A stretch of DNA of 64,000 nt, taken from a virus. Lineage: Duplodnaviria > Heunggongvirae > Uroviricota > Caudoviricetes. Below are positions 1 through 64,000 of the stretch, in pieces. The notes beneath the pieces are model-generated. The model was given only the letters and a program-made list of their open reading frames with translations, had not been told where the DNA came from and ran no database searches. The position numbers and the translations under genes are program-made. The stretch lies in IMG/VR virus record IMGVR_UViG_3300029998_000014. The stretch is one strand, 5' to 3'. Each line of letters starts with the position of its first letter. Positions within the stretch are counted from its first letter, which is position 1.

Positions 1-1
1 C

Positions 2-772
2 AACATGAAAAAAAGATTGAGTGAATATAAAACATTTCATAATTGTAAAAATCAGAAAAAACTATTTAATGCTATTAAGAAATATGGTTTTAATAATTTT
101 GAACATAGTATATTAGAAGTAATAGATTTCGAATTAAAATCAGAATTACAAGATAGATTGAATGAATTAGAAATTGAATATATTTCAAAATATGATTGTG
201 TAAAAACTGGATATAATATATGTAGTGGTGGAAATCAACATAGATTAGGAGTAAAAGAAACTGAAGAACAAATTCAAAAGAAAAAAGATCGTTGAACTGA
301 TGATATGAAAAAGAATCAATCTGAAAAATTTAAAGGAGAATTAAATCCAAGATTTGGAAGTTCTGAAAAAACTTATTCAAAAAAAGTTAATCAATATGAT
401 AAAACTGGAAAATATATAAAAACTTGAGAAAGTGCTGCAATTATTGAAAGAGAACTAGGTTATAGTGCTAAAAATATAGGTAGTGTTTGTTTAGGAAAGA
501 ATTTAACAACATGTGGGTTTATTTGAAAATTTTATATTGATTCTAAAGATAATATAATTCCAGAAAAAAGCAAAAGAGGAAAACAATCAACTAAAGGAAT
601 TCATACTATTTCTATAATACAATATTCAAAAGATAATATTTTTATTAAGGAATTTGTTAGTATAACTGATGCAGAAAAAGAATTAAATATAAATCATGCT
701 AATATTTCAGCATGTGCTAAAGGTAAAAGAAAAACAGCGGGAGGTTTTATATGAAAATACTTGATGGAATAA
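2..772 (+). CDS. GIY-YIG homing endonuclease with NUMOD1-type C-terminal repeats (5'-truncated by window)
   Basis: LFNAIKKYGFNNF...EIEYISKYDCVKTGYN core. Frame stays open through four TGAs at Trp positions (KT-W-ESA, GFI-W-K twice) to TAA at 770-772. Confidence 0.85.
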
Positions 773-2859
773 CATGAGATTTTGGTCCAGATGATAAAAT
801 TGAATATTTCGATAGTTATAAATCTTTCTTTATGACTAAATATCGCCCTATTAATGATGTTGATGCATTAGACTTTAATCCTGATTGATTTAGAGAAGAT
901 GCAATTAACAAATTAAAAACAGGTAGATATAGTCCATCATCTATACCTATGGGTTCTAAAACTCATAGAGATTGATGGAAAGAAAGAATACGTAGATGTA
1001 ATGAAGGATATGAAGTCAATGGTTATCGTATAACTGGAGATAATTATTTCTTCATTAATTTTTATAACCTTAAATCTTCTGATTCAGAAACAATTAATCA
1101 ATCTTATGGATTTCCTGAGTTTCTTGTTTTTCAATACGAATATTTCCATTACTTGGAAATGTGTGAAAAATTAAAGAAAGATACTTCAGTACTTAAAAGT
1201 CGTGGTATCGGATTCTCGGAAATGGCTTCTAGTTTTATAACTAGACCATATACAACAATTCCTAACTTTCGTTCAGTAGTTTCTACGTTTTCAGAAAAGC
1301 ATTTGAAACCAACACTTGATAAGATATGGATTCAAATGGATTGATTAAATGAAAATACAGAAGGAGCTTTCAAAAGGGTTAGAATGGTAGCAAATTCTAA
1401 GACTCATAAAAGAGCATCTAAGAAAGATAAAGATGGTGGTGAAGCGCCAGACAGTCATAAGTCAGAAGTAGAAGGATTAGTATGTGATGAACCCGATAAG
1501 TTAAGGGGTGATAGAACACAAATTCTAATTTACGAAGAAGCAGGAGCAGATCCTGTTTTGATGAAAAAATGAGTTAAAGGTACTGCATTAATAACAGTAC
1601 TTGGAGGTAAACGCGTTGGTAGAAAGATTGCATTTGGTACAGGTGGATCATCTAAAGCTAGTTCTATGGAAGGACTTAAAAGAATGACAAATGATCCAAC
1701 TGCATATAATATTTTACCTGTTAAACATAATTATACTAGAGATGGTAGATACATATTAAGTGGATTATTTATTCCAGCTTATAGAGTTGTTTATGATTTA
1801 GTTGATAAACGAGGATGATGTAATTTAGAAAAAGCTAAAGATTGGTATGAACAAGAAAGAATTAAATTAGTTAATAGTCCAAAGGATTTACTAGAATTTA
1901 AGTCAGAGTATTGTTTTACTATTGAAGAAGCTCTTATACAACATGCTGATAATTTATTTCCTAGAGAAGAACTTGCAGAACAACTTGCACAAATAGAAAT
2001 TTACAAATCAACTCCTACAATACATTCAGGACATCTTGTATGAAAACGAGATGGAGATGATAGAGCAGATGGGGTTAAATGAAGAGAGGATGCACAAGAT
2101 GGAAAAATCCAAATTATAGAACATCCTTTAATGTCCGAATTAGGGACAGATTATAAAAACTTATACGTAGGTGGAATTGACTCTATTGATATTGGTACTG
2201 CTGATTCAGCAAGTGCTGATGGTAAAGGATCTGAATTTTGTATTGTTATAAAGAAAAGAGTGTTCGGACAATCTGATCCTGTTTATGTAGCAATGTATAA
2301 AGACAGACCTAAAGATCCTAGAGAAGCTTACGATGCAGCAGCAAAACTATTAACTTATTATGGATGTCAAGCTGTATTAGAATCAACAAGAACAGCTATT
2401 ATTACTTATTTTAGAGATAAAAAATATTTACATCTATTAATGAAAAGACCAAGGTCTACAATGCCTGATGTATCTAAAGGTAATAGTCAAATGTATGGAA
2501 CTCCTGCAACAGTTAAAGTTATTCTACATTATCGTGAATTAATATATGATTACATTTTGGATTACTCCCGTACAATGGCGTTTAAAGATATGGTTGATCA
2601 ATTATTAGATTATACGGATGAAGGAAAGAAAGACTTTGATATCGTAGCTGCAATGGGAATGTGTGAACTTGGTGATGAAGAAATGTCAGTTAAACGTCCT
2701 GAAGCAAAAGAAGTAGAAGGTAAAGGATTCCAAAACATAGGTTGGTGAACAGATAATAAAGGTTATAAACATCATGGTATAATACCAGCAAAAGACAATA
2801 GAGATGGACGAGCTAGAATTAGCGCAAGCGATTCGTGATTATATAAAGAGCTGATATAA
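751..2859 (+). CDS. terL: crAss-like terminase large subunit (TGA=Trp, about 702 aa)
   Basis: Joins track ORFs 1153, 1384 and 2131 in one frame. Motifs LKSRGIGFSE (Walker A region), IYEEAG (Walker B), YVGGIDSID (nuclease). About 10 in-frame TGA at Trp-like sites. The start is uncertain. Confidence 0.9.
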
Positions 2860-3076
2860 AGCTGACTATACAGGATTAATAAGAGTTGATAAACTCAATC
2901 CTGGTTATAAGTGTGTTTTAGGTATTCCAAGTTACATGGTGCAAACCTCATTTGCTATAGACTGTGAAACTGACGAAGAATTCTTAAATTATGTATACAC
3001 AGAATTAAGAGTTAGAAATTATGTTAGACAAGAAGTATATAAAGTATATAGAAACTCTGAAACAAGAGAAGAATAA
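2804..3076 (+). CDS. Conserved small crAss-like protein between terL and portal (90 aa)
   Basis: MDELELAQAIRDYIKS-W-YKADY... with one TGA, ending TAA two bases before the portal ATG. Confidence 0.7.
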
Positions 3077-3078
3077 AA

Positions 3079-5274
3079 ATGGATAAACAAATTGACGATA
3101 AAGAAAAAGATATAATGGATAATATAGATAGAGCTATTAATGAATTGGTTTATGAAAAAACCCAAATCATTAAAGCCTATAACTATTATCATGGTAAAAG
3201 AGACCCTGAACAATTCAGACATTTAGAAGAAAATTATGGGATAGGTACTCCTACATCAATTGAATTTGTACCATTAGTTAGAAAACACGTAGATGTTTTA
3301 ATTGGTGAATACTTATCAACGCCAGTTCTTCCTAAAATTTCTTGTAAAGACCATACAACATTATCAAATATTGATAGAGATAAACAATTACACATACATG
3401 ATAACATTGCTAAAGAATTAAATAAGCATTTAAAGAATGCTGTATATAGTTCTACAATAGGATCAGATGCTCCTGATAAACAAATTGAATTAGAACTTCA
3501 AGAATTACATGAATCACTCGATAGAAATTTTATGTCTAACTATGAAATAGCAGGACAAAATATAGTTGATTGAACAATGCAATCTCGAATAATTGATTTT
3601 GAAAATCAAAGAAAAATATTACTAACAGATTTATTAGTTAGTGCGACAGCTTATTATAAAGTATGTCCATCAGTTAGTAAATCAAATGTAAAACTTAGAG
3701 TATTAAATCCAATAAATACATTCATTGATAGAAATCCAGAATCACCTTATCTTAAAGATTCGGCACGTTCTGTAATTAGAGATTATTTAACTAAGGATCA
3801 AATACTTGCAAAGTATGGAGATTCATTAAAACCTGATGATTTAGAATCATTAGATACATTACAAGATTTTGCTAATGATGGATCAGCAACAACTTATCTT
3901 AGAAGTTATGATTCAGTTACAGGAAATACAATGTCAGATGGTATACTTGGGGGATTTGAAATAACTCCTCTATTACCTTATGAAAGAAGTACTTCTAAAT
4001 ATTTTAGAACTTTTCCAGTATATGAAGTTGAATGATTAAAGACTGAAAAAGAAGATGACAAATATATTACTAATCGTTATGAAGGTGTACGTATAGCTAC
4101 TAATATTTATATTACTACAGGTAAATGTGAGGATGTAGTTAGAAGTGTAGATGATAAAACACATTGTACATTAACAGTAAATGGTATGTTCTATTCTGAT
4201 AGAAATGGCGATCCTTTCTCTCTAGTATTAAAGACAGCGAATTTGCAAGACAAATATGACTTGATTAATTTTATGAGAGATAACGTAATATCTGAATCAG
4301 GTACTGCGGGAGATTTAATTGATATAGCTCACTTACCTAAAGTATTAGGTGCAGATTTAGCTGAAAGATTAATGAAATTTAAAGCTTATGGTAAAGCTGG
4401 TATGAAATTATACGATTCTTCACAAGAAGGTCAAATGCTTAATACTGCTATGAATGGATTTGATGATACATTAAAATTTAATACTATACAAGCTTTTGAT
4501 TTAGCGATTCAAAGAATTGAAGATACTTGTTCAATGATTACAGGTGTATTTAAAGAAAAATTAGGTGGAATAGAACAACGAGATGCTGTAACAAATGTTG
4601 CAGTAGGTGTAAGAAATTCTTCTTATATTACTAAACAATACTATCAAATTATGGACTTAATAACAAGAGAAATCTTAATTGATATTCTTAATCTTGCTAA
4701 AATTGTTTATAAGAAAGGAATGAGTGGGTCACTTATATTAGGTGATAGATTAAATAAAATATTTACAGCATTACCTGAACATTATACAACAACTGATTAT
4801 GATATTCATATTGGTGATAGTTCTGAAATTATGAAAGAACAAGAAACTATCAAACAATTAGGAATGGAATTAGTAAAAGGAGGATTGGTTGATCCAGAAA
4901 CATTAATTGAAATTATTACATCGAAAGGTTTAACTAAAATGAAAGAAGATGTTAAGTTATCATTAGCTAAGAAGAAAAAAGAAAATGATCAACTTGGACA
5001 ATTACAACAACAATCCGAACAATTACAACAACAATTAAAACAACTTCAACAAGAAAATTCAAAACTACAAGCTCAGGTTGGTAAAAACAATCAAGAGAAA
5101 ATGGAGATGGATAGAGAAAGATTATCATTCGATAAAGAACTTGGATGGTATGAAGCTAAAAATTTATCAGAATATAATGCTGCTAAATTGGAAGACGATA
5201 AAACAAGAATCAAACTTGAAGGAGCACAATTATTAGATGCTAATCATCGTAATGATGAAGTTAGAAACAGCTAA
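3079..5274 (+). CDS. crAss-like portal protein (731 aa)
   Basis: Joins ORFs 3079, 3577 and 4186 across TGA 3571 and 4033 (PVYEVE-W-L). AYNYYHGKRDPEQFRHLEENYGIGTPTSIEFVPLVRKH N-terminus, C-terminal Gln-rich coiled coil, position after terL. Confidence 0.9.
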
Positions 5275-5284
5275 ACTTATTTAT

Positions 5285-5515
5285 ATGTTTAAAGAACTAA
5301 AACAAAGATGGACCACAGAAAGTCCAGCAATATTTAAAAAAATAACTAATATATCTATTATACTCGGAGGTGCAGCCTTCGGTATATTAGTTATGAATGG
5401 AGTTATAGATTTACAACAATATGGAGTTGCTCCAATTATTTTTAAGGTTTGTGGATACGTGTTAGTAGCATGTGGTGCAATGGGATTAACTTCTAAAATA
5501 ACTAAACAAGACTAA
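5285..5515 (+). CDS. Putative holin (two TM helices)
   Basis: RWTTESPAIFKKI followed by two hydrophobic segments, typical of Bacteroidota phage holin-like proteins. Confidence 0.6.
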   Translation: MFKELKQRWTTESPAIFKKITNISIILGGAAFGILVMNGVIDLQQYGVAPIIFKVCGYVLVACGAMGLTSKITKQD

Positions 5516-5520
5516 TAATC

Positions 5521-6132
5521 ATGATTCAAATAAACTTACTAAGAATTTCACCAGATAGTAAATATCTAGAATTTAGTGTAGAGTGTCCAACAAATTATTT
5601 ATTTAATAAACTATTTATTAAGAAATATGATGCTATACCAATAAATAGTACAGATGATCTTTGAAGAGATGTATCACATCTATTACAAAGAACTTCTACA
5701 AAAGAAATTATGAGAATATCTACTGAGGCTTTAAGTGGATTTCAAATTGAACCTGGTGTTGATGGTAATTTGGCAAGTACATTATTTTATGTGCAATTTG
5801 GAGTAGAGTGAATTGAACCTACACCAGGTAATCCAACATTACCAGTACCACTTATACCAGATGTTATTGGAGTAACATCAGATGTAAATAAAGTATATAT
5901 TCTTTTAAAAGATTACTTACTTAATTTAGATGCAAGATGTATTACAACAAATGATTATCAAACATTAATCAGAAATTATATGTTCTTATATGCTCATTTA
6001 GAAGCCATGAGACTTGAACGATTTGATGATGCTGAAATGTTTTATGATATTATAAAGAAACAATTTATCTCTTGATCACCTTGACTAAGAAGTGATAATT
6101 CAAGAGTATTGAATGATTGTAATTGTAAATAA
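5521..6132 (+). CDS. crAss-like virion structural protein (tail-hub-like), 203 aa
   Basis: Open only with TGA=Trp and absent from the ORF track. MIQINLLRISPDSKYLEFSV start and CNCK end resemble conserved crAss structural proteins. Confidence 0.6.
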
Positions 6133-6133
6133 A

Positions 6134-6862
6134 ATGGAAGAAGTTAAACAATCAATAGTATCAACTACAGTTAAATATTTGAGAAATCTTGAATATTTAG
6201 CTATAGATGATAAAAAATTATCAAATGACATAATGGCTTTAATTGTAGTCGATGAAGTATTTGATTGAGCAAGTTGATCAGGAGAACCTTCAACAGTACA
6301 AGTAAAACTAAAGAAATTTAGAAAAGATATAATTAGAAACAATCCTAAGATTATAGAAGAAATGCAAAGAACTAATGAATTCTATAAAAATGTAAATACA
6401 CCACAAACTATTTATACATGACAACGTGTATACGATAATGTAGATGTAATTACAGTTGATGATCCTAGTGGTATTATTCCAGAACCTTATACACCTCCAT
6501 ATTTCTGAGGTAAAGTTGTAAGTAATACTAAACCAAGTAAAAATCAATCATTGATTAATTCTGGAACTATGGTTTATGGAGATCCAAGTGAAGCATTAAA
6601 CATTCCTTACAACTCTAATAATACAGATTATTTATGGTTTGCAATTCCATCAGATATTCAATCTAAAGCAATATGATATGTTGATAATCAAAATAGTGGA
6701 GATATAGGTGGAACAAGAAATCTATTTGATACTGAAACTATAATGACAATTAGAATTCCAGAAACACTATTAGATAAAAGTTATAAAATATATATGACTA
6801 ATTATTCAACACAAGTAGCTTCATTATATGTAGCAGAATCACTTGGACAAATACCTGCATAA
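6134..6862 (+). CDS. crAss-like virion structural protein (tail-hub-like N-terminus), 242 aa
   Basis: Continuous frame with five TGA codons, ATG one base after the upstream TAA. Confidence 0.6.
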
Positions 6863-6863
6863 T

Positions 6864-8321
6864 ATGGCAATAGATTTTAATGATAACTTACAAATACGAG
6901 CACCAAAATCTATTGATGATAGATACGGTCCTTGAGAAACAATTGAAGAGGGGTTAATTAATGTACCTCGTCCATATAGACATGATAAATTAACTTTAAA
7001 TATTAACGGAGTTGAATATTGATTTAGAAACGGGTTAGAAGATGTTGATTTAATAGTTAAAGAATATGGTAGTGGTGGAGATACAAGTAAATGAGAACAA
7101 TCTACAATGTTAGTCCAAGATGTTAAATATGGAAGACTTTATAATTGATATATTGTAATAGATTCTAGAAGTATAGCACCTAGTGGTTGACATATTCCAA
7201 CTTTATCTGATTTTCAAACATTAAGTAATTTTTTAGGTGGAGATGATGTTTCAGGTGGAAAATTAAAAGAAACAGGAAATACTTATTGAGAAAGTCCAAA
7301 TGTAGATGCTTCTAATAGTGTTAATTTTAATGCTAGAGGTTCAGGAGTAAGAGATACAGATGGTTCATTTTATTTAATAAATAGACATTTGGGTTTTTGA
7401 GCTTATGATGAATATAGTAATTCAGAAGGTAAACTAATTGATATTAGTAATGATAATGCATATGTTTTATTAAGTGTTCCAAGTATAAAAGAAACTGGAA
7501 GATCAATTAGACTTATTAAAGATAATTCAATTAATGAAGGTAGTATTGTAATTGATGGAATTACTTATCATTCAGTAACTATTGGTAATCAAGTTTGATT
7601 ACAACAGAATTTAGCTACAACCCATTATCAAAATGGTGATTTAATTGGTTCTGATTTTAGTGGTACAGAAGGGGCTGTAGCTGCGTACAATAATGATGAA
7701 AATACTGTTTATAATCTTATAAATGGAGAAGATCCTATTCATATTAAACCAAAAGATAATAAAAGAATTAATGCAGATATTATAGATGGGTTGCCAATAA
7801 AAAATCCTGTAATTATTAACTTTACTGAAGCTGGTGTTTTTGATGTTTTAAATACTTATGACATAATAATAACAAATGGTACAAATATTAACTTATGATT
7901 ACCAGTAATAAATGATGTTGTTGACGGAAAACAATTAATATTTAAGAATGAAAATTCTACAAATGTTAGTAATATACTGGTTTTAGATCTTGATGCGCAA
8001 ATTGAAAATTTAGGACATGGAGTACCTTATCAAATTCCACCTAATAGTTCTATAACATTAATAACTAATAGAATTAGTAATAAATGGGATATTATAAGTG
8101 AATATATTCCACCTAAAAATATAATACAAGAAACTCCAACTGGTGCTACAGATTCTGTTAATACTGAATTCGTTTTATCTAAAGAACCAAAAGATATATT
8201 TAACTTACAGGTTTACGAAGATTCGGGTGTATCATACGTTGTTTCTTATTTTGATGCAAATACAATATATTTAATTGATACCCCAGGGTCACATATAACT
8301 TGTAGATATATTCCAAAATAA
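6864..8321 (+). CDS. Virion protein with circularly permuted Fib_succ_major (FISUMP) domain, 485 aa
   Basis: YGRLYN-W...APSG-W-HIPT...GGKLKETG...RSIRLIKD precedes TYHSVTIGNQV-W-LQQNL...YNND. Open only with TGA=Trp. Confidence 0.8.
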
Positions 8322-8343
8322 TTATATATTTTAAAATAAATAA

Positions 8344-11300
8344 ATGATACAAAGCAATATACTATTAACAGATATTGTAATTCCTACAGTAGATAATTTA
8401 ATAGTAACTGATGTACCAGATGAAGTAACAGTTAAAGATAGCGATATTATATCAACTACTTTAACTGTTACTTTATTAAATTCTGAATTCATTCAACATG
8501 AATCTCAGAATAATCCATCATTATTAGATTTGAATACAACAGAATTCAATAATCTTTCAAATGAAATAGTAGTAACACCTACTATACAAAATAATGGGAT
8601 GTTATTAAATACTGATATTCCGGTATACGATAATGCAGTTCCTACAGATTTATCATTGAATACTAATTCACCAAGTAATAATGATGTATTAGGATCATAT
8701 GAATCTGTAAATGCAATCCCAAGTATCACACCAGGATCTGGAAGTTTATTTCCATCCGATCCAACATTACTTCCTCAAATTAATAGTTTGTTTGAATTAT
8801 TACAATACTTATCAGAAGTAATGATGAGATTTAATAGTGACCCAAATTATTATATGCAAGATGATTTTGCAATATTAGTTAAAACGATTACTAATGCTTT
8901 GATTCATTTATATTTAAATGCTCCATTATCTACTGGAGAAGTAGAAGGATTATATGCAGCATTAGGAACTAAAGTTGATAAAATTCTCGGAAAAGGATTA
9001 AGTACTAATGATTTAACAGATGAATTAAAAGCTGCTTATGATTCCGCGTTCTTAGAAACACATTTACATAGTAATAAAGCAGCATTAGATTTAGTAAGTG
9101 GTAAGAATACTGGAGATCAAGATTTATCAGTATTACAACCAAAAGAAACTGGAAAAGGATTATCTACTAATGATTTTACTAATACATATAAAAATAAATT
9201 AGATGGAATTCAAACTGGAGCAGAAGCAAATGTAAATGCTGATTGAAATGCAACTAGTGGAGATACTTTAATATTAAATAAACCTAATATTCCAAGTATA
9301 ACAGGATTAGCAACTGAAACTTATGTTCAAAATTATGCAGAACCTAAAAAAGGAACTGATGATAATTATGTAACTGATTCAGAAAAGACAAATTTACATG
9401 CACCACATAGTGATGATCAAGATCTATCTGGATTAGTTGTAAAAATTCCTGGATATTCTTTAGTATTAAATGTAGATATTGCTAAAATACACGTAGCTCA
9501 TAGTGATGATCAAGATTTAACACCTTATGAAACTATTGCTAATAACAATATTAAATTAGCTACTAAAGAACCAGCTAATGCTAATATACAAGCTCACATT
9601 ACTAATACAAATAATCCTCACTTTACAACTAAAGCACAAATTGGATTAAGTCAAGTAGATAATACTAGAGATATAGACAAACCTATATCAATCTTAACTC
9701 AATTAGCTTTAAATACTAAAGAACCTAATATAACATCAGGATTAATTACTGATTACTGAAGAGGTGATAAAACATTCCAACCTTTAAATAAGGCTGCTGT
9801 AGGTTTAGATAATGTAGATAATACATCAGATTTATTGAAACCAATATCTACTGCTACACAAAGTGCATTAGATTTAAAATTAGATGTATCATTAAAAGGA
9901 GCTAATAATGGATTGGCAGAACTTGATTCAAATGGCTTTGTAAAAAATTCACAATTACCATCTTATGTAGATGATGTATTAGAATATACTTCTATAAGTT
10001 TATTTCCTACAGTTGGAGAATCTGGTAAGATATACATAGACACAACCACTAATTTAACTTATAGATGAGGTGGAACTACTTATGCTATTATCAGCTCATC
10101 TTTAGCTTTAGGAGAAACTTCAGCAACAGCATATAGAGGAGATCGTGGAAAAATTGCTTATGATCATTCACAAATAAATAGCGGTAATCCACATGGATTA
10201 ACTTTATTAGATATTGGAGCTCAAGCTCAATTAAATGGTACTGGTCTAGTTAGAATGTCTGGAACTTCTATTACTTATGATAATACATCATATGTTTCTG
10301 GAACTCCATGAACATCAGTTGGATATTGATACTCAGGTAGCCATCCTACCACAACTAGTGGATATGGTTTACCAGATTATCCTACAACTTTACCAGCTAG
10401 TGATGTTTATTCATGAGCTAAAGCTTCTACAAAACCAAGCTACGCTTATTCAGAAATAACTTCTAAACCTACATTATTATCTCAATTTACTAATGATTTA
10501 GGTAATTATGGTTCATTTGTTACTGGTACTCCTTGGACTGGATATGGATATCTTACTGGTATAACTGGAACTCAAGTTACTACAGCATTAGGATACACTC
10601 CCTATAATTCTACAAATCCTAGTGGTTATATTTCTAGTATAACTAAATCCCAAGTTGAAGGAGTTCTTACTGGACTAATAACTACTCATACACATAACTA
10701 TTTATCTAGTTTTACTGAAACTGACCCTATATTTATTGCATGGAATAAATCTACTGGCATAAGCATTACTAAGTCGCAGGTTAGTGATTTTCCAACTAAT
10801 CTCAGTCAATTTAATAATAATCTTGGTAACTACGGTGGATGGATAACTGGTATCAACTCAGGAATGGTTACTACTGCTTTAGGTTATACTCCACTACCTA
10901 CTAGAACATTCGGTTCAGCAGCCAGTAGTAACACTGGAGACTTTGTATCTTCTAGTGGGACTTTAGGCTCTAGTATAACACTAGGAACAGTATATAATGG
11001 AACTGCTAATCAATCCGTACCTACTAATTTACTAGGAGGTTACTCTAACGGATATGTTTATAATTTTACACAAAATCAAATACAATCTTGGTTAGGTCTA
11101 GGTTCATCGGCTTATACCAACAATAACGACCACATATTAAACCAAAATAGCTCTGCACAATCTGCAAATATGTGGATTAGTGGGGATGTTACAGCGTATG
11201 GAAAAGGCAAATTTGGTGTAACATATCATAGTGTTGAATTAAGAGCATTGGATTCTGATTATGGTAGTGCTATGTACTTATATGCCGATGGTGGAACTGA

Positions 11301-13083
11301 CCAAAGAGTTTATAGAATTGCCAACAAATACAGTGGAAGTGGTACTGATTTAGTAATTGATTATTCTGATGCTAGAGCATACAATACAGAAGCTATTGCA
11401 CATACTTATACAGAAAGATTTAGGTTAAGTAAAACAGGAGCAGTAACTTTTACTTCTACAGTAAATGCAACTCAACTACAATCAACAGTAGCAACTGGAA
11501 CAGCACCATTAACTGTAAATTCTACTACTATGGTGGGGAATTTGAATGCTGAAATGGTAAATGGTTTAAAATACTATGGCGCTGATTTTGCGTCTACGGT
11601 AAGTTATGTAATGGTATACGATGCCCCTAATGCTAGAATGAGTCCTGCTACTAGTACTCAAATTAGAAATTTTATTGGCGTAAATAATATTGCTACACAA
11701 GATTTATCAAGTTTATCAACAAACTACATTCCTAAATGGAATGGGAGTAATTTTGTAAATAGTTTGATAAGTGATGATGGGACAAATGCATCAGCTAGAG
11801 GTGATTATTTTGCTATTAATATACCATCTAATAATTATTCAGGTAAATTAAAATTTGGTTCAGGTTCTTCTTTTGACTATTTTATTAGTAGTGGAGATAA
11901 TTATGGGTCAATGATTTTTAATTCTGTTGGACAGTGGGGAAACAAAGCCTTTACTTTTAATTATGCAACTACTCCCTTATTGACTATTGAAAGTAATGGA
12001 GTAGTAAGTATACCAAACACAACTCAATCACTATCACCATCAACAGGAGCATTAGTTCTTAATGGTGGGATGGGAATTAACGGAAGATTATCATTGCCTA
12101 GCGGTTCAGGTTGGGTAGGAATGTTATCATTTGACCATAATGTATCTAATGGTAGTTCTAGGAAATGGTTCATACATACAGATTATCAGTCTTATGGAGA
12201 TTTTGCAATTACTACTCAATCAACCCAAAGTGCTAATACAGTACCCGATATTGGGAGGTTTTATATTAGCCCTAATGGTAATACTGGGATTGGATATATT
12301 TCTGACCAAGGGTATAAGTTGGCAGTGAATGGTACTTTAATGGCAACTGGAACTGTTAATACTTATGCAGGTGAGGGAATAAAAATGATTGCTGATGCCG
12401 CTTATTTGAGTGGTTATAATTCAGCAAATACAGTTAGACAAGGTTACTTACAGTTTACTGGCAATGCAGTATATATTAGTGCTGAAAGTGGAACAGGTGA
12501 TATTGCTCTAATTAACAAAAGTGCTGTGCTAATTAGAAATGATGTTGGAGGTGAGGCAAGAATACAATTACAAGGTTCACAAGCAGGAGTTAAGCAATAC
12601 TATATTAAAAATTCAATACAAGGAATTTCAAACACTGGATTTTCAATTAGAAATGCTTCCGATGGTACAACTCCATTTTATATTGATGGAAGTGATAATT
12701 CTCATTTCAATGGTAATGTTACTGCTAGTAATTTTATTTCAAATGGAAATGTAATAGCAGCGGGTGAAATAGTAGCTTATAGTGCATCTGATGAACGGTT
12801 AAAAGAAAACATTCAACCATTAAATAATTCTTTGGACGTAATCAATAAATTAAATCCAGTGCAATATAATTGGAATGAAAAAGCTAAAGAATTAAACCCA
12901 AATAAGGATGAAAAAACAGATGTTGGTGTTATTGCTCAGCAATTAAAAGAAGTACTTCCAAACCTAGTACATAACATTTATAACGATGAATTTTTATCAG
13001 TTGATTATATCAAGTTAATACCATATTTAATCGGAGCAATTCAAGAACTAACACAAGAAATAAATACTTTAAAAAATAAATAA
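8344..13083 (+). CDS. Long tail fibre / receptor-binding protein with C-terminal peptidase S74 chaperone (1579 aa; crAss N-terminus + shared module + siphophage C-terminus)
   Basis: One frame through ORFs 8344, 9835 and 10864. Fibre repeats GKGLSTND x2, HSDDQDL x2, VDNTxDxxKPxS x2. Ends SDERLKENI...LNPVQYNWN...IAQ. Confidence 0.85.
10795..12739 (+). repeat. Direct repeat copy 1 (1,945 bp, tail-fibre segment)
   Basis: Matches 39456-41400 at offset 28,661. The track gives identical small ORFs at 12131/40792 and near-identical ones at 12539/41200. Sequences diverge just outside both ends. Confidence 0.97.
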
Positions 13084-13084
13084 T

Positions 13085-14119
13085 ATGGCATTACCATCAA
13101 CAAATATTACTACTACATTAGTAGGGCAAGAACTAGGTTTAAATACTCATAATGTATCAACATTGTGTTTGAGTTCATTAGTTAATGAATATGGTTTTAA
13201 TAGTCCCGATTATAAAGAACAATCTGCATACTTTGGAAAAACACCATATCAAAGACAAAATGAAAATCAAACAGTTTTCCCAAAACAAGGTTATCCGCTT
13301 GGGGTTTTTAGAAATTATGACCACAACTGGATAACGTTCACTGGAAACAATGGGTATAAAACTAGCGATTCAATAAATTATTATTCACCTATATATATGA
13401 GATTACCTATAGTATATGCAAAAGAAGATATGAGCACAAAAACACCTGTTACAATTGCTCATACTTTTGATGTATATTTTAATAGATATGGTAATGATTT
13501 TGTACATACAAACTTTGTAAAAATGATAAGTGACCAAACAGGATATTACCCATATTTTCAATTTCAAATTAACCCACAAAGCCCACCCGATGGTGGTAGT
13601 GCTTTAACTGTTGGTTCAACAGCTTGGTTTAAAGTTGTACATAAGAGTTCACCCGATAGAAGATGGATAAGTGGTATTGATGCAATCTCTAATAATGGAG
13701 ATGGTGAATGTTATATTTTTTCTGTAGTAATACCATCAGACCCTTGGACAAATTCAATGAGATATACAGATTTGACTTTCTTTGCATATAGAAAAACAGG
13801 TAATTCGGGTATAATTGCATCATTAAATATTTTAGGTGATTTGAGGGTTCAAAACAATAATGTAAATATCAAATTTGAAATTGCATCAGATTCTAATTTT
13901 ACTACTAATGAGTTCCTAACTAACACATCAGCTACTTGTAATGCTAATACTACAAGTCCAGGAACATCAGTACAAAGTGGCTCAGCATATTTTGATTTAT
14001 CAAGTGCAATATCAAAATTTTCTGTAGGTTCAACAATCTATTATAGAGTGAATTTTAATAATGATGGATGGTCACAAACTTACTCAGCTATCGTTTCAAA
14101 TCAACCACCATTACAATAA
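13085..14119 (+). CDS. Tail-fibre-associated hypothetical protein (344 aa)
   Basis: Directly follows the fibre gene, MALPSTNITTTLVGQELG start, beta-rich. Five Trp, all TGG. Confidence 0.65.
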   Translation: MALPSTNITTTLVGQELGLNTHNVSTLCLSSLVNEYGFNSPDYKEQSAYFGKTPYQRQNENQTVFPKQGYPLGVFRNYDHNWITFTGNNGYKTSDSINYYSPIYMRLPIVYAKEDMSTKTPVTIAHTFDVYFNRYGNDFVHTNFVKMISDQTGYYPYFQFQINPQSPPDGGSALTVGSTAWFKVVHKSSPDRRWISGIDAISNNGDGECYIFSVVIPSDPWTNSMRYTDLTFFAYRKTGNSGIIASLNILGDLRVQNNNVNIKFEIASDSNFTTNEFLTNTSATCNANTTSPGTSVQSGSAYFDLSSAISKFSVGSTIYYRVNFNNDGWSQTYSAIVSNQPPLQ

Positions 14120-14136
14120 TATCAAATAAATGTAAT

Positions 14137-14523
14137 ATGAAAATAGTATCAAAATGATTCACGTATGAAGAACTAGTTCATACAGATAAAAAGATAGTAA
14201 ATATTCCTAATGAAACACAAGTAGCTAATCTGCAAAGATTAGTTACAAATGTGTTAGATCCTTTGAGGGAATTGTATGGTAAACCAATTAAAATTAACAG
14301 CGGTTTTAGAAGTCCAGATGTAAATAAAGCGGTTGGTGGTGTAAGTACTTCTGGTCATTTATTAGGTACTTGTGCTGATTTAGATTGTGATGATAATGCT
14401 TTACTTTATAAGCTAATAAAAGAACATTTTGAGTTTAGACAGTTGATAGATGAACATAATTTTGCCTGAGTTCACATAGAATATAGAGAAGGTGATAATA
14501 AGAAACAACTAATAAAAACGTAA
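14137..14523 (+). CDS. Endolysin, peptidase M15 family
   Basis: LDPLRELYGKPIKINSGFRS...SGHLLGTCAD...A-W-VH zinc-peptidase motifs. TGA at codon 7 and in WVH. Confidence 0.85.
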
Positions 14524-15116
14524 TGATAGCAATAAAGAAATATTTAATTATACTGCTGGCTTCAATAGCTTTGATTTGTGGGGTTTTATTGTGGTTTTCA
14601 TATAACCACACAAAACAACTGAATGAGGAGCTAAAAACGGCTACCAATAACTATAAAGCATCAGTTAGAAAGAACGTAGTTTATCAATTTACTTTAGCTG
14701 ATTTGAAGGATAGTAAAGATTCATCTGATTTAAAAGTAAAAACGTTGATAGGTGAATTAAAACTTAAACCTAAAAAGGTAACTGAAACGGTTTTTATAAA
14801 TTCCCAAACACAAATAAAAGATACTGTAACATTAAAAGACAGTGTGTTTATTCGTGATTATGAAGCTAAAACTGGTGATGAATGGTACAGCCTAGATTTG
14901 AAATTTAAAGCACCAGATACGCTTAATGTAGATTTGAAAGTAAGAAATGAAGTAATAGCAATTACTTATGATAAGCGTGAAACAATAAAACCACCAAAGA
15001 AATTCTTTTTGTGAAGGTTGTTCCAGAAAAAACAAACAATACAGGTTATAGAAGTGAAAGAACTAAATCCTCATTCAGAGGTAAAAGACTTTCGATTTAT
15101 AAAGGTGTTAAAATAG
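14523..15116 (+). CDS. Spanin/Rz-like lysis protein (N-terminal TM, coiled coil)
   Basis: N-terminal hydrophobic helix. C-terminus KKFFL-W-RLFQKK...ELNPHS needs TGA read-through; ends TAG. Confidence 0.65.
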
Positions 15117-15137
15117 AAACAAATAAAAAAGTAAGTA

Positions 15138-15344
15138 ATGAATTTGAAAGAAACAAAATTGAACGTACAATTAGCAGTAGCTTGTGTATTGGTGTTGGCT
15201 GGGATATGCCTTTTATTTATGGGTTTTTGAGTAGTACCCATTGGAGTTATACATAACAGTATTTTAGTAGCCTTTGGGGAAATATGCACCTTTGCAGGTG
15301 CTTTGTTTGGGGTAGATTACCAATATAAAAAGATTGGTAAATAA
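15138..15344 (+). CDS. Small holin-like membrane protein (68 aa)
   Basis: Two TM segments, GF-W-VVPIGVIHNSILVAFGEICTFAGALFGVDY. Type common in Bacteroidales prophage lysis modules; missing from the track. Confidence 0.65.
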
Positions 15345-15361
15345 TATTGAAGTCTGTAGTC

Positions 15362-15392
15362 TTTGTTGATTACAGACTTTTTTTTACTTTTG
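15362..15392 (+). promoter_or_regulatory. Bacteroidota sigma-A promoter (TTTG-N19-TACTTTTG)
   Basis: Exact match to the -33/-7 consensus TTTG-N19-21-TAnnTTTG upstream of ATG 15411. Confidence 0.75.
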
Positions 15393-15410
15393 TCAAAAAA
15401 TAACAATATT

Positions 15411-16280
15411 ATGAGTGTAGTAGATCAGTTTGATATAGACGATTGTATAGAAGAAGAACCATTATTAGAATATGTATGTAATATGGTTTATACGCACCTT
15501 CCAGATGCAGATTTTGATGCTGAAGGAAATGGTATGTTAATGTGTTCATTGAATGGATTATATACTTTTGTGCAAAATTATAATCAAGGTACAATAAAAA
15601 CCAATTTTACTTATAATGATTATATGAATGGTGATGAAGAAGATAAAAATATACAACTCATATTAAAAGCGTTTAATATAGATTCTAAAAAGTTTTGGTA
15701 TTTTCTGTTATTTGCATTTGATTTTGCATATACTAATTGTGTAGGTGGTTTGGTTGCAAAAGAAAGTCCAGCTGGTCAAATGAAAAAATTTGTAAAAGCT
15801 ATAGATGATAATTCAACAGGTAAAATTAATGGTAATGATATTGAATTTAAACAGAAAGCTACTATTACGTTGAAAATTGGTAAAAAAAGTATTGTCATAG
15901 ATAATAATACAGCGATTTATTTAATGGCTTCGTTATGTGATGAGGAATTGAACGGTTTAAAAACTGGTAGTGTTTTAAATTCTGCTAAGCTTGAAGAAAG
16001 TAATTCTAAAGATGCACCAAATTATGCACGTATTTGTCTATTCACTAAAATAATGATTGACTTCTTTAAACAATATGTTGTAGATAAACCTGTTAAAAAT
16101 GGAGATAAAATAGCATCTTTGAATAAATTTACTTTTATTTCAAAATTAATATATCTTACAGGTATATATAATAATGAAGATTGGTTATATGGCGATGAAC
16201 ATTTAAAGTCCTGTTATAGAGAGTTTAAAACCAAAACACAAGACTTTAGATTTAATAAATATTCTGCTATGTGGCATTAA
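15411..16280 (+). CDS. Hypothetical protein (289 aa), code-11 readable
   Basis: ATG 15411 follows the promoter. Three Trp, all TGG. Confidence 0.75.
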   Translation: MSVVDQFDIDDCIEEEPLLEYVCNMVYTHLPDADFDAEGNGMLMCSLNGLYTFVQNYNQGTIKTNFTYNDYMNGDEEDKNIQLILKAFNIDSKKFWYFLLFAFDFAYTNCVGGLVAKESPAGQMKKFVKAIDDNSTGKINGNDIEFKQKATITLKIGKKSIVIDNNTAIYLMASLCDEELNGLKTGSVLNSAKLEESNSKDAPNYARICLFTKIMIDFFKQYVVDKPVKNGDKIASLNKFTFISKLIYLTGIYNNEDWLYGDEHLKSCYREFKTKTQDFRFNKYSAMWH

Positions 16281-16392
16281 TTAATGCGGGGTAGGTAAAT
16301 TAGACCATTTTAACCATTACTTTTGGGCTTTTCATATTGTCGCACCTTTGTATCGCAATCACAAACAAACTAAAACAGATTGCTTTATTTAA

Positions 16393-16686
16393 ATGAATAA
16401 AAATATTCAAAGTGCAGATGCTGCACAAGTAAAAAAAGTAGGTCAGAGAAAAGAATCAATAGATTCTTATGGTACTTCATTTGGTAAGTTATTAACATCT
16501 GACGAGCTACTAAAAAGGTGTGATGAACAACTTGAAAAGTGTGAGAAATGGACAGCTAATTTAACAGCATTGAAAGCTGAAAAAGAAGCCGAAATTAAAG
16601 CACAAAGAATTGAAGCATTAAAGACTTCTGTAAGTACTATGAGTGCAGAAGAGAAGGCAGAAATTATTAACCTTTTAAATGCTTAA
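16393..16686 (+). CDS. Hypothetical coiled-coil protein
   Basis: ORF track; no TGA. Confidence 0.65.
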   Translation: MNKNIQSADAAQVKKVGQRKESIDSYGTSFGKLLTSDELLKRCDEQLEKCEKWTANLTALKAEKEAEIKAQRIEALKTSVSTMSAEEKAEIINLLNA

Positions 16687-17302
16687 TATTATGGGTGAAA
16701 TTTTTGTAATTGGACAAGAAGATGTTTTTAAGAAAAACATCAAACAAATGGTTTTTAAAAATTTAGCTGAGGAATCAGATAAAATTAGAATGAGTGCAAT
16801 GATATCTGGTATGATAAGTAATACATACTTAACAAGTACTCATACATTTACACCTAAATTAGAAGCGTTATTACAACCTATTTTAGACGAAATAGCAAAG
16901 TCAGATGAGTTTATTAGTGCCTTAAAAGCTATTACTGGTAGAAATATAATGCCACCTGCATTATATAGTTCTTTAGCAGAGGGTGATATTTTCGACATTA
17001 ATTTAGTATTTGGTAAAGAAAACGACCAAACAGTACAAACAACAAACAACATTATGGAAGGTAAAACAATTAAAATAGTAGTTAGAGAAGTAGTAAGACG
17101 TGAAGCAGAACTGGTTATCGGTAAAGATATAACTGAACTTGATGCAAAGAAATTGTTGACAATCAGTCAAGATTGCGAAAGAGGTAGTAAAGAATATGAT
17201 CTAATTAATAAATATTTAGTTAGTAATTCTACTGATTGTAATGATATTGATCCAGAAGATTCAGAAGATTATACAAGTATTGATATTGAATTAGAAGACT
17301 AA
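16679..17302 (+). CDS. Hypothetical protein (acidic C-terminus)
   Basis: ORF track; overlaps the upstream stop and is followed by a terminator. Confidence 0.65.
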   Translation: MLNIMGEIFVIGQEDVFKKNIKQMVFKNLAEESDKIRMSAMISGMISNTYLTSTHTFTPKLEALLQPILDEIAKSDEFISALKAITGRNIMPPALYSSLAEGDIFDINLVFGKENDQTVQTTNNIMEGKTIKIVVREVVRREAELVIGKDITELDAKKLLTISQDCERGSKEYDLINKYLVSNSTDCNDIDPEDSEDYTSIDIELED

Positions 17303-17323
17303 TCAATAAATCAATCCAAATTT

Positions 17324-17356
17324 AAAAGGCTGTTACAATTATGTAGCAGCCTTTTT
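17324..17356. terminator. Bidirectional intrinsic terminator
   Basis: AAAAGGCTGTTACA-atta-TGTAGCAGCCTTTT hairpin between convergent genes. Confidence 0.75.
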
Positions 17357-17380
17357 AGTTTGTATTCAGTTGTGTGTTGA

Positions 17381-17875
17381 TTAGTCTTTATATGTTTTGT
17401 AGTTGATAATATTACTTACTGATGATAAACAAATATTAAACATATCTGCTATTTCCTTACGAGTATGTGTATTATTACTTATTCATTCTCTTATTTGATT
17501 AGCATCAGTATTAGTTAACTTTGATCGTCTTGATCTTTCCCCTTTAGGATTGATTGGTGTTAGTCCTGTTCTAAAGGCGTGTTTAATATTATCTATATTA
17601 CTTAGTCATTCTAAATTTTCAACTGTGTTATCTTCTTTAATTCCATTTATATGATTAACTGTTAGTGTTGTATCATTGGTTCATATAAACGCTTCTGCTA
17701 CTAATCTATGTACTCTCATAGATCTTTTGTGTCCGTTGCTTGAAAGATTAAGTACTCAGTAGCCGTCTTTATCTGGGTGCAACTTCATTATCTTTTGTGT
17801 TCTTAAATTAAATACTACACCTGTGTTACTTATGGTGTAGTTTGGATAGTTTGCAATTGTTTTTACTTCTCACAT
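17381..17875 (-). CDS. NUMOD4-HNH endonuclease (164 aa)
   Basis: YPNYTISNTG...RVHRLVAEAF...VNHINGIKEDNTVENLE-W. The canonical ENLEW Trp is TGA, and codon 2 is TGA. Confidence 0.85.
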
Positions 17876-18050
17876 ATTATTTTGTTATTGGTTAATAACC
17901 ACAAAGTTAACAAAATAATTACAACAAAAAACTATCATACACTTAATATTTAGAACATAGTTATTATAGTGTAACTAACATATTATTTTACAATAAATAT
18001 ATGTTAATATGCTGATTGTTAGATCAAAGCGTTGATTGTTAACGTCACAC

Positions 18051-18135
18051 CCCCATATGGGGTCAAAATGTTATTAACTAATGGAGTAAACCTCACCCCT
18101 CCCTCCCTTACACGAGAGGTATTTTTTCAAAAATC
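18051..18135 (+). other. Possible cos/packaging-site region
   Basis: 12-bp palindrome CCCCATATGGGG followed by a C-rich tract and TTTTTTCAAAAA in AT-rich intergenic DNA. Resembles, from memory, cos-adjacent sequence of Bacteroidales HK97-type prophages. Confidence 0.35.
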
Positions 18136-18169
18136 TTAAACCTCATTTACTACATAATTCACGTAAAAA

Positions 18170-18622
18170 CTAAATTTCAAGCTTAAATCTTATTCTAAAT
18201 TGATTATCATTATAATCTGAACTGACTATTTTAAACCTGCCTATTTCGGCTGTATTTTCAACGTGTTCACCAATACAAGCACAAACATCATAAGAACCTA
18301 TATACACCAACCTTAGTGTTTCACTAGCATCTTCTGGAAGTTTGCTTAAATCAACGCTAACTGGTACTTCTGAACGTGCTACTAATGCACTAGTAACAGA
18401 TAGATTTTGATCTATAATATTATTAACTTGTTTTTCAATTTCTATTATTTGTTCTTCTGTTGGTGTTTCATTTAAAAAGTAGTTGCATTTACTCTTTTTG
18501 CGCTCTATATGACTATTTTTAGATCTATCACAACCAAACATTTTAACCATTGTTTGGTTTAAAATATGCTCCACAGTGTGCATTGGTGGATATTCTTTCT
18601 TATTATGAGAATTTAATTCCAT
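18170..18622 (-). CDS. alaX: AlaX-like free-standing alanyl-tRNA editing protein (tRNA_SAD domain), Bacteroidales type
   Basis: Zinc-binding HxxxH (MHTVEHIL) and CxxxH (CACIGEHV) motifs, 150 aa. Confidence 0.8.
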   Translation of the reverse strand: MELNSHNKKEYPPMHTVEHILNQTMVKMFGCDRSKNSHIERKKSKCNYFLNETPTEEQIIEIEKQVNNIIDQNLSVTSALVARSEVPVSVDLSKLPEDASETLRLVYIGSYDVCACIGEHVENTAEIGRFKIVSSDYNDNQFRIRFKLEI

Positions 18623-18652
18623 TATAACCTACTGATTTACAATTAATTGATA

Positions 18653-18702
18653 ATACGTACAAAAACAATTGAACGCTTGCGGTCAATTTCTATTGTACGT
18701 AT
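18653..18702. other. Putative attP of the large serine recombinase
   Basis: 50-bp imperfect inverted repeat: ATACGTACAAaaacAATTGA-acgcTTgcgg-TCAATTtctaTTGTACGTAT. Symmetric about TT at 18677-18678, 44 bp upstream of the integrase. Confidence 0.65.
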
Positions 18703-18723
18703 CATAAAATAAATATATCTTTG
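18692..18723 (+). promoter_or_regulatory. Bacteroidota-type promoter of the integrase (-7 box TATCTTTG), overlapping the attP right arm
   Basis: TAnnTTTG at 18716-18723 and ATTG 20 nt upstream. Confidence 0.6.
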
Positions 18724-18746
18724 TACATATTTAAAGCACAAAGATA

Positions 18747-20468
18747 ATGAAAAAAGCAGCTATTTATTTACGAGTTTCTACTACAGATCAAAATTATGAA
18801 CGTCAAGAAGTAGAATTAAGATTGCTTGCAAACGGTTTTGGTTATGAAATAACTAAAGTGTTTGAGGAAAAAGCATCTGGTGTTTTAGATATGGACACCA
18901 GAGAGCAATTAACAGAAATGCGAAAATTAACTAGTGATGATGTTGATAAAATATTTGTTTGGGATATATCCAGATTAAGTAGAAAAGCATCAGATTTTAT
19001 TGCATTAGTAAATGAATTTGCAGAAAAAGGTGTTTGCATTCATTTTAAAGATAAGAATATTATTACTTTAGATGATGATGGTAAAATATCGGGTGTTGCA
19101 TCTATATATTTATATATGTTAGGTGTATTTGCTCAAATGGATGCTGAGAATTTAAAATCTAAATTCAAATCTGGTAAAGAAAATGCACTTAGAAAAGGTC
19201 ATAGTTATACTAATAATGCACCTTTTGGATATGATATTATTGATAAGTATTTATATGTTAATGAGTTAGAAGCAGAATCTGTAAAATTAGCATTTGATCT
19301 ATTTCATTCTGGTAAAGACACACAATATATAGCAGACATATTTAATTCAAAGAATATACCTTTAAAGAGTGGTAAAACAAATATTATCTGGGTAAAAGGC
19401 ACAATTTATCAAATGCTCAAAAATCCTGTATATTATGGCAAAGGTAAACTAGAATCAATAACTAAAAAAGCAACTGCAACTACACCTGCTGAAAAATCAG
19501 TAAGATATTTTGATGTTGATGCTATTATTGAAAAGAATTTGTTTGATGCAGTTCAAGAACGGTTTACAATTAATATAAATAGTGGTGATAAGAGTAAAGC
19601 AGTAGACCCCGCAATATTAAGAGGTATTTTAAAATGTGGTCAATGTAATAAATACTATGTTTTAGGTAATAATAATGGTGTAAGGGTCTATAAAGATGGT
19701 GATATTAGAGCCAATATAAACAACAAAGTAGGTTGTAAAAATGGTAGTTTCACTATTACAATGGCAGATAATTTAGTTTGGACTGCTATTAAAGGTATTT
19801 ATGAATATGATTCATTTAAAAAGAAGTGTGTAGATGATAAAGAACAATCTAAACTTGAATTGATAAAGAATGAAACTACATTAACTGAACTGAATAAAAA
19901 CATCACTGATTTAGATAATCAAATTTCTAAAGTTAATACTGGATATGCTAAAGGGTTCTATAATGATGCTGATGCTTTAGAACAAAAACATAGAATCACA
20001 ACCGAGAAAGACAGATTTAATAAAATTATCACAGAAATACAATCTAAAATCATTTTACTAAATGATAGAATTAATTCAGAATTTGAGTTTGATTATTTAA
20101 AAACTAGGGAACTAAGTTTAGAAGAAAAGAAACAGGTTTGTAATAGTTTAATTGAGGTGGTAAATGTATATAGATATACTGATTATATTAAACTGATGCA
20201 GGTAAAACTAAAAGTAGGGTTAACATTCAATATCCTTTTTAATAGTCAATACAAAGTAAATTCATATTGTATTATTGATGATGATGATGTAACATTTAAT
20301 AATATTTTTAATGCACCAGAAGAAGTTAGAGAGATTTTAAAGGGTAAAGATTTTACAGTTACTTCTTCAAATAATAAGCTGTTTAATGATGAAGTATTTG
20401 GTGAATATAGTTATACTGATATTTGGGAAATAATGAAGAAATACAACTATTTAAAGAAAATAGATTAA
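18747..20468 (+). CDS. Large serine recombinase (integrase)
   Basis: AAIYLRVST catalytic Ser motif, DISRLSR, recombinase domain, CGQC zinc ribbon, coiled coil; 573 aa. Four Trp, all TGG. Confidence 0.92.
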   Translation: MKKAAIYLRVSTTDQNYERQEVELRLLANGFGYEITKVFEEKASGVLDMDTREQLTEMRKLTSDDVDKIFVWDISRLSRKASDFIALVNEFAEKGVCIHFKDKNIITLDDDGKISGVASIYLYMLGVFAQMDAENLKSKFKSGKENALRKGHSYTNNAPFGYDIIDKYLYVNELEAESVKLAFDLFHSGKDTQYIADIFNSKNIPLKSGKTNIIWVKGTIYQMLKNPVYYGKGKLESITKKATATTPAEKSVRYFDVDAIIEKNLFDAVQERFTININSGDKSKAVDPAILRGILKCGQCNKYYVLGNNNGVRVYKDGDIRANINNKVGCKNGSFTITMADNLVWTAIKGIYEYDSFKKKCVDDKEQSKLELIKNETTLTELNKNITDLDNQISKVNTGYAKGFYNDADALEQKHRITTEKDRFNKIITEIQSKIILLNDRINSEFEFDYLKTRELSLEEKKQVCNSLIEVVNVYRYTDYIKLMQVKLKVGLTFNILFNSQYKVNSYCIIDDDDVTFNNIFNAPEEVREILKGKDFTVTSSNNKLFNDEVFGEYSYTDIWEIMKKYNYLKKID

Positions 20469-20473
20469 ACCAG

Positions 20474-20504
20474 AAAAAGCCTACTAGAAATTAGTAGGCT
20501 TTTT
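20474..20504 (+). terminator. Intrinsic terminator after integrase
   Basis: AAAAAGCCTACTA-gaaat-TAGTAGGCTTTTT. Confidence 0.8.
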
Positions 20505-20692
20505 ATTCATTCTAATTATACTGTAATTTCTGCTAGAACATCTCTAATTTAAACTATTCATAAAGTAGAATTTAATGTAGTACTAAGTAGATAGATTTGA
20601 TTACATATTTAACTATACATTTAACTATATATCTGTAAGTAAGTAGATTAGTTTTATTAGATTTGCATATAAACATTAAAATATGAAATAAT

Positions 20693-21049
20693 ATGAAACA
20701 AAATGAACAAGAATTATTAATAGAAATAAATCATTTATATAATGGTTTATTAGAAGAAAGTGATGGTTATAATTATAAACGTATCGTTAATACATTATCG
20801 GATAAAGTTTTTGAATTATATCGTGAATTTAGTCCTGATTATGTATCTTTTGATACTGTTTCTTCACTTTCACATACTTGTGGAAAAGAAGTTAGTTATG
20901 TTATATCTAGTTACACAAATTCAACCAGAAATAATTCATCTAAAAGAAGTAAGGAAATATTTATTGACTTTAGAGATGAAGTAAATCGGCAAATTCGTAT
21001 AGATTTAATTCATTTATTTCAAATAATCAAGGAGATTAAAGAAAACTAA
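20693..21049 (+). CDS. Hypothetical protein, moron-like (own promoter and terminator)
   Basis: 118 aa, TAGATTTG -7 boxes at about 20572 and 20658, no TGA. Confidence 0.65.
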   Translation: MKQNEQELLIEINHLYNGLLEESDGYNYKRIVNTLSDKVFELYREFSPDYVSFDTVSSLSHTCGKEVSYVISSYTNSTRNNSSKRSKEIFIDFRDEVNRQIRIDLIHLFQIIKEIKEN

Positions 21050-21071
21050 ATGTTTCACCACTACAAACCAA

Positions 21072-21103
21072 AAAAGCTACTTAGAATTAACTAAGTAGCT
21101 TTT
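21072..21103. terminator. Bidirectional intrinsic terminator
   Basis: AAAAGCTACTTAG-aattaa-CTAAGTAGCTTTT between convergent genes. Confidence 0.8.
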
Positions 21104-21106
21104 GTT

Positions 21107-21430
21107 TTATCTGGAATACCAGTCAAATTTATCATCATATTCAAATTCATAAACAAATCCGTATTCTTTGTATTTATTAATTATACTGGAATCTTTTAAA
21201 ACCTGTATTCATATTTTTTTGTAATCCAATTTTGATACAATATTCATAATTTCGCAGAAATAATTATTACCTCTATAATCTTCTTGAACATATACACCAG
21301 ATAATACTATTTCATCTGGATTAGTCAATGTATTAAATTCAAAAGAATAAACAACTTTATCTATATCCATTTTTATATAGTGAGTTGATTTGTGATAATC
21401 CCACCACTGAACATATTGTATTAATTCCAT
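21107..21430 (-). CDS. GNAT-family acetyltransferase-like protein (107 aa)
   Basis: VYVQEDYRGNNY motif-A-like segment. Reading through TGA 21209-21211 adds I-W-IQV...KYKEYGF (Y-x-x-x-GF motif). Confidence 0.55.
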
Positions 21431-21754
21431 TTATTCAACTATTGTACAATCTTTGTATTTATCCAGTGTCAACAGATAAGTTTCAGCATCAACTTTAGTA
21501 TTACCATCAGAAAAATGATTTGTAAAGTTTAGTACCGGTGTTTCTGTTTGCATTGGAAGTGCATTATCTGAGATATGAAGATATTCTGTTTGCATAGGTT
21601 GCAAACCTGCTTCTTTTGTTGCTTTATCTAGATATGTTTTTACATTGATATTAGCAGTTTTATTATCTCAGTCAATAGTAATATTGCTTACAACTATATA
21701 AGCTGATTCTGTTACTACTCCGTTTAAAAAGTCGATTCTTTTAGTTAGTGCCAT
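21431..21754 (-). CDS. Hypothetical protein (tail-accessory-like, 107 aa)
   Basis: MALTKRIDFLNGVVTESAYIVV..., one TGA, abuts the next gene. Confidence 0.55.
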
Positions 21755-21759
21755 TTTGT

Positions 21760-21948
21760 TTAGTTTTTAGTTGGTTGTTTAATTTTAGCTTCTTCAAATT
21801 CTTTTTGAATTTGTTCATCTTTTTGTTTTTGATATTGTTCATCTATTGTTTTATATAAATCATTATATTCATTAATAGGTTGTTCACCTAATAATTTTAA
21901 TAAATTATGTACTTTATGTCAAGTTAGTTCTAATTTAATATTTTCCAT
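21760..21948 (-). CDS. Small hypothetical protein (62 aa)
   Basis: MENIKLELT-W-HKVHNLL..., tightly packed with neighbours. Confidence 0.5.
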
Positions 21949-21953
21949 TTTGT

Positions 21954-22127
21954 TTATTCTTTACTTGGTTTTTGTAATGATTCTGGATATAATTGTATGT
22001 GTGCTTGTTTTCGCAGGTCATCAATCAGTTTAACAACTTGATTAAATGGTTGTGTACTTAATGCATTCAATATAATGTTTGCATCTTCAATACTTACTTT
22101 AAATTGTAATTCAGTTTGTTCTTTCAT
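21954..22127 (-). CDS. Small conserved phage protein (57 aa)
   Basis: ANIILNALSTQPFNQVVKLIDDLRKQA motif typical of small phage proteins. Confidence 0.55.
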   Translation of the reverse strand: MKEQTELQFKVSIEDANIILNALSTQPFNQVVKLIDDLRKQAHIQLYPESLQKPSKE

Positions 22128-22129
22128 AG

Positions 22130-22636
22130 TTAGTTTAATTTGGTCAATTTGGTAATTAATTCTTTGAAGTCTATAACTTCATATTTGTTATCTTTTAATA
22201 TATAAGTTATTCCCATTTCTGGGGTTAATAATAATGAACTTTTATTGTGAAAGTTATTTCTATTAAATTCTGTAGTTGCTGGACAATTTAGATCTTTGTG
22301 TACTTTGGTAATATTGTTTATATCTCAAGTCATAATAATAATTTCACCGTTAACCCTAAATAGGTTAATATATCTGTTGGGTTTACCAACTAAGAAGTTA
22401 TATTTAGTCATCTCTAATTGTCAACCTTCATTACTGAATTTAATAAAATTTTCTAGCTCAACATATTTGTTCATACGTTCTTTTACTTCAAAAAATACAT
22501 TTTGTTCTTTGTATTTGAGAAACAAATCATAATGTGCAAATCTATCTTTACTTTCTCATACTTGAATATCTCCAAATTGTTGTTTTATCAAATCAGATAC
22601 TAATTTAAGTGATTCTTTTTCTCTATTATTTCTCAT
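22130..22636 (-). CDS. PD-(D/E)XK nuclease-like protein (168 aa)
   Basis: HYDLF...FFEVKER motif; three TGA read as Trp. Confidence 0.6.
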
Positions 22637-22871
22637 CTTGTCAAGGTCTTTTAATTGCTTTTGTGCGAGGTTTTACATTTAAAATAGTTTCTAGCTCCGT
22701 TAATCGTTTATCAAAATCGGCAAACGTAGCTTCTATTTCAGCACACTTTGCATCTCATTTGGATTCCATTTCATCCAATTTAATTTCATTGTTTAAATTA
22801 CTTACAGATAAAAGTAATGCTGCATTTTTGATAAATCTATCAAATTCTTGTTCTGTCATAAGTTCGTTCAT
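22626..22871 (-). CDS. Hypothetical coiled-coil protein (81 aa)
   Basis: Open with TGA=Trp, overlaps the next start. Confidence 0.5.
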
Positions 22872-23076
22872 AGTTGTTTAGTTTTTAGTGTTGAGAATTA
22901 CAAGTTGTAAAAAGATTCCAAAGAGTAAAATGATAATTGTATTCATAGTTGTTTGATTTTATAGGTTTTTTTTGAAGGTGCAAAGCACCATATAGTAGGT
23001 ATTATAGTTAGGTATTATAGTATAGGGGTCTAGTGGAAATTCACATAGGTGGAAAATCGAAGATTTTTTAAATTGC

Positions 23077-23829
23077 TTATACAACAATTTCTTCATCATT
23101 TTTAATTTCTAATTTGGGGAAATTTGCAACTCCAGCTTCTATTGCTAAAATATATTGCTTAGGGAACAAAACATTATTTCAGTTAGTATTATCAATAATA
23201 TTTGAAATGAAATTATTTGGATATAATTGTTTAAGTTCTTCTGATTTTTGTTTCACAAATTCCAATTCTTCAATTCTAATTTTTTCCTTTTCAGTAATTA
23301 CATTAATAAAATGCTCACCTTGTATTTCATAGCCTTTTTTCAACTTCTTTAGATGTCCTAATACAATTAGTTCTTTTGTATATTTTCCCACCGTAGAAGG
23401 AGCGACATTCAATTCTTGGGCTATTTTTGAATCGGTAAATTCACACCTTCTAGTATTATTAAGACATAATCCAAATAGTTGTATTAAAAAGCCTTTGTGA
23501 GCAGGTTTTAAATCCAGATCAATTATTTCATTACCTATCATTCTAAAATTTACAGTGTCTTTTTTCATATAGTATTTGTTTCTTTTTATATGTGAAGTTT
23601 CAAAGTATGATTCAATTTCAATAAATCCAGATTTTCTAAGTCTACTTACAAAATCCTTAATAGTATTCTCTGATGTATCTTTGGTTAATCACATTATTTG
23701 TTTAAATGTTGAATCCGTAAATGAGTTATTTTCTTTCGTTGGGGTAAAAGTTAAACAAGTATATCTAAATGTATCCTCAAAGTTTAAGTATTTCCCAATA
23801 TTATTTGATATTGTAGTGTAAGTTTTCAT
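23077..23829 (-). CDS. Winged-helix protein, probable replication initiator (250 aa)
   Basis: Extends track ORF 23179-23568 both ways across two TGA. HTH KIAQELNVAPSTVGKYTKELIVLGHL. Confidence 0.6.
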
Positions 23830-23965
23830 AAGTTTGGCAACCTGTATTTTCAATTTTTACTATTTCATTATCTTTTATTTTTGCTCGTAGAACTGAGCCG
23901 GACAAACCACATTTTACTCTAATTTCTTTTTGTGTTTCGTAAATTTCGTTTTTGTATTTTCACAT
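23801..23965 (-). CDS. Small DNA-binding-like protein (54 aa)
   Basis: ATG-TGA start (M-W-KYKNEIYETQKEI), overlaps the rep start. Confidence 0.45.
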
Positions 23966-24012
23966 ATTATTTATTGTTATTTTGTTTTATTTGTTGTCCT
24001 GTCGGATTAAAA

Positions 24013-24041
24013 AAATAAGGCGTGTTTTAAACGCCTTATTT
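24013..24041. terminator. Hairpin / probable terminator
   Basis: AAATAAGGCGT-gttttaa-ACGCCTTATTT. Confidence 0.55.
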
Positions 24042-24262
24042 CCGATTATCTATTTCAAACAACTTTTAATACAGTAACTTACGACAATTACTATTTTTAA
24101 ATTCTGATACAAAGTTACCGATATTAACTCACTTAAAATCTATAAAGTATGACCTTTCTTAAACATAGTTGTGAGGTATAACTGTAGCCTAAATTTCGGG
24201 ATTTTAGAAGGCTAATTTTGGGATTTTGGGGTTGTGAAGCCTCTGGTGGCATTCCTTACAAA

Positions 24263-24754
24263 TTATTTATAAGTTTCATTATGAATAATTCTACCAATTG
24301 TTCTTTCACTTACATTATACCGTTTAGCTAAATTCATTAAACTAATTTTCTCGGATAAATATATATTTCTAATTTTATTTGCTTCAATATTGGTTAATTT
24401 AGAGTTGCAACTATTTTCACCATTAAAATCCATTAAACCAGTATTAATAGCGTGTTTTATATTCTCTTTTTGAGTAATGTATTCTAAATTTAATCAATTG
24501 TTATTCTGTTTATTACCATCTATATGATTAATCACTTTATTGATACCATAATCTAAAGGTTTATCTAAAAATGCTTCTGCTACTAGTTGATGAATCATTA
24601 CACTTTTTCTATTACCGTTTATAGATAAATTTACTTGTAGATAACCATTTGATCTAATAATAGCTTTTAATTCTTTTTCGGTTTTTATATTAGTAACAAT
24701 TCCAGTATTAGAAATAGAATAGTTATTTCAATTATTAATTATTTGTGTTTCCAT
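24263..24754 (-). CDS. NUMOD4-HNH endonuclease, paralogue of 17381-17875 (163 aa)
   Basis: NYSISNTG...IHQLVAEAF...INHIDGNKQNN-W-LNLEY. Confidence 0.8.
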
Positions 24755-25040
24755 TATGTATTTTTTGATGACAGGTTTTGCATACTGTTTGTAAATTGTT
24801 ATAATCGTATGCTAAATTTGATCTTTTATTTGAATCATCTGTAGATAAGAAAGAAATAATATGATGTATATCTTCACCTACTGTAATTATATCTTTAGCT
24901 AAACAGACCTCACAAAGTGGATTGTCCATCATTTTAGATAACCTTAGTTTCTTTCATCTGGTGGTGTTATACACAGCTTGTCTTGCCTTAGTATTGTTTG
25001 ATTTAATATTCTGTTTCTGGGGCTTGTTGATTGTCGGCAT
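24735..25040 (-). CDS. HK97 gp74-like terminase-associated HNH endonuclease (101 aa)
   Basis: YNTTR-W-KKLR (TGA) followed by NPLCEVC...DIHH...NLQTVCKTCHQKIH. Confidence 0.85.
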
Positions 25041-25470
25041 CTTCCAAATATATTTGATGTTTGTATAGTTCTTTTTGATCTTGTTTTATCTGGAAATTTA
25101 CCATTTTAAGCTTATAATCTATATATTCTAGTACTTGTTTTTCATCAAGTTCAGACAGTTCTTCCATCACTTTTAAAAGTGTGTTGTGGAATATATCCTC
25201 TGATGTTTGACACATTGAAAGTCTTTCTTTATCCTTCACATATTTATCTCAAAGTTTAGTATAATTCTTTGATATGATATTAGATACTTCAGCATTTATA
25301 GTAATTAAATTGGTTTTTAAGTTTCTATTTTTAGGATTAGAATCTACAACAGGATTCAATATTTTATCTAATTGTTCTTCTGTAATATTTCATTCTTTAC
25401 AAGTGTTTTCTATTCCATAATCAAAGATGTATTGTAATAGTGTTTCTTTAGTCTGTTTTTGTTTTTTCAT
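25003..25470 (-). CDS. Hypothetical protein with sigma-like SEDIFHNT motif (155 aa)
   Basis: Extends track ORF 25003-25239 upstream across two TGA. Confidence 0.55.
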
Positions 25471-25636
25471 AGTATTGGTTTAATAGTTCTTCTTTATCTT
25501 TAAATCAGTCATTTAATATCATTCTAACTAGCTTTGATTTTGATGTATTAGTTGATTTACTCATTAATTCTAAATTTTCATAAGTATCAAATTCTAGTCG
25601 ACAATTGAGAGTTTTTGTTTTGGTGTTCTTTTTCAT
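25448..25636 (-). CDS. Ribbon-helix-helix (CopG/Arc-like) regulator (62 aa)
   Basis: TLNCRLEFDTYENLELMSKSTNTSKSKLVRMILND-W. TAATTTTG promoter box at about 25661-25668 on the minus strand. Confidence 0.6.
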
Positions 25637-25896
25637 AATTATTTGATTTTGATTAGACTACAAAATTACAACAATTTCTTAACATAAAAACTATAAATAC
25701 TATTTATGTGTAAACATAGTAATGAGGTAGTTATGAAGCTAACTTATATGTTATTTATTTGAGTGATTAATTGATTTTATATGTTTAAGAGTGCTTACAA
25801 TTAATATTTTAGATGTTGATTATTTTTATAAATTTTGTGTTACAGTCTTGAAGTTTATATCTTTATGAGTATAACAACACAAAAACACAAAATAAT

Positions 25897-26277
25897 ATGA
25901 AATGACAAATACCAAAGGATATTGAAAAAGATGCTACTGTTTATATGCAGGATGTATTATCTAAACTAGAATCTAGTGGAATACTAGAAGAAGTTGATAG
26001 TGCTGCACTAACTATGTTAGCTCGTAATTATTCAATGTTTATAAAGGCTTCTAAGCAATTAGAAAAAGATGGTTTAACTGTCGAAAGTGATAGAGGTAAT
26101 ATAGCACAACACCCATTAATCAAGGTGGCTAAAGATGCACAAACACAGGCTATGAAAGTTATGTTAGAATTTGGACTAACTGCAAAGGCTAGAACCAAAC
26201 TAATACAAAAAGATAATGAAAGCGATGAGGATTCACCATTTGAGCAATTTATAAAACAAGGTAAAGAAACGAGGTAA
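25897..26277 (+). CDS. terS: Terminase small subunit, P27 family
   Basis: DSAALTML...DGLTVESDRGNIAQHPLI...FGLTAKAR. The start MK-W uses TGA at codon 3. Confidence 0.85.
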
Positions 26278-26279
26278 CA

Positions 26280-27893
26280 ATGAAACTATATTATCAATAT
26301 GTAAATAATGTGCTAGATGGTAGTATAGTAACAGGTAAAAATATTCAATTAGCTTGTGAGAGATTTAAAAGTGATTTACTCAGAGATGATTTAGAATTTA
26401 GAGAAGATAAAGTTGATCGAGCTATTGAGTTTATAGCAACTTTAAAACACTTCACTGGAAATCATTCAAGTAAACCATTTATATTAGAACCTTGGCAAAC
26501 TTTTTTAATTGCAAATATTATTGGCTTCTACTGAAAAGAAACTGGAACAAGAAGGTTTTCTAGTTCTTATATAGAAGTAAGTAGAAAACAAGGCAAAACA
26601 GCATTAGCAGCAGCGTTATGTTTATATTATCTAATTGCAGATAACGAAGAAGGTGCAGAAGTTCTTTTAGCTGCAAACAGTAAAGAACAAGCAAAAATTG
26701 CTTTTGATATGTGTTCTGTTTTTGTAAAAGGAATTGATCCCAAAACAAAATATTTTACTCCATATAGAGCAGAAATAAAATTCAACCTCACAAACAGTAA
26801 ACTTAAAGTATTAGCCGCTGATGATTCAAAATTGGACGGCTTTAATGCATCATTTGGTTTACTAGATGAATACCACGCAGCACCCACCAGTAAAGTTAGA
26901 GATGTAATAAAGTCTAGTATGGGAATGAGAAACAATCCTCATTTGTGTACAATAACCACTGCTGGCTTTAATAAGTCCTTACCCTGCTATCAACTAAGAA
27001 CAGTAGCAATAGAAGTTCTAAATGCTGTAAAAACAGATGATTCTATGTTTATAGCTATCTTCTCTTTAGATGTTGATGATGATTGAACTGATAAAAATAA
27101 TTGAATTAAATGCGCACCTAATTTAGGTGTAACAGTTCCTTCTAAATATATTAAAGAACAAGTTCAACAGGCTAAAAACAACCCATCAGAAGAAACTGGT
27201 ATAAAAACTAAAACACTAAATCTTTGGTGTGATTCTGAGAATGTTTGGCTACCAGATGATTATATTCTAAGCTGTAGTAAAAATATTGATCTAAATGATT
27301 TTAAAGGTAAAGCTTGTTATGTTGGTGTTGATTTAGGTCAAACATCAGATTTAACTGCTGTTTCTTATTTAGTTGTAAATGATAATAAATACTATTTCAA
27401 AACTCATTACTACCTTCCAGAAGAAGCTTTAAGAACTAAGTCTAACAAAGAATTATATAAAGATTGAAAGCGAAAAGGGCAACTAACTGTAACGCCTGGC
27501 AATGTAACCGATTATGAATATATAACTAACGATTTGATGAAGTATTCACAGATTGTAAATATACAAGTAATTGGATATGACAGCTATAATTCTACTCAGT
27601 GAGCAATTGATGCAACTGCTAAAGGTTTACCACTTGAAGTTTATTCTCAAACAATTGGAAACTTTAATAGACCAACCAAAGAAATAGAAAGGCTTATATT
27701 ATCTGACAAAGCAGTTATTGATAACAATGAGATCAACAGATTCTGCTTTAAAAATGTAGTTTTAAAATCAGATCAAAATGGTAACACAAAACCAGTAAAA
27801 TATATAGACAATAATAAAATTGATGGTGTAATTTCTATGATACAAGCTTTAGGTATGTATTTACAAGTTCCTCATTATTCAAACACAATTTAA
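26280..27893 (+). CDS. terL: Terminase large subunit (HK97/Terminase_1 type, 537 aa)
   Basis: SRKQGKT Walker A, LLDEYH Walker B, GVDLG and KIDG nuclease motifs; five TGA. Confidence 0.92.
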
Positions 27894-27903
27894 CATAATA
27901 CAA

Positions 27904-29142
27904 ATGGCATTTAATGACTGATTTAAAAAGAAATCAACACCTGCACCTATAACAGAAAAAAGAAGCTTTTTTGATTCTTTGATGTATAATTCACAAAGTG
28001 GTTATACAACTAACAAAGCTATGCTTCTACCTGCTGTTTATAGATGTGTAGAAGTGATTAGTGATTCTGTTGCACAATTACCTTTAGAACCTTATTTAAT
28101 TGACAATAACGGTTATAAAACAAAGCATAAAACACACCCAACATACAGACTTTTAAATAGTGAACCGAACAATAAAATGAGCAGGTTTACTTTTATGAAA
28201 ACATTAGTTCAAAGTGTACTTTTAAAGGGTAATGCTTATGCTTATATAGAAAGAGATCGAAGCGGTAATGTAATAGCATTGCAATTTATAGATAGTTCGT
28301 GAGTAACAGTAGTTACAACAGATATACAAAATAATAAATTGATGTATTCAATTACTGGTTTTAATGCTTTAGTAGAGCCTATTAATATGATTCATATACT
28401 AAACTTTAGTTATGATGGTATTCGTGGAATAAGTACACTGGAACACGCAAGGTTAACACTTGGGTTAGCTACAGATTCAGAAGCACACGCAGCAGGATTT
28501 TTTAAAGGTGGTGCTAATTTAGCAGGTATTTTAAAAGTTGATGGTTCACTACTTCCAGAACAAAAACAAGATTTAAAAGCAGCTTGACAAACTTCATTTA
28601 ATGCTTCTACTGGAACACCTAACGGGATAGCTGTATTAGAAGGTAATATGAATTTTCAACCTATAACAGTTAGTCCTGTAGATGCACAACTTTTAGAAAC
28701 AAGACAATTTAATGTAATTGATGTTTGTAGATTCTTTGGTGTTTCACCAATGAAATGTTTTGATCTTACACAAGCTAATTATGCAACTGTAGAAGCTACA
28801 CAGTTAGCATTCCTCACAGATACACTTTCCCCTTTATTAGAAAAGATAGAACTGGAATTTGAACGCAAACTATATAAACCATCTGAACGAGATACTATAG
28901 ATGTTAGATTTGATACTTCTGTTTTATTGAGAGCCGATAAAGTATCACAAGCAGAGTATTTTAATAAGCTTTTCCAAATTGGTGTAATGACAGTTAACGA
29001 AATTAGAAAGGAATTAGATTTACCTGCTATAGATAATGGTGATAATAGTTTTGTACAAGTAAATACTATTACGCTGCAAAATGCAGTAAAAGAAACACAA
29101 ATTGTAAATACACAAAAAAATGATGGAATTACGAAACAGTAG
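27904..29142 (+). CDS. HK97-family portal protein (412 aa)
   Basis: AVYRCVEVISDSVAQLP, QLLETRQF, GVMTVNEIRKELDLP. Three TGA join three track ORFs. Confidence 0.92.
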
Positions 29143-29671
29143 TTGAGAATTAAGAACTACAGAAAACAGCAGAACCGTAGAAGGGTATGCTTTAAAATTT
29201 AATAAAGAATCTAGGGATTTAGGGGGTTTTGTTGAGGTTATAGAACCAGAAGCATTAGATGGTATTTTAGAACAATCTGATATACTTTGTTTACTAAATC
29301 ACAGTGAAGATAGAGGTGTTTTGGCACGCTCAAAATTTGGTGTTGGTTCATTAAAATTAGAAGTTGATAATGTAGGTTTGAAATACAGATTTGAAGCACC
29401 TAACACTTCACTAGGTGATGAACTTTTAGAAGGTTTAAAACGTGGTGATATTACCACTTCAAGCTTTGCATTTACTATTGATAGTGATGTATGGGAAAAA
29501 AGAAGTACTGGTTATCTTAGAAAGATTACAAAGTTTAAACAAATTTTTGACGTTTCACCAGTTTATAAAGAAGCCTATCCAGACACAACAGTAGCACTTA
29601 GAAAAATGAATGATTTGAATACAGAAGATTTATCTGGATATTATAAAACCTTAAAAAACAAATTAAACTAA
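29123..29671 (+). CDS. HK97-family prohead protease
   Basis: VEGYALKFN...SRDLGGF...LLNH...SSFAF...DVSPVYKEAYPDT. TGA at codon 8. Confidence 0.9.
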
Positions 29672-30864
29672 TGAAGAACACACTAGAGTTATTAGATGAT
29701 AAAAATCTATTAAAAGTAAGAGCAACAGAATTAATTTCTAATGCTGAAAAAGAAACTAGAAAACTTAACGATTTAGAAAGTATTCAATTTGATGAAATTA
29801 CTAAAGAGTTAGCAACTATTGATGCTGAGATCAGAAAGATCGAAGAAGATAATAAAAGAAACCTTAATAAAGTAACAACAAAACAAAAACAAACTATGGA
29901 AAATTTTTCATTATTGAAAGCTATTAATGATGTAGCTAACAACCGTCAACTAGACGAAAGAGCATTAGAAATTACTAACGCAGGGCAAGCTGAATTTCGT
30001 AAAGCTGGACAAAACACACAAGGTCAAATTGTATTACCAATGGAAACCAGAGCAACAATTTCTGCAACAGTAGCAACTGCTGGACAAGAAGTAGTAGCAG
30101 AAGATAAACTTGGAATTTTAGAACCTCTTAGAGCTAATCTAGTAATGGTTCAAGCTGGTGCAACATATATGACTGGTTTAACTGGTACTGTATCTATCCC
30201 TGCTTATTCTGGATCAAATGTATTGTGAGCAGGTGAAACTGCTGGTGCATCAGATGGTGCTGGTTCATTCACAGAAGTAACTTTAGAACCAAAAAGAATC
30301 ACTGCATTTTTAGATATTTCTAAACAGTTCTTGATTCAAGATTCAATTAGTGCTGAATCAATGCTTAAATCTGATATTGTAAAAGCAATTTCAAACAAAT
30401 TAGAATCGACTGTATTAGGTTCTGTAGCTGGTTCTACAACTCAACCTTCTGGACTTTTATATGGTACTCCTGTTGATACAGAAGATGTAAGTTATTTAGA
30501 AGTTGTAGCTATGGAAACAATATTAGAATCTGCTAATGTAACTGGAAAGAAAACGTTTATCGTTTCACCATCTGCAAAAGGTAAATTTAAATCAACTCTT
30601 AAAGCAGCAGGTGTTGCAGCAGGTTATTTAATGGAAGGAACAGAAATTAACGGCTATAATACTTTGTCAACTTCTGCTGTACCTTCTAAAGGTGTAATCT
30701 TTGGATGTTTTGAAGATTATGTTATTGGACAATGGGGTGGAATTGACTTGACAGTTGATCCTTACACACAAGCAGCTAATGGTAAAGTTCGTTTAGTAAT
30801 CAATGCTTATTTTGATGCTAAACCTCGTAGAAATGAATCTTTTATAACTGCTATTTTAAAATAG
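29671..30864 (+). CDS. HK97-fold major capsid protein (397 aa)
   Basis: Delta-domain coiled coil, VL-W-AGE (TGA), LEPKRITAFLDISKQFL, GQWGGIDLTVDPY. Confidence 0.9.
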
Positions 30865-30874
30865 TCTATAATAT

Positions 30875-31183
30875 ATGTATTTAACAATCGAACAAGCTAA
30901 AAAACACTTGAATCTGGAAGCAGAATTTATTGAAGATGATATTTATATCACTTCACTAATTCAAGTGGCAGAAGCAACTGTTGAATTACATATAAATCAA
31001 AAATTAGTTGATGTTGCTGCAATTAATGGTGAGGTTCTACCCTTGCCATTATTGCACGCAATGCTTTTAATGATTGGTAATTTATATGCAAACAGGGAAA
31101 TGATAAGTTTTGCAAGTAAAACTACAGAAATACCTTTTAACTATAGATACCTTTTAGATTTTTACAAAAACTATTCAAACTAA
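30875..31183 (+). CDS. Head-tail connector (gp6-like)
   Basis: AKKHLN...DDIYITSLI...AMLLMIGNLYANRE. Confidence 0.85.
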   Translation: MYLTIEQAKKHLNLEAEFIEDDIYITSLIQVAEATVELHINQKLVDVAAINGEVLPLPLLHAMLLMIGNLYANREMISFASKTTEIPFNYRYLLDFYKNYSN

Positions 31184-31189
31184 ATTTAT

Positions 31190-31510
31190 ATGATACCAGC
31201 GGGAACACTGTTATATAGTTTAATATTTAAAGAAAATCAAACTGTACAATCTGAATCGGGAGCAGTTACAAAACACTTAACTGAACTACTTAAATGCAGA
31301 GCAGCTAAAGTTAAACAATCTGGTAATTACTCATTAGATTCTAAAGAATTATTTCATAGTAATACAATAGCTTTTAAGATTAGATATAATAAACTATTAT
31401 CTGAATTATTAATTGTTGAATATGAAAAGAATGATTATAAAATAAACTCTTTTGATAGAAATCTATTTGATAATTCAATTGATATTATACTAGAAAAAAT
31501 TAATAAATAA
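31190..31510 (+). CDS. Head closure / head-tail adaptor protein
   Basis: AGTL start, FKIRY motif, synteny. Confidence 0.75.
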   Translation: MIPAGTLLYSLIFKENQTVQSESGAVTKHLTELLKCRAAKVKQSGNYSLDSKELFHSNTIAFKIRYNKLLSELLIVEYEKNDYKINSFDRNLFDNSIDIILEKINK

Positions 31511-31511
31511 A

Positions 31512-31949
31512 ATGGAAATTCAAACTACATTAATTGATTATGATCGAGTTTACAAAGCTATTGATAATCTAAAGGATTTTCAAAAAGATAAAGTTGTAGG
31601 TCAAGGTTTAAAAGATGCAACAGGATTGTTTATTAATGCAGGTAAACAGAATCTAAGAGATAGAATGAAATCCAAAAAAGGTGATTCTGGTAATTTATTG
31701 AAGTCTTTTAAAAACAAACTAAAACGTTCAAGTTTAGGAGCAATTGCTGGATTCAATCAATTAGGTATGCACGCACATCTTTTAGATATGGGTACACAAG
31801 TAAGAACTACTAAAAGTGGAGCAAACAGGGGGAAAGTAGAAGGTAATAGTTTCTGAAAAGATGCTATTGAATTAAACGAAACCGCTGCAATTGAAAAAGT
31901 TTATAGTGGTATTGAAAGAGCAATTACAAACATAATTAATAAAGGGTAA
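31512..31949 (+). CDS. HK97 gp10-like neck protein
   Basis: HAHLLDMGT motif, extends past F-W (TGA 31854). Confidence 0.7.
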
Positions 31950-31950
31950 G

Positions 31951-32343
31951 ATGATTACAAAAGCATTTACAAAATTTTCAATTACAACAGAATTAAGAAA
32001 ATTAATTGTTGCAGATAGTGGTCTAACTAATTGAGTAGGTACTAATGTATTTCCAATAGTTGCACCAGAAGGAACAGAAGGCGATACTATAATTTATTAT
32101 AGGGAAAAGTACGCTAAACAACACACTCAATTTGGAATTTATGAGGAAAAATGTAATGTTACTTTTATAATTGTTTCAGAAGATTATGACAGAAGTATTG
32201 CAATAACAGAAGCCTTAAATGATTTAATTGAAGGTATTCACCAAAATAAAGACAACTACAATTATGAATGTAGATTAGTAGATTCAATTGAGGATTTAAT
32301 AGATAAAAAATATATTCAGACTTTACAGTTTGAAATCAAATAA
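31951..32343 (+). CDS. Tail completion/terminator protein
   Basis: VFPIVAPEGT motif, synteny; missing from the track because of TGA. Confidence 0.65.
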
Positions 32344-32365
32344 CAAACAATAAAACAAAATAAAA

Positions 32366-32809
32366 ATGTCAACATCATATAATTCAAATACCGATTTAGT
32401 AAAAGGTAATAACTTAATGTTATTTGTAGGCTCAACACCTATTGCATTTGCAAAAACTTGTGATTTATCAATTAGTGCAGCATCAATTGATACAACTAAT
32501 AAAATGTCAGGAAATTGAAAAGCTAGTTTAGCTGGACAAATTTCTTATACAATTTCATCAGATTTTTTATATACAACTGTAGCGGGTGATACTTCATTCG
32601 ATACTCTTTTAGCTAGTCAAATAGCAGGTAGTTCTGTTAGTTTTACAATTGGACTTGCAGATCCTGCAACTTTTGCATTAACTGGAACAGGTCTTTATAC
32701 AGGAACAGCACACATTACATCTTTAACTATGAAAGCAGAAGATAATGCAATAGTATCTTGTTCTGTATCTTTAGAAGGTTCTGGTGCTTTGGTTAAAGTG
32801 TCAGCGTAA
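32366..32809 (+). CDS. Major tail (tube) protein, TP901-1-like
   Basis: KGNNLML...IDTTNKMSGN-W-K...YTGTAHITSL...SLEGSGAL. Confidence 0.8.
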
Positions 32810-32824
32810 TAAGATCAAAAATTT

Positions 32825-32850
32825 AAAAGGCGGTGATTATACCGCCTTTT
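32825..32850 (+). terminator. Intrinsic terminator
   Basis: AAAAGGCGGT-gattat-ACCGCCTTTT. Confidence 0.75.
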
Positions 32851-32871
32851 GTTTTAAATTCAAATTGATAT

Positions 32872-33510
32872 ATGAATATAAAATTAAACATTAAAAGTAT
32901 CATCAAATTTGAACAGTTTACTAATAAATCATTCAATGAAATAGACTATACAAATACAGATGATTTATTGAAATTGATGTACTGTATAGTACTTTCAAAC
33001 AATCCAGATGTATTTACTTATGAAGAGTTTTTAGAGCTAATAAAGAGTAAGAAGATAAGCAAAACCATTTCGGATAAATTAAGCACAGAAATTAAATTGA
33101 TAGATTTATTTGCAAATAAAGAAGTAAAAGAGGTTACAGAAGAACAACCAGAAAGAGAAGTAATATTTATAAAAGATATAGCTGCAATACTAGTAGTGAA
33201 TGTTGGATTGGATATAAATTTTGTAATGAATGAAATGAGTATAAACGATATTTCTTTATATATGGAAGCCTATAATAAGAGCGTGAAGCAACAAATGGAA
33301 AGTAGCAGACTATGAACTTATTTATCTGTTATACCTCACATAGACACCTCAAAAATAAATAGTCCTTCTAAATTTTATCCTCTACCTTGGGAACTTGAAA
33401 AACAATTAGAACAAGATAAAACAGAGTTCAAAATTATGGCTGAAGAACTTCCAGATATGTTTAAAGCTGGTGCAGATCTAATTGATAAAATAAATAAACA
33501 AAAACAATAA
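32872..33510 (+). CDS. Tail assembly chaperone
   Basis: Lies between tail tube and tape measure; SRL-W-T...PLPWE C-terminus after TGA 33313. Confidence 0.65.
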
Positions 33511-33514
33511 TAGT

Positions 33515-36500
33515 ATGGCAAATAATTTAAGTTTTGGGGTAGCAGTAAATCTACTAACAGAAAATTTTAAAAGAGGTCAAGCACAAATTCAAAACGGTTT
33601 TAGAGAAATAAAATCTACTGCTTTACAAATGGCTGGTGTACTTGGTGCAGGGCTAGGTTTTGAGCATATTATAAAGGAAATGATAACTGTTGCTAGAGAA
33701 TCAGCAGCAGTTAACAAGGCTTTAAAAGTGGCTTCTGGTGGATGAGAAGAATACGGAAAGAATCAAAAATATATAATTGAAACTAGTGAGAAGTTTGGTT
33801 TAAGTATAAACGAAATGACTGGTGCATTTGCAAAGTTTACAGCATCTGCAAAAACTAGTAATATCCCTTTAAAAGATCAGCAAACATTATTCACCGGATT
33901 AAATGCTGCATTGTTAGCAACAGGTGCAAGCGGTGATAAAAAAGCAGAAGTTTTTGATGCTATGTCAAAGATGATGCAAAAGGGTACAATTCAACTCAAA
34001 CCCTTAATTGCTGGGCTTGGTTCTGCTTTACCAGAATCACTTTCAATTATGGCTAAAGCTATGGGTGTATCAGTTGAAAAACTGAGAGATATGGCTAAAC
34101 ACGGTCAATTATTAGCTAGTGATGTATTTCCTAAATTTGGTGCAGAACTAGAAAAAGCATTTGGTAATGTTGACACCAATACAATAGGTGGTGCTTTAAA
34201 TAGAATTGGTAACAGTTTTGAAGAACTAACAGCTAAATTAAATGTGGGTAACATTTATAAAACTATAGTAAATGAAACTTCTGAGGTTTTTAAATGGATA
34301 ACCGAACACTTTAAATTAGTTGGTGATACTATTACAAATATAGCAGTAACTATTATTGTAGGTAAAGCTTTTGGAGCTATTAAAAAAGGTTACACATCAA
34401 TATCAACAGCAGCTACTACTAGTTACGTTAAACAGGCTGTAGAAGCAGAAAAAAGTGCAGTTGTACAGGAATTAGCAAATAGTAATTTATCTAAGAAATC
34501 TCAAAAAAGATATTTAGATGAATCACTTGCAGCAGCAAAATCTTATGCTGAACAAGAAGCAGCAGTAAACAAATTTAGTTTAACCTCTAATTTCGCTTTT
34601 AAAACTGTAGGTTTAGCAATTAAAACTGCTTTTATGTCATTCTTACCAATGATATTATTTAGTGGTGCAATGGCAATATATCAACACTTTTCAAATCTTG
34701 CAGAGAAAGCTAAAGAACTAAAAGCAATTTGAACAGATTATAGATCTGGTTTAAAAAATGCAGTTGAAACAAACAGTCAATCAAACGAGATTAAAAACTC
34801 TTTGAAGATTGTAAATGACACTAATACTTCATTAAAAGAGCGTCAAACTGCACTAAAAACAATAAATTCTATTTTAGGTACTAATTATCAATTTGATAAA
34901 AACGGCTTAAAAATCAACGGTGATATTAACGTAAAAATCAAAGAGCGTTTAGACCTCTTAGATAAACAAAGCAGGTATCAATATTTACTAAATAAACAGA
35001 ATCCTAATGATGATAGAATTGCCGAAACTCAAAGTAAGATTGATATAATTAATAATCAGTTAGGAAAAGATCTTAATAGTGGCAAAGGTGTAGATAGTGG
35101 ATTAGTAAAAGAAAGAGCTGGTTATTTAGATGAACTAACACCTCTATTAAAAGTTAGAGATGATATAGCTAGAGAAAAGAACAAATTAAAATCTGAACTT
35201 GGTAAAAATACAGGTGAAACAACCGATACTAATTTAAGTGGTTTAGGTGCTGGTTCTGGTGAAGATACTGAAGTACAAAAACATCAAAAAGAAATTGATT
35301 CTGTACAAGATGCTTATGTAAAAGAAACTCAAAAACTAAATAATGAATTAGCTAACGGTGTAATATCACAAAAGAAATACAATGAATTATTTGATAAGCA
35401 CGTAGAAGATGGTAAAAAGAATTACGGCGGAATCTTAACGAAAGATGAAGCTAAAACTAATGTTATTTATGGACAAATTCAAGCCTATAAACCATTATCC
35501 TCTACTGATGATAAAATTGAAACAGCTAAAGAAGATTATCTTAAAAAACTAACTGAACAAGACGGATATTTAAAAGATGGTATAATCACACAAGATGAAT
35601 ATACTAATGCTATGTCTGGTATTGTTGATGAAACATTAAGAACTATTTCAACAATCAAAGGAGTAAATTTTGCGACTAATGATTTAGTGAAAATAGTAAA
35701 ACAGAAACAAGCAGATTTAGCTAAAAAAGATTTTGCTTTTGTACTACCTCAGAGTAATCCAATAGATCATACATTTGATTATAAAAAGTCAGATGTTGAA
35801 AAACAAGAGGATAAAAATCAGCAAAATGACGATTTTATAAAAGCCATTGAAAAAGAATTTAGTGATAAAGGTGTAAAGAATATTGAAAAACAAATAGCTG
35901 ATGCGGGTGGTGATCTAAGTAAACTAAAAGCACAGTTTCACGGTCAAGCAGATGATTTAATTGAATCACTAAATAAAGCATTATTAAATGCACCAGACTT
36001 GTCCAAAGCATTAAAACTAATGCAGGTTAAGAAGGATATAAAAGACCTACAGAAACAATTAAATAGTGGTATATACGAGGGTATAAAAAATATTGCTGGT
36101 AGTGCTAAAAATATGTATGAAGGATTTAAAGCATTAACTGATACACTTAATAATGTAGATGCTTCTGGATTTGAAAAGTTTCTAGCAATATGAGATGCAT
36201 TAACTAATACGCTGGATGGTATAATGTCAGTTGTAAAAACTATTAAAGACCTTACAGCAGTAACCACTGCTTTGACAGCAGCAAAACAAACACAAGCAGG
36301 AATTGAAGCGGGAACAGCAGCAGCTAAAATTGCAACCAATGTTGCAGAAACAGCTTCTTATACTGGACTTATGGCAGCAGAAACAGCAGCAGCTTATGCT
36401 TTTATTCCCTTTGTAGGTGAAGGTTTAGCATTGGCTCAAATTGGAGTAATGCAAGGTGCTATATTAGCTTCAAGTATTCCAAAGTTTGCAAACGGTGGTA

Positions 36501-36727
36501 TTGTACAAGGTGGTTCTATTTCTGGTGATAAAATACTAGCTAGAGTAAATGCTGGTGAAATGATATTAAATCAAGGTCAACAAAGTACACTATTTGCTCT
36601 TTTAAATGGTCAAGGTGGTATAAATTGAACTACAACAAATAATAGTGAAGTAAAATTTATTATTGAGGGAAAGAATTTAAAAGGCGTTCTAACTAACTAT
36701 GATAATATAAAAAGCAAAGCAAAGTAA
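33515..36727 (+). CDS. Tape measure protein (1070 aa)
   Basis: Joins four in-frame track ORFs. Tape-measure domain and PKFANGGIV...GDKILARVNAGEMILN C-terminus. Confidence 0.88.
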
Positions 36728-36728
36728 T

Positions 36729-38843
36729 ATGATTTACACAGGACAATTTAAAAATATAAGTAACACTTTATATCAAGTGGATATAAATGTGAATGATGGT
36801 AATAGTGGAACATCTGAGATTATTTTCTCAGATGAACCATTTAAAATCGAATTAAATACAAATAGTACAATTTACGAACCGTTGAAATTATCAAATGCAA
36901 CTTGTACAATTATATCTGATAGTTACAATTTCAACCTTTATTCAGCAACTGCACAAGGTACTAAAATGACTTTGAAAGATGTTGATAATAATCTGATTAA
37001 ATGAGTTGGTTACTTGACACCAAACATATATACACAAGGCTTTGAACAACATTATGAAAGTATTGAACTTGAAGCAATAGATGGTTTGAGTACATTAGAC
37101 AATTACAAATTTGAAACGGTTGATCTGGTAAACAGAAAGATAAAAAGCTTTGAAGATTTATTGATTCATATCATCAAAAAGTGTAATTGCTATTCTAAAA
37201 TATACGTGAATGAAAACAACTATTTACCGGGCTTTGAAGATCAAAAAATCATAGATAAATTACTCGTAGCTGAGCAAAATTTCTTTGATGATAACGAAGC
37301 AATAACATACAAAGAAGTACTAACACAGCTTCTTCAATTCCTAAACTATACAATTGTAGCAGATGGTGATGAGGTTTATATATTGAACTATGATTATATA
37401 AAAGGTGGATTTGTAAACTATCATACCTATACTACTGCAAACAATTGGTTGAATTATTCAACTGGCTACACAACATTAAGTAATACAGTAGATGTTACAA
37501 ATGAAAGTTTTAAATCGAATGGTGCTAGTATTGAATTAGCTGAGGTTTATAATCAAGTAAGCATTAAAACCAGTGTAAGCACAAATGATAGTTTGATACC
37601 AGAGTTTTTTTCTGATGATGATCTAACCAACATTACAAAAGTAACAGGAACAACAAACTGGTTTTCTTCTATTCCTAAAACTTATGGAAGTAAGAACTAT
37701 GTGTTTAAATATTTCAAAAATGATAAATACAAAACATATAATAAAACTGGTGGTACTTGGTCTGAATTAACCGAACTTGATTATGATACAATATCAACTA
37801 AAGAGGGTGCATCCTTTGTAAGAATGGCAAACTATGAAAATAATGTAGCATTAAGTTCTTCTGTTAGTTTCTCTGATTATGTTTGTCTTTATAGGTCTGG
37901 ATATGTTGCACCAACTGGCGCATTACCTTTACAAACTTGGCTTGACTGTACAAATAATGTTGTACTGAAATATTCATCAAGCAATGAGGGTAGTTATTTT
38001 TATGATGATTACTATTTAATAATTAGTGGCTCTGCTTATTGGGATTCAGCGGTTAATGTAGCTTATATAGATGAAAGTAAAAAAGCATCTACAGGTGATT
38101 ATTATTTATCAACTTACGTATTATTATATGCAAAATTAAAGATCGGAAATAAATACTGGAACGGTTATCAAAAGTATTGAACTAATATTGAAATGACTTT
38201 CCCAATTAAGTTTGAATACAAAGATGGACATCTTTATAACAACTGGAAAAACATATTAAACGAAGTTGATACAACAGCATTTATAAATGAAGTTGGTAAT
38301 AAAATAACCATTAAAAAGGCAGATATGTTATTCGGTGATATTGAGTTTTCATTATATGAACCATCTGAAATATATAAGGGTGGTACTTGTGGTGCTGTAT
38401 GATTGAAAGATTTTGACATCAAGTTAGTTAAACCTACAAGTGAGAAAAAAGCGGAAACAGATACAGAATATAAAAACGTAATCAATACAGCGTTTGTAAA
38501 TGAATTTTCTGATATGAATTTAAAAGTATGTAGTGATACAAATAAAGGATTGAATTATTCATCTGTTATTCAAAAAATAGGTACAGATTATACATACAAT
38601 CAAAGTATCAAAACAAAGGCTTTAGGAATTGACCAGAAACAAGAATACAACATTATCCAGTCTTATGTGAATCAGTATTCAACACCAGCCAAAAAACTAA
38701 ATATAACGCTGGCTAATATATTTAAACCGTATTCATTACTAACAATAAATAGTATTTTTCCAACTGAAAAATTTATTGTTGATGGTATGAGTATAGATAT
38801 AAAAAATGATACTAATCTATTGAATATAGTATCAAAGAAATAA
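36729..38843 (+). CDS. Tail/baseplate hub protein (704 aa)
   Basis: Joins four in-frame ORFs; position between tape measure and fibre. Confidence 0.7.
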
Positions 38844-38870
38844 CAGAAACAACAGTAAAACAATAATAAA

Positions 38871-41675
38871 ATGGAATTTCAAAGTAAAAATATAGCCTTA
38901 CAAAGAGGTTCAACAACTACTGCTATTAATAATTATAGTTCTGGTGGTTCTGGTAGTGCTTATGTACCACTTAATTATTTATCATTAGTAGCACAGTCAA
39001 CTAATTTGGCTGGTGCTAATGGTGTGATAAAATTACCACTTTCTAATTATTTGTTAACCGATAATGGTTGAAATTTTTCAACTGTTAATACAGATGGAAC
39101 ATTCACTGATTTAATGACTTTAGATAGTAATGGTAATTTATCTGTTAAAGGTGAAGTTTGTGCATTTGGTGTTACTTCTGGTGGTTCTGGATCTGGTGGA
39201 CTAATACAAACAGTATTCGGTTATGCTAATTTAGGTGGTTCTTTCAGTAATGCAACATTAACTGATACATTCAATGCCTACACAATCAATCAAATGAATA
39301 ATAGATTGATTGGTGTTGAGAATGGAGCATTAACACAAATTAGTTCAACACTTGTTACTAATGCTTTGGGATATGTACCTTATAATTCAACTAATCCAAA
39401 TGGTTTTATAACTGCAAGTAGTTTAGCACCTTATGCATTGACAGCAGCAAGACCTACTAATCTCAGTCAATTTAATAATAATCTTGGTAACTACGGTGGA
39501 TGGATAACTGGTATCAACTCAGGAATGGTTACTACTGCTTTAGGTTATACTCCACTACCTACTAGAACATTCGGTTCAGCAGCCAGTAGTAACACTGGAG
39601 ACTTTGTATCTTCTAGTGGGACTTTAGGCTCTAGTATAACACTAGGAACAGTATATAATGGAACTGCTAATCAATCCGTACCTACTAATTTACTAGGAGG
39701 TTACTCTAACGGATATGTTTATAATTTTACACAAAATCAAATACAATCTTGGTTAGGTCTAGGTTCATCGGCTTATACCAACAATAACGACCACATATTA
39801 AACCAAAATAGCTCTGCACAATCTGCAAATATGTGGATTAGTGGGGATGTTACAGCGTATGGAAAAGGCAAATTTGGTGTAACATATCATAGTGTTGAAT
39901 TAAGAGCATTGGATTCTGATTATGGTAGTGCTATGTACTTATATGCCGATGGTGGAACTGACCAAAGAGTTTATAGAATTGCCAACAAATACAGTGGAAG
40001 TGGTACTGATTTAGTAATTGATTATTCTGATGCTAGAGCATACAATACAGAAGCTATTGCACATACTTATACAGAAAGATTTAGGTTAAGTAAAACAGGA
40101 GCAGTAACTTTTACTTCTACAGTAAATGCAACTCAACTACAATCAACAGTAGCAACTGGAACAGCACCATTAACTGTAAATTCTACTACTATGGTGGGGA
40201 ATTTGAATGCTGAAATGGTAAATGGTTTAAAATACTATGGCGCTGATTTTGCGTCTACGGTAAGTTATGTAATGGTATACGATGCCCCTAATGCTAGAAT
40301 GAGTCCTGCTACTAGTACTCAAATTAGAAATTTTATTGGCGTAAATAATATTGCTACACAAGATTTATCAAGTTTATCAACAAACTACATTCCTAAATGG
40401 AATGGGAGTAATTTTGTAAATAGTTTGATAAGTGATGATGGGACAAATGCATCAGCTAGAGGTGATTATTTTGCTATTAATATACCATCTAATAATTATT
40501 CAGGTAAATTAAAATTTGGTTCAGGTTCTTCTTTTGACTATTTTATTAGTAGTGGAGATAATTATGGGTCAATGATTTTTAATTCTGTTGGACAGTGGGG
40601 AAACAAAGCCTTTACTTTTAATTATGCAACTACTCCCTTATTGACTATTGAAAGTAATGGAGTAGTAAGTATACCAAACACAACTCAATCACTATCACCA
40701 TCAACAGGAGCATTAGTTCTTAATGGTGGGATGGGAATTAACGGAAGATTATCATTGCCTAGCGGTTCAGGTTGGGTAGGAATGTTATCATTTGACCATA
40801 ATGTATCTAATGGTAGTTCTAGGAAATGGTTCATACATACAGATTATCAGTCTTATGGAGATTTTGCAATTACTACTCAATCAACCCAAAGTGCTAATAC
40901 AGTACCCGATATTGGGAGGTTTTATATTAGCCCTAATGGTAATACTGGGATTGGATATATTTCTGACCAAGGGTATAAGTTGGCAGTGAATGGTACTTTA
41001 ATGGCAACTGGAACTGTTAATACTTATGCAGGTGAGGGAATAAAAATGATTGCTGATGCCGCTTATTTGAGTGGTTATAATTCAGCAAATACAGTTAGAC
41101 AAGGTTACTTACAGTTTACTGGCAATGCAGTATATATTAGTGCTGAAAGTGGAACAGGTGATATTGCTCTAATTAACAAAAGTGCTGTGCTAATTAGAAA
41201 TGATGTTGGAGGTGAGGCAAGAATACAATTACAAGGTTCACAAGCAGGAGTTAAGCAATACTATATTAAAAATTCAATACAAGGAATTTCAAACACTGGA
41301 TTTTCAATTAGAAATGCTTCCGATGGTACAACTCCATTTTATATTGATGGAAGTGATAATTCTCATTTCAATGGTAATGTTACTGCTAGTAATTTTATTT
41401 TATCGTCAGATAGAACTTTAAAGACTAATATTCAACCAATCATTAAAGACTATAGTAGGCTCAATTTAGTTTCATTTAATTTTAAAAATAACTTAGAAGA
41501 ATTAAGATTTGGTACTATTGCTCAAGATTTATTATCTAATGGATTTAGTGAATTTGTAGTTGGAAATAGAGAGGGTGAATATAAAGTAAAATACATTGAC
41601 TTGATAATAGCAAAACTTGCTAGTGCTGAATCAAGAATAAAACAATTGGAGGAAAAGTATGTCAGTTCCAGATAA
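38871..41675 (+). CDS. Tail fibre with C-terminal S74 chaperone (934 aa; siphophage N-terminus + shared module + crAss C-terminus)
   Basis: In frame across TGA 39069. Ends SDRTLKTNI...FGTIAQ. Confidence 0.85.
39456..41400 (+). repeat. Direct repeat copy 2 (1,945 bp, tail-fibre segment)
   Basis: No differences from 10795-12739 seen by eye. Confidence 0.97.
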
Positions 41676-42762
41676 TGATCATTTTAATCAAAGAGATGTA
41701 GTTACTGAAATATATGCTGATAGTAGTAATAGGAGTTTAACTGAGTTATTCTCCGCTGCTATTGGTGCATTTGATAGTAACTACGTAGGTAGTAAAAACA
41801 GTTTATATAATTTTAGAAACTATCAACACATACTACCTAATGGTGGTTATGGTAGATTATATAATTCATATGCTGTATTAGATTCTAGAAATATATCTCC
41901 AAGTGGATGACATGTTCCAACTTTAACAGAATTAGAAACTTTAGTTTCAACTATTGGAGGAACAACTACAGGTGGTGGAAAATTGAAAGAAGCAAATACA
42001 ACTCATTGGTTAACTCCAAATACTAATGCTACAGATATATATCAATTTGCTGCTGTCGGCGGAGGATTTAGATATAATACTGGAAATTTTGCATATATAA
42101 AACAGACTGGATTATATTTATCTACTTCAACTATGATGGATATGCATTATGATTCTGAATGAGTTAGTTTAGAAGGTGGTGGATCTGCAACAGGTGCTTC
42201 AGTTAGATTAATCAAAGATGATTCTACTAATTCAGGTATAATGACTGATAATAGTGGTTATACTTATAAGACAGTAAAAATTGGTAATCAAGTATGAATG
42301 GCATCAAATTTAAGAGGTACTAAATATAGAAATGGAAATGATATTTCAATAGTAACTGATAATACTACATGATCTACTTTAACTAGTGGAGCTTGTTGTA
42401 GTTACAATAATAATGATGCTTGAGCTTATGCAGATAATTATGTAATTAATGATACATATGTTGAAATATATGTAGATTATTTATATGATGGTACAAATTG
42501 AAAAATGTATGCGTATTCAGTATATGCAGGATCACCGAGTGCAGTTGTTGTAAATACAAATGTTACTATAACATTTAATTATAGTTATTATGATGCTGCT
42601 GCAGGAAGATCATTTAATGTATCAGGAGCTAATTTAACAATATCATCAGGACAATCTCAATCAACTAGTACTATAATCGGAGGTTATTTTACTGGATTAA
42701 CATTACTTTCAGTATCTCCTACAAATAGTGGAACATATCATTATGCTAAAGGTGGATTATAA
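41659..42762 (+). CDS. Fibre-associated protein with circularly permuted Fib_succ_major domain (367 aa)
   Basis: GYGRLYN...SPSG-W-HVPT...GGKLKEA...SVRLIKD precedes YTYKTVKIGNQV-W-MASNLRGTKYRNG...CSYNN. Confidence 0.8.
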
Positions 42763-42787
42763 AATAAAAAATTAATAAAATAAAATT

Positions 42788-43072
42788 ATGGAAATTACAA
42801 AAACAAATGAATCAACTAGTGTTGAAGCTAAAGTAACAATTGGAAATGTAGATTATACTTTCAATTATTCAATTAAAGAAAGTAAAATAATATCTTTTAA
42901 TGGCTCTGCTAATATAGAAGGTGTTAATAAAGGAAATTTTAATGTATCGAATAATCCTGGAATTGAAAATAATATAAATTTTAATTTTAATTTTACTTCA
43001 AATACAGAAGTATTAATTAGAAGTACAATTGTAATAGATGTTGATACAATATTCTCTGAATTAAATAAATAA
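42788..43072 (+). CDS. Hypothetical protein
   Basis: ORF track, 94 aa. Confidence 0.6.
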   Translation: MEITKTNESTSVEAKVTIGNVDYTFNYSIKESKIISFNGSANIEGVNKGNFNVSNNPGIENNINFNFNFTSNTEVLIRSTIVIDVDTIFSELNK

Positions 43073-43073
43073 A

Positions 43074-43589
43074 ATGATTACAGACAAACTGATTAAATTA
43101 GTATCCCATTATGAGAGTCTCCATGACGGAGATCTCTCTCATATTGGACTTCAACCTAAAATGGATCCTATTGGAATCTGAACTGAAGGTTATGGAAAAG
43201 TTATATTAGATAGAGATGGTAAAATGATTAGAGGTGCTGAAAATAAAGAAAAAGCATATAGTTATCATAAACTTAATACTATTGAAGATGCTACTAAAAT
43301 GTTAAAGGTTGATTTGGAACTATTTGCTAAACAAATTGATAAATTGAAGTTAGATTTAACTCAGAATCAATATGAAGCTTTAATTTCATTTTCATATAAT
43401 GTAGGATTTGGATCTCTTGCAAAGAGTACACTTTTAAAAAGGATTATTGCAAAAGATACTCCTGCTAATATTGAACATGCATTCATGATGTGAAATAAAG
43501 CTGGAGGTAAAGTTCTAAAAGGATTAAGTTTTAGACGTCAGTCTGAAGCTATGTTATTTAATACTGGCGAAGTTAAATTCTTCAATTAG
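43074..43589 (+). CDS. Endolysin, GH24 lysozyme
   Basis: YESLH...DPIGI-W-TEGYG; NQYEALISFSYNVG; M-W-NKAGGKVLKGLSFRRQSE. Confidence 0.88.
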
Positions 43590-43754
43590 TGCATCTTAAT
43601 AGTTACCACAATTATTTTCAATAAAGTTTATAGTTTATATATTTTATTGTTGATAAAGGTGGTAACTTTGTATAAAATAATGAATATATAAAAATCATTA
43701 TGAAAGATGAATATATTTAATAGATAGAAAAATAATACACATTATAAATGATAA

Positions 43755-44753
43755 ATGAATATGGATGAATTTGATGAACTTTTTGAAGGCGATCTTTTGC
43801 CCGATAACCCCCAACACGAACCCGAAATACAATTAGATATTCCTGGAGATGATGTCGATGACTTTTTTGCAGAAAAAAGCGAAGGACCTGATACCGAAGA
43901 GTTTATTTTAAATAAATATCTTAAAACACTTGGAATTGAAAATTCTAAAATTAGTGTTTTGGATGAAAACGATAATGAACAAGAAATTGATTTCTATGAT
44001 TTGACAGAAGAAGAACAATTAGAAATTTTAAAAGCTGCTGATCCAGAACAAGAACCTGTAGATCACGATTTAGATGATGAAGAAATTGAACTTATTAATC
44101 AAATTAGAGGTGAAAATTTAACAGTTGAAGAATTCCTTGAAGCATATAAAACTTCAGTAATTAAAGAATTTACACAAGGAGCTGCATCTGAATATAGTAT
44201 TGATTCTTACGATGATCAAGAATTATTCTTATTAGACTTAAAACAAAAGTATGATTTAACCGAAGAAGAATTAGCTAGAGAATTAGAAAAAGAATTACAA
44301 GATGAGGCATTATTTACTAAAAAAGTAGGTGTGCTTAGAACAGAATATAAACAACTAGAAGATCAATATAACGAAGCTCAAAAGCAAGAAGCTGAAACCG
44401 AAAGAGAAGAACAATTTAACCAATTTTCTGAAACTATGGTTAATGTGGCATTGCAAACGCCAGAATTCTACGGAATAGAGTTAGATGATGATGAAAAAAA
44501 TGAAGTACTTTCACAGATTTTGGATTTAGACGAAAATGGAACCAGTGAGTTTTATAAAAGTTTAAATGATCCAAAAAAATTATATGAACTTGCTTGGTTT
44601 TCACGTTACGGAAAAGATTCATTCGATGCATTGAAGAATGCATATGAGTCGGAGATAGCAAAACTTAAATCACAGATAAAACCAAAACCCGCCGTTATTA
44701 GGAATAATCCTTCCGGCAAAACACAAAATAGCATTTACGACTTAAATTTTTAA
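43755..44753 (+). CDS. Acidic protein upstream of MCP (scaffold-like)
   Basis: Very acidic and coiled-coil; conserved crAss position. Confidence 0.65.
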   Translation: MNMDEFDELFEGDLLPDNPQHEPEIQLDIPGDDVDDFFAEKSEGPDTEEFILNKYLKTLGIENSKISVLDENDNEQEIDFYDLTEEEQLEILKAADPEQEPVDHDLDDEEIELINQIRGENLTVEEFLEAYKTSVIKEFTQGAASEYSIDSYDDQELFLLDLKQKYDLTEEELARELEKELQDEALFTKKVGVLRTEYKQLEDQYNEAQKQEAETEREEQFNQFSETMVNVALQTPEFYGIELDDDEKNEVLSQILDLDENGTSEFYKSLNDPKKLYELAWFSRYGKDSFDALKNAYESEIAKLKSQIKPKPAVIRNNPSGKTQNSIYDLNF

Positions 44754-44767
44754 AAAATTAGATTACA

Positions 44768-46198
44768 ATGGTAGTAGCAAGTTACGTTAACGTAAAGCCA
44801 GAATTGGCACACAGTAGAACCTATGAGGATTTCTACAAACTTTTAGGAACTCGTCCTAAAATGATGGGAGTTATGGCTCGCATGTATACACATAATACAG
44901 CGACTTTCTTAACAGAAGCCTTAATGAACATTTATTACAACTCTAAAACAGCTAATAAATTTCAACCACTTAATACCTTAATGGTAGAATGGGAAATTGA
45001 TGTAGAATTCGTAAAAAGAGTTGAATTCGCAGCAGCACCAACGGGTACTGGTGCAGGTGGTGCAGATATCATAATGTATTTCAAAGAAAGATATTATGAA
45101 AAATATGATACATTCAAAATTGACGGATCGCGTCAGCAATGTATTGTTAAAGCAACCCCACAAAGAAAAGCAGATGTATTCTGGGAATATACGGTTCAAT
45201 TAATTGATGCAGATTTCTCTTCAATTCTTGATGCTTCAGCATGTCAAGTAGGTGGAACAACTCGTTTCTTATCTAATATTATGCCTGAGTACCATGAAGA
45301 AGGTTATACTAAGTATCAATCAAACATTGAAAAACATCGTCAATGGATCACAGAACATAGAAATGACATTTCTTACTCTTCTCGTTATGCTCAAATGGAA
45401 GATCAATTTATCAAAATTGCATCAGGAGATGGAGCTGGAGACTTGAAAGAAAAGATCTTTAAGTTAAACAAAATGGAAAAAGATTTGTTTGAAAACTTCC
45501 AAACAGTTAAAAATAACCACTTACTATGGGGAAAAACAACTATGGATGTTAATGGTAAATCTACTGTACTTACAGAAGATGGTCGTCCACTTATCGCGGG
45601 TGATGGTCTTATTCCTCAAATCGAAAGATTTGCATCTAAGTATAAATATGCTAAATTGAATGTAAACATCATCAATACAGTAATTGATCAAATGAATCAA
45701 AAAGCAGCAAATGCAATTGGTAACAGTTACACATTTATTGTTAATGATAGACTTTGGGGTCAAATTAACTCTACTTTAGGAGACTGGTTGAAATTGTGGG
45801 GATCAACTCCAACAATGATGTATTCTAAAGCAGCTCAATCAATGGTTAAAGCTGATAATCCTATCAAAGTTGGTGGAACTTTCACTTCTTATGAAATTGC
45901 CGGTAATATGGTAACATTCATGGTTGATCGTGCTCTTACTAAAGAATATGATAGAAAAGGATACGGTATTTGTCTTGATATGTCACCTGACGTTTCAACA
46001 AATCAACCAGCTATCGCAGCATTTACATTAGAAGGTGCAGAATTTGTAACATCTAAATATCCAGGTGTTGGTGGTGTAGATGGTATCACTAGTGGTATCG
46101 TTAGTTCTCCAATCGCAGGATCTAAATTGATCGTTGCAGGATACTCTGGTATTGCAGCATTCGCTCCTTATAAATCATTCATTATTGAAGAAGTTTAG
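44768..46198 (+). CDS. crAss-like major capsid protein (476 aa)
   Basis: RTYEDFYKLLG, FKERYYEKYD, EGYTKYQSNIEKHR, GDGLIPQIERFA. Seven Trp, all TGG. Confidence 0.9.
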   Translation: MVVASYVNVKPELAHSRTYEDFYKLLGTRPKMMGVMARMYTHNTATFLTEALMNIYYNSKTANKFQPLNTLMVEWEIDVEFVKRVEFAAAPTGTGAGGADIIMYFKERYYEKYDTFKIDGSRQQCIVKATPQRKADVFWEYTVQLIDADFSSILDASACQVGGTTRFLSNIMPEYHEEGYTKYQSNIEKHRQWITEHRNDISYSSRYAQMEDQFIKIASGDGAGDLKEKIFKLNKMEKDLFENFQTVKNNHLLWGKTTMDVNGKSTVLTEDGRPLIAGDGLIPQIERFASKYKYAKLNVNIINTVIDQMNQKAANAIGNSYTFIVNDRLWGQINSTLGDWLKLWGSTPTMMYSKAAQSMVKADNPIKVGGTFTSYEIAGNMVTFMVDRALTKEYDRKGYGICLDMSPDVSTNQPAIAAFTLEGAEFVTSKYPGVGGVDGITSGIVSSPIAGSKLIVAGYSGIAAFAPYKSFIIEEV

Positions 46199-46209
46199 TA
46201 ATAAAAAAT

Positions 46210-46237
46210 GGGGAAGGATTAACCTTCCCCTAATTTT
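46210..46237 (+). terminator. Intrinsic terminator after MCP
   Basis: GGGGAAGG-attaa-CCTTCCCC followed by a T-rich tail. Confidence 0.7.
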
Positions 46238-46280
46238 AGATATTTTACAAGTAGATGAAAATTAAAAAATACAAAAAAAT

Positions 46281-47195
46281 ATGAATATGAATAATGAAAT
46301 AATTCTTAGAAGTGCTTATGGAAAAGTTAATCAAACGTACTTTATACAACCCTGTCCAAATCCACGTACAGGAAGATACCCCGATTGTGTTAGATTAGTC
46401 AGAGGTGATGTCAATAAAGGTGCTACCGAAATGGTTTTGTCAGAAGATGATATTACTAAAATGAGTAATGGTGAAGCCCATTATATTGCAGCCGATCACG
46501 TATTTGAAATAGTGGACGGAACTTCATTTGACTTAGATGATGTAATAGATAAAGCTAAATGAGAAGCTATTGAATATTGTAACTGGATTGCAAAAGATAG
46601 ATTCCAAAGAGATTCAGATGGTAATTTAATTGTAGATGGTGGTGCTCGTAAATATGGCATTGCTGATTTATATGTTGAAAGACCAGGAGAACTTACTAAA
46701 GTTAAAATGGACAAAAAACAATTTGTTTATAGAGCTTTAAGTTATATCTATGAAGATTCAGAATCGGAAAGAATCAAAAAATGTAGAGTGTTAGGACGCA
46801 ATTTAGGAAATGCAATCCCTGCTGATATACTAGATTATCTAGTTGAAATCGCTGAGAAAACTCCAAAAAGGATAATTGAATTATACGAAGGAGAAGATTG
46901 GAAAATGCATTTGTTTATTCTCGATGCAGTTGATCGTGGAGTAATTAGACGTTCAGACGGAATATATAAATACGATGATAAAATGCTTGGAGGTTCATTA
47001 GAATCAACAATAACATTCCTAAGAGATATTAGATTCAAAAAACTATTAGATTCTATTAAACGTGAAACTTATCCTGAGTTAATGACTAAACGTGAAATTG
47101 ACGTTGCTCAAGAAGATATCACTAAAGATATTCCTTATTATGAAGAACCTGTTGAAACAGTTACTGTCAAAAAAGGACCAACATCTAAAAAATAA
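46281..47195 (+). CDS. Conserved crAss-like protein downstream of MCP (304 aa)
   Basis: Joins ORFs 46281 and 46707 across AK-W-EAI. Confidence 0.75.
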
Positions 47196-47218
47196 TATTA
47201 ACCATAATATAATTATAT

Positions 47219-48112
47219 ATGAAATACATTGTTTACAAAACTACTTGTTTAATTAACAATAAAATTTATATTGGAGTACATAAAACTGAAAATCCTGATA
47301 TTTTTGATGGATATTTAGGAAATGGATTTAATTTAAACAATACACATTATTTGAATTATCCTATTCGTCCTTTTCATTTTGCAATAATAAAACATGGAAT
47401 ATCAAATTTTAAAAGAGATATTTTATATGTATTTGAAAAAGAAGAAGATGCGTATATAAAAGAATCAGAATTAGTTACTGAAGAATTTATAAATAGTGAT
47501 AAAACATACAATACATCATTAGGTGGAAAAGGAAGACCTAGACCATATAATTTTGTTTATCAATTTGATTTTAACGGAAATTTATTAAAATCATATGAAT
47601 CTGCTATAGAAGCTAGTAAAATTATAGAAAGAGATATATCTAATATATATGGAGCAATTAATGAAAAAAGAACTTGTAATGGGTTTTTATGGAGTTATAA
47701 TAATCTAATAAATATTTCAGAATATAATCTACATAATCCTAATAAATATTATATTTATGATGTTGATGGATTTTTAGTAGAAGAATTTGAAAAAATGTCA
47801 GATGCTATATTATTTTTAGATACAAATTCTGGAAATCTTAATAGAGCTATTAGAGCAAATTATAAAATTTCAGGATACTTTATAAGTACTGAAAAATATG
47901 ATAAATTACAAATAATAGTTAATAAAAAATCAGAAAAATTAAATAGATATTCTTTAGATGGAATATATATTGATAGTTTTGATACTATTATTCAAGCTAA
48001 AAATAAACTAGATTTAAAATTAGCTAGTATTAGTTCTGCTATAAAATTAAAAAGATCGTGTAATGGATTTTTATGAACCAGATCAGATAATCCTCCAAAT
48101 AAGATAATATAA
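47219..48112 (+). CDS. GIY-YIG homing endonuclease with NUMOD1 repeats
   Basis: YIVYKTTCLINNKIYIGVHKT, GFLW motifs. Confidence 0.85.
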
Positions 48113-48136
48113 TTAAATTATTAAAACTATACAATT

Positions 48137-49321
48137 ATCACAGCTAGCCAACTATTTGAAGCAGCTCTAACAGAATTAAATAAAGTCAATGCTCCAAGTT
48201 TATTGTTGGAAGATTATAACTATTTTATTAATAAAGCAATTTTGCAATACGTTAATAAAATGTATAACGCTTATGACATGAATCAACAGAAAACTGACGA
48301 TTTGAGAGTGTTAAAAAGTACTGCTGTTTTAGAACCAAAATTACAAACGGTATACCCTGGTTATACCTCACCTACTTCACCAAGTCCTTTATTTCAAGCG
48401 ACTTATGAAGTAGATTTACCACCAGATTACGTACATATTTTGAATTGTATTGTAGAATATAAAGTATTAAAATCTTTTAAATGTTACAATGCTAATTCAT
48501 ATTTACAAATGGGTGCAAAACGTCTAACTGGAGATATGTGGTCACAAATAATTAATAACTATTATCAAAGACCTTCATATTCTAATCCTTATTTTTATAT
48601 TCATAACGTAAATACAATAAATACATTCCCAACAGAAGATTCTAAAACAATCTTATCGGGAACTAATTTTAATATTTATACATTAGATTTAGATGGAACT
48701 GAAGTAGATGGAGATACAATTATAGTAAATGGAATTACATATACTTTAAAAACTTCACCATCTATATCAAATCCTTTAGAAGTATTAATAAATACTACTA
48801 ATAATGGAACTCTTGCAAATTTATATTCTAAATTATCTGTAAGTTCAGATCCTAAAATACAAAGAGCATACTACTTTTTAGATGTTAATACTAATATATT
48901 AACAATTAAATCAATGTATGATACATTTGTAGTATCTAAATCTAATACATCAGGTACTTTAACTTATGAAAGTGTTGAAAGATCTTTAATAACTAGAGAA
49001 GAAGATATTCGCTACGGTAATAGAGATGCAACTAGAATGGAGTTAAGATTTGGAAAAGATGATAAGATTTTTCAACCAACAAGAATATATGTAGATTATT
49101 TAAAATCTCCACAATTTATCAGACTTACACAAGAACAGGTAGATGCAGTAGAAGATACATCTCAAATATTAGAATTCCCAGATTACGTTGTTCAAGAAAT
49201 TATAAATGAACTAACTAATATATTAATGGAAAATGCTAGTGATCCTAGATTACAATCACATATTCCTGTTAATACATCAGTAGCTGGTCCACAACAAGAA
49301 CAACAACAAAGACATAGATAA
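48137..49321 (+). CDS. crAss-like tail ring protein (non-ATG start, probably ATC)
   Basis: (M)TASQLFEAALTELNK...FINKA N-terminus, YVHILNCIVEY, DYLKSPQFIRL, EFPDYVVQEIINEL. Confidence 0.7.
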   Translation: MTASQLFEAALTELNKVNAPSLLLEDYNYFINKAILQYVNKMYNAYDMNQQKTDDLRVLKSTAVLEPKLQTVYPGYTSPTSPSPLFQATYEVDLPPDYVHILNCIVEYKVLKSFKCYNANSYLQMGAKRLTGDMWSQIINNYYQRPSYSNPYFYIHNVNTINTFPTEDSKTILSGTNFNIYTLDLDGTEVDGDTIIVNGITYTLKTSPSISNPLEVLINTTNNGTLANLYSKLSVSSDPKIQRAYYFLDVNTNILTIKSMYDTFVVSKSNTSGTLTYESVERSLITREEDIRYGNRDATRMELRFGKDDKIFQPTRIYVDYLKSPQFIRLTQEQVDAVEDTSQILEFPDYVVQEIINELTNILMENASDPRLQSHIPVNTSVAGPQQEQQQRHR

Positions 49322-49350
49322 ATATTTTTAAATGATATAAACTATAAAAA

Positions 49351-50433
49351 ATGTATCAATTTACAACAACAACAATTTTAAATTCTCAATTAGATTCAAA
49401 TGGTTCTACAGCTAAATATGCTGGAACTGCCCAAGGTCTGAATGTAACTAGAGTAAATTTCTTCAAGAAAGCAGGTATCGTAAGCGTTTATAAAAAAGCT
49501 TATAGTGCTGGTGTTAAAGAAGTAGCTTCAATTACAATCGCCGCTTCAACAAGTGGGCTAGTAAATAGATTAGAAGTAGATGTAAGATTATCTCAACAAA
49601 CCAATTCTGAATATGCAAATACTTATTTGTATTTCAAAAAACCGGTTGTAGTTGAAGTACTTTCATCAGGTGTAGCTGCTACTGACGCAACTGCTCTTAT
49701 TGCTCAAATTAACGGACTTAAAGATAGATTCGGTTTCTCTTATATCACTGCTACTTCTGGTGGTTCTGGTATTATTACATTAACCGCTACTGATAATAAC
49801 CAAAGATTTTTCTCAATTAAACAAACTGAAGAAGTTGCATTAACTTTAAACTCTAACTCAATTATTCAACCTGAATATACAGTAAAAGCTACAGGTACAG
49901 TTACAACTGCTGGTCTTGTTGGTTTTGGAGATGACGATTTCATGGTAAGATCAATTATGTTCCCTACTTATGAAAACACTCGTTTCTTTGGTACAAACAA
50001 AGAAGAAAGACCAATCATTGGTGGAAACTATTCTCAATATACACTTCGTTACAAAATCCAAAAAGATAGTGCTGATGGAATCCTCGCAGAAGGTAATTCA
50101 ATCACAACTCATGTATTCTATGTACCTGCTGCTAATGTAACAACATTTGAAACTGCAATTACTAATACTGGTTTATCTATTTTAGCTTCTAGTCCTGGTG
50201 CTGGTGCATTCCAATTAACTACTAATGATAACTTAATCGTCGTAGGTGATACTACTACTATTACTCCTGTTGGAGCATTAGGAGCTGTAACATTCGCTTC
50301 TGGAACTACTGCTACTGCTACTGTTGTAGCTGGAACTGGTGTAGTTACTGGTGTAGCTGCTGGAACTACAGTAATTACTGCTACTGATGCTACTGGTGCA
50401 ACTGGTACAATCACAATTACAGTAATCGCTTAA
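49351..50433 (+). CDS. Auxiliary capsid protein with C-terminal Ig-like (Big2) domain
   Basis: MYQFTTTTILN start; C-terminal ATVVAGTGVVTGVAAGTTVITAT. Confidence 0.7.
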   Translation: MYQFTTTTILNSQLDSNGSTAKYAGTAQGLNVTRVNFFKKAGIVSVYKKAYSAGVKEVASITIAASTSGLVNRLEVDVRLSQQTNSEYANTYLYFKKPVVVEVLSSGVAATDATALIAQINGLKDRFGFSYITATSGGSGIITLTATDNNQRFFSIKQTEEVALTLNSNSIIQPEYTVKATGTVTTAGLVGFGDDDFMVRSIMFPTYENTRFFGTNKEERPIIGGNYSQYTLRYKIQKDSADGILAEGNSITTHVFYVPAANVTTFETAITNTGLSILASSPGAGAFQLTTNDNLIVVGDTTTITPVGALGAVTFASGTTATATVVAGTGVVTGVAAGTTVITATDATGATGTITITVIA

Positions 50434-50449
50434 TATTAATTAATTACTT

Positions 50450-50480
50450 AAAGGGTGGGGCGTCTTGCCTCACCCTTTTT
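50450..50480 (+). terminator. Intrinsic terminator
   Basis: AAAGGGTGGGGC-gtctt-GCCTCACCCTTTTT. Confidence 0.75.
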
Positions 50481-50495
50481 TATTAAATCTAACTT

Positions 50496-51167
50496 ATGGT
50501 AACTAAATTAGCATCAGCTATATATAATGATATTATTGGAGGTCTTGCTGGTATAACAAGTACTCCTAATTTATCACTACAACAATTAGAAGATGATTGT
50601 GTTGACGAACGTCTTCAAATTATTAAGGAATATTCTTTAAAAGGAATTGTTCCAAAAAGAGATTTAGTAATGTCTATTAATTGTGTAGATGTTGATACTA
50701 AATCATTAGATAAATGTCCTTGTAATCTTCCTGATTATAGTAGACCTGAAATGCATTTTGAAATTCCTCAAATAGTAAATGATTTAAGTTGTGATGCAAT
50801 TGATTATTTAGGTTCAATTCATAAAGAAATTGTATTTAAAGTTTATACTACAATTAACGGATTTAGATCACATAGATATCTTAGACATGGTTCTAATAAA
50901 CCTCACGTATATATTGATACTACACCAAATGCAAATAACATGTATGATTGTTGAGTATTTAATACTCCGTTATTAAAGAAAGTATCAATTATATTTATAC
51001 CAAAAGATCCAAGACAACTCACACAATATGATTGTTGTGCTGGAGATGATTTAGAAAATTATACATTTATATCAGCTGAGATTAAAAAACGTTTAACTGA
51101 AAAGAAATTACGTTATTATCGTCAAATGGCTGCTCAACCCATACCTAACACACAAGCTCCTCATTAA
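50496..51167 (+). CDS. crAss-like tail ring protein
   Basis: KLASAIYND...LQQLEDDCVDERLQIIKE; extends through DC-W-VFN. Confidence 0.72.
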
Positions 51168-51871
51168 TGAAAAGATTTCCATTTAATACAGCGTATACTC
51201 AAATGAGACAATTATACGGTCTTGAAATAAACCCTGATGAATTTGAAACATTAGGTTTAATTGCTTGAGATAAAATAGGTAACAAACAATATAGATGATA
51301 TCACTACCAAACTGAAGCTGAAAAAAATGCTGATGGTAGTTTTTATGTAGATCTTCCTTGTAATTGTGATATAATCGAAGCTGTTACAGCAGATTATGAA
51401 GATTATCAAAAGACTACACCAACAACATTAGCTGGAAATAATCAAAATGGATGAATTGAAGGTTATGTTGAATCAAGAAAATATAATACAGGATTTGGAT
51501 ATTCATCAGGTAAATTTATTAAATATCAACAAACCGGAAACACAATTCAATTAGCTGATAAATTTAATAAAATAAATATTCTTTATAAAGGAGTTATTGT
51601 TGATGAAGAAGGATTACCTTATTTAGATGTTAGAGAGATTGATGCTGTTGCGGCTTTTTGTGCGCAAGCTGAATTTTTTAAGAAAGGTTTAATTACTATG
51701 AATTCAGGAATAATTCAAATGTCTCAATTACTTGAACAGAAATGAAAATTAATGTGTACTCAAGCTAGAGTACCCGAATATATAAATCAAAATGAAATGG
51801 ATGAAATCCTTAATGTTTCTTCTTCATGAGATAGAAAACGTTTCGGTAAATCATTTAAACCAACTCGTTAA
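51167..51871 (+). CDS. crAss-like tail ring protein
   Basis: ETLGLIA-W-DKIGNK, LPCNCDIIEAVT, NEMDEILNVSSS-W-DRKRFGKSFKP; missing from the track. Confidence 0.72.
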
Positions 51872-52890
51872 TGCGTATATTATTTAATCATGGACTAACA
51901 CCTGGGGAGATTTATTCAAATACTCCTACAAAGGTTACTGATAAAAAATGAAGGAATCTTAATGATACTTATGGATGAAATGCAACATATGAAGATGCTA
52001 TAGCTGGTCCTTTTAGATATTGTCTTGGTTTAATATTACATAGAGTTATTGATGATAGAGTTAGATTTGTAATCCCTACAGTTGCGGAGTCTTATATAGA
52101 CTTCGAAATTGTAACGGGTGATAAATTTATAACACAACGTCAGAATGGACGATTTCAAGAAGTTGATTTTGTAGAATCTGATTTTACAGGATATTTTATG
52201 AATTATTATTTTAAAACTAGAGCATATCCTAAAATGATTCCCATATATATTGGGAGTGAATTAAAGAGAAAATTTATGGAAGGAGTTAACTCTGGAGTTA
52301 AATTTTACACAACAAAAGATGTATTCTTAGATGACTTTATAGATGAAGTTCAAATGGAATTCAATACTTTTACAAAACCTGAAATAAAAAGATTATTGAC
52401 ACATGGATTCAGACGTATGCATTCCGCTATAAAGTATGGATGTGCCATATCTATAATATCAAAAAGACATATTAATTGTTTAGCTTATATCGGACATTTA
52501 ACACTAACTCCTGATATACAGATTAAAGAATACAGTATTCGTAGAGATAGAAAATTAAGAAAGATCGAAGGATGAAAGAAAACTCCATTCGATGGATATT
52601 ACTATATAGGATTAAATCCAACCGGATTTAACAAATGATTAGAAGATAATAAAACTAGCAAATCAATTGTCAAATTTAATAATATTATTCCTCGTAAAAT
52701 TAAGGAAGAACTTTATTATAAAGCAAAACATATTTATGTATTTAGATTTAAAAGTAAAACTTTTAAAGGATGGAGTTATTGAGCAGATAGTTTAAAAGTT
52801 AGAGATTTAGAATATATGGGTGAAGCTTATGAACACAAGTTCACACCATCTAACAAAACATGACAAGAATTAAGAAATGAAGAAAGATAA
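51871..52890 (+). CDS. Conserved crAss-like hypothetical protein (339 aa)
   Basis: Extends ORF 52198-52575 both ways via TGA. Confidence 0.65.
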
Positions 52891-53821
52891 TGAATATGAA
52901 GGATATATTTACAAAGCAACTTGTAAATTAAACAATAAATGTTATATTGGTGAAACAATTAGATCTTTAAAAAGAAGAAAAACCGAACATCTAAGTGCTG
53001 CAAGAAATAAAAAGCATAAAGATCGAAATTCATATTTTTATAATGCAATCCGTAAATATGGAGAAGAAAATTTTAATTGAGAAATTATTAAAATTTGTAG
53101 GAATATAGATAAAGATTCTTTATATAACGAATTATTTGAATTAGAAATTAGTTACATTAAAGAGTTTGATTCTTTTGAAAATGGATATAATTCTAATTTA
53201 GGTGGTATAGGGAGTAAAGGAAGAATTGTATCTGCAGAAACTAGAAAAAAATTAAGAGATTTACAATTAGGAACAAAAAGATCAGATGAATCTAAAGAAA
53301 GAATTAGACAAGCTAAATTAAATATTTCACTTTCTGAAGGACATAAAGAAAAAATAAAAATTAATACTAAAATAGCTTGTGAAAATAATCCTGAAAGATC
53401 TAAAAAAATAAAAGAAGGATTACAACTTGGGGTTAATATTTTTACAGAAGATGGAGCATTAATAAATACATTTCAATGTATTAAAGATGGAGCAAAATTT
53501 TATAATGTTGACCCTAGTTCTGTGACAAAAAATTGTAAACGAATAGTACAAACATGTGGTAAATTAGAAAATTTAAGATTAATTTGAAGATATAAAGATG
53601 ATAATTTTAATTTAGAAGATAAAAAAATTTTAAAACCAATAATTGTTGATATTTTTGATTTTGAAAATAATTTTATTAAAACTTTTAATTGTGCTAAAGA
53701 TGTTTGTGATTATTATAATATAACAAGTTCATCTACATCTAATGTATTATCTGGAAAAACTAAATATTGTAAAACTAAAGATGGACAGAAAATAATAATT
53801 AAATATAAAATTTTTAATTAA
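52877..53821 (+). CDS. GIY-YIG homing endonuclease (NUMOD3/NUMOD1-type tail)
   Basis: GYIYKATC...CYIGET...FYNAIRKYGEENFN-W...GYN. Confidence 0.85.
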
Positions 53822-54930
53822 TGAAAAAAGAAACAATAAATACTTTTTCTGAAGGATTAAATTACGATATTAATCCAATTATGATGCCTTCTAATACATT
53901 AACTGATTGTATAAATGGAACTTTCATAACTTTTAATTCAGATGAAATGGCATTACAAAATGATGCTGGAAATACAAAGATTAAAGCACCAGATTGGACA
54001 GAAGAAACTCCAAAATATATATCTTTAACAGATGGATTTTATCCAATTGGAATAAGAGAATTTGGTGGAGTATTATATATTGTATCTGCTAATAAAAATA
54101 CTAATCAAGTAGAGTTTGGAAGTTATCCATGTCCACAAATATTAACAGAAGAATCAGTAGGAAATGGAATTCAGTTTACATTTAATGATCCAACAAAATA
54201 TTCATTATTTACTTCTAATGTTTTAAATAATTATATATTTAAAGCTGGAGAATATACTGTATTTGAAGGAGTTGATTTAGATTTATCAAATGTAACTCGC
54301 TATCATTACTCAGGAAATTTACGAATTTCATCAGATTTAAGAATATATAATGTCAAACTATACCTTCAATTAACTAATGGATTTATTGACCTTACAACGG
54401 ATGTATGAAATGAATATGCACGTTTTAAAGGTGGAACATTAACTGACCAATTTTGGTTTGATGATCCAACTTTCAAATATTATTGTAAAAATAACTTTAA
54501 AGGTAAATTAGTTTTATCTGTTGAACTTGAAGATTTACCTTTATTTCATTTAAATTATTATAATTTAGATCAAATAGATGGACAAGGTTATCAAGCTACA
54601 TTTAATATTTCTGTTGATAATCAAACTACTTGAAATATTACACATTTACGAATAAACTATTCATTAGATGGTTGAGCTACAAGAACATGAACTGATATTA
54701 TATTAGGTTCACCTACAGATGATTATATAATTACTATTCCATTTTCTGAAGAAGGAAATATATTAGAATTTAGTATAACTCCTGTATTTAATAATCCTGG
54801 AACTACTGATGATGTAACAGATGAATTACCAACAATATACTTAAATAAATATACTCTCTCAGGTTCTGAATTACTAACTAATGTTTTTAATTATGATTCC
54901 AATGATTATGAAGGATATGATTATTACTAA
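53821..54930 (+). CDS. crAss-like tail structural protein (369 aa)
   Basis: NTFSEGLNYD...LTDCING...ALQNDAGN...GGVLYIVS. Confidence 0.68.
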
Positions 54931-54951
54931 ACACAAAAAAAATATAAAAAT

Positions 54952-55599
54952 ATGTTACTAGAAGCAATAAAAACAGCTGTAAAAAATTATATTCCAGTAG
55001 CTGGGAATAAAATAAAGAGAGGTGATCATGTGAATGCAAATGATGAAATGATTTCAGCATTATATTATTCAGATTGAGGAATACCTAAACCTTTTTTCTC
55101 AAGTACGTTACCACCAGAGGGATATGTGTGATGTAATGTTCCAGGTCAAACAGTTAATGTAGCAGATTGTCATCCTTCATTTGTTTCTACAATGGGACCT
55201 ATGTTTCTAGTTTATGGAGGAGATGGAGTTACAACTATAGGTATTCCTTATATTAAACCTGGATCATCATTAATTCAAGCAGGAATTCCTCCATTATATG
55301 CATATGCAACTCTTGAATTAGGTGCTTCAGCAGGTGAATTTTCACATCAATTAGATCTTACTGAATCACCAGTACATAATCATCCAAATGGTATTGCGGA
55401 TGATAATGGTTCTTTCTTTGTATATAATAAAGTAACTACAGGAATGCCTGGTAATGCTACAAATACAATAGTTGGTGAAAATAATGCACGTACTTATCAA
55501 GGTCTTACAGGTAACGCTGGTGGAGATAGTGGAGTAACAATGCCTCATAATAATATGCCTCCTTACTTTGTAGTTAATTATATACTAAGAATAAAATAA
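54952..55599 (+). CDS. Tail-collar-domain protein
   Basis: PEGYV-W-CN collar motif; GEFSHQL...HNNMPPYFVVNYILRI end. Confidence 0.7.
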
Positions 55600-55600
55600 A

Positions 55601-58600
55601 ATGGCATTACCAATAATAAATTTATCAATAACTAATTCTATATACGGGATTCCTGAATCAGGAACCCTGTTATATGAATATGCTCCTTTTTATAATTTAT
55701 TGAATCCTAGTGCAACTGTACCTGAAAAATCTCTTTTACCGTTAAGATTAGATGCTGATGTAGCAAAAGTAAATATTGATCATCCTATAGCGATTACTAC
55801 TGAAGTATCTTATGATGATTCAGTAAATATAATAGTTACGGATGATGTTAATCCTCCTAAAATCATAAATTCTAGATTCTATTTGACAAGTTCAACTGAA
55901 TATAAAATTGCAGATAGACATGGTAACTTAGACACAAATATTTATTCAGCTGACAATTTTAAAATTGAAGCAAGTTTAATAAAGAATACTAATAAAATTA
56001 CTACTATTGATTTTTTAGGAATTAAAGATGGTGGTAATATGAAAGTTGGAAATTATACTTTTTATTTTAAATTAGCAGATTATGATGGAAATGAATCAGA
56101 TTTTATTGCTGAATCAGGAAAAGTAATATGTCACATAGGAACAGTAAATTCACCTAAATCAATAAGAGGAGGTCAATTAGATGAGAATAGTAATAAAGTT
56201 ATTAAATTTAGATTAAACAATTTAGATTTAGCTTATGATTACATTAATATATATTATACAAGATCTACAGGTGATGGAGATTCTGAAATAGTTAAAACAT
56301 ATTTTATTGAAGACAAATTTAAAATTGTAAACAATAATACTGAAATTTCTATTACAGGTTATGAAAATCATACTGAAATTACAACAGATAGTATTAATAT
56401 TAAATATGCAAATTTTGATTCAGTAAAAACATTGGCAACTTGTCAAAATATTTGTTTTGCTGGAAATATTACAAATAATTATGAAGTATTTAAAACATTA
56501 GAAAAGTATAGTTTATATGCTATACCTACTCCTATGTATGATACTAATGGCATTGGATATTTAGATGAAAATTATAATGAAAGATATCCATTTATAGGAA
56601 ATGAATATTTTAATGCAAATAATATATATTATAAATTAGGATATTGAGATGAAGAAGTTTATCGATTAGGAATAGTTTATATTATGAATGATTATACATT
56701 ATCTCCAGTATTTAATATTAGAGGTAAAAAAGTTATTAATGAAAATACAATATATTCATATCTTCCTAAAATTGGAGATGATATTAATTATGGAGATGAT
56801 TATTTAATCGAAGGTACTGATGAAAATGTAAAAGGTGTATTCAAAATAGATATGACTGAAAAGTCAATGATGAATGGAACTTTATCAATTAAACCAATTG
56901 GTTTAAAAGTATCATTTCAAAATGATGAACTTGGAAATAGTGTATTAGAAGGATCTGATATAATTGATGGTTTAAAAGACATAACTAAAGGATTTTTTAT
57001 TGTTAGACAAAAAAGAATTCCTACTATATTAGCTCAGGCTGTAGGTATATCTACATCAACAAAAGCATACACTCCAACTTTAAAAATTGTAAATAACAAT
57101 TATAAAGAAGATATTAATGATGCTCATTTTGGACAATCTTTCTTAACTACAACTAATAGTCCTACAAATAATTCAGGTAAACCTAAATTAGGAACAAGTT
57201 TATTTAAAGTAGATGATATTAATCATAATGCATTACTTTGTCCAGAAGCTACTTTAAAAGTAAATACATTTAATTCATTTTTTAATTCATCTGAATTCTT
57301 ATTAAGAACTACTAAGTATACTCGTTCTAATAAATCATTTATAAATAATTCCAAAGATTATTTAAATTTAATATTAGAAAATACTATTCCAAAAGTATCA
57401 GATGTTACAGAAATTAATACCCCAATTACTTTAATTGAACCAGGTATTGAATTAATTAAAAATAGTAAATTCTCATTTAGTTCACAAGCAGGTAATGATA
57501 TTGATGTTTCTAAATATGCAGATCCTAAATATGGAGCATATGAAGATTTAGAAAATACAGTTACTGATGATAATGTAAATTATACATCTACTAAAGTTAG
57601 AGGTATATTTAATACTTATTTAGCAACTGAATCAGATGCTATTGTTGATGGTGAATACTATAATATTTTTCAAAAAGATTATAATTTTAATGTAAGTTGA
57701 AAAGATTACTTTAAAATAAGATATAATAATTCTTCTCCATTTTTTCCTATTACTGATAGAATTGAATGAAGTAAATTATCTGGAACTGACTCAAAATATA
57801 TTAATAATATTTTTAGAGGTGATTGTTATATAAATACAGTAACTCAAAGAATGACTTGAAATTTTACTGATGGTGAAGTTCCAACTAATAAAAAAATTAT
57901 AGATCCTTGAACTTGATATAAAAATTTTAGAGTTATTAATAAAGCTTCTACAATTGTTAAGTCAGGTGGAACAGATGGAACACTTACAACTGAATCATTA
58001 TCGTATAGAAAACTTTTACCCGTTTTTACTTATAGAGGAAACTTTGTTGCATCATTCTCAGGAGAAACTAGTGATGGAGAACCTGGAAATAATTCAATAA
58101 TTGAAGCTGATGGTAAGAAGTTCAAAAAGTATTCTGAAATTAATGGATTATTTGGATCACAGAAGATTAATAAACCTGATGTTAATGCAGTTCCTTTAGG
58201 TTATTGAGTTACAATTAAAGTTTGCAGTAATACTAATTTAGCAATGAGAGATGTAGATTTTTCAAATCCAATGGAAGAAGCTGTTCATAAAAAGAAAAGA
58301 GGATTCTATCCTTATCATTCAATTGATATGCAAGATAGTTTACCTGAATCTCATATAATTAATGGAGGTATTAGTAAATCATTAGGAGATAAAAATTATT
58401 TTGAAATCCCTGATGTTCCTTTTATCAAAACTTCATTTACAAATAGAATCAATTATTCAAATAAATTACAACAATCATCATTTGTAAATGGAACTCGTAT
58501 ATTCGAATCTCCAAATTATCAAGATTATACTCTTGAACATGGTGAACTTGTAAAATTAGAGGAATGATATGGAACACTTATTGCTGTTATGGAACATGGA

Positions 58601-59860
58601 GTATTAATGATTCCTGTAAACGAAAGAGCAATGATGACAAATGCACAAGGAGATAATGTATACATTAATACTGATACAGTACTTCCTAAAAATCCTAAAG
58701 TATTATCAAATACATTTGGATCTATGTGAGCAGATTCTATAATTAAAACATCTAAGTTTATTTACGGTATTGATACTGTTGCTAAAAAGATTTGGAGAAC
58801 TAATGGACAACAATTTGAAGTTATATCTGATTTGAAAATTCAAAAATTCTTAAATGATCATATTAATTTAAAAGAATCTGATTATGATAATAGTATAAAT
58901 GTAAATTTTGTAAAATCACATTATAACGCATTTAAACAAGATGTTATGTTTGTGTTTAAATATAATAATGTATCTTGACATTTATGTCATAGTGAACTTA
59001 CAAACAAATGGGTTACTCAATATACATGGTTTCCAGAATTTTCAGAAAATATAAATAATATTTTTTATACCTTTGCAAATACAGAGAAGCATGAAAATGC
59101 ATCTAATTACTTGTATAAACACGGATTTGCGGGATTCGAAGAAGAGCAAGGAACAATTCTTCCAACTTATTGGTATGATGCCCAATATCCATTCGAATTT
59201 GAATTTGTTGCTAATGGAATTCCTGGAGTTCAGAAAATATTTAATAACTTAAAAATTATATCTAATTTAGCAGAACCCAACTCATTTTATTATGAAGTTG
59301 TTGGCGAAGGATTTGATTGGAATAAAGATAAAGATTTAATATTAAAATTAAATAACATCACAATAAATAATGTTAATGGAGTTAATTTAACTGGAATCAC
59401 AGATTTAGATGAACGCTATAGACTTTATTTAATTGCAAAACCTTTAACACCAAAACTTCCTTATATTATTACACAAAAAGATAGTAATTCTAATAGTGAA
59501 TATTTTGATATTAATTTACCAAATTCATTTTATGGAAATTTAATACGTACTAAAGATATAAGTATTAAAGAACATAATAAAACTAAAGAAAAATTAGTTA
59601 ACAGTTATCAACAAGGTTTAAACCTTAAACAATTTGGTAGAGTAAAAGGTAATATGCAATATATGGAAGATTCTTGAGATATTCAAATTCAACCAATTAA
59701 TTTTACTTATGCTTATGTTAAAAATAATGAATTATTATTTACTAAAGCAAATGAAATGAAAATTAGAGATAAATATATTAAAATACGAGTAAAATATGAT
59801 GGTACACAATATGCAGTCATTAATGCTCTAAGAACATTATTCACTATAAGTTATGCCTAA
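55601..59860 (+). CDS. crAss-like muzzle / tail stabilisation protein (1419 aa)
   Basis: Joins four in-frame ORFs. GNYTFYFKLAD, GIDTVAKKIWRT, QKIFNNLKIISN, RDKYIKIRVKY. Confidence 0.75.
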
Positions 59861-60992
59861 AGAATTAATTAAAAAATATCAAACACCATCTGGATCTTTA
59901 CAACAATTAAGTTCTAAGAATTCATATTTATCTACAAATAGTCTAGATATAAATAAAATTATAAAAGGACTTAATAAAAACTTAGGTATGAATGCAAATG
60001 GATCTACTATTAAATCAGGTTCAACACAAATCCCAGGAGCAGCACCCGCTGCTTCTGTAGGATCTGAAATACTTGGAGAAGCTCCACAACTATTAGAAAC
60101 TGGATTACAAGCAGCAGGTTTAAAACGTGCTGAAACTGGCTCAGATTTAGAAGAGGGTACAATGGGACTTATGGATAAAGGAGCTGGTATGATGCTTAAA
60201 TCTGGTAATCCTGCATTAATGGGAATCGGAGCTGGTCTTACTGCTCTTACAACATTAAATAAATTTGCAGGAACTACAGCTAAAAAGCAAGGTACTACTG
60301 GATTAGATACTGGAGCATATTCATTTAATATGAATACTAATGCTGGAAAGAAACAGACTTTATTAGGTACTTGAGCTGGTAAAACTAGAAATGCTAACAA
60401 TTTGACTAAATATGATGATAAACAGAATTTACTTGCGGGTAATTCTATGTTTCAAAGTAAACAGAATATGTTAGCTTCTGCGAATTCATTTGGAGACATC
60501 GCTACCAAAAATCAACAGAAATTGTTTGGAGGTATAACAACTAATATATTAGCTGCAAAACGCGGAAGTAAACTACAAATGACTAATATTAAAAATCGGG
60601 TTAATTATTCTTTAAGAGTTAAACCGATCATAGAAGTAATTGAAGTTCCTGAAATAGATGTATTTGAAGATGGTGGTAAATTTAATGTTATACCTGATGG
60701 AGCATTACATGCTAGAAAACACGATCTGCCAGAAGAAATTTCAGAACAAGTTACTGATAAAGGTATTCCGGTTGTAACAATGGATGAAGGTGGTGCTATA
60801 ACTCAACACGCAGAAATTGAACTTAATGAAATCATTTTTAATAAAGATGTTACAGACAAGTTAGAAGAGATGTTTAAACAATATAAAGATGGAGATGAAG
60901 ACATAGCACTTAAAGCTGGTAAGTTGTTAGTTTATGAGATATTAGAAAATACTCAAGACAATACAGGACTTATAGAAACTGTTGAAGCTTAA
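59853..60992 (+). CDS. crAss-like cargo (ejected) protein (379 aa)
   Basis: Gly/Ala-rich helices, GGKFNVIPDGALHARKH and QHAEIELNEIIF motifs. Confidence 0.65.
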
Positions 60993-61075
60993 TCTTTGTA
61001 ATTAAAAATTTAATCAGTTTATAGATATTATATGGAAAAATTATTATACTTTTGTATAATATCAAAAAATAAAAT

Positions 61076-61723
61076 ATGGGTTATAAGAAAGAATCTAAAA
61101 TATGTGAACATTGTGGAGCTGAATTTCAAGGGATAAAAACTAGAAAATATTGCAGTCAAGAATGTTCACATAATTCTAGAAAATTAAGAAAGATATTAAT
61201 TTGTGAAGAATGTAATAAAGAGTATGAAGTTCAAGAATATAGAGATTCTAAATTTTGTTCGCATGAATGTAAAGTTAAAAATAAAAGTTCAGATATAATA
61301 GCAATACAATGTACTAATTGTGGTTCAAATTTTAATAGAAAAGAACATCTTATTAATTCTACAAATAATTTCTGTTGTAAAAAATGTTCAGAAGAATACA
61401 CAATAGGTAAAAATCATTATGAATGAAAAGAATGTAATCATATTGAAGGAAGAAAAGACGCATTTAGAAAATGAGGAAAATTAGTAAAAACTCGAGATAA
61501 TTATACTTGTCAAAATTGTGGTAATTCTGAAAAAACTATACAACATGCTCATCATATTATTCCAAAATCAATTGATAACTCATTAGAATTTGATGAAACT
61601 AATGGAATAACTTTGTGTATATATTGTCATTATATTGCTCATGATGGAGATATAAAATCTCAACGATTAATTAATGAATATATAAAAAATTATGAAATAT
61701 ACAATATCAAATCAAATGAATAA
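61076..61723 (+). CDS. HNH endonuclease with N-terminal Cys-rich repeats
   Basis: Three CxxC...CSxxC-like repeats, then RDNYTCQNCG...HAHHI...NGITLCIYCH after TGA read-through. Confidence 0.8.
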
Positions 61724-61952
61724 TATCCAAAGTTTTAAATCGGGTGGTATTCATATTAATCCTGCAAATAAAGGAAAATTTACTGCAACTAAAAAGAAAA
61801 CTGGAAAATCTACAGAAGAACTTACACATAGTAAAAATCCATTAACGAAGAAACGTGCAATTTTTGCTCAAAATGCAAAAAAATGACATCATGAAAATGG
61901 AGGAATTTTAAATAGTATTATCCCTGAGATATTAACCAAATGAAAGAAATAA
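61692..61952 (+). CDS. Small basic crAss-like protein
   Basis: GGIHINPANKGKFTA...KRAIFAQNAKK-W motif. Confidence 0.6.
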
Positions 61953-62518
61953 AAATAGAGATTGGTAATAAAGAATATACGGTTAAACTTGCTGAATCTG
62001 ATGAAGATCATGATAAAGGATTACAAGGTGTAACTGAATTACCTGAAAACGAAGGAATGTTATTTATATTTAATGAGCCTGATGAGATTTCTTTCTATAT
62101 GAAAGATACTCATATTCCATTAGATATAATTTTTATAGATGAAGAAATGAACGTTATATCAGTTCATGAAGGAGTACCTGAATCAGAAGACTTAATCACA
62201 GAACAAAATGTGATGTATGTGTTAGAATTAAACAAAGATTCTGGAGTTAAAGAAGGTGATGAACTAGAATTCAAACCTGATAATAAACTAAAATCAGATA
62301 AAATGCACGTGTTAGATGCAGAAGGAAATTCTCAAATGGAATTAGTTGGTGGTGAAAGAATATTTAGTCGGACACATACTAAAACATTAATTAAGTTTGC
62401 GAAAAAAGCTGCAATAACTAATAATGATAATGATTACAAAACATTAGGTAAAAGAATGTTTAAGTTTTTACAGGTACAGTCTGAAACTGATCCTGAATAT
62501 GTAAAATCCAAAAATTAA
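61940..62518 (+). CDS. DUF192-domain protein
   Basis: KGLQG...EGMLFIF...FYMKDTHIPLDIIFID. Confidence 0.8.
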   Translation: MKEIKIEIGNKEYTVKLAESDEDHDKGLQGVTELPENEGMLFIFNEPDEISFYMKDTHIPLDIIFIDEEMNVISVHEGVPESEDLITEQNVMYVLELNKDSGVKEGDELEFKPDNKLKSDKMHVLDAEGNSQMELVGGERIFSRTHTKTLIKFAKKAAITNNDNDYKTLGKRMFKFLQVQSETDPEYVKSKN

Positions 62519-62526
62519 TAATTAAA

Positions 62527-62823
62527 ATGAAAGTAAAATTTTTACAAGAAGGTGGAGCAGCTCCTGCTCCAGAACAAGGTGCAGCTCCGGCAGCAGCACC
62601 TGCAGAAGGTGGACAACAAGGTGGTGGAGCAGAAGAACAAGTTGCTCAAATGGCACAACAAATTGTTCAACAATTAGGACCAGAAGCAGCTGCTATGTTA
62701 GCACAAATGATCATGCAAATGCTTCAAGGTGCACAAGGTGAACAAGGTGGAGCTCCAGAAGCACAAGGTCAACCTACTTACCAAAGAAAAGGCGGTAAAC
62801 TAGTATTCGTGGGCAGAAAATAA
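62527..62823 (+). CDS. Small Gln/Ala-rich crAss-like protein
   Basis: MKVKFLQEGG...RKGGKL motifs. Confidence 0.65.
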   Translation: MKVKFLQEGGAAPAPEQGAAPAAAPAEGGQQGGGAEEQVAQMAQQIVQQLGPEAAAMLAQMIMQMLQGAQGEQGGAPEAQGQPTYQRKGGKLVFVGRK

Positions 62824-62832
62824 GCCTACCTT

Positions 62833-62866
62833 AAAAGGGAAGCAGTAAAAAACCTGTTTCCCTTTT
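62833..62866 (+). terminator. Intrinsic terminator
   Basis: AAAAGGGAAGCAG-taaaaaac-CTGTTTCCCTTTT. Confidence 0.7.
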
Positions 62867-62893
62867 ATTGTTTAATTTAAAAAAATTATAAAC

Positions 62894-64000
62894 ATGGCAT
62901 TAGTAAGAAAATTACAAACGGGAAGTAAAGCTCCTGATCCAAATAATACTCCAAAAGATTATTCTCAGGTAGAAAAGGCATTATACGATAATTTGTATTC
63001 GATGTCTTCTAAAGAAGCTAGAAGAGCTAAGCCTGCTTACGATCAAGTAGCTGCTCTTGTAAAAAGTGGAGCTATGGATAAAGCTTTAAAATTTAATCCA
63101 GATCAAACATATAGTATTGACACATCTCAACTTCCAGAAGAATTAAAGAAATTCAACTGAACAGGTCATGACGAACCTCTTAGTAAAGATATGTTAGGAT
63201 TAGGTGTTAAGATTAGAGGTAATGATGCTGATAAAGAATCACTTAGTTCAGCAATGAATGCACTAAGAACACACATAGAGTCAACAAATTCTACTACAAC
63301 TCCAACAGCGCAAACAGGGTATTCAAAAGAAGTACAAGGTTTAACTAATATTGTATCAAATAAACATTATCATGATGATGTTAATGCACTTGCTACACAT
63401 TTAAATACTTTCAAAACTAATGATGAAAGAAAAGCTAGAGTATTAGGTTGGGCAAAAGAAGGAGTTGATGATTATTTAAATGATTACACTAAGAATAAAG
63501 ATTCTTACGATTATAAAGATTACGATAATGCTCAGGCATTAAAACTTGCTTTAAGTGAACCAAATCCTAATTGGGATAAAGTAACTGAGAAAGCATATGC
63601 ATTAGGTTGGAAAATGAATGATTATTTGATTCCACCAAAAACACAAACTGAATTAGATGCAGAAAAGAAAGCTGCTGATGATGCAGCTGCTTTAACAGCA
63701 GCAACTGCTGCAAAAACTGCACCAGTAGTACCAACACCACATAAACCACAAGCATATATTCGTAAAACAACTACAACTTATTTTCATCCAAAAGAAAAAC
63801 CAACTGCTACAGGTAGTGGTAAAGTTGGAGATATGTTATCTGGAAAAGGATCTACAGCAGATTATTTAGATGCTATTGCATTAGGTGGAGATGTTGTAAG
63901 TTTAGGTGGAACCGCTGCCGGACTTGCAGGAGGTTTAACATCAACAGCTGCAACATTAGGTTCAGATATATTACGTGGACATGGATTTGGAGAAACTGCT
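62894..64000 (+). CDS. Large crAss-like cargo protein, N-terminal part (runs off the window)
   Basis: MALVRKLQTGS start; frame open to the end after TGA 63158. Position matches the large ejected-protein block. Confidence 0.6.

Follow-up and report, generated by a model that had tools for sequence, protein, structure and literature searches.

The window, by which we mean the whole 64,000-nt stretch of viral DNA that was analysed, contains a direct repeat, R, which lies within a tail-fibre gene of a Crassvirales-like phage and brackets a complete 28,661-bp temperate siphophage of the HK97 type (Table 1). In an offset scan, the two copies of R formed one exact 1,945-bp run with 100% identity, and identity dropped at once to background (about 0.3) outside both of its ends. 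The copies are spaced 28,661 bp apart and enclose a unique inner part of 26,716 bp; R itself has a GC content of 34% and encodes its tryptophans with seven TGG and no TGA codons. Offset scan and gene content together bear out the order given in a preliminary description of this DNA, namely crAss-left, R, siphophage, R and crAss-right, with an R of 1,945 bp.

Table 1. Features of the window, with the evidence for each
Feature	Coordinates	Strand	Evidence or description
crAss-like left arm	1..10794	+	PHROG, tblastn, Pfam
R copy 1	10795..12739	+	648 codons of fibre shaft and distal domain
Siphophage unique part	12740..39455		Gene content
Siphophage-native S74 chaperone end (predicted)	12740..13083	+	Pfam match about 12787-12972, 69.8 bits
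AlaX-like (tRNA_SAD) gene, phage copy	18170..18622	-	60% identical to the host gene split by integration
attP	18638..18717		39-nt imperfect inverted arms around central TT 18677-18678
Large serine recombinase (integrase)	18747..20468	+	PHROG_95; Resolvase and Recombinase Pfam domains; codon counts
Siphophage packaging, head and tail genes	25813..38843	+	Gene content
Siphophage fibre N-terminus, 195 codons	38871..39455	+	53% identical to the fibre start of siphophage relative L018
R copy 2	39456..41400	+	Identical to copy 1
crAss-native short S74 end (predicted)	41401..41675	+	Pfam match about 41406-41534, 32.6 bits
crAss-like right arm	41401..64000	+	Gene content, including Pfam domains

The left arm carries a homing endonuclease, a TerL gene (751-2859), a portal gene (3079-5274), a gene for a Fib_succ_major protein (6843-8321) and, at its end, the N-terminal 817 codons of the fibre gene, which starts at 8344. 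TerL and portal match PHROG families, and in tblastn searches the TerL matched ICTV Crassvirales genomes at 27-30% and MT835470 at 44%. Encoded on the right arm are a second Fib_succ_major protein (41659-42762), a lysin (43074-43589), a crAss capsid protein (Crass_capsid, PF23898, at 44768-46198; 48 bits against a cut-off of 27), a muzzle protein (crAss_MUZ, PF25731, at 55601-59860; 71 bits) and homing endonucleases. With capsid, muzzle, TerL and portal all found, the outer arms are, on gene content, those of a Crassvirales-like phage. The Pfam matches place Fib_succ_major genes on both crAss sides of the fibre, which we counted in favour of two separate replicons. Neither part had a close relative among GenBank phages by megablast, so an empty site was not obtainable from that source.

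The genes of the inner part run in the order lysis, alaX-like gene, attP, integrase and replication (minus strand), and then from TerS to tail. The packaging, head and tail region encodes TerS, TerL, portal, S78 protease, capsid, tail tube, tape measure and a 704-aa distal tail protein; the phage further carries a lysin, a serine integrase and a replication module. A complete packaging, head and tail module, together with an integrase with Resolvase and Recombinase domains, marks the inner part as a temperate HK97-type siphophage.

The window is coding only when TGA is read as tryptophan, with 89% of bases in long ORFs as against 56%. In TerL homologues TGA aligns with W, F or Y; a reading of TGA as glycine (code 25) was rejected on these alignments. 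Codon counts show no in-frame TGA in the integrase gene, and the genes that adjoin it are likewise free of in-frame TGA, while the lytic and structural genes of the siphophage use TGA as Trp. The host region uses the standard code.

In the assembly, the fibre ORFs at 8344-13083 (1579 aa) and 38871-41675 (934 aa) are both open and end just past R in a predicted Peptidase_S74 domain (PF13884; Pfam cut-off 22 bits), so that the junction fibres are in-frame chimeras with S74 ends, as had been claimed. Rejoining the parts of each lineage predicts a native crAss fibre of 1556 aa (8344-12739 plus 41401-41675) and a native siphophage fibre of 957 aa (38871-41400 plus 12740-13083). Both parental fibres were observed. 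The protein P0005 (1556 aa), encoded on a 13,073-bp JGI contig, matches the predicted crAss-R-crAss splice with 0 mismatches, and P0007, which was present on 9 contigs, matches the predicted sipho-R-sipho fibre with 0 mismatches; in stand-alone siphophage contigs it is the siphophage S74 end that follows R, as part of P0007. The fibre module common to two unrelated TGA=Trp phages is real. P0005 is the fibre of the empty site that the preliminary description had proposed to look for, present in another assembly on one contig. This is the single contig from which the crAss-R-crAss pairing is known, and its assembler may itself choose paths. A search with the crAss-R-crAss fibre of IMG/VR and of a metagenome contig collection that excludes these peat contigs returned distant relatives only, and exact-match queries with P0005, with P0001 and with the crAss-R-crAss fibre in its 716-aa table-11 form recovered no recorded gene.

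The assemblies compared consist of short-read contigs, and at 1,945 bp R is longer than any k-mer. All four flank pairings of R are present among other assemblies of the same peat campaign. The chimeric pairings are commoner in database contigs (7+1 and 5+1) than crAss-R-crAss (1), and crAss-R-sipho as well as sipho-R-crAss contigs are found repeatedly, in several samples. The siphophage was also observed by itself as a circle with a single R. The JGI contig Ga0302272_1000201 measures 28,788 bp (28,661 + 127), i.e., a full turn with a k-mer overlap; k141_611055, at 28,926 bp, is one turn plus 265; and the MEGAHIT contigs L003, L013 and L016 read sipho-left, R, sipho-right. In ERZ27248528 the siphophage forms a full circle and the crAss arm is a 1.2-kb fragment. 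Other contigs break about k-1 bases within the edges of R: L010 (MEGAHIT, 174,982 bp) stops at 10935, L011 stops at 10921, L006 (100,160 bp) begins at 41274, and L004, at 26,970 bp, is the unique part of the siphophage plus 2 x 127. Contig ends in these positions are expected from a branch in the assembly graph.

The siphophage also occurs as a whole prophage within a Paludibacter-like chromosome. This integrated form was recognised from the unaligned tail of JGI contig L015 (29,000 bp, or 28,661 + 339), in which the phage sequence crosses the TT of attP into a 215-nt host tail with 96.3% identity to a Paludibacter sp. MAG. The other half of attB is held by a contig from run X23, as a 24-mer with a single exact match among GTDB genomes. 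The two halves directly adjoin in one gene of one Paludibacter sp. MAG, with the empty attB at about position 7228 of L078. Both junction halves of a recombination between chromosomal attB and attP at the central dinucleotide were found, and the attP/attB pair of the siphophage is validated against its host junctions. The host is a Paludibacter-like member of the Bacteroidota, and the target of integration is an AlaX-like gene. In the window attP is intact, and the host-phage junctions in the X23 and L015 contigs fall exactly there; the integrase, as had been argued from the intact site, did not create the junctions at R. A look-up of the integrase by itself found no host-flanked context. Among 151 genomes of the family of the Paludibacter MAG, the siphophage TerL had distant matches only (at most 34% identity), so these genomes offer no related prophage for comparison. 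The crAss-like phage may also infect a Paludibacter-like host, as suggested by the common fibre module.

The preliminary description had proposed a single crossover between a siphophage circle and a crAss genome, and had asked for the depths of the two parts to be compared. Depths were taken from the Logan contigs of four runs and were unequal in all four, with the siphophage deeper each time and a varying siphophage-to-crAss ratio of 1.4-3: 86-102 against 55-64 in X6, 25-26.5 against 15.5 in X11, 18-20 against 6.7-8.7 in X16, and 13-20 against about 7 in X23. This inequality excludes a cointegrate only as the exclusive form; a siphophage whose depth exceeds that of the crAss arm in 4/4 runs is also what a cointegrate accompanied by free or integrated siphophage would give. 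The depth of R equals the sum of its flanks in X11 (40.6-42.8) and roughly equals it in X6; X16 and X23 do not follow this pattern, and a cointegrate plus free phage predicts the same sum. All 18 runs in which the crAss arm is strongly represented are also recorded as containing the siphophage or were shown to contain it, which again fits a cointegrate. Runs X23-X31 had been considered as containing the siphophage without the crAss-like phage; this was dropped, since X23 has crAss-left at about 7x. In X23 only the crAss right arm seems absent, and a contig crosses the R/sipho-right boundary unbroken.

In X11, stretches of at least 669 and at least 1,008 nt of R show no differences at 31-mer resolution and stand at the summed depth, which suggests recent or continuing exchange. 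Variant patches within R are indicated in the Logan contigs of three runs, and the polymorphic patches span 11137-11731; the depths of one of these, at 11553-11712, agree with the crAss arm in X11, and to some extent in X6, whereas those in X16 do not. The breakpoints of the fibre variants fall at a conserved module joint.

Our results suggest that the nest is most likely the path of an assembler through a 1.9-kb fibre segment of two separate peat phages, and that the nested genome is probably not a real molecule. For the full explanation, in which two co-occurring replicons with a common R were joined by an assembly walk, we estimate a probability of roughly three in four (0.77). The first replicon would be a large crAss-like phage of about 176-185 kb, recoded to TGA=Trp. 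The second is a 28,661-bp temperate siphophage, whose large serine recombinase directs its integration into an AlaX-like gene in a Paludibacter-like host of the Bacteroidota. Both fibre genes would carry R, a 1.9-kb shaft and distal module that is identical or nearly so between them, set between N-termini and S74 chaperone ends that are specific to each lineage. In a short-read graph the two genomes would then form a figure of eight that meets at R, and the contig of the window would be a walk through crAss-left, R, the siphophage loop, R and crAss-right, with the two copies of R identical because they represent one collapsed edge. The nest itself would not be a major molecule, and recombination during infection of lysogens by the crAss-like phage may maintain the identity of R. 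The possibility that an assembler had joined two genomes through a repeat longer than the insert size was already raised in the preliminary description, and every new observation is as it predicted. From the same description the geometry, the chimeric fibres, the intact attP and the common module stood, but its headline, a phage-in-phage cointegrate, gained no specific support, whereas the parental forms were documented directly.

A real cointegrate of about 213 kb, formed by a crossover in R and present alongside free and integrated siphophage, is nevertheless the alternative that survives best. Perfect homology over 1.9 kb would recombine in any cell where both phages replicate, the two chimeric ORFs remain open and terminate in S74 domains, and the chimeric contigs recur in several samples. 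However, the same assembly graph yields each of these observations, and those of depth and co-occurrence, without a cointegrate. A genome that is 15% oversize would also have to fit a crAss-type capsid, and base-identical copies of R are given by a collapsed edge, while variant patches in R are indicated in three runs. As short reads look alike for a cointegrate with free siphophage and for two genomes sharing R, we regard the cointegrate as unlikely rather than refuted. Improbable to a somewhat greater degree is a real and recurrent nest that unites a lytic crAss-like phage with a temperate siphophage sharing its host, receptor-binding module and code, in which the siphophage, showing no suppressor tRNA, would need the tRNA-Trp(UCA) of the crAss-like phage for its TGA-containing lytic genes, and a crossover in R would couple the two and lend the crAss-like phage an integrase and attP. 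Real but low-frequency recombinant junctions, arising between an infecting crAss-like phage and the integrated prophage or as transient intermediates, so that the chimeric pairings are not a heritable nested genome, would fit the integrated prophage in a presumed common host, the identity of R in X11 and the breaks at the module joint, yet they seem very improbable, and the common host is presumed from the fibre module only.

The mosaicism of P2/Mu/lambda-type tail fibres, reportedly described by Haggard-Ljungquist et al. in 1992, is the older example of host-recognition modules common to distantly related phages. In Alteromonas phages, a tail fibre and its chaperone are common to distantly related phages (PMC10579305). 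As in such cases, the segment observed here is common to morphologically unrelated phages, with sharp intragenic boundaries and joints at conserved linkers. The partners differ, being a crAss-like phage on one side and a small temperate siphophage on the other, each reading TGA as Trp, and so does the extent of identity in the assembly (100% over 1.9 kb, unlike the Alteromonas or P2-type cases). Unlike in the Alteromonas phages, the S74 chaperone ends are not common; each lineage has its own. Chimeric contigs are known to arise from viruses that occur together and have closely similar regions (benchmark PMC5610896), and Phables uses graphs to untangle such genomes (PMC10104058). Here too a repeat longer than the library insert joins genomes, and assemblies vary in their pairings or halt at the repeat; what sets the present case apart is that the loop walk yields a tidy insertion, leaves two chimeric genes open and mimics a biological cointegrate unusually well. 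Prophages with recoded stop codons that reside in standard-code hosts, such as Garnet and Topaz, and crAss-like phages recoded at TGA have been described (bioRxiv 10.1101/2021.08.26.457843), as have TGA-recoded Zeta crAss-like phages (PMC12386605). The siphophage resembles Garnet and Topaz in its TGA-free integrase region, its TGA=Trp lytic and structural genes and its standard-code host region, and the large crAss-like phage resembles its recoded counterparts. In contrast to them, the siphophage shows no suppressor tRNA, and the habitat is peat rather than gut.

If true, a cointegrate would offer lytic crAss-like phages a new way to acquire lysogeny functions and to swap host range. At present the case serves chiefly as a warning: a looped walk through a common 2-kb module can mimic a clean insertion in a contig of more than 200 kb. 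Because such a walk can leave open chimeric genes, records of this kind should be split before genome size, lifestyle or host are called. The common module is real, as is the temperate phage, which works in a Paludibacter-like host, but both are of a known kind. The by-products, each also of a known kind, are a receptor-binding module found in peat in both a crAss-like phage and a temperate siphophage, an attP/attB pair validated for a serine integrase, and a Paludibacter-like host for a TGA-recoded prophage and, presumably, for the crAss-like phage.

An offset scan of the window found a sole exact run of 1,945 bp, the repeat R (10795-12739 = 39456-41400), with identity falling to background within a few bases outside both ends. 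The copies are spaced 28,661 bp apart, with 26,716 bp of unique DNA in between, and their GC content (34%) is slightly above that of the surroundings. Both fibre ORFs are open as assembled (1579 and 934 aa) and each terminates, directly past R, in a Peptidase_S74 domain (Pfam, 69.8 and 32.6 bits). The layout and the in-frame chimeric fibres with S74 ends in the preliminary description were therefore accurate. The phage-in-phage cointegrate proposed there is unlikely and unproven, as flank pairings, contig breaks and unequal depths fit a figure-of-eight graph joined at R. With a probability of roughly three in four, the nesting of the siphophage within the crAss-like fibre gene is an assembly path and the record consists of two genomes.

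The runs holding window DNA are peat metagenomes. Exact-protein look-ups in other assemblies found all four flank pairings of R: sipho-R-sipho (fibre P0007, 957 aa; 9 contigs read), crAss-R-crAss (P0005, 1556 aa; one contig of 13,073 bp), crAss-R-sipho (P0001 and P0004, 1579 aa; 7 and 1 contigs, the longest of 213,486 bp and presumably the one from which the window derives) and sipho-R-crAss (P0008 and P0010, 934 aa; 5 and 1 contigs). The predicted splices match P0007 and P0005 with 0 mismatches each. P0005 is the fibre expected at the empty site that the preliminary description had sought; its pairing comparison, made here on assemblies, yields the parental and the chimeric forms alike, as contigs. 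MEGAHIT does not resolve repeats by read pairs. Its path from the left siphophage flank (~39.2 kb) through R to the right (~13.0 kb) is unbroken in three ENA assemblies (L003, L013, L016), and crAss-side contigs end about k-1 bases within R (the 174,982-bp L010 ends at 10935, L011 ends at 10921 and the 100,160-bp L006 starts at 41274). The stand-alone siphophage closes on itself in contigs of 28,788 bp (28,661 + 127) and 28,926 bp (28,661 + 265), and its unique part forms a 26,970-bp contig (26,716 + 2 x 127) in one sample. Such breaks and pairings are what a graph shaped like a figure of eight, with R as its junction, produces: a single walk round the loop gives the exact layout of the window, with R copies identical by construction.

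Depth was taken as the k-mer depth carried by Logan contigs in four runs. The left crAss arm, siphophage and R stood at 55-64, 86-102 and 126 (3' part of R) in X6; 15.5, 25-26.5 and 40.6-42.8 (the sum) in X11; 6.7-8.7, 18-20 and 20.7 (3' part) in X16; and ~7, 13-20 and 13.1 in X23, where R runs unbroken into the right siphophage flank on one contig. R thus matches the sum of the two parts in X11 and roughly in X6, but not in X16 or X23. ENA sample ERZ27248528 contains the siphophage as a closed circle and the crAss arm as a 1.2-kb scrap. As the crAss:siphophage ratio is not 1:1 and varies among runs, a cointegrate as the sole form is ruled out. A nested genome existing as an actual molecule beside extra siphophage would give the same unequal pattern: the siphophage is deeper than the left crAss arm in 4/4 runs, the sum rule for R is expected under both models, and all 18 listed strong crAss-arm holder runs are also listed as, or shown to be, siphophage holders. 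Such a molecule, which would exceed the crAss genome (213,486 bp less 28,661 bp) by about 15%, keeps a small share of the probability for these reasons. Low-level recombinants as the only such molecules are less likely still; transient ones may well form, but a propagating nested genome stays hypothetical. The record is best handled as two genomes, and what would keep its value is the fibre segment common to both phages, together with the attP/attB pair and the host assignment.

On gene content, the inner 26.7 kb and a single copy of R together make up a complete HK97-type temperate siphophage. Its head and tail set (TerS, TerL, portal, S78 protease, capsid, tail tube, tape measure and a 704-aa distal tail protein) precedes the fibre and an M15 lysin, after which come a large serine recombinase and a minus-strand replication block. 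The attP site, between the AlaX-like and integrase genes, is a 39-nt imperfect inverted repeat with a central TT at 18677-18678. An X23 contig has 24 foreign bases directly ahead of 18676, with one exact match among 185,579 species genomes (calculated chance expectation ~0.004), a MAG labelled uncultured Paludibacter sp.; the match falls in a host 163-aa tRNA_SAD gene (L078:7062-7553), 60% identical to the phage copy. A 29,000-bp JGI contig (L015, Ga0311332_10000162; 28,661 + 339) leaves phage DNA at the attP TT and continues for 215 nt that match the neighbouring half of the MAG gene at 96.3% identity, so that attL and attR have both been seen, and it carries the entire prophage with a single R and a 957-aa fibre. 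The siphophage is thus an autonomous temperate phage of a Paludibacter-like host, integrating at the attP TT; its integrase, as first proposed, did not make the R junctions. The integration point is the conserved HIERKKSKC motif of the host AlaX-like gene, and the full-length phage homologue beside attP presumably replaces the split host gene.

The shared fibre module is real and mosaic. Two mismatch-free R contigs in X11 (10864-11532 and 11732-12739) at summed depth indicate that both phages carry these segments. A crAss strain variant (L008, JGI 3300029981) equals window 377-11136, spanning the crAss-left/R boundary unbroken, which places the start of R at home in the crAss lineage; it departs at 11137 and rejoins at ~11712-11830. 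L018, a relative of the siphophage assembled from a different sample (tape measure 59%, 704-aa protein 61% and fibre N-terminus 53% identical), shares distal R at an amino-acid identity of 87% and then has a differing C-terminus, which assigns distal R to the siphophage lineage. In L008 and L018 alike the switch falls at a conserved motif, LGLGSSAYTN..NQNSSAQSANMWISG (window 11089-11184, fibre residues ~916-947), likely a recombination joint of the module. Logan contigs also contain a replaced patch within R (11553-11712; X6, X11 and X16) and a third, far deeper sequence across the crAss-left/R boundary (~10776-10857; about 450-490x in X6), suggesting that parts of the gene also occur in additional fibre haplotypes or in a third abundant phage. 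Hence, the two phages may carry differing copies of R in some samples. Host-recognition modules common to distantly related phages are well documented (PMC10579305), and R resembles them. Most likely both phages infect the same Paludibacter-like host, as attL and attR show for the siphophage and as the shared distal fibre, with the range of Bacteroidota hosts known for its order (PMC7886860), suggests for the crAss-like phage. Recombination at the conserved joints probably swaps fibre modules between the two; infection of lysogens by the crAss-like phage would provide the occasion and would keep R homogenised.

Features of the two phages in the window
Feature	Coordinates	Strand	Evidence
TerL, crAss arm	751-2859		PHROG family match
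Portal, crAss arm	3079-5274		PHROG family match
Crass_capsid	44768-46198		Pfam
crAss muzzle protein	55601-59860		Pfam
GIY-YIG or HNH homing endonucleases (several), crAss arms	2-772, 47219-48112, 52877-53821, 61076-61723		
AlaX-like gene, siphophage	18170-18622	-	tRNA_SAD domain
Integrase (large serine recombinase)	18747-20468		
Two paralogous HNH/NUMOD4 homing endonucleases, siphophage	17381-17875, 24263-24754	-, -	
Terminase, siphophage	26280-27893		

The window is coding only with TGA as a sense codon (89% vs 56% of bases in long ORFs), and no gene within it ends in TGA. Homologues of the two terminases have W, F or Y opposite the TGA sites, which indicates that TGA is read as Trp and rules out Gly. 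The lytic, replication and structural genes of the siphophage (12740-39455) use this code; in-frame TGA is absent from its integrase, its AlaX-like gene and 13085-14119. Trp codons are 7 TGG and 0 TGA in R, 6 TGG and 0 TGA in the siphophage genes after it (12740-14119), and 2 TGG and 6 TGA in the crAss fibre N-terminus. The block 10795-14119, R plus the 1.4 kb of siphophage sequence after it, thus has 13 TGG and 0 TGA; in this it differs from the N-terminal fibre parts of both phages, and it may originate from a standard-code lineage. ARAGORN and Rfam found no tRNA in the window, and the host region around attB (43% GC) reads normally in table 11, so that translation of the late siphophage genes would need an outside or undetected suppressor. 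TGA-recoded crAss-like phages, and recoded prophages whose integrases are stop-free and whose hosts use the standard code, have been described (bioRxiv 10.1101/2021.08.26.457843; PMC12386605).

By their gene content, the outer arms are those of a Crassvirales-like phage, whose TerL gave tblastn hits at 27-30% identity in ICTV Crassvirales genomes and at 44% in MT835470, the unclassified record of a gut phage. Fib_succ_major domain proteins flank the fibre gene on both crAss sides (6843-8321 and 41659-42762), as would be expected if the arms adjoin each other in nature. For both terminases, the closest relatives in the databases belong to a single human-faecal virome study (75-81% to MT835917 and MT836675 for the siphophage), so kin of both phages are present in that gut data set too.

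Follow-up and report, generated by a model that had tools for sequence, protein, structure and literature searches.

The window analysed here, a 64,000-nucleotide stretch of phage DNA, joins parts of two phages that both read TGA as Trp, one of them crAss-like and the other a temperate HK97-type siphophage of 28.66 kb, complete and free-standing, that comes from peat. The account that we favour, with a probability of about 0.4, is that this free-standing siphophage resides in a standard-code host and that its lytic genes can be read only with a UGA-reading tRNA-Trp supplied by another recoded phage.

Two phages linked by a shared fibre cassette

An earlier note on this DNA had placed a temperate element at 14137-38843, which in this contig appears nested in the genome of a crAss-like phage. 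These coordinates are too narrow; the actual unit is 28,661 bp in length and is bounded by a fibre cassette, repeat R, that occurs twice in the window:

1..10794 (+): left part of the crAss-like phage, with a homing endonuclease, a 702-aa protein and a portal-like gene (3079-5274)
6843-8321 (+): Fib_succ_major protein in the left part of the crAss-like phage
8344-10794 (+): N-terminal part of the crAss-like fibre
10795..12739 (+): repeat R copy 1, the fibre cassette of 1,945 bp, with 7 TGG and 0 TGA codons; its sequence agrees 100% with that of copy 2
12740..39455 (no strand): siphophage-specific DNA, 26,716 bp, which with one R copy gives the 28,661-bp genome
39456..41400 (+): repeat R copy 2, 1,945 bp, a direct repeat of copy 1
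41401..64000 (+): right part of the crAss-like phage, with the fibre C-terminal end, a Fib_succ_major protein, a lysozyme, a ring-protein homologue and a 1,419-aa protein
44768-46198 (+): Crass_capsid, in the right part of the crAss-like phage

In the window contig, R copy 1 links the N-terminal part of the crAss-like fibre to the C-terminal part of the siphophage fibre, and R copy 2 links the N-terminal part of the siphophage fibre (from 38871) to the C-terminal part of the crAss-like one (41401-41675). The nesting is most likely an assembler's loop, entered through R, of which both phages have the same sequence; in other assemblies they are separate replicons. A JGI contig holds the siphophage alone (26,970 nt, that is 26,716 + 2x127), as does an ENA contig of 28,926 nt in which the fibre is intact, and the integrase is present on these stand-alone contigs as well. 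In other assemblies the crAss-like contigs reach 127 or 141 nt into R and no further, and across four runs the siphophage-to-crAss depth ratio varies from 0.6 to 5.6. Physical nesting is contradicted by these independent assemblies and depth ratios; independent assemblies do not give the same arrangement at 1:1 depth, nor do att junctions flank the integrase, the junctions being instead the 1,945-bp homology repeat in the fibre genes, with the integrase 6 kb from either. In complete crAss-like relatives (172-178 kb), which are colinear with the right part of the window, the 9 kb upstream of the capsid gene are free of siphophage genes. A circular genome can thus be assembled into another genome with which it shares a repeat, an artefact to be kept in mind for other contigs of this kind.

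The fibre that the note had described as common to both phages is borne out by R itself, and its 100% identity over 1,945 bp means that the two phages have shared cells. No other recent exchange between the two was found.

Gene content of the siphophage

The siphophage genes, in the order of the window, are as follows:

12740..13083 (+): C-terminal end of the siphophage fibre, with an S74 intramolecular chaperone domain; the relative G004 matches 12742-13156
13085..14119 (+): 344-aa protein with no assigned function, downstream of the fibre; 0 TGA, 5 TGG
14068..14523 (+): Peptidase_M15_3 endolysin (E=7.5e-16), 2 in-frame TGA
15363..17302 (+): TGA-free cargo operon of three genes (305, 97 and 207 aa) with no assigned function
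17303..17380 (no strand): strong hairpin (z=-7.6), probably a bidirectional terminator
17381..17875 (-): NUMOD4/HNH_3 homing-type endonuclease, 5 TGA, 0 TGG
18170..18622 (-): AlaX-like protein with a tRNA_SAD domain (E=1.2e-10), no Trp codon
18747..20468 (+): large serine recombinase (integrase), 0 TGA, 4 TGG
20693..21049 (+): TGA-free ORF of 118 aa downstream of the integrase, possibly a lysogeny regulator
21107..25636 (-): early/replication operon, 14 TGA, 3 TGG, with at least one TGA in every gene
23077-23853 (-): DnaD-like or replication-initiator protein, in the early operon
24263-25040 (-): two HNH proteins, in the early operon
25813..30864 (+): packaging and head genes, with TerS at 25813, portal at 27904, S78 protease at 29120 and HK97-type capsid at 29671
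26280-27893 (+): TerL, 5 TGA, all at W
30875..38843 (+): genes of the head-tail junction and tail, among them the tape-measure protein (33515-36727) and, at 36729-38843, a distal tail protein of 704 aa
38871..39455 (+): siphophage fibre, N-terminal part

The true fibre gene consists of 38871-39455, one R copy and 12740-13083, and encodes 957 aa. Pfam matches to TerS, TerL, portal, S78 protease, HK97 capsid, tape measure and integrase make this a temperate HK97-type siphophage, all of whose genes are intact when read in code 4. A search of a phage collection (GenBank) with the element gave only a 1-kb match at 73%.

TGA is read as Trp

All ORFs of the 64-kb window end in TAA or TAG, and their in-frame codons include 141 TGA against 78 TGG. 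When code-11 relatives are aligned to the siphophage proteins, W stands at the TGA positions 680 times, followed by Y (107) and F (76), and in TerL all five TGA positions match W, in 362 of 370 cases. TGA is therefore Trp and not Gly, and code 25 is ruled out. In-frame TGA thus occupies conserved Trp positions of core phage genes, as in code-4 phages generally, and the observation of the earlier note that TGA sits at invariant Trp positions across the siphophage genes stands. Recoding extends beyond the element: the crAss-like flanks are also TGA-recoded (42 TGA and 10 TGG in the left part) and the entire window, with a GC content of 29%, is affected.

Within the siphophage the recoded codon is unevenly distributed. 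The integrase, the AlaX-like gene, the 15363-17302 operon and the 20693-21049 ORF together contain 0 TGA and 8 TGG and are readable in code 11, in agreement with the note, while the early, packaging, head, tail, lysis and HNH genes contain 44 TGA and 12 TGG (Fisher p=2.8e-5 against the integrase/cargo block). The lysogeny genes are free of the recoded stop, and the integrases of the relatives G001 and G002 and of a Paludibacter prophage are likewise without internal stops.

Search for a decoder

A phage-encoded suppressor tRNA(UCA), frequent but not universal in code-4 phages, was not found in the 28.66-kb unit. ARAGORN with default settings reports no tRNA in the 64-kb window, and with relaxed thresholds no stop-anticodon tRNA, the -ps80 setting giving only noise, without any UCA anticodon; in permissive Rfam scans, which covered 12000-44000 and 20400-26000, no tRNA-like match appears at E<=10, and the window contains no homologue of the suppressor tRNAs of two relatives, Bacteroides neonati and G001. 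Together these searches confirm the note, which had seen no suppressor tRNA in the element. A tRNA hidden in the 25637-25900 gap is ruled out, the gap being unstructured, and one at 17303-17380 is ruled out as well, this element being a terminator hairpin. Among the siphophage genes there is no family match to a release-factor or tRNA-modifying function, and the TGA-free cargo genes obtain no function from PHROGs, Pfam or the ESM Atlas.

The crAss-like phage, in turn, carries the UCA suppressor of which the note had thought it a plausible source: a tRNA(UCA) with A1-U72 and G73 lies about 11.1 kb upstream of the window, on contigs 100% identical to window positions 1-6894. The look for such a tRNA in both phages, which the note had suggested, yields none in the element and this one in the crAss-like phage.

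Relatives and host

Relatives of the siphophage are prophages in Bacteroides, Parabacteroides, Phocaeicola, Muribaculaceae and Paludibacter, and those members of the family that use code 11 come from cultured Bacteroides and Parabacteroides. On the TerL tree, TGA recoding requires at least three to four gains or losses. Sibling siphophages of the G001 type, with TerL 90-96% identical, carry a cryptic tRNA(UCA) in the early region that default ARAGORN misses, a warning that non-canonical suppressors can escape default tRNA finders; all four IMG/VR copies of this tRNA are identical, so that no covariation signal is obtainable. The relative in Bacteroides neonati (isolate MS4) is partly recoded and has its own 94-nt tRNA(UCA). 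The closest genome-borne relative is the Paludibacter prophage (TerL 91%), which is recoded and tRNA-less and in which the siphophage TGA positions are conserved without TAA or TAG breaks. The cargo genes are not kept across the recoded relatives, with only short pieces common to G001 and the Paludibacter prophage.

Judging by this relative, the host of the siphophage would be a standard-code, Paludibacter-like member of the Bacteroidales. The Paludibacter MAG encodes prfB (RF2, 452 bits) and 41 distinct tRNAs, Trp being read by CCA only through a tRNA-Trp with a canonical 5-bp anticodon stem, and in the flanks of its prophage there are 104 TGG but not a single in-frame TGA, while TGA serves as the stop of one ORF. 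The standard-code Bacteroidota host assumed in the earlier note is in this way supported by proxy. A tRNA with a CUUCAAA loop occurs at no tRNA site in this MAG, in G009 (a single-chromosome Bacteroidaceae host) or in G010 (a multi-contig Bacteroidaceae assembly), the latter two both with recoded, more distant relatives. The 23 longest contigs read contain no host junction of the siphophage, the neighbourhood of the integrase being the same phage DNA, and no attP was found; the loose ends, at 17984/18056, 17037 and 22144, match module variants of the G001 type, not host DNA.

Co-occurrence and abundance

The co-occurrence of the two phages, which the note had proposed to follow across samples, is found in part: both are present in 4/4 runs examined, which is weak evidence in peat runs of 2019-2020 that possibly belong to one campaign, but their depths do not track each other across the four. 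Nine runs are listed for the siphophage without the crAss capsid region, yet two of them (X3 and X5) do contain crAss-specific DNA, so the run lists cannot show absence. The IMG/VR sample numbers have one entry common to both phages (3300030685), which is uninformative. Siphophage depth in run X18 is 5.6 times that of the crAss-specific bin, and this depth, together with the lack of a host junction, suggests that the siphophage replicates well, which would be needless for an obligate dependant. Branch points in the early region occur in 4/4 runs, with G001-type branches in X18, and G001-type junctions occur in X18, X3 and X5. The window-type early module (contig positions 22115-23343) has a depth of 68 in X18, against 57-73 in its flanks.

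Proposed borrowing of a decoder and its alternatives

That the siphophage borrows its decoder from another phage is plausible. In a naive lysogen, where RF2 and only tRNA-Trp(CCA) are present, its lytic programme would be untranslatable. A second recoded phage in the cell would supply a UGA-reading tRNA-Trp and make the lytic programme translatable. One candidate donor is the crAss-like phage with its tRNA(UCA), found in the same samples; a sibling siphophage with the cryptic tRNA(UCA), found there too, is another. A bolder form of this proposal, about which we are doubtful, is that the code acts as a lock: the lytic programme would need the tRNA-Trp(UCA) of the crAss-like phage or of a sibling, the suppressor would be a shared good, and the siphophage would free-ride on superinfection or sense it. 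The sensing of co-infecting phages through suppressor tRNAs was already proposed by Borges et al. (10.1101/2021.08.26.457843).

Four other explanations can be set against borrowing. The siphophage may recode by itself, by means of an early or cargo protein without TGA that would put RF2 out of action or change tRNA-Trp(CCA) or TrpRS and so make near-cognate decoding of UGA efficient, or of an RNA too unusual for the models, which we consider somewhat unlikely. A suppressor is detectable in just 35% of known code-4 phage genomes (Borges et al., 10.1101/2021.08.26.457843), so that some general mechanism may exist that is not yet known, and modification of the host tRNA or of a translation factor was suggested by the same authors. 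Genes without assigned function that could be made in code 11 are at hand (13085-14119, 15363-17302, the AlaX-like gene and 20693-21049), unusual suppressors can evade default ARAGORN, as the G001 tRNA does, and the siphophage is abundant and appears non-integrated. The base after an in-frame TGA of the siphophage is T in 14% of cases, against 36% after TGG, a weak trend (n=49) that is absent from the crAss part. However, none of the family matches suggests a release-factor or tRNA-modifying function, the recoded relatives do not preserve the cargo genes, and the relaxed ARAGORN and permissive model scans are empty. It is improbable that the tRNA-less form is a recombinant that has lost its suppressor module, either a defective or declining prophage or episome or one path through a mixed population, with all functional phages of the lineage carrying the cryptic tRNA(UCA). 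The siblings do carry the tRNA in the early region, where the branch points lie in all four runs, with G001-type branches in X18; yet the window-type early module stands at full depth in X18, all genes are intact under code 4, two further assemblies yield the same tRNA-less genome, and the Paludibacter prophage is an independent tRNA-less, intact case with conserved TGA positions.

Even less probable is a real cointegrate, a product of homologous recombination between the fibre genes, in which the crAss tRNA(UCA) would serve the siphophage in cis. The window contig runs through both R copies, recombination during co-infection is expected across 1.9 kb of identity, and contigs of >200 kb with these genes exist in one or two assemblies. 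In other assemblies, however, the contigs stop precisely k nt inside R, the siphophage is assembled by itself and its fibre is intact, the depth ratios are 0.6-5.6 instead of 1, siphophage genes are missing from the 9 kb before the capsid gene in the complete crAss-like relatives, and the junctions are a homology repeat rather than att sites, 6 kb from the integrase. A host that itself reads UGA as Trp, through a native code 4 or a chromosomal suppressor, hardly seems credible. The window is wholly recoded and AT-rich (29% GC), as such a host might lead one to expect, but the Paludibacter host of the 91% relative has RF2, reads Trp with tRNA-Trp(CCA) only and uses TGG alone in the flanks, where one ORF stops at TGA, and on the grounds of this proxy the native code-4 host that the note had kept as an alternative is rejected. 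The CUUCAAA-loop tRNA is missing from the tRNA sites of three host genomes, one of them a single complete chromosome, the crAss-like phage carries its own tRNA(UCA), and in a code-4 host there would be no reason for an integrase block free of TGA or for a fibre cassette with TGG only.

Comparison with known systems

Phage satellites such as P4, PICIs and PLEs lack most virion genes and take the structural proteins of a helper. If the borrowing of a decoder holds, the siphophage would resemble them in that its lytic cycle needs a function from a second phage; unlike them, it has a full packaging, head, tail and lysis gene set and would borrow a tRNA only, and no helper-specific induction system was found in it. 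The label of satellite that the note had attached to it does not apply in the usual sense, given this full set of virion genes. If true, decoding in trans would be a new kind of dependence between phages. The crAss-like phage with the suppressor shares the cells of the siphophage clade, and this one clade (TerL 90-96%) offers a natural contrast between genomes with the cryptic tRNA(UCA) and equally intact, abundant ones without it; the B. neonati isolate MS4 and the cultured code-11 members make the question accessible at the bench. That most recoded phages have no known decoder is named as a problem by Borges et al. (10.1101/2021.08.26.457843).

Among recoded phages, Garnet (in Prevotella) and Topaz (in Oscillospiraceae), of about 24 kb and TAG-recoded (10.1101/2021.08.26.457843), are like the siphophage small temperate tailed phages of standard-code hosts, with the recoded stop in structural and lysis genes, an integrase free of it, and a recoded region of lower GC than the host. 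The siphophage differs from them in reading TGA as Trp instead of TAG as Gln, in its Paludibacter-like host and its origin in peat rather than gut, and in that no suppressor was found in it while close siblings carry a cryptic one. Agate, Jade and the beta and zeta crAss-like phages (Borges et al.; Yutin et al. 2021, PMC7886860) share with the siphophage TGA=Trp in late genes and standard-code hosts, and their usual decoder is a suppressor tRNA(UCA), as in the crAss-like phage of the window. These phages are large, mostly virulent and often equipped with their own tRNA sets, whereas the siphophage is a temperate phage of 28.7 kb with no tRNA, and in it the early and replication genes are recoded too.

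A recoded temperate phage between crAss-like flanks

The window holds a free-standing, TGA-recoded temperate siphophage whose lysogeny block is code-neutral and which lacks its own decoder, a description that we regard as solid. The whole 64 kb is AT-rich (GC ~29%) and its reading frames are open only with TGA as a sense codon; under code 4 all ORFs terminate at TAA or TAG, and in-frame TGA codons number 141 vs 78 TGG. Genes of a crAss-like phage, called with Pfam on both flanks, lie on either side of a full HK97-type temperate siphophage.

Features of the window
3079-5274, portal-like protein, crAss-like (Pfam)
6843-13083, Fib_succ_major and S74 fibre proteins, crAss-like flank (Pfam)
44768-46198, Crass_capsid (Pfam)
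crAss-like flank, ring-protein homologue (Pfam)
crAss-like flank, 1,419-aa protein
siphophage, M15 endolysin, HNH endonuclease and AlaX-like protein
siphophage, large serine recombinase
siphophage, early/replication operon, leftward
siphophage, TerS, TerL, portal, S78 protease, capsid and tape measure
siphophage, distal tail protein and S74 fibre
5-772, 17381-17875, 47219-48112 and 52877-53821, homing-type endonucleases (NUMOD/HNH/GIY-YIG), both phages

All of these homing-type endonucleases write Trp as TGA, and comparison of the two phages' genes revealed no recent exchange of them. The crAss-like phage also encodes Cpn60 and Cpn10 chaperonins (GroEL/GroES-like; L211:10001-11803, ~4.5 kb upstream of the window), along with PhoH and a PD-(D/E)XK protein (L211).

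The shared fibre cassette and the junctions

Siphophage and crAss-like phage meet at a homology repeat rather than at att sites. This direct repeat, R, spans 1,945 bp in two 100% identical copies (10795-12739 and 39456-41400), both within fibre genes and 28,661 bp apart; the earlier note's length of 28.7 kb agrees with this spacing, while its boundaries had to be reset to the R copies. Because it is TGG-only (7 TGG, 0 TGA), in contrast to both phage backbones, R has the look of a receptor-binding cassette that was imported recently. A Paludibacter prophage contains a 696-bp piece of it at 96% identity. A cassette variant lacking 158 nt (window 11553-11712) occurs in three of four peat runs, and JGI contig L209 carries a diverged form of R around the same positions.

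Independent contigs separate the two genomes at R. A JGI assembly contains a lone siphophage contig of 26,970 nt (28,661 - 1,945 + 2 x 127), both ends of which lie 127 nt into R, where its crAss contig likewise ends; MEGAHIT crAss contigs of 174,982 nt (four samples) and 75,960 nt end 141 nt into R. In a separate MEGAHIT assembly, the siphophage contig is 28,926 nt long and its fibre runs unbroken for 957 aa from a siphophage N-terminal part through R to a siphophage C-terminal part. In complete crAss relatives (172-178 kb), the 9-kb stretch upstream of the capsid gene lacks siphophage genes. By k-mer depth, siphophage-specific DNA stands at about 1.1, 0.6, 2.4 and 5.6 times a single crAss-specific bin in four peat runs. 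When a circular genome and another genome have a repeat in common, an assembler can thread the circle into a contig once, and the nesting is most likely such an assembly loop. A rare true cointegrate of the two phages would show the same four junction types in short reads, but we consider it quite improbable.

TGA as tryptophan

When siphophage TGA positions were aligned with code-11 relatives at the protein level, the opposing residues were W (680), Y (107) and F (76), and in TerL all five TGA positions match W, in 362 of 370 cases. The proposal that TGA occupies conserved Trp positions is thereby borne out; because these positions align to W, the alignments assign TGA to Trp, and Gly is ruled out by the same residues. 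Usage differs by module. The integrase/cargo block (15363-21049, HNH gene left out) has 0 TGA and 8 TGG, compared with 44 TGA and 12 TGG in the early, packaging, head, tail, lysis and HNH genes (p = 2.8e-5), and each early-operon gene contains at least one TGA. These counts uphold the earlier view that the integrase and cargo genes are readable in code 11. The base after TGA is T in 14% of cases in siphophage ORFs (n = 49) vs 36% after TGG and 22% after all codons, and in 26% after in-frame TGA in the crAss part; the low siphophage value, a weak trend at n = 49, could mean that strong RF2 contexts are avoided.

Relatives and host

TerL relatives are plentiful in IMG/VR. The nearest (80-96% identity, ~29-30% GC) are TGA-recoded; those at 75-76% identity (34-36% GC) use code 11. 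Among species-representative genomes, code-11 relatives are prophages in Bacteroides congonensis, Parabacteroides segnis and Parabacteroides gordonii, and remoter relatives occur in Phocaeicola, Tannerella, Muribaculaceae and Bacteroidales genomes. The TerL tree needs at least 3-4 changes of recoding state.

Within a Paludibacter MAG, a 91% TerL relative forms a prophage of 36 kb, with a GC of 29-31% vs 40-43% in its flanks, which are fully open in code 11 (104 TGG, 0 in-frame TGA). This MAG encodes prfB (452 bits) and 41 distinct tRNAs; the sole Trp reader among them is a canonical tRNA(CCA) whose anticodon stem has 5 bp. A CUUCAAA anticodon loop occurs at no tRNA site in this MAG or in two Bacteroidaceae genomes with half-recoded relatives (G009, a single chromosome; G010, multi-contig). 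For these reasons a native code-4 host, the earlier note's alternative, is very unlikely, and the 91% relative points to a standard-code, Paludibacter-like organism as the probable host. Prophages in two Bacteroidaceae MAG chromosomes (L092, OY764215.1; L096, OY762866.2) are half recoded, with TGA at 4-5 of 8 TerL Trp codons, TGA-free serine integrases and no suppressor within 10 kb of TerL.

How TGA may be decoded

The siphophage genes are all intact under code 4. The window, the sibling siphophage genome G001 (IMGVR_UViG_3300031722_000097) and the Paludibacter prophage have 17-19 TGA positions in common, plus a few TGA/TGG swaps, with no TAA or TAG breaks. Near-identical sequence is found in at least 24 peat runs, at depths of up to 50-85 in run X18, and the 23 longest contigs read show no host junction at the integrase, its neighbourhood being the same phage DNA. 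The siphophage thus seems to replicate, which requires that its TGA codons be read in nature. ARAGORN finds no tRNA genes in the 64-kb window and, at relaxed thresholds, no tRNA-like gene in the siphophage; permissive Rfam scans of 12000-44000 and 20400-26000 were likewise negative, in agreement with the earlier report of no visible suppressor.

Candidate decoders do exist in other phages. As the earlier note had thought plausible, the crAss-like phage is a possible source: a canonical tRNA(UCA) with A1-U72 and G73 lies ~11.1 kb upstream of the window on contigs 100% identical to window 1-6894, and a 172-kb crAss relative has one too. G001 (36 kb, rated 98% complete, TerL 96% identical) encodes a 71-nt tRNA (L083:10041-10111, minus strand; Rfam tRNA model, 45.9 bits) that default ARAGORN misses. 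Its anticodon is UCA under canonical numbering, with A1-U72 and G73, which are tRNA-Trp identity elements; G.A and C.C mismatches interrupt the anticodon stem, and ARAGORN at -ps90 returns 'tca'. The four IMG/VR copies (L083, L001, L002, L235) are identical. A prophage of the cultured isolate Bacteroides neonati MS4 (NZ_HG726020.1) carries a 94-nt tRNA(UCA) of its own in the interval separating the early operon from TerS (L100:9493-9586).

We infer that the TGA codons may be decoded in trans, with the tRNA coming from the crAss-like phage or from siblings, and rank this first of five options at a probability of about 0.4; each of these two donors is on record in the same samples, and the fibre cassette, identical in siphophage and crAss-like phage, shows that they have co-infected cells. 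A decoder of unrecognised kind within the siphophage itself, ranked second, is somewhat less likely. The tRNA-less siphophage could instead be a derived form that has lost its tRNA module, which is improbable and ranks third. The G001-type tRNA is absent from both the window and the Paludibacter prophage, and G001-type junction sequences occur in runs X18, X3 and X5, yet X18 has the window-type early module at full depth. Decoding by the host comes fifth, behind the true cointegrate, and is the most remote.

Published work describes TAG-recoded prophages in standard-code hosts, found a suppressor in only 35% of code-4 genomes, and suggested that recoding could sense co-infecting phages via suppressor tRNAs (Borges et al., 10.1101/2021.08.26.457843), so the sensing or trans-decoding idea is not new. 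What is new is a TGA-type temperate family in Bacteroidales with repeated changes of recoding state, a cryptic suppressor present in some and absent in other members of one clade, and direct evidence that DNA was recently exchanged with a crAss-like phage that bears a suppressor.

Further features of the relatives

The B. neonati MS4 tRNA(UCA) has a long variable arm; several core genes of this prophage contain a single in-frame TGA apiece, and its TerL is interrupted after residue 285 by a ~1.6-kb insert, possibly an intron or intein. G007, a 178-kb crAss-like relative, encodes a tRNA with anticodon CUA (amber-suppressor type; L179:2602-2676), and the stop recoded in its structural region is TGA, not TAG. 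Two siphophage relatives have genes inserted between the early operon and TerS that the window lacks (G001:13079-14503; G006:C3:408025-410377); these are free or nearly free of TGA, encode proteins of 374-474 aa with a membrane segment at the N terminus, and may be expressed from the prophage for defence or exclusion. The contig end of another recoded siphophage relative, G002, matches group II intron D1-D4 (48.6 bits; L086:15590-15654).
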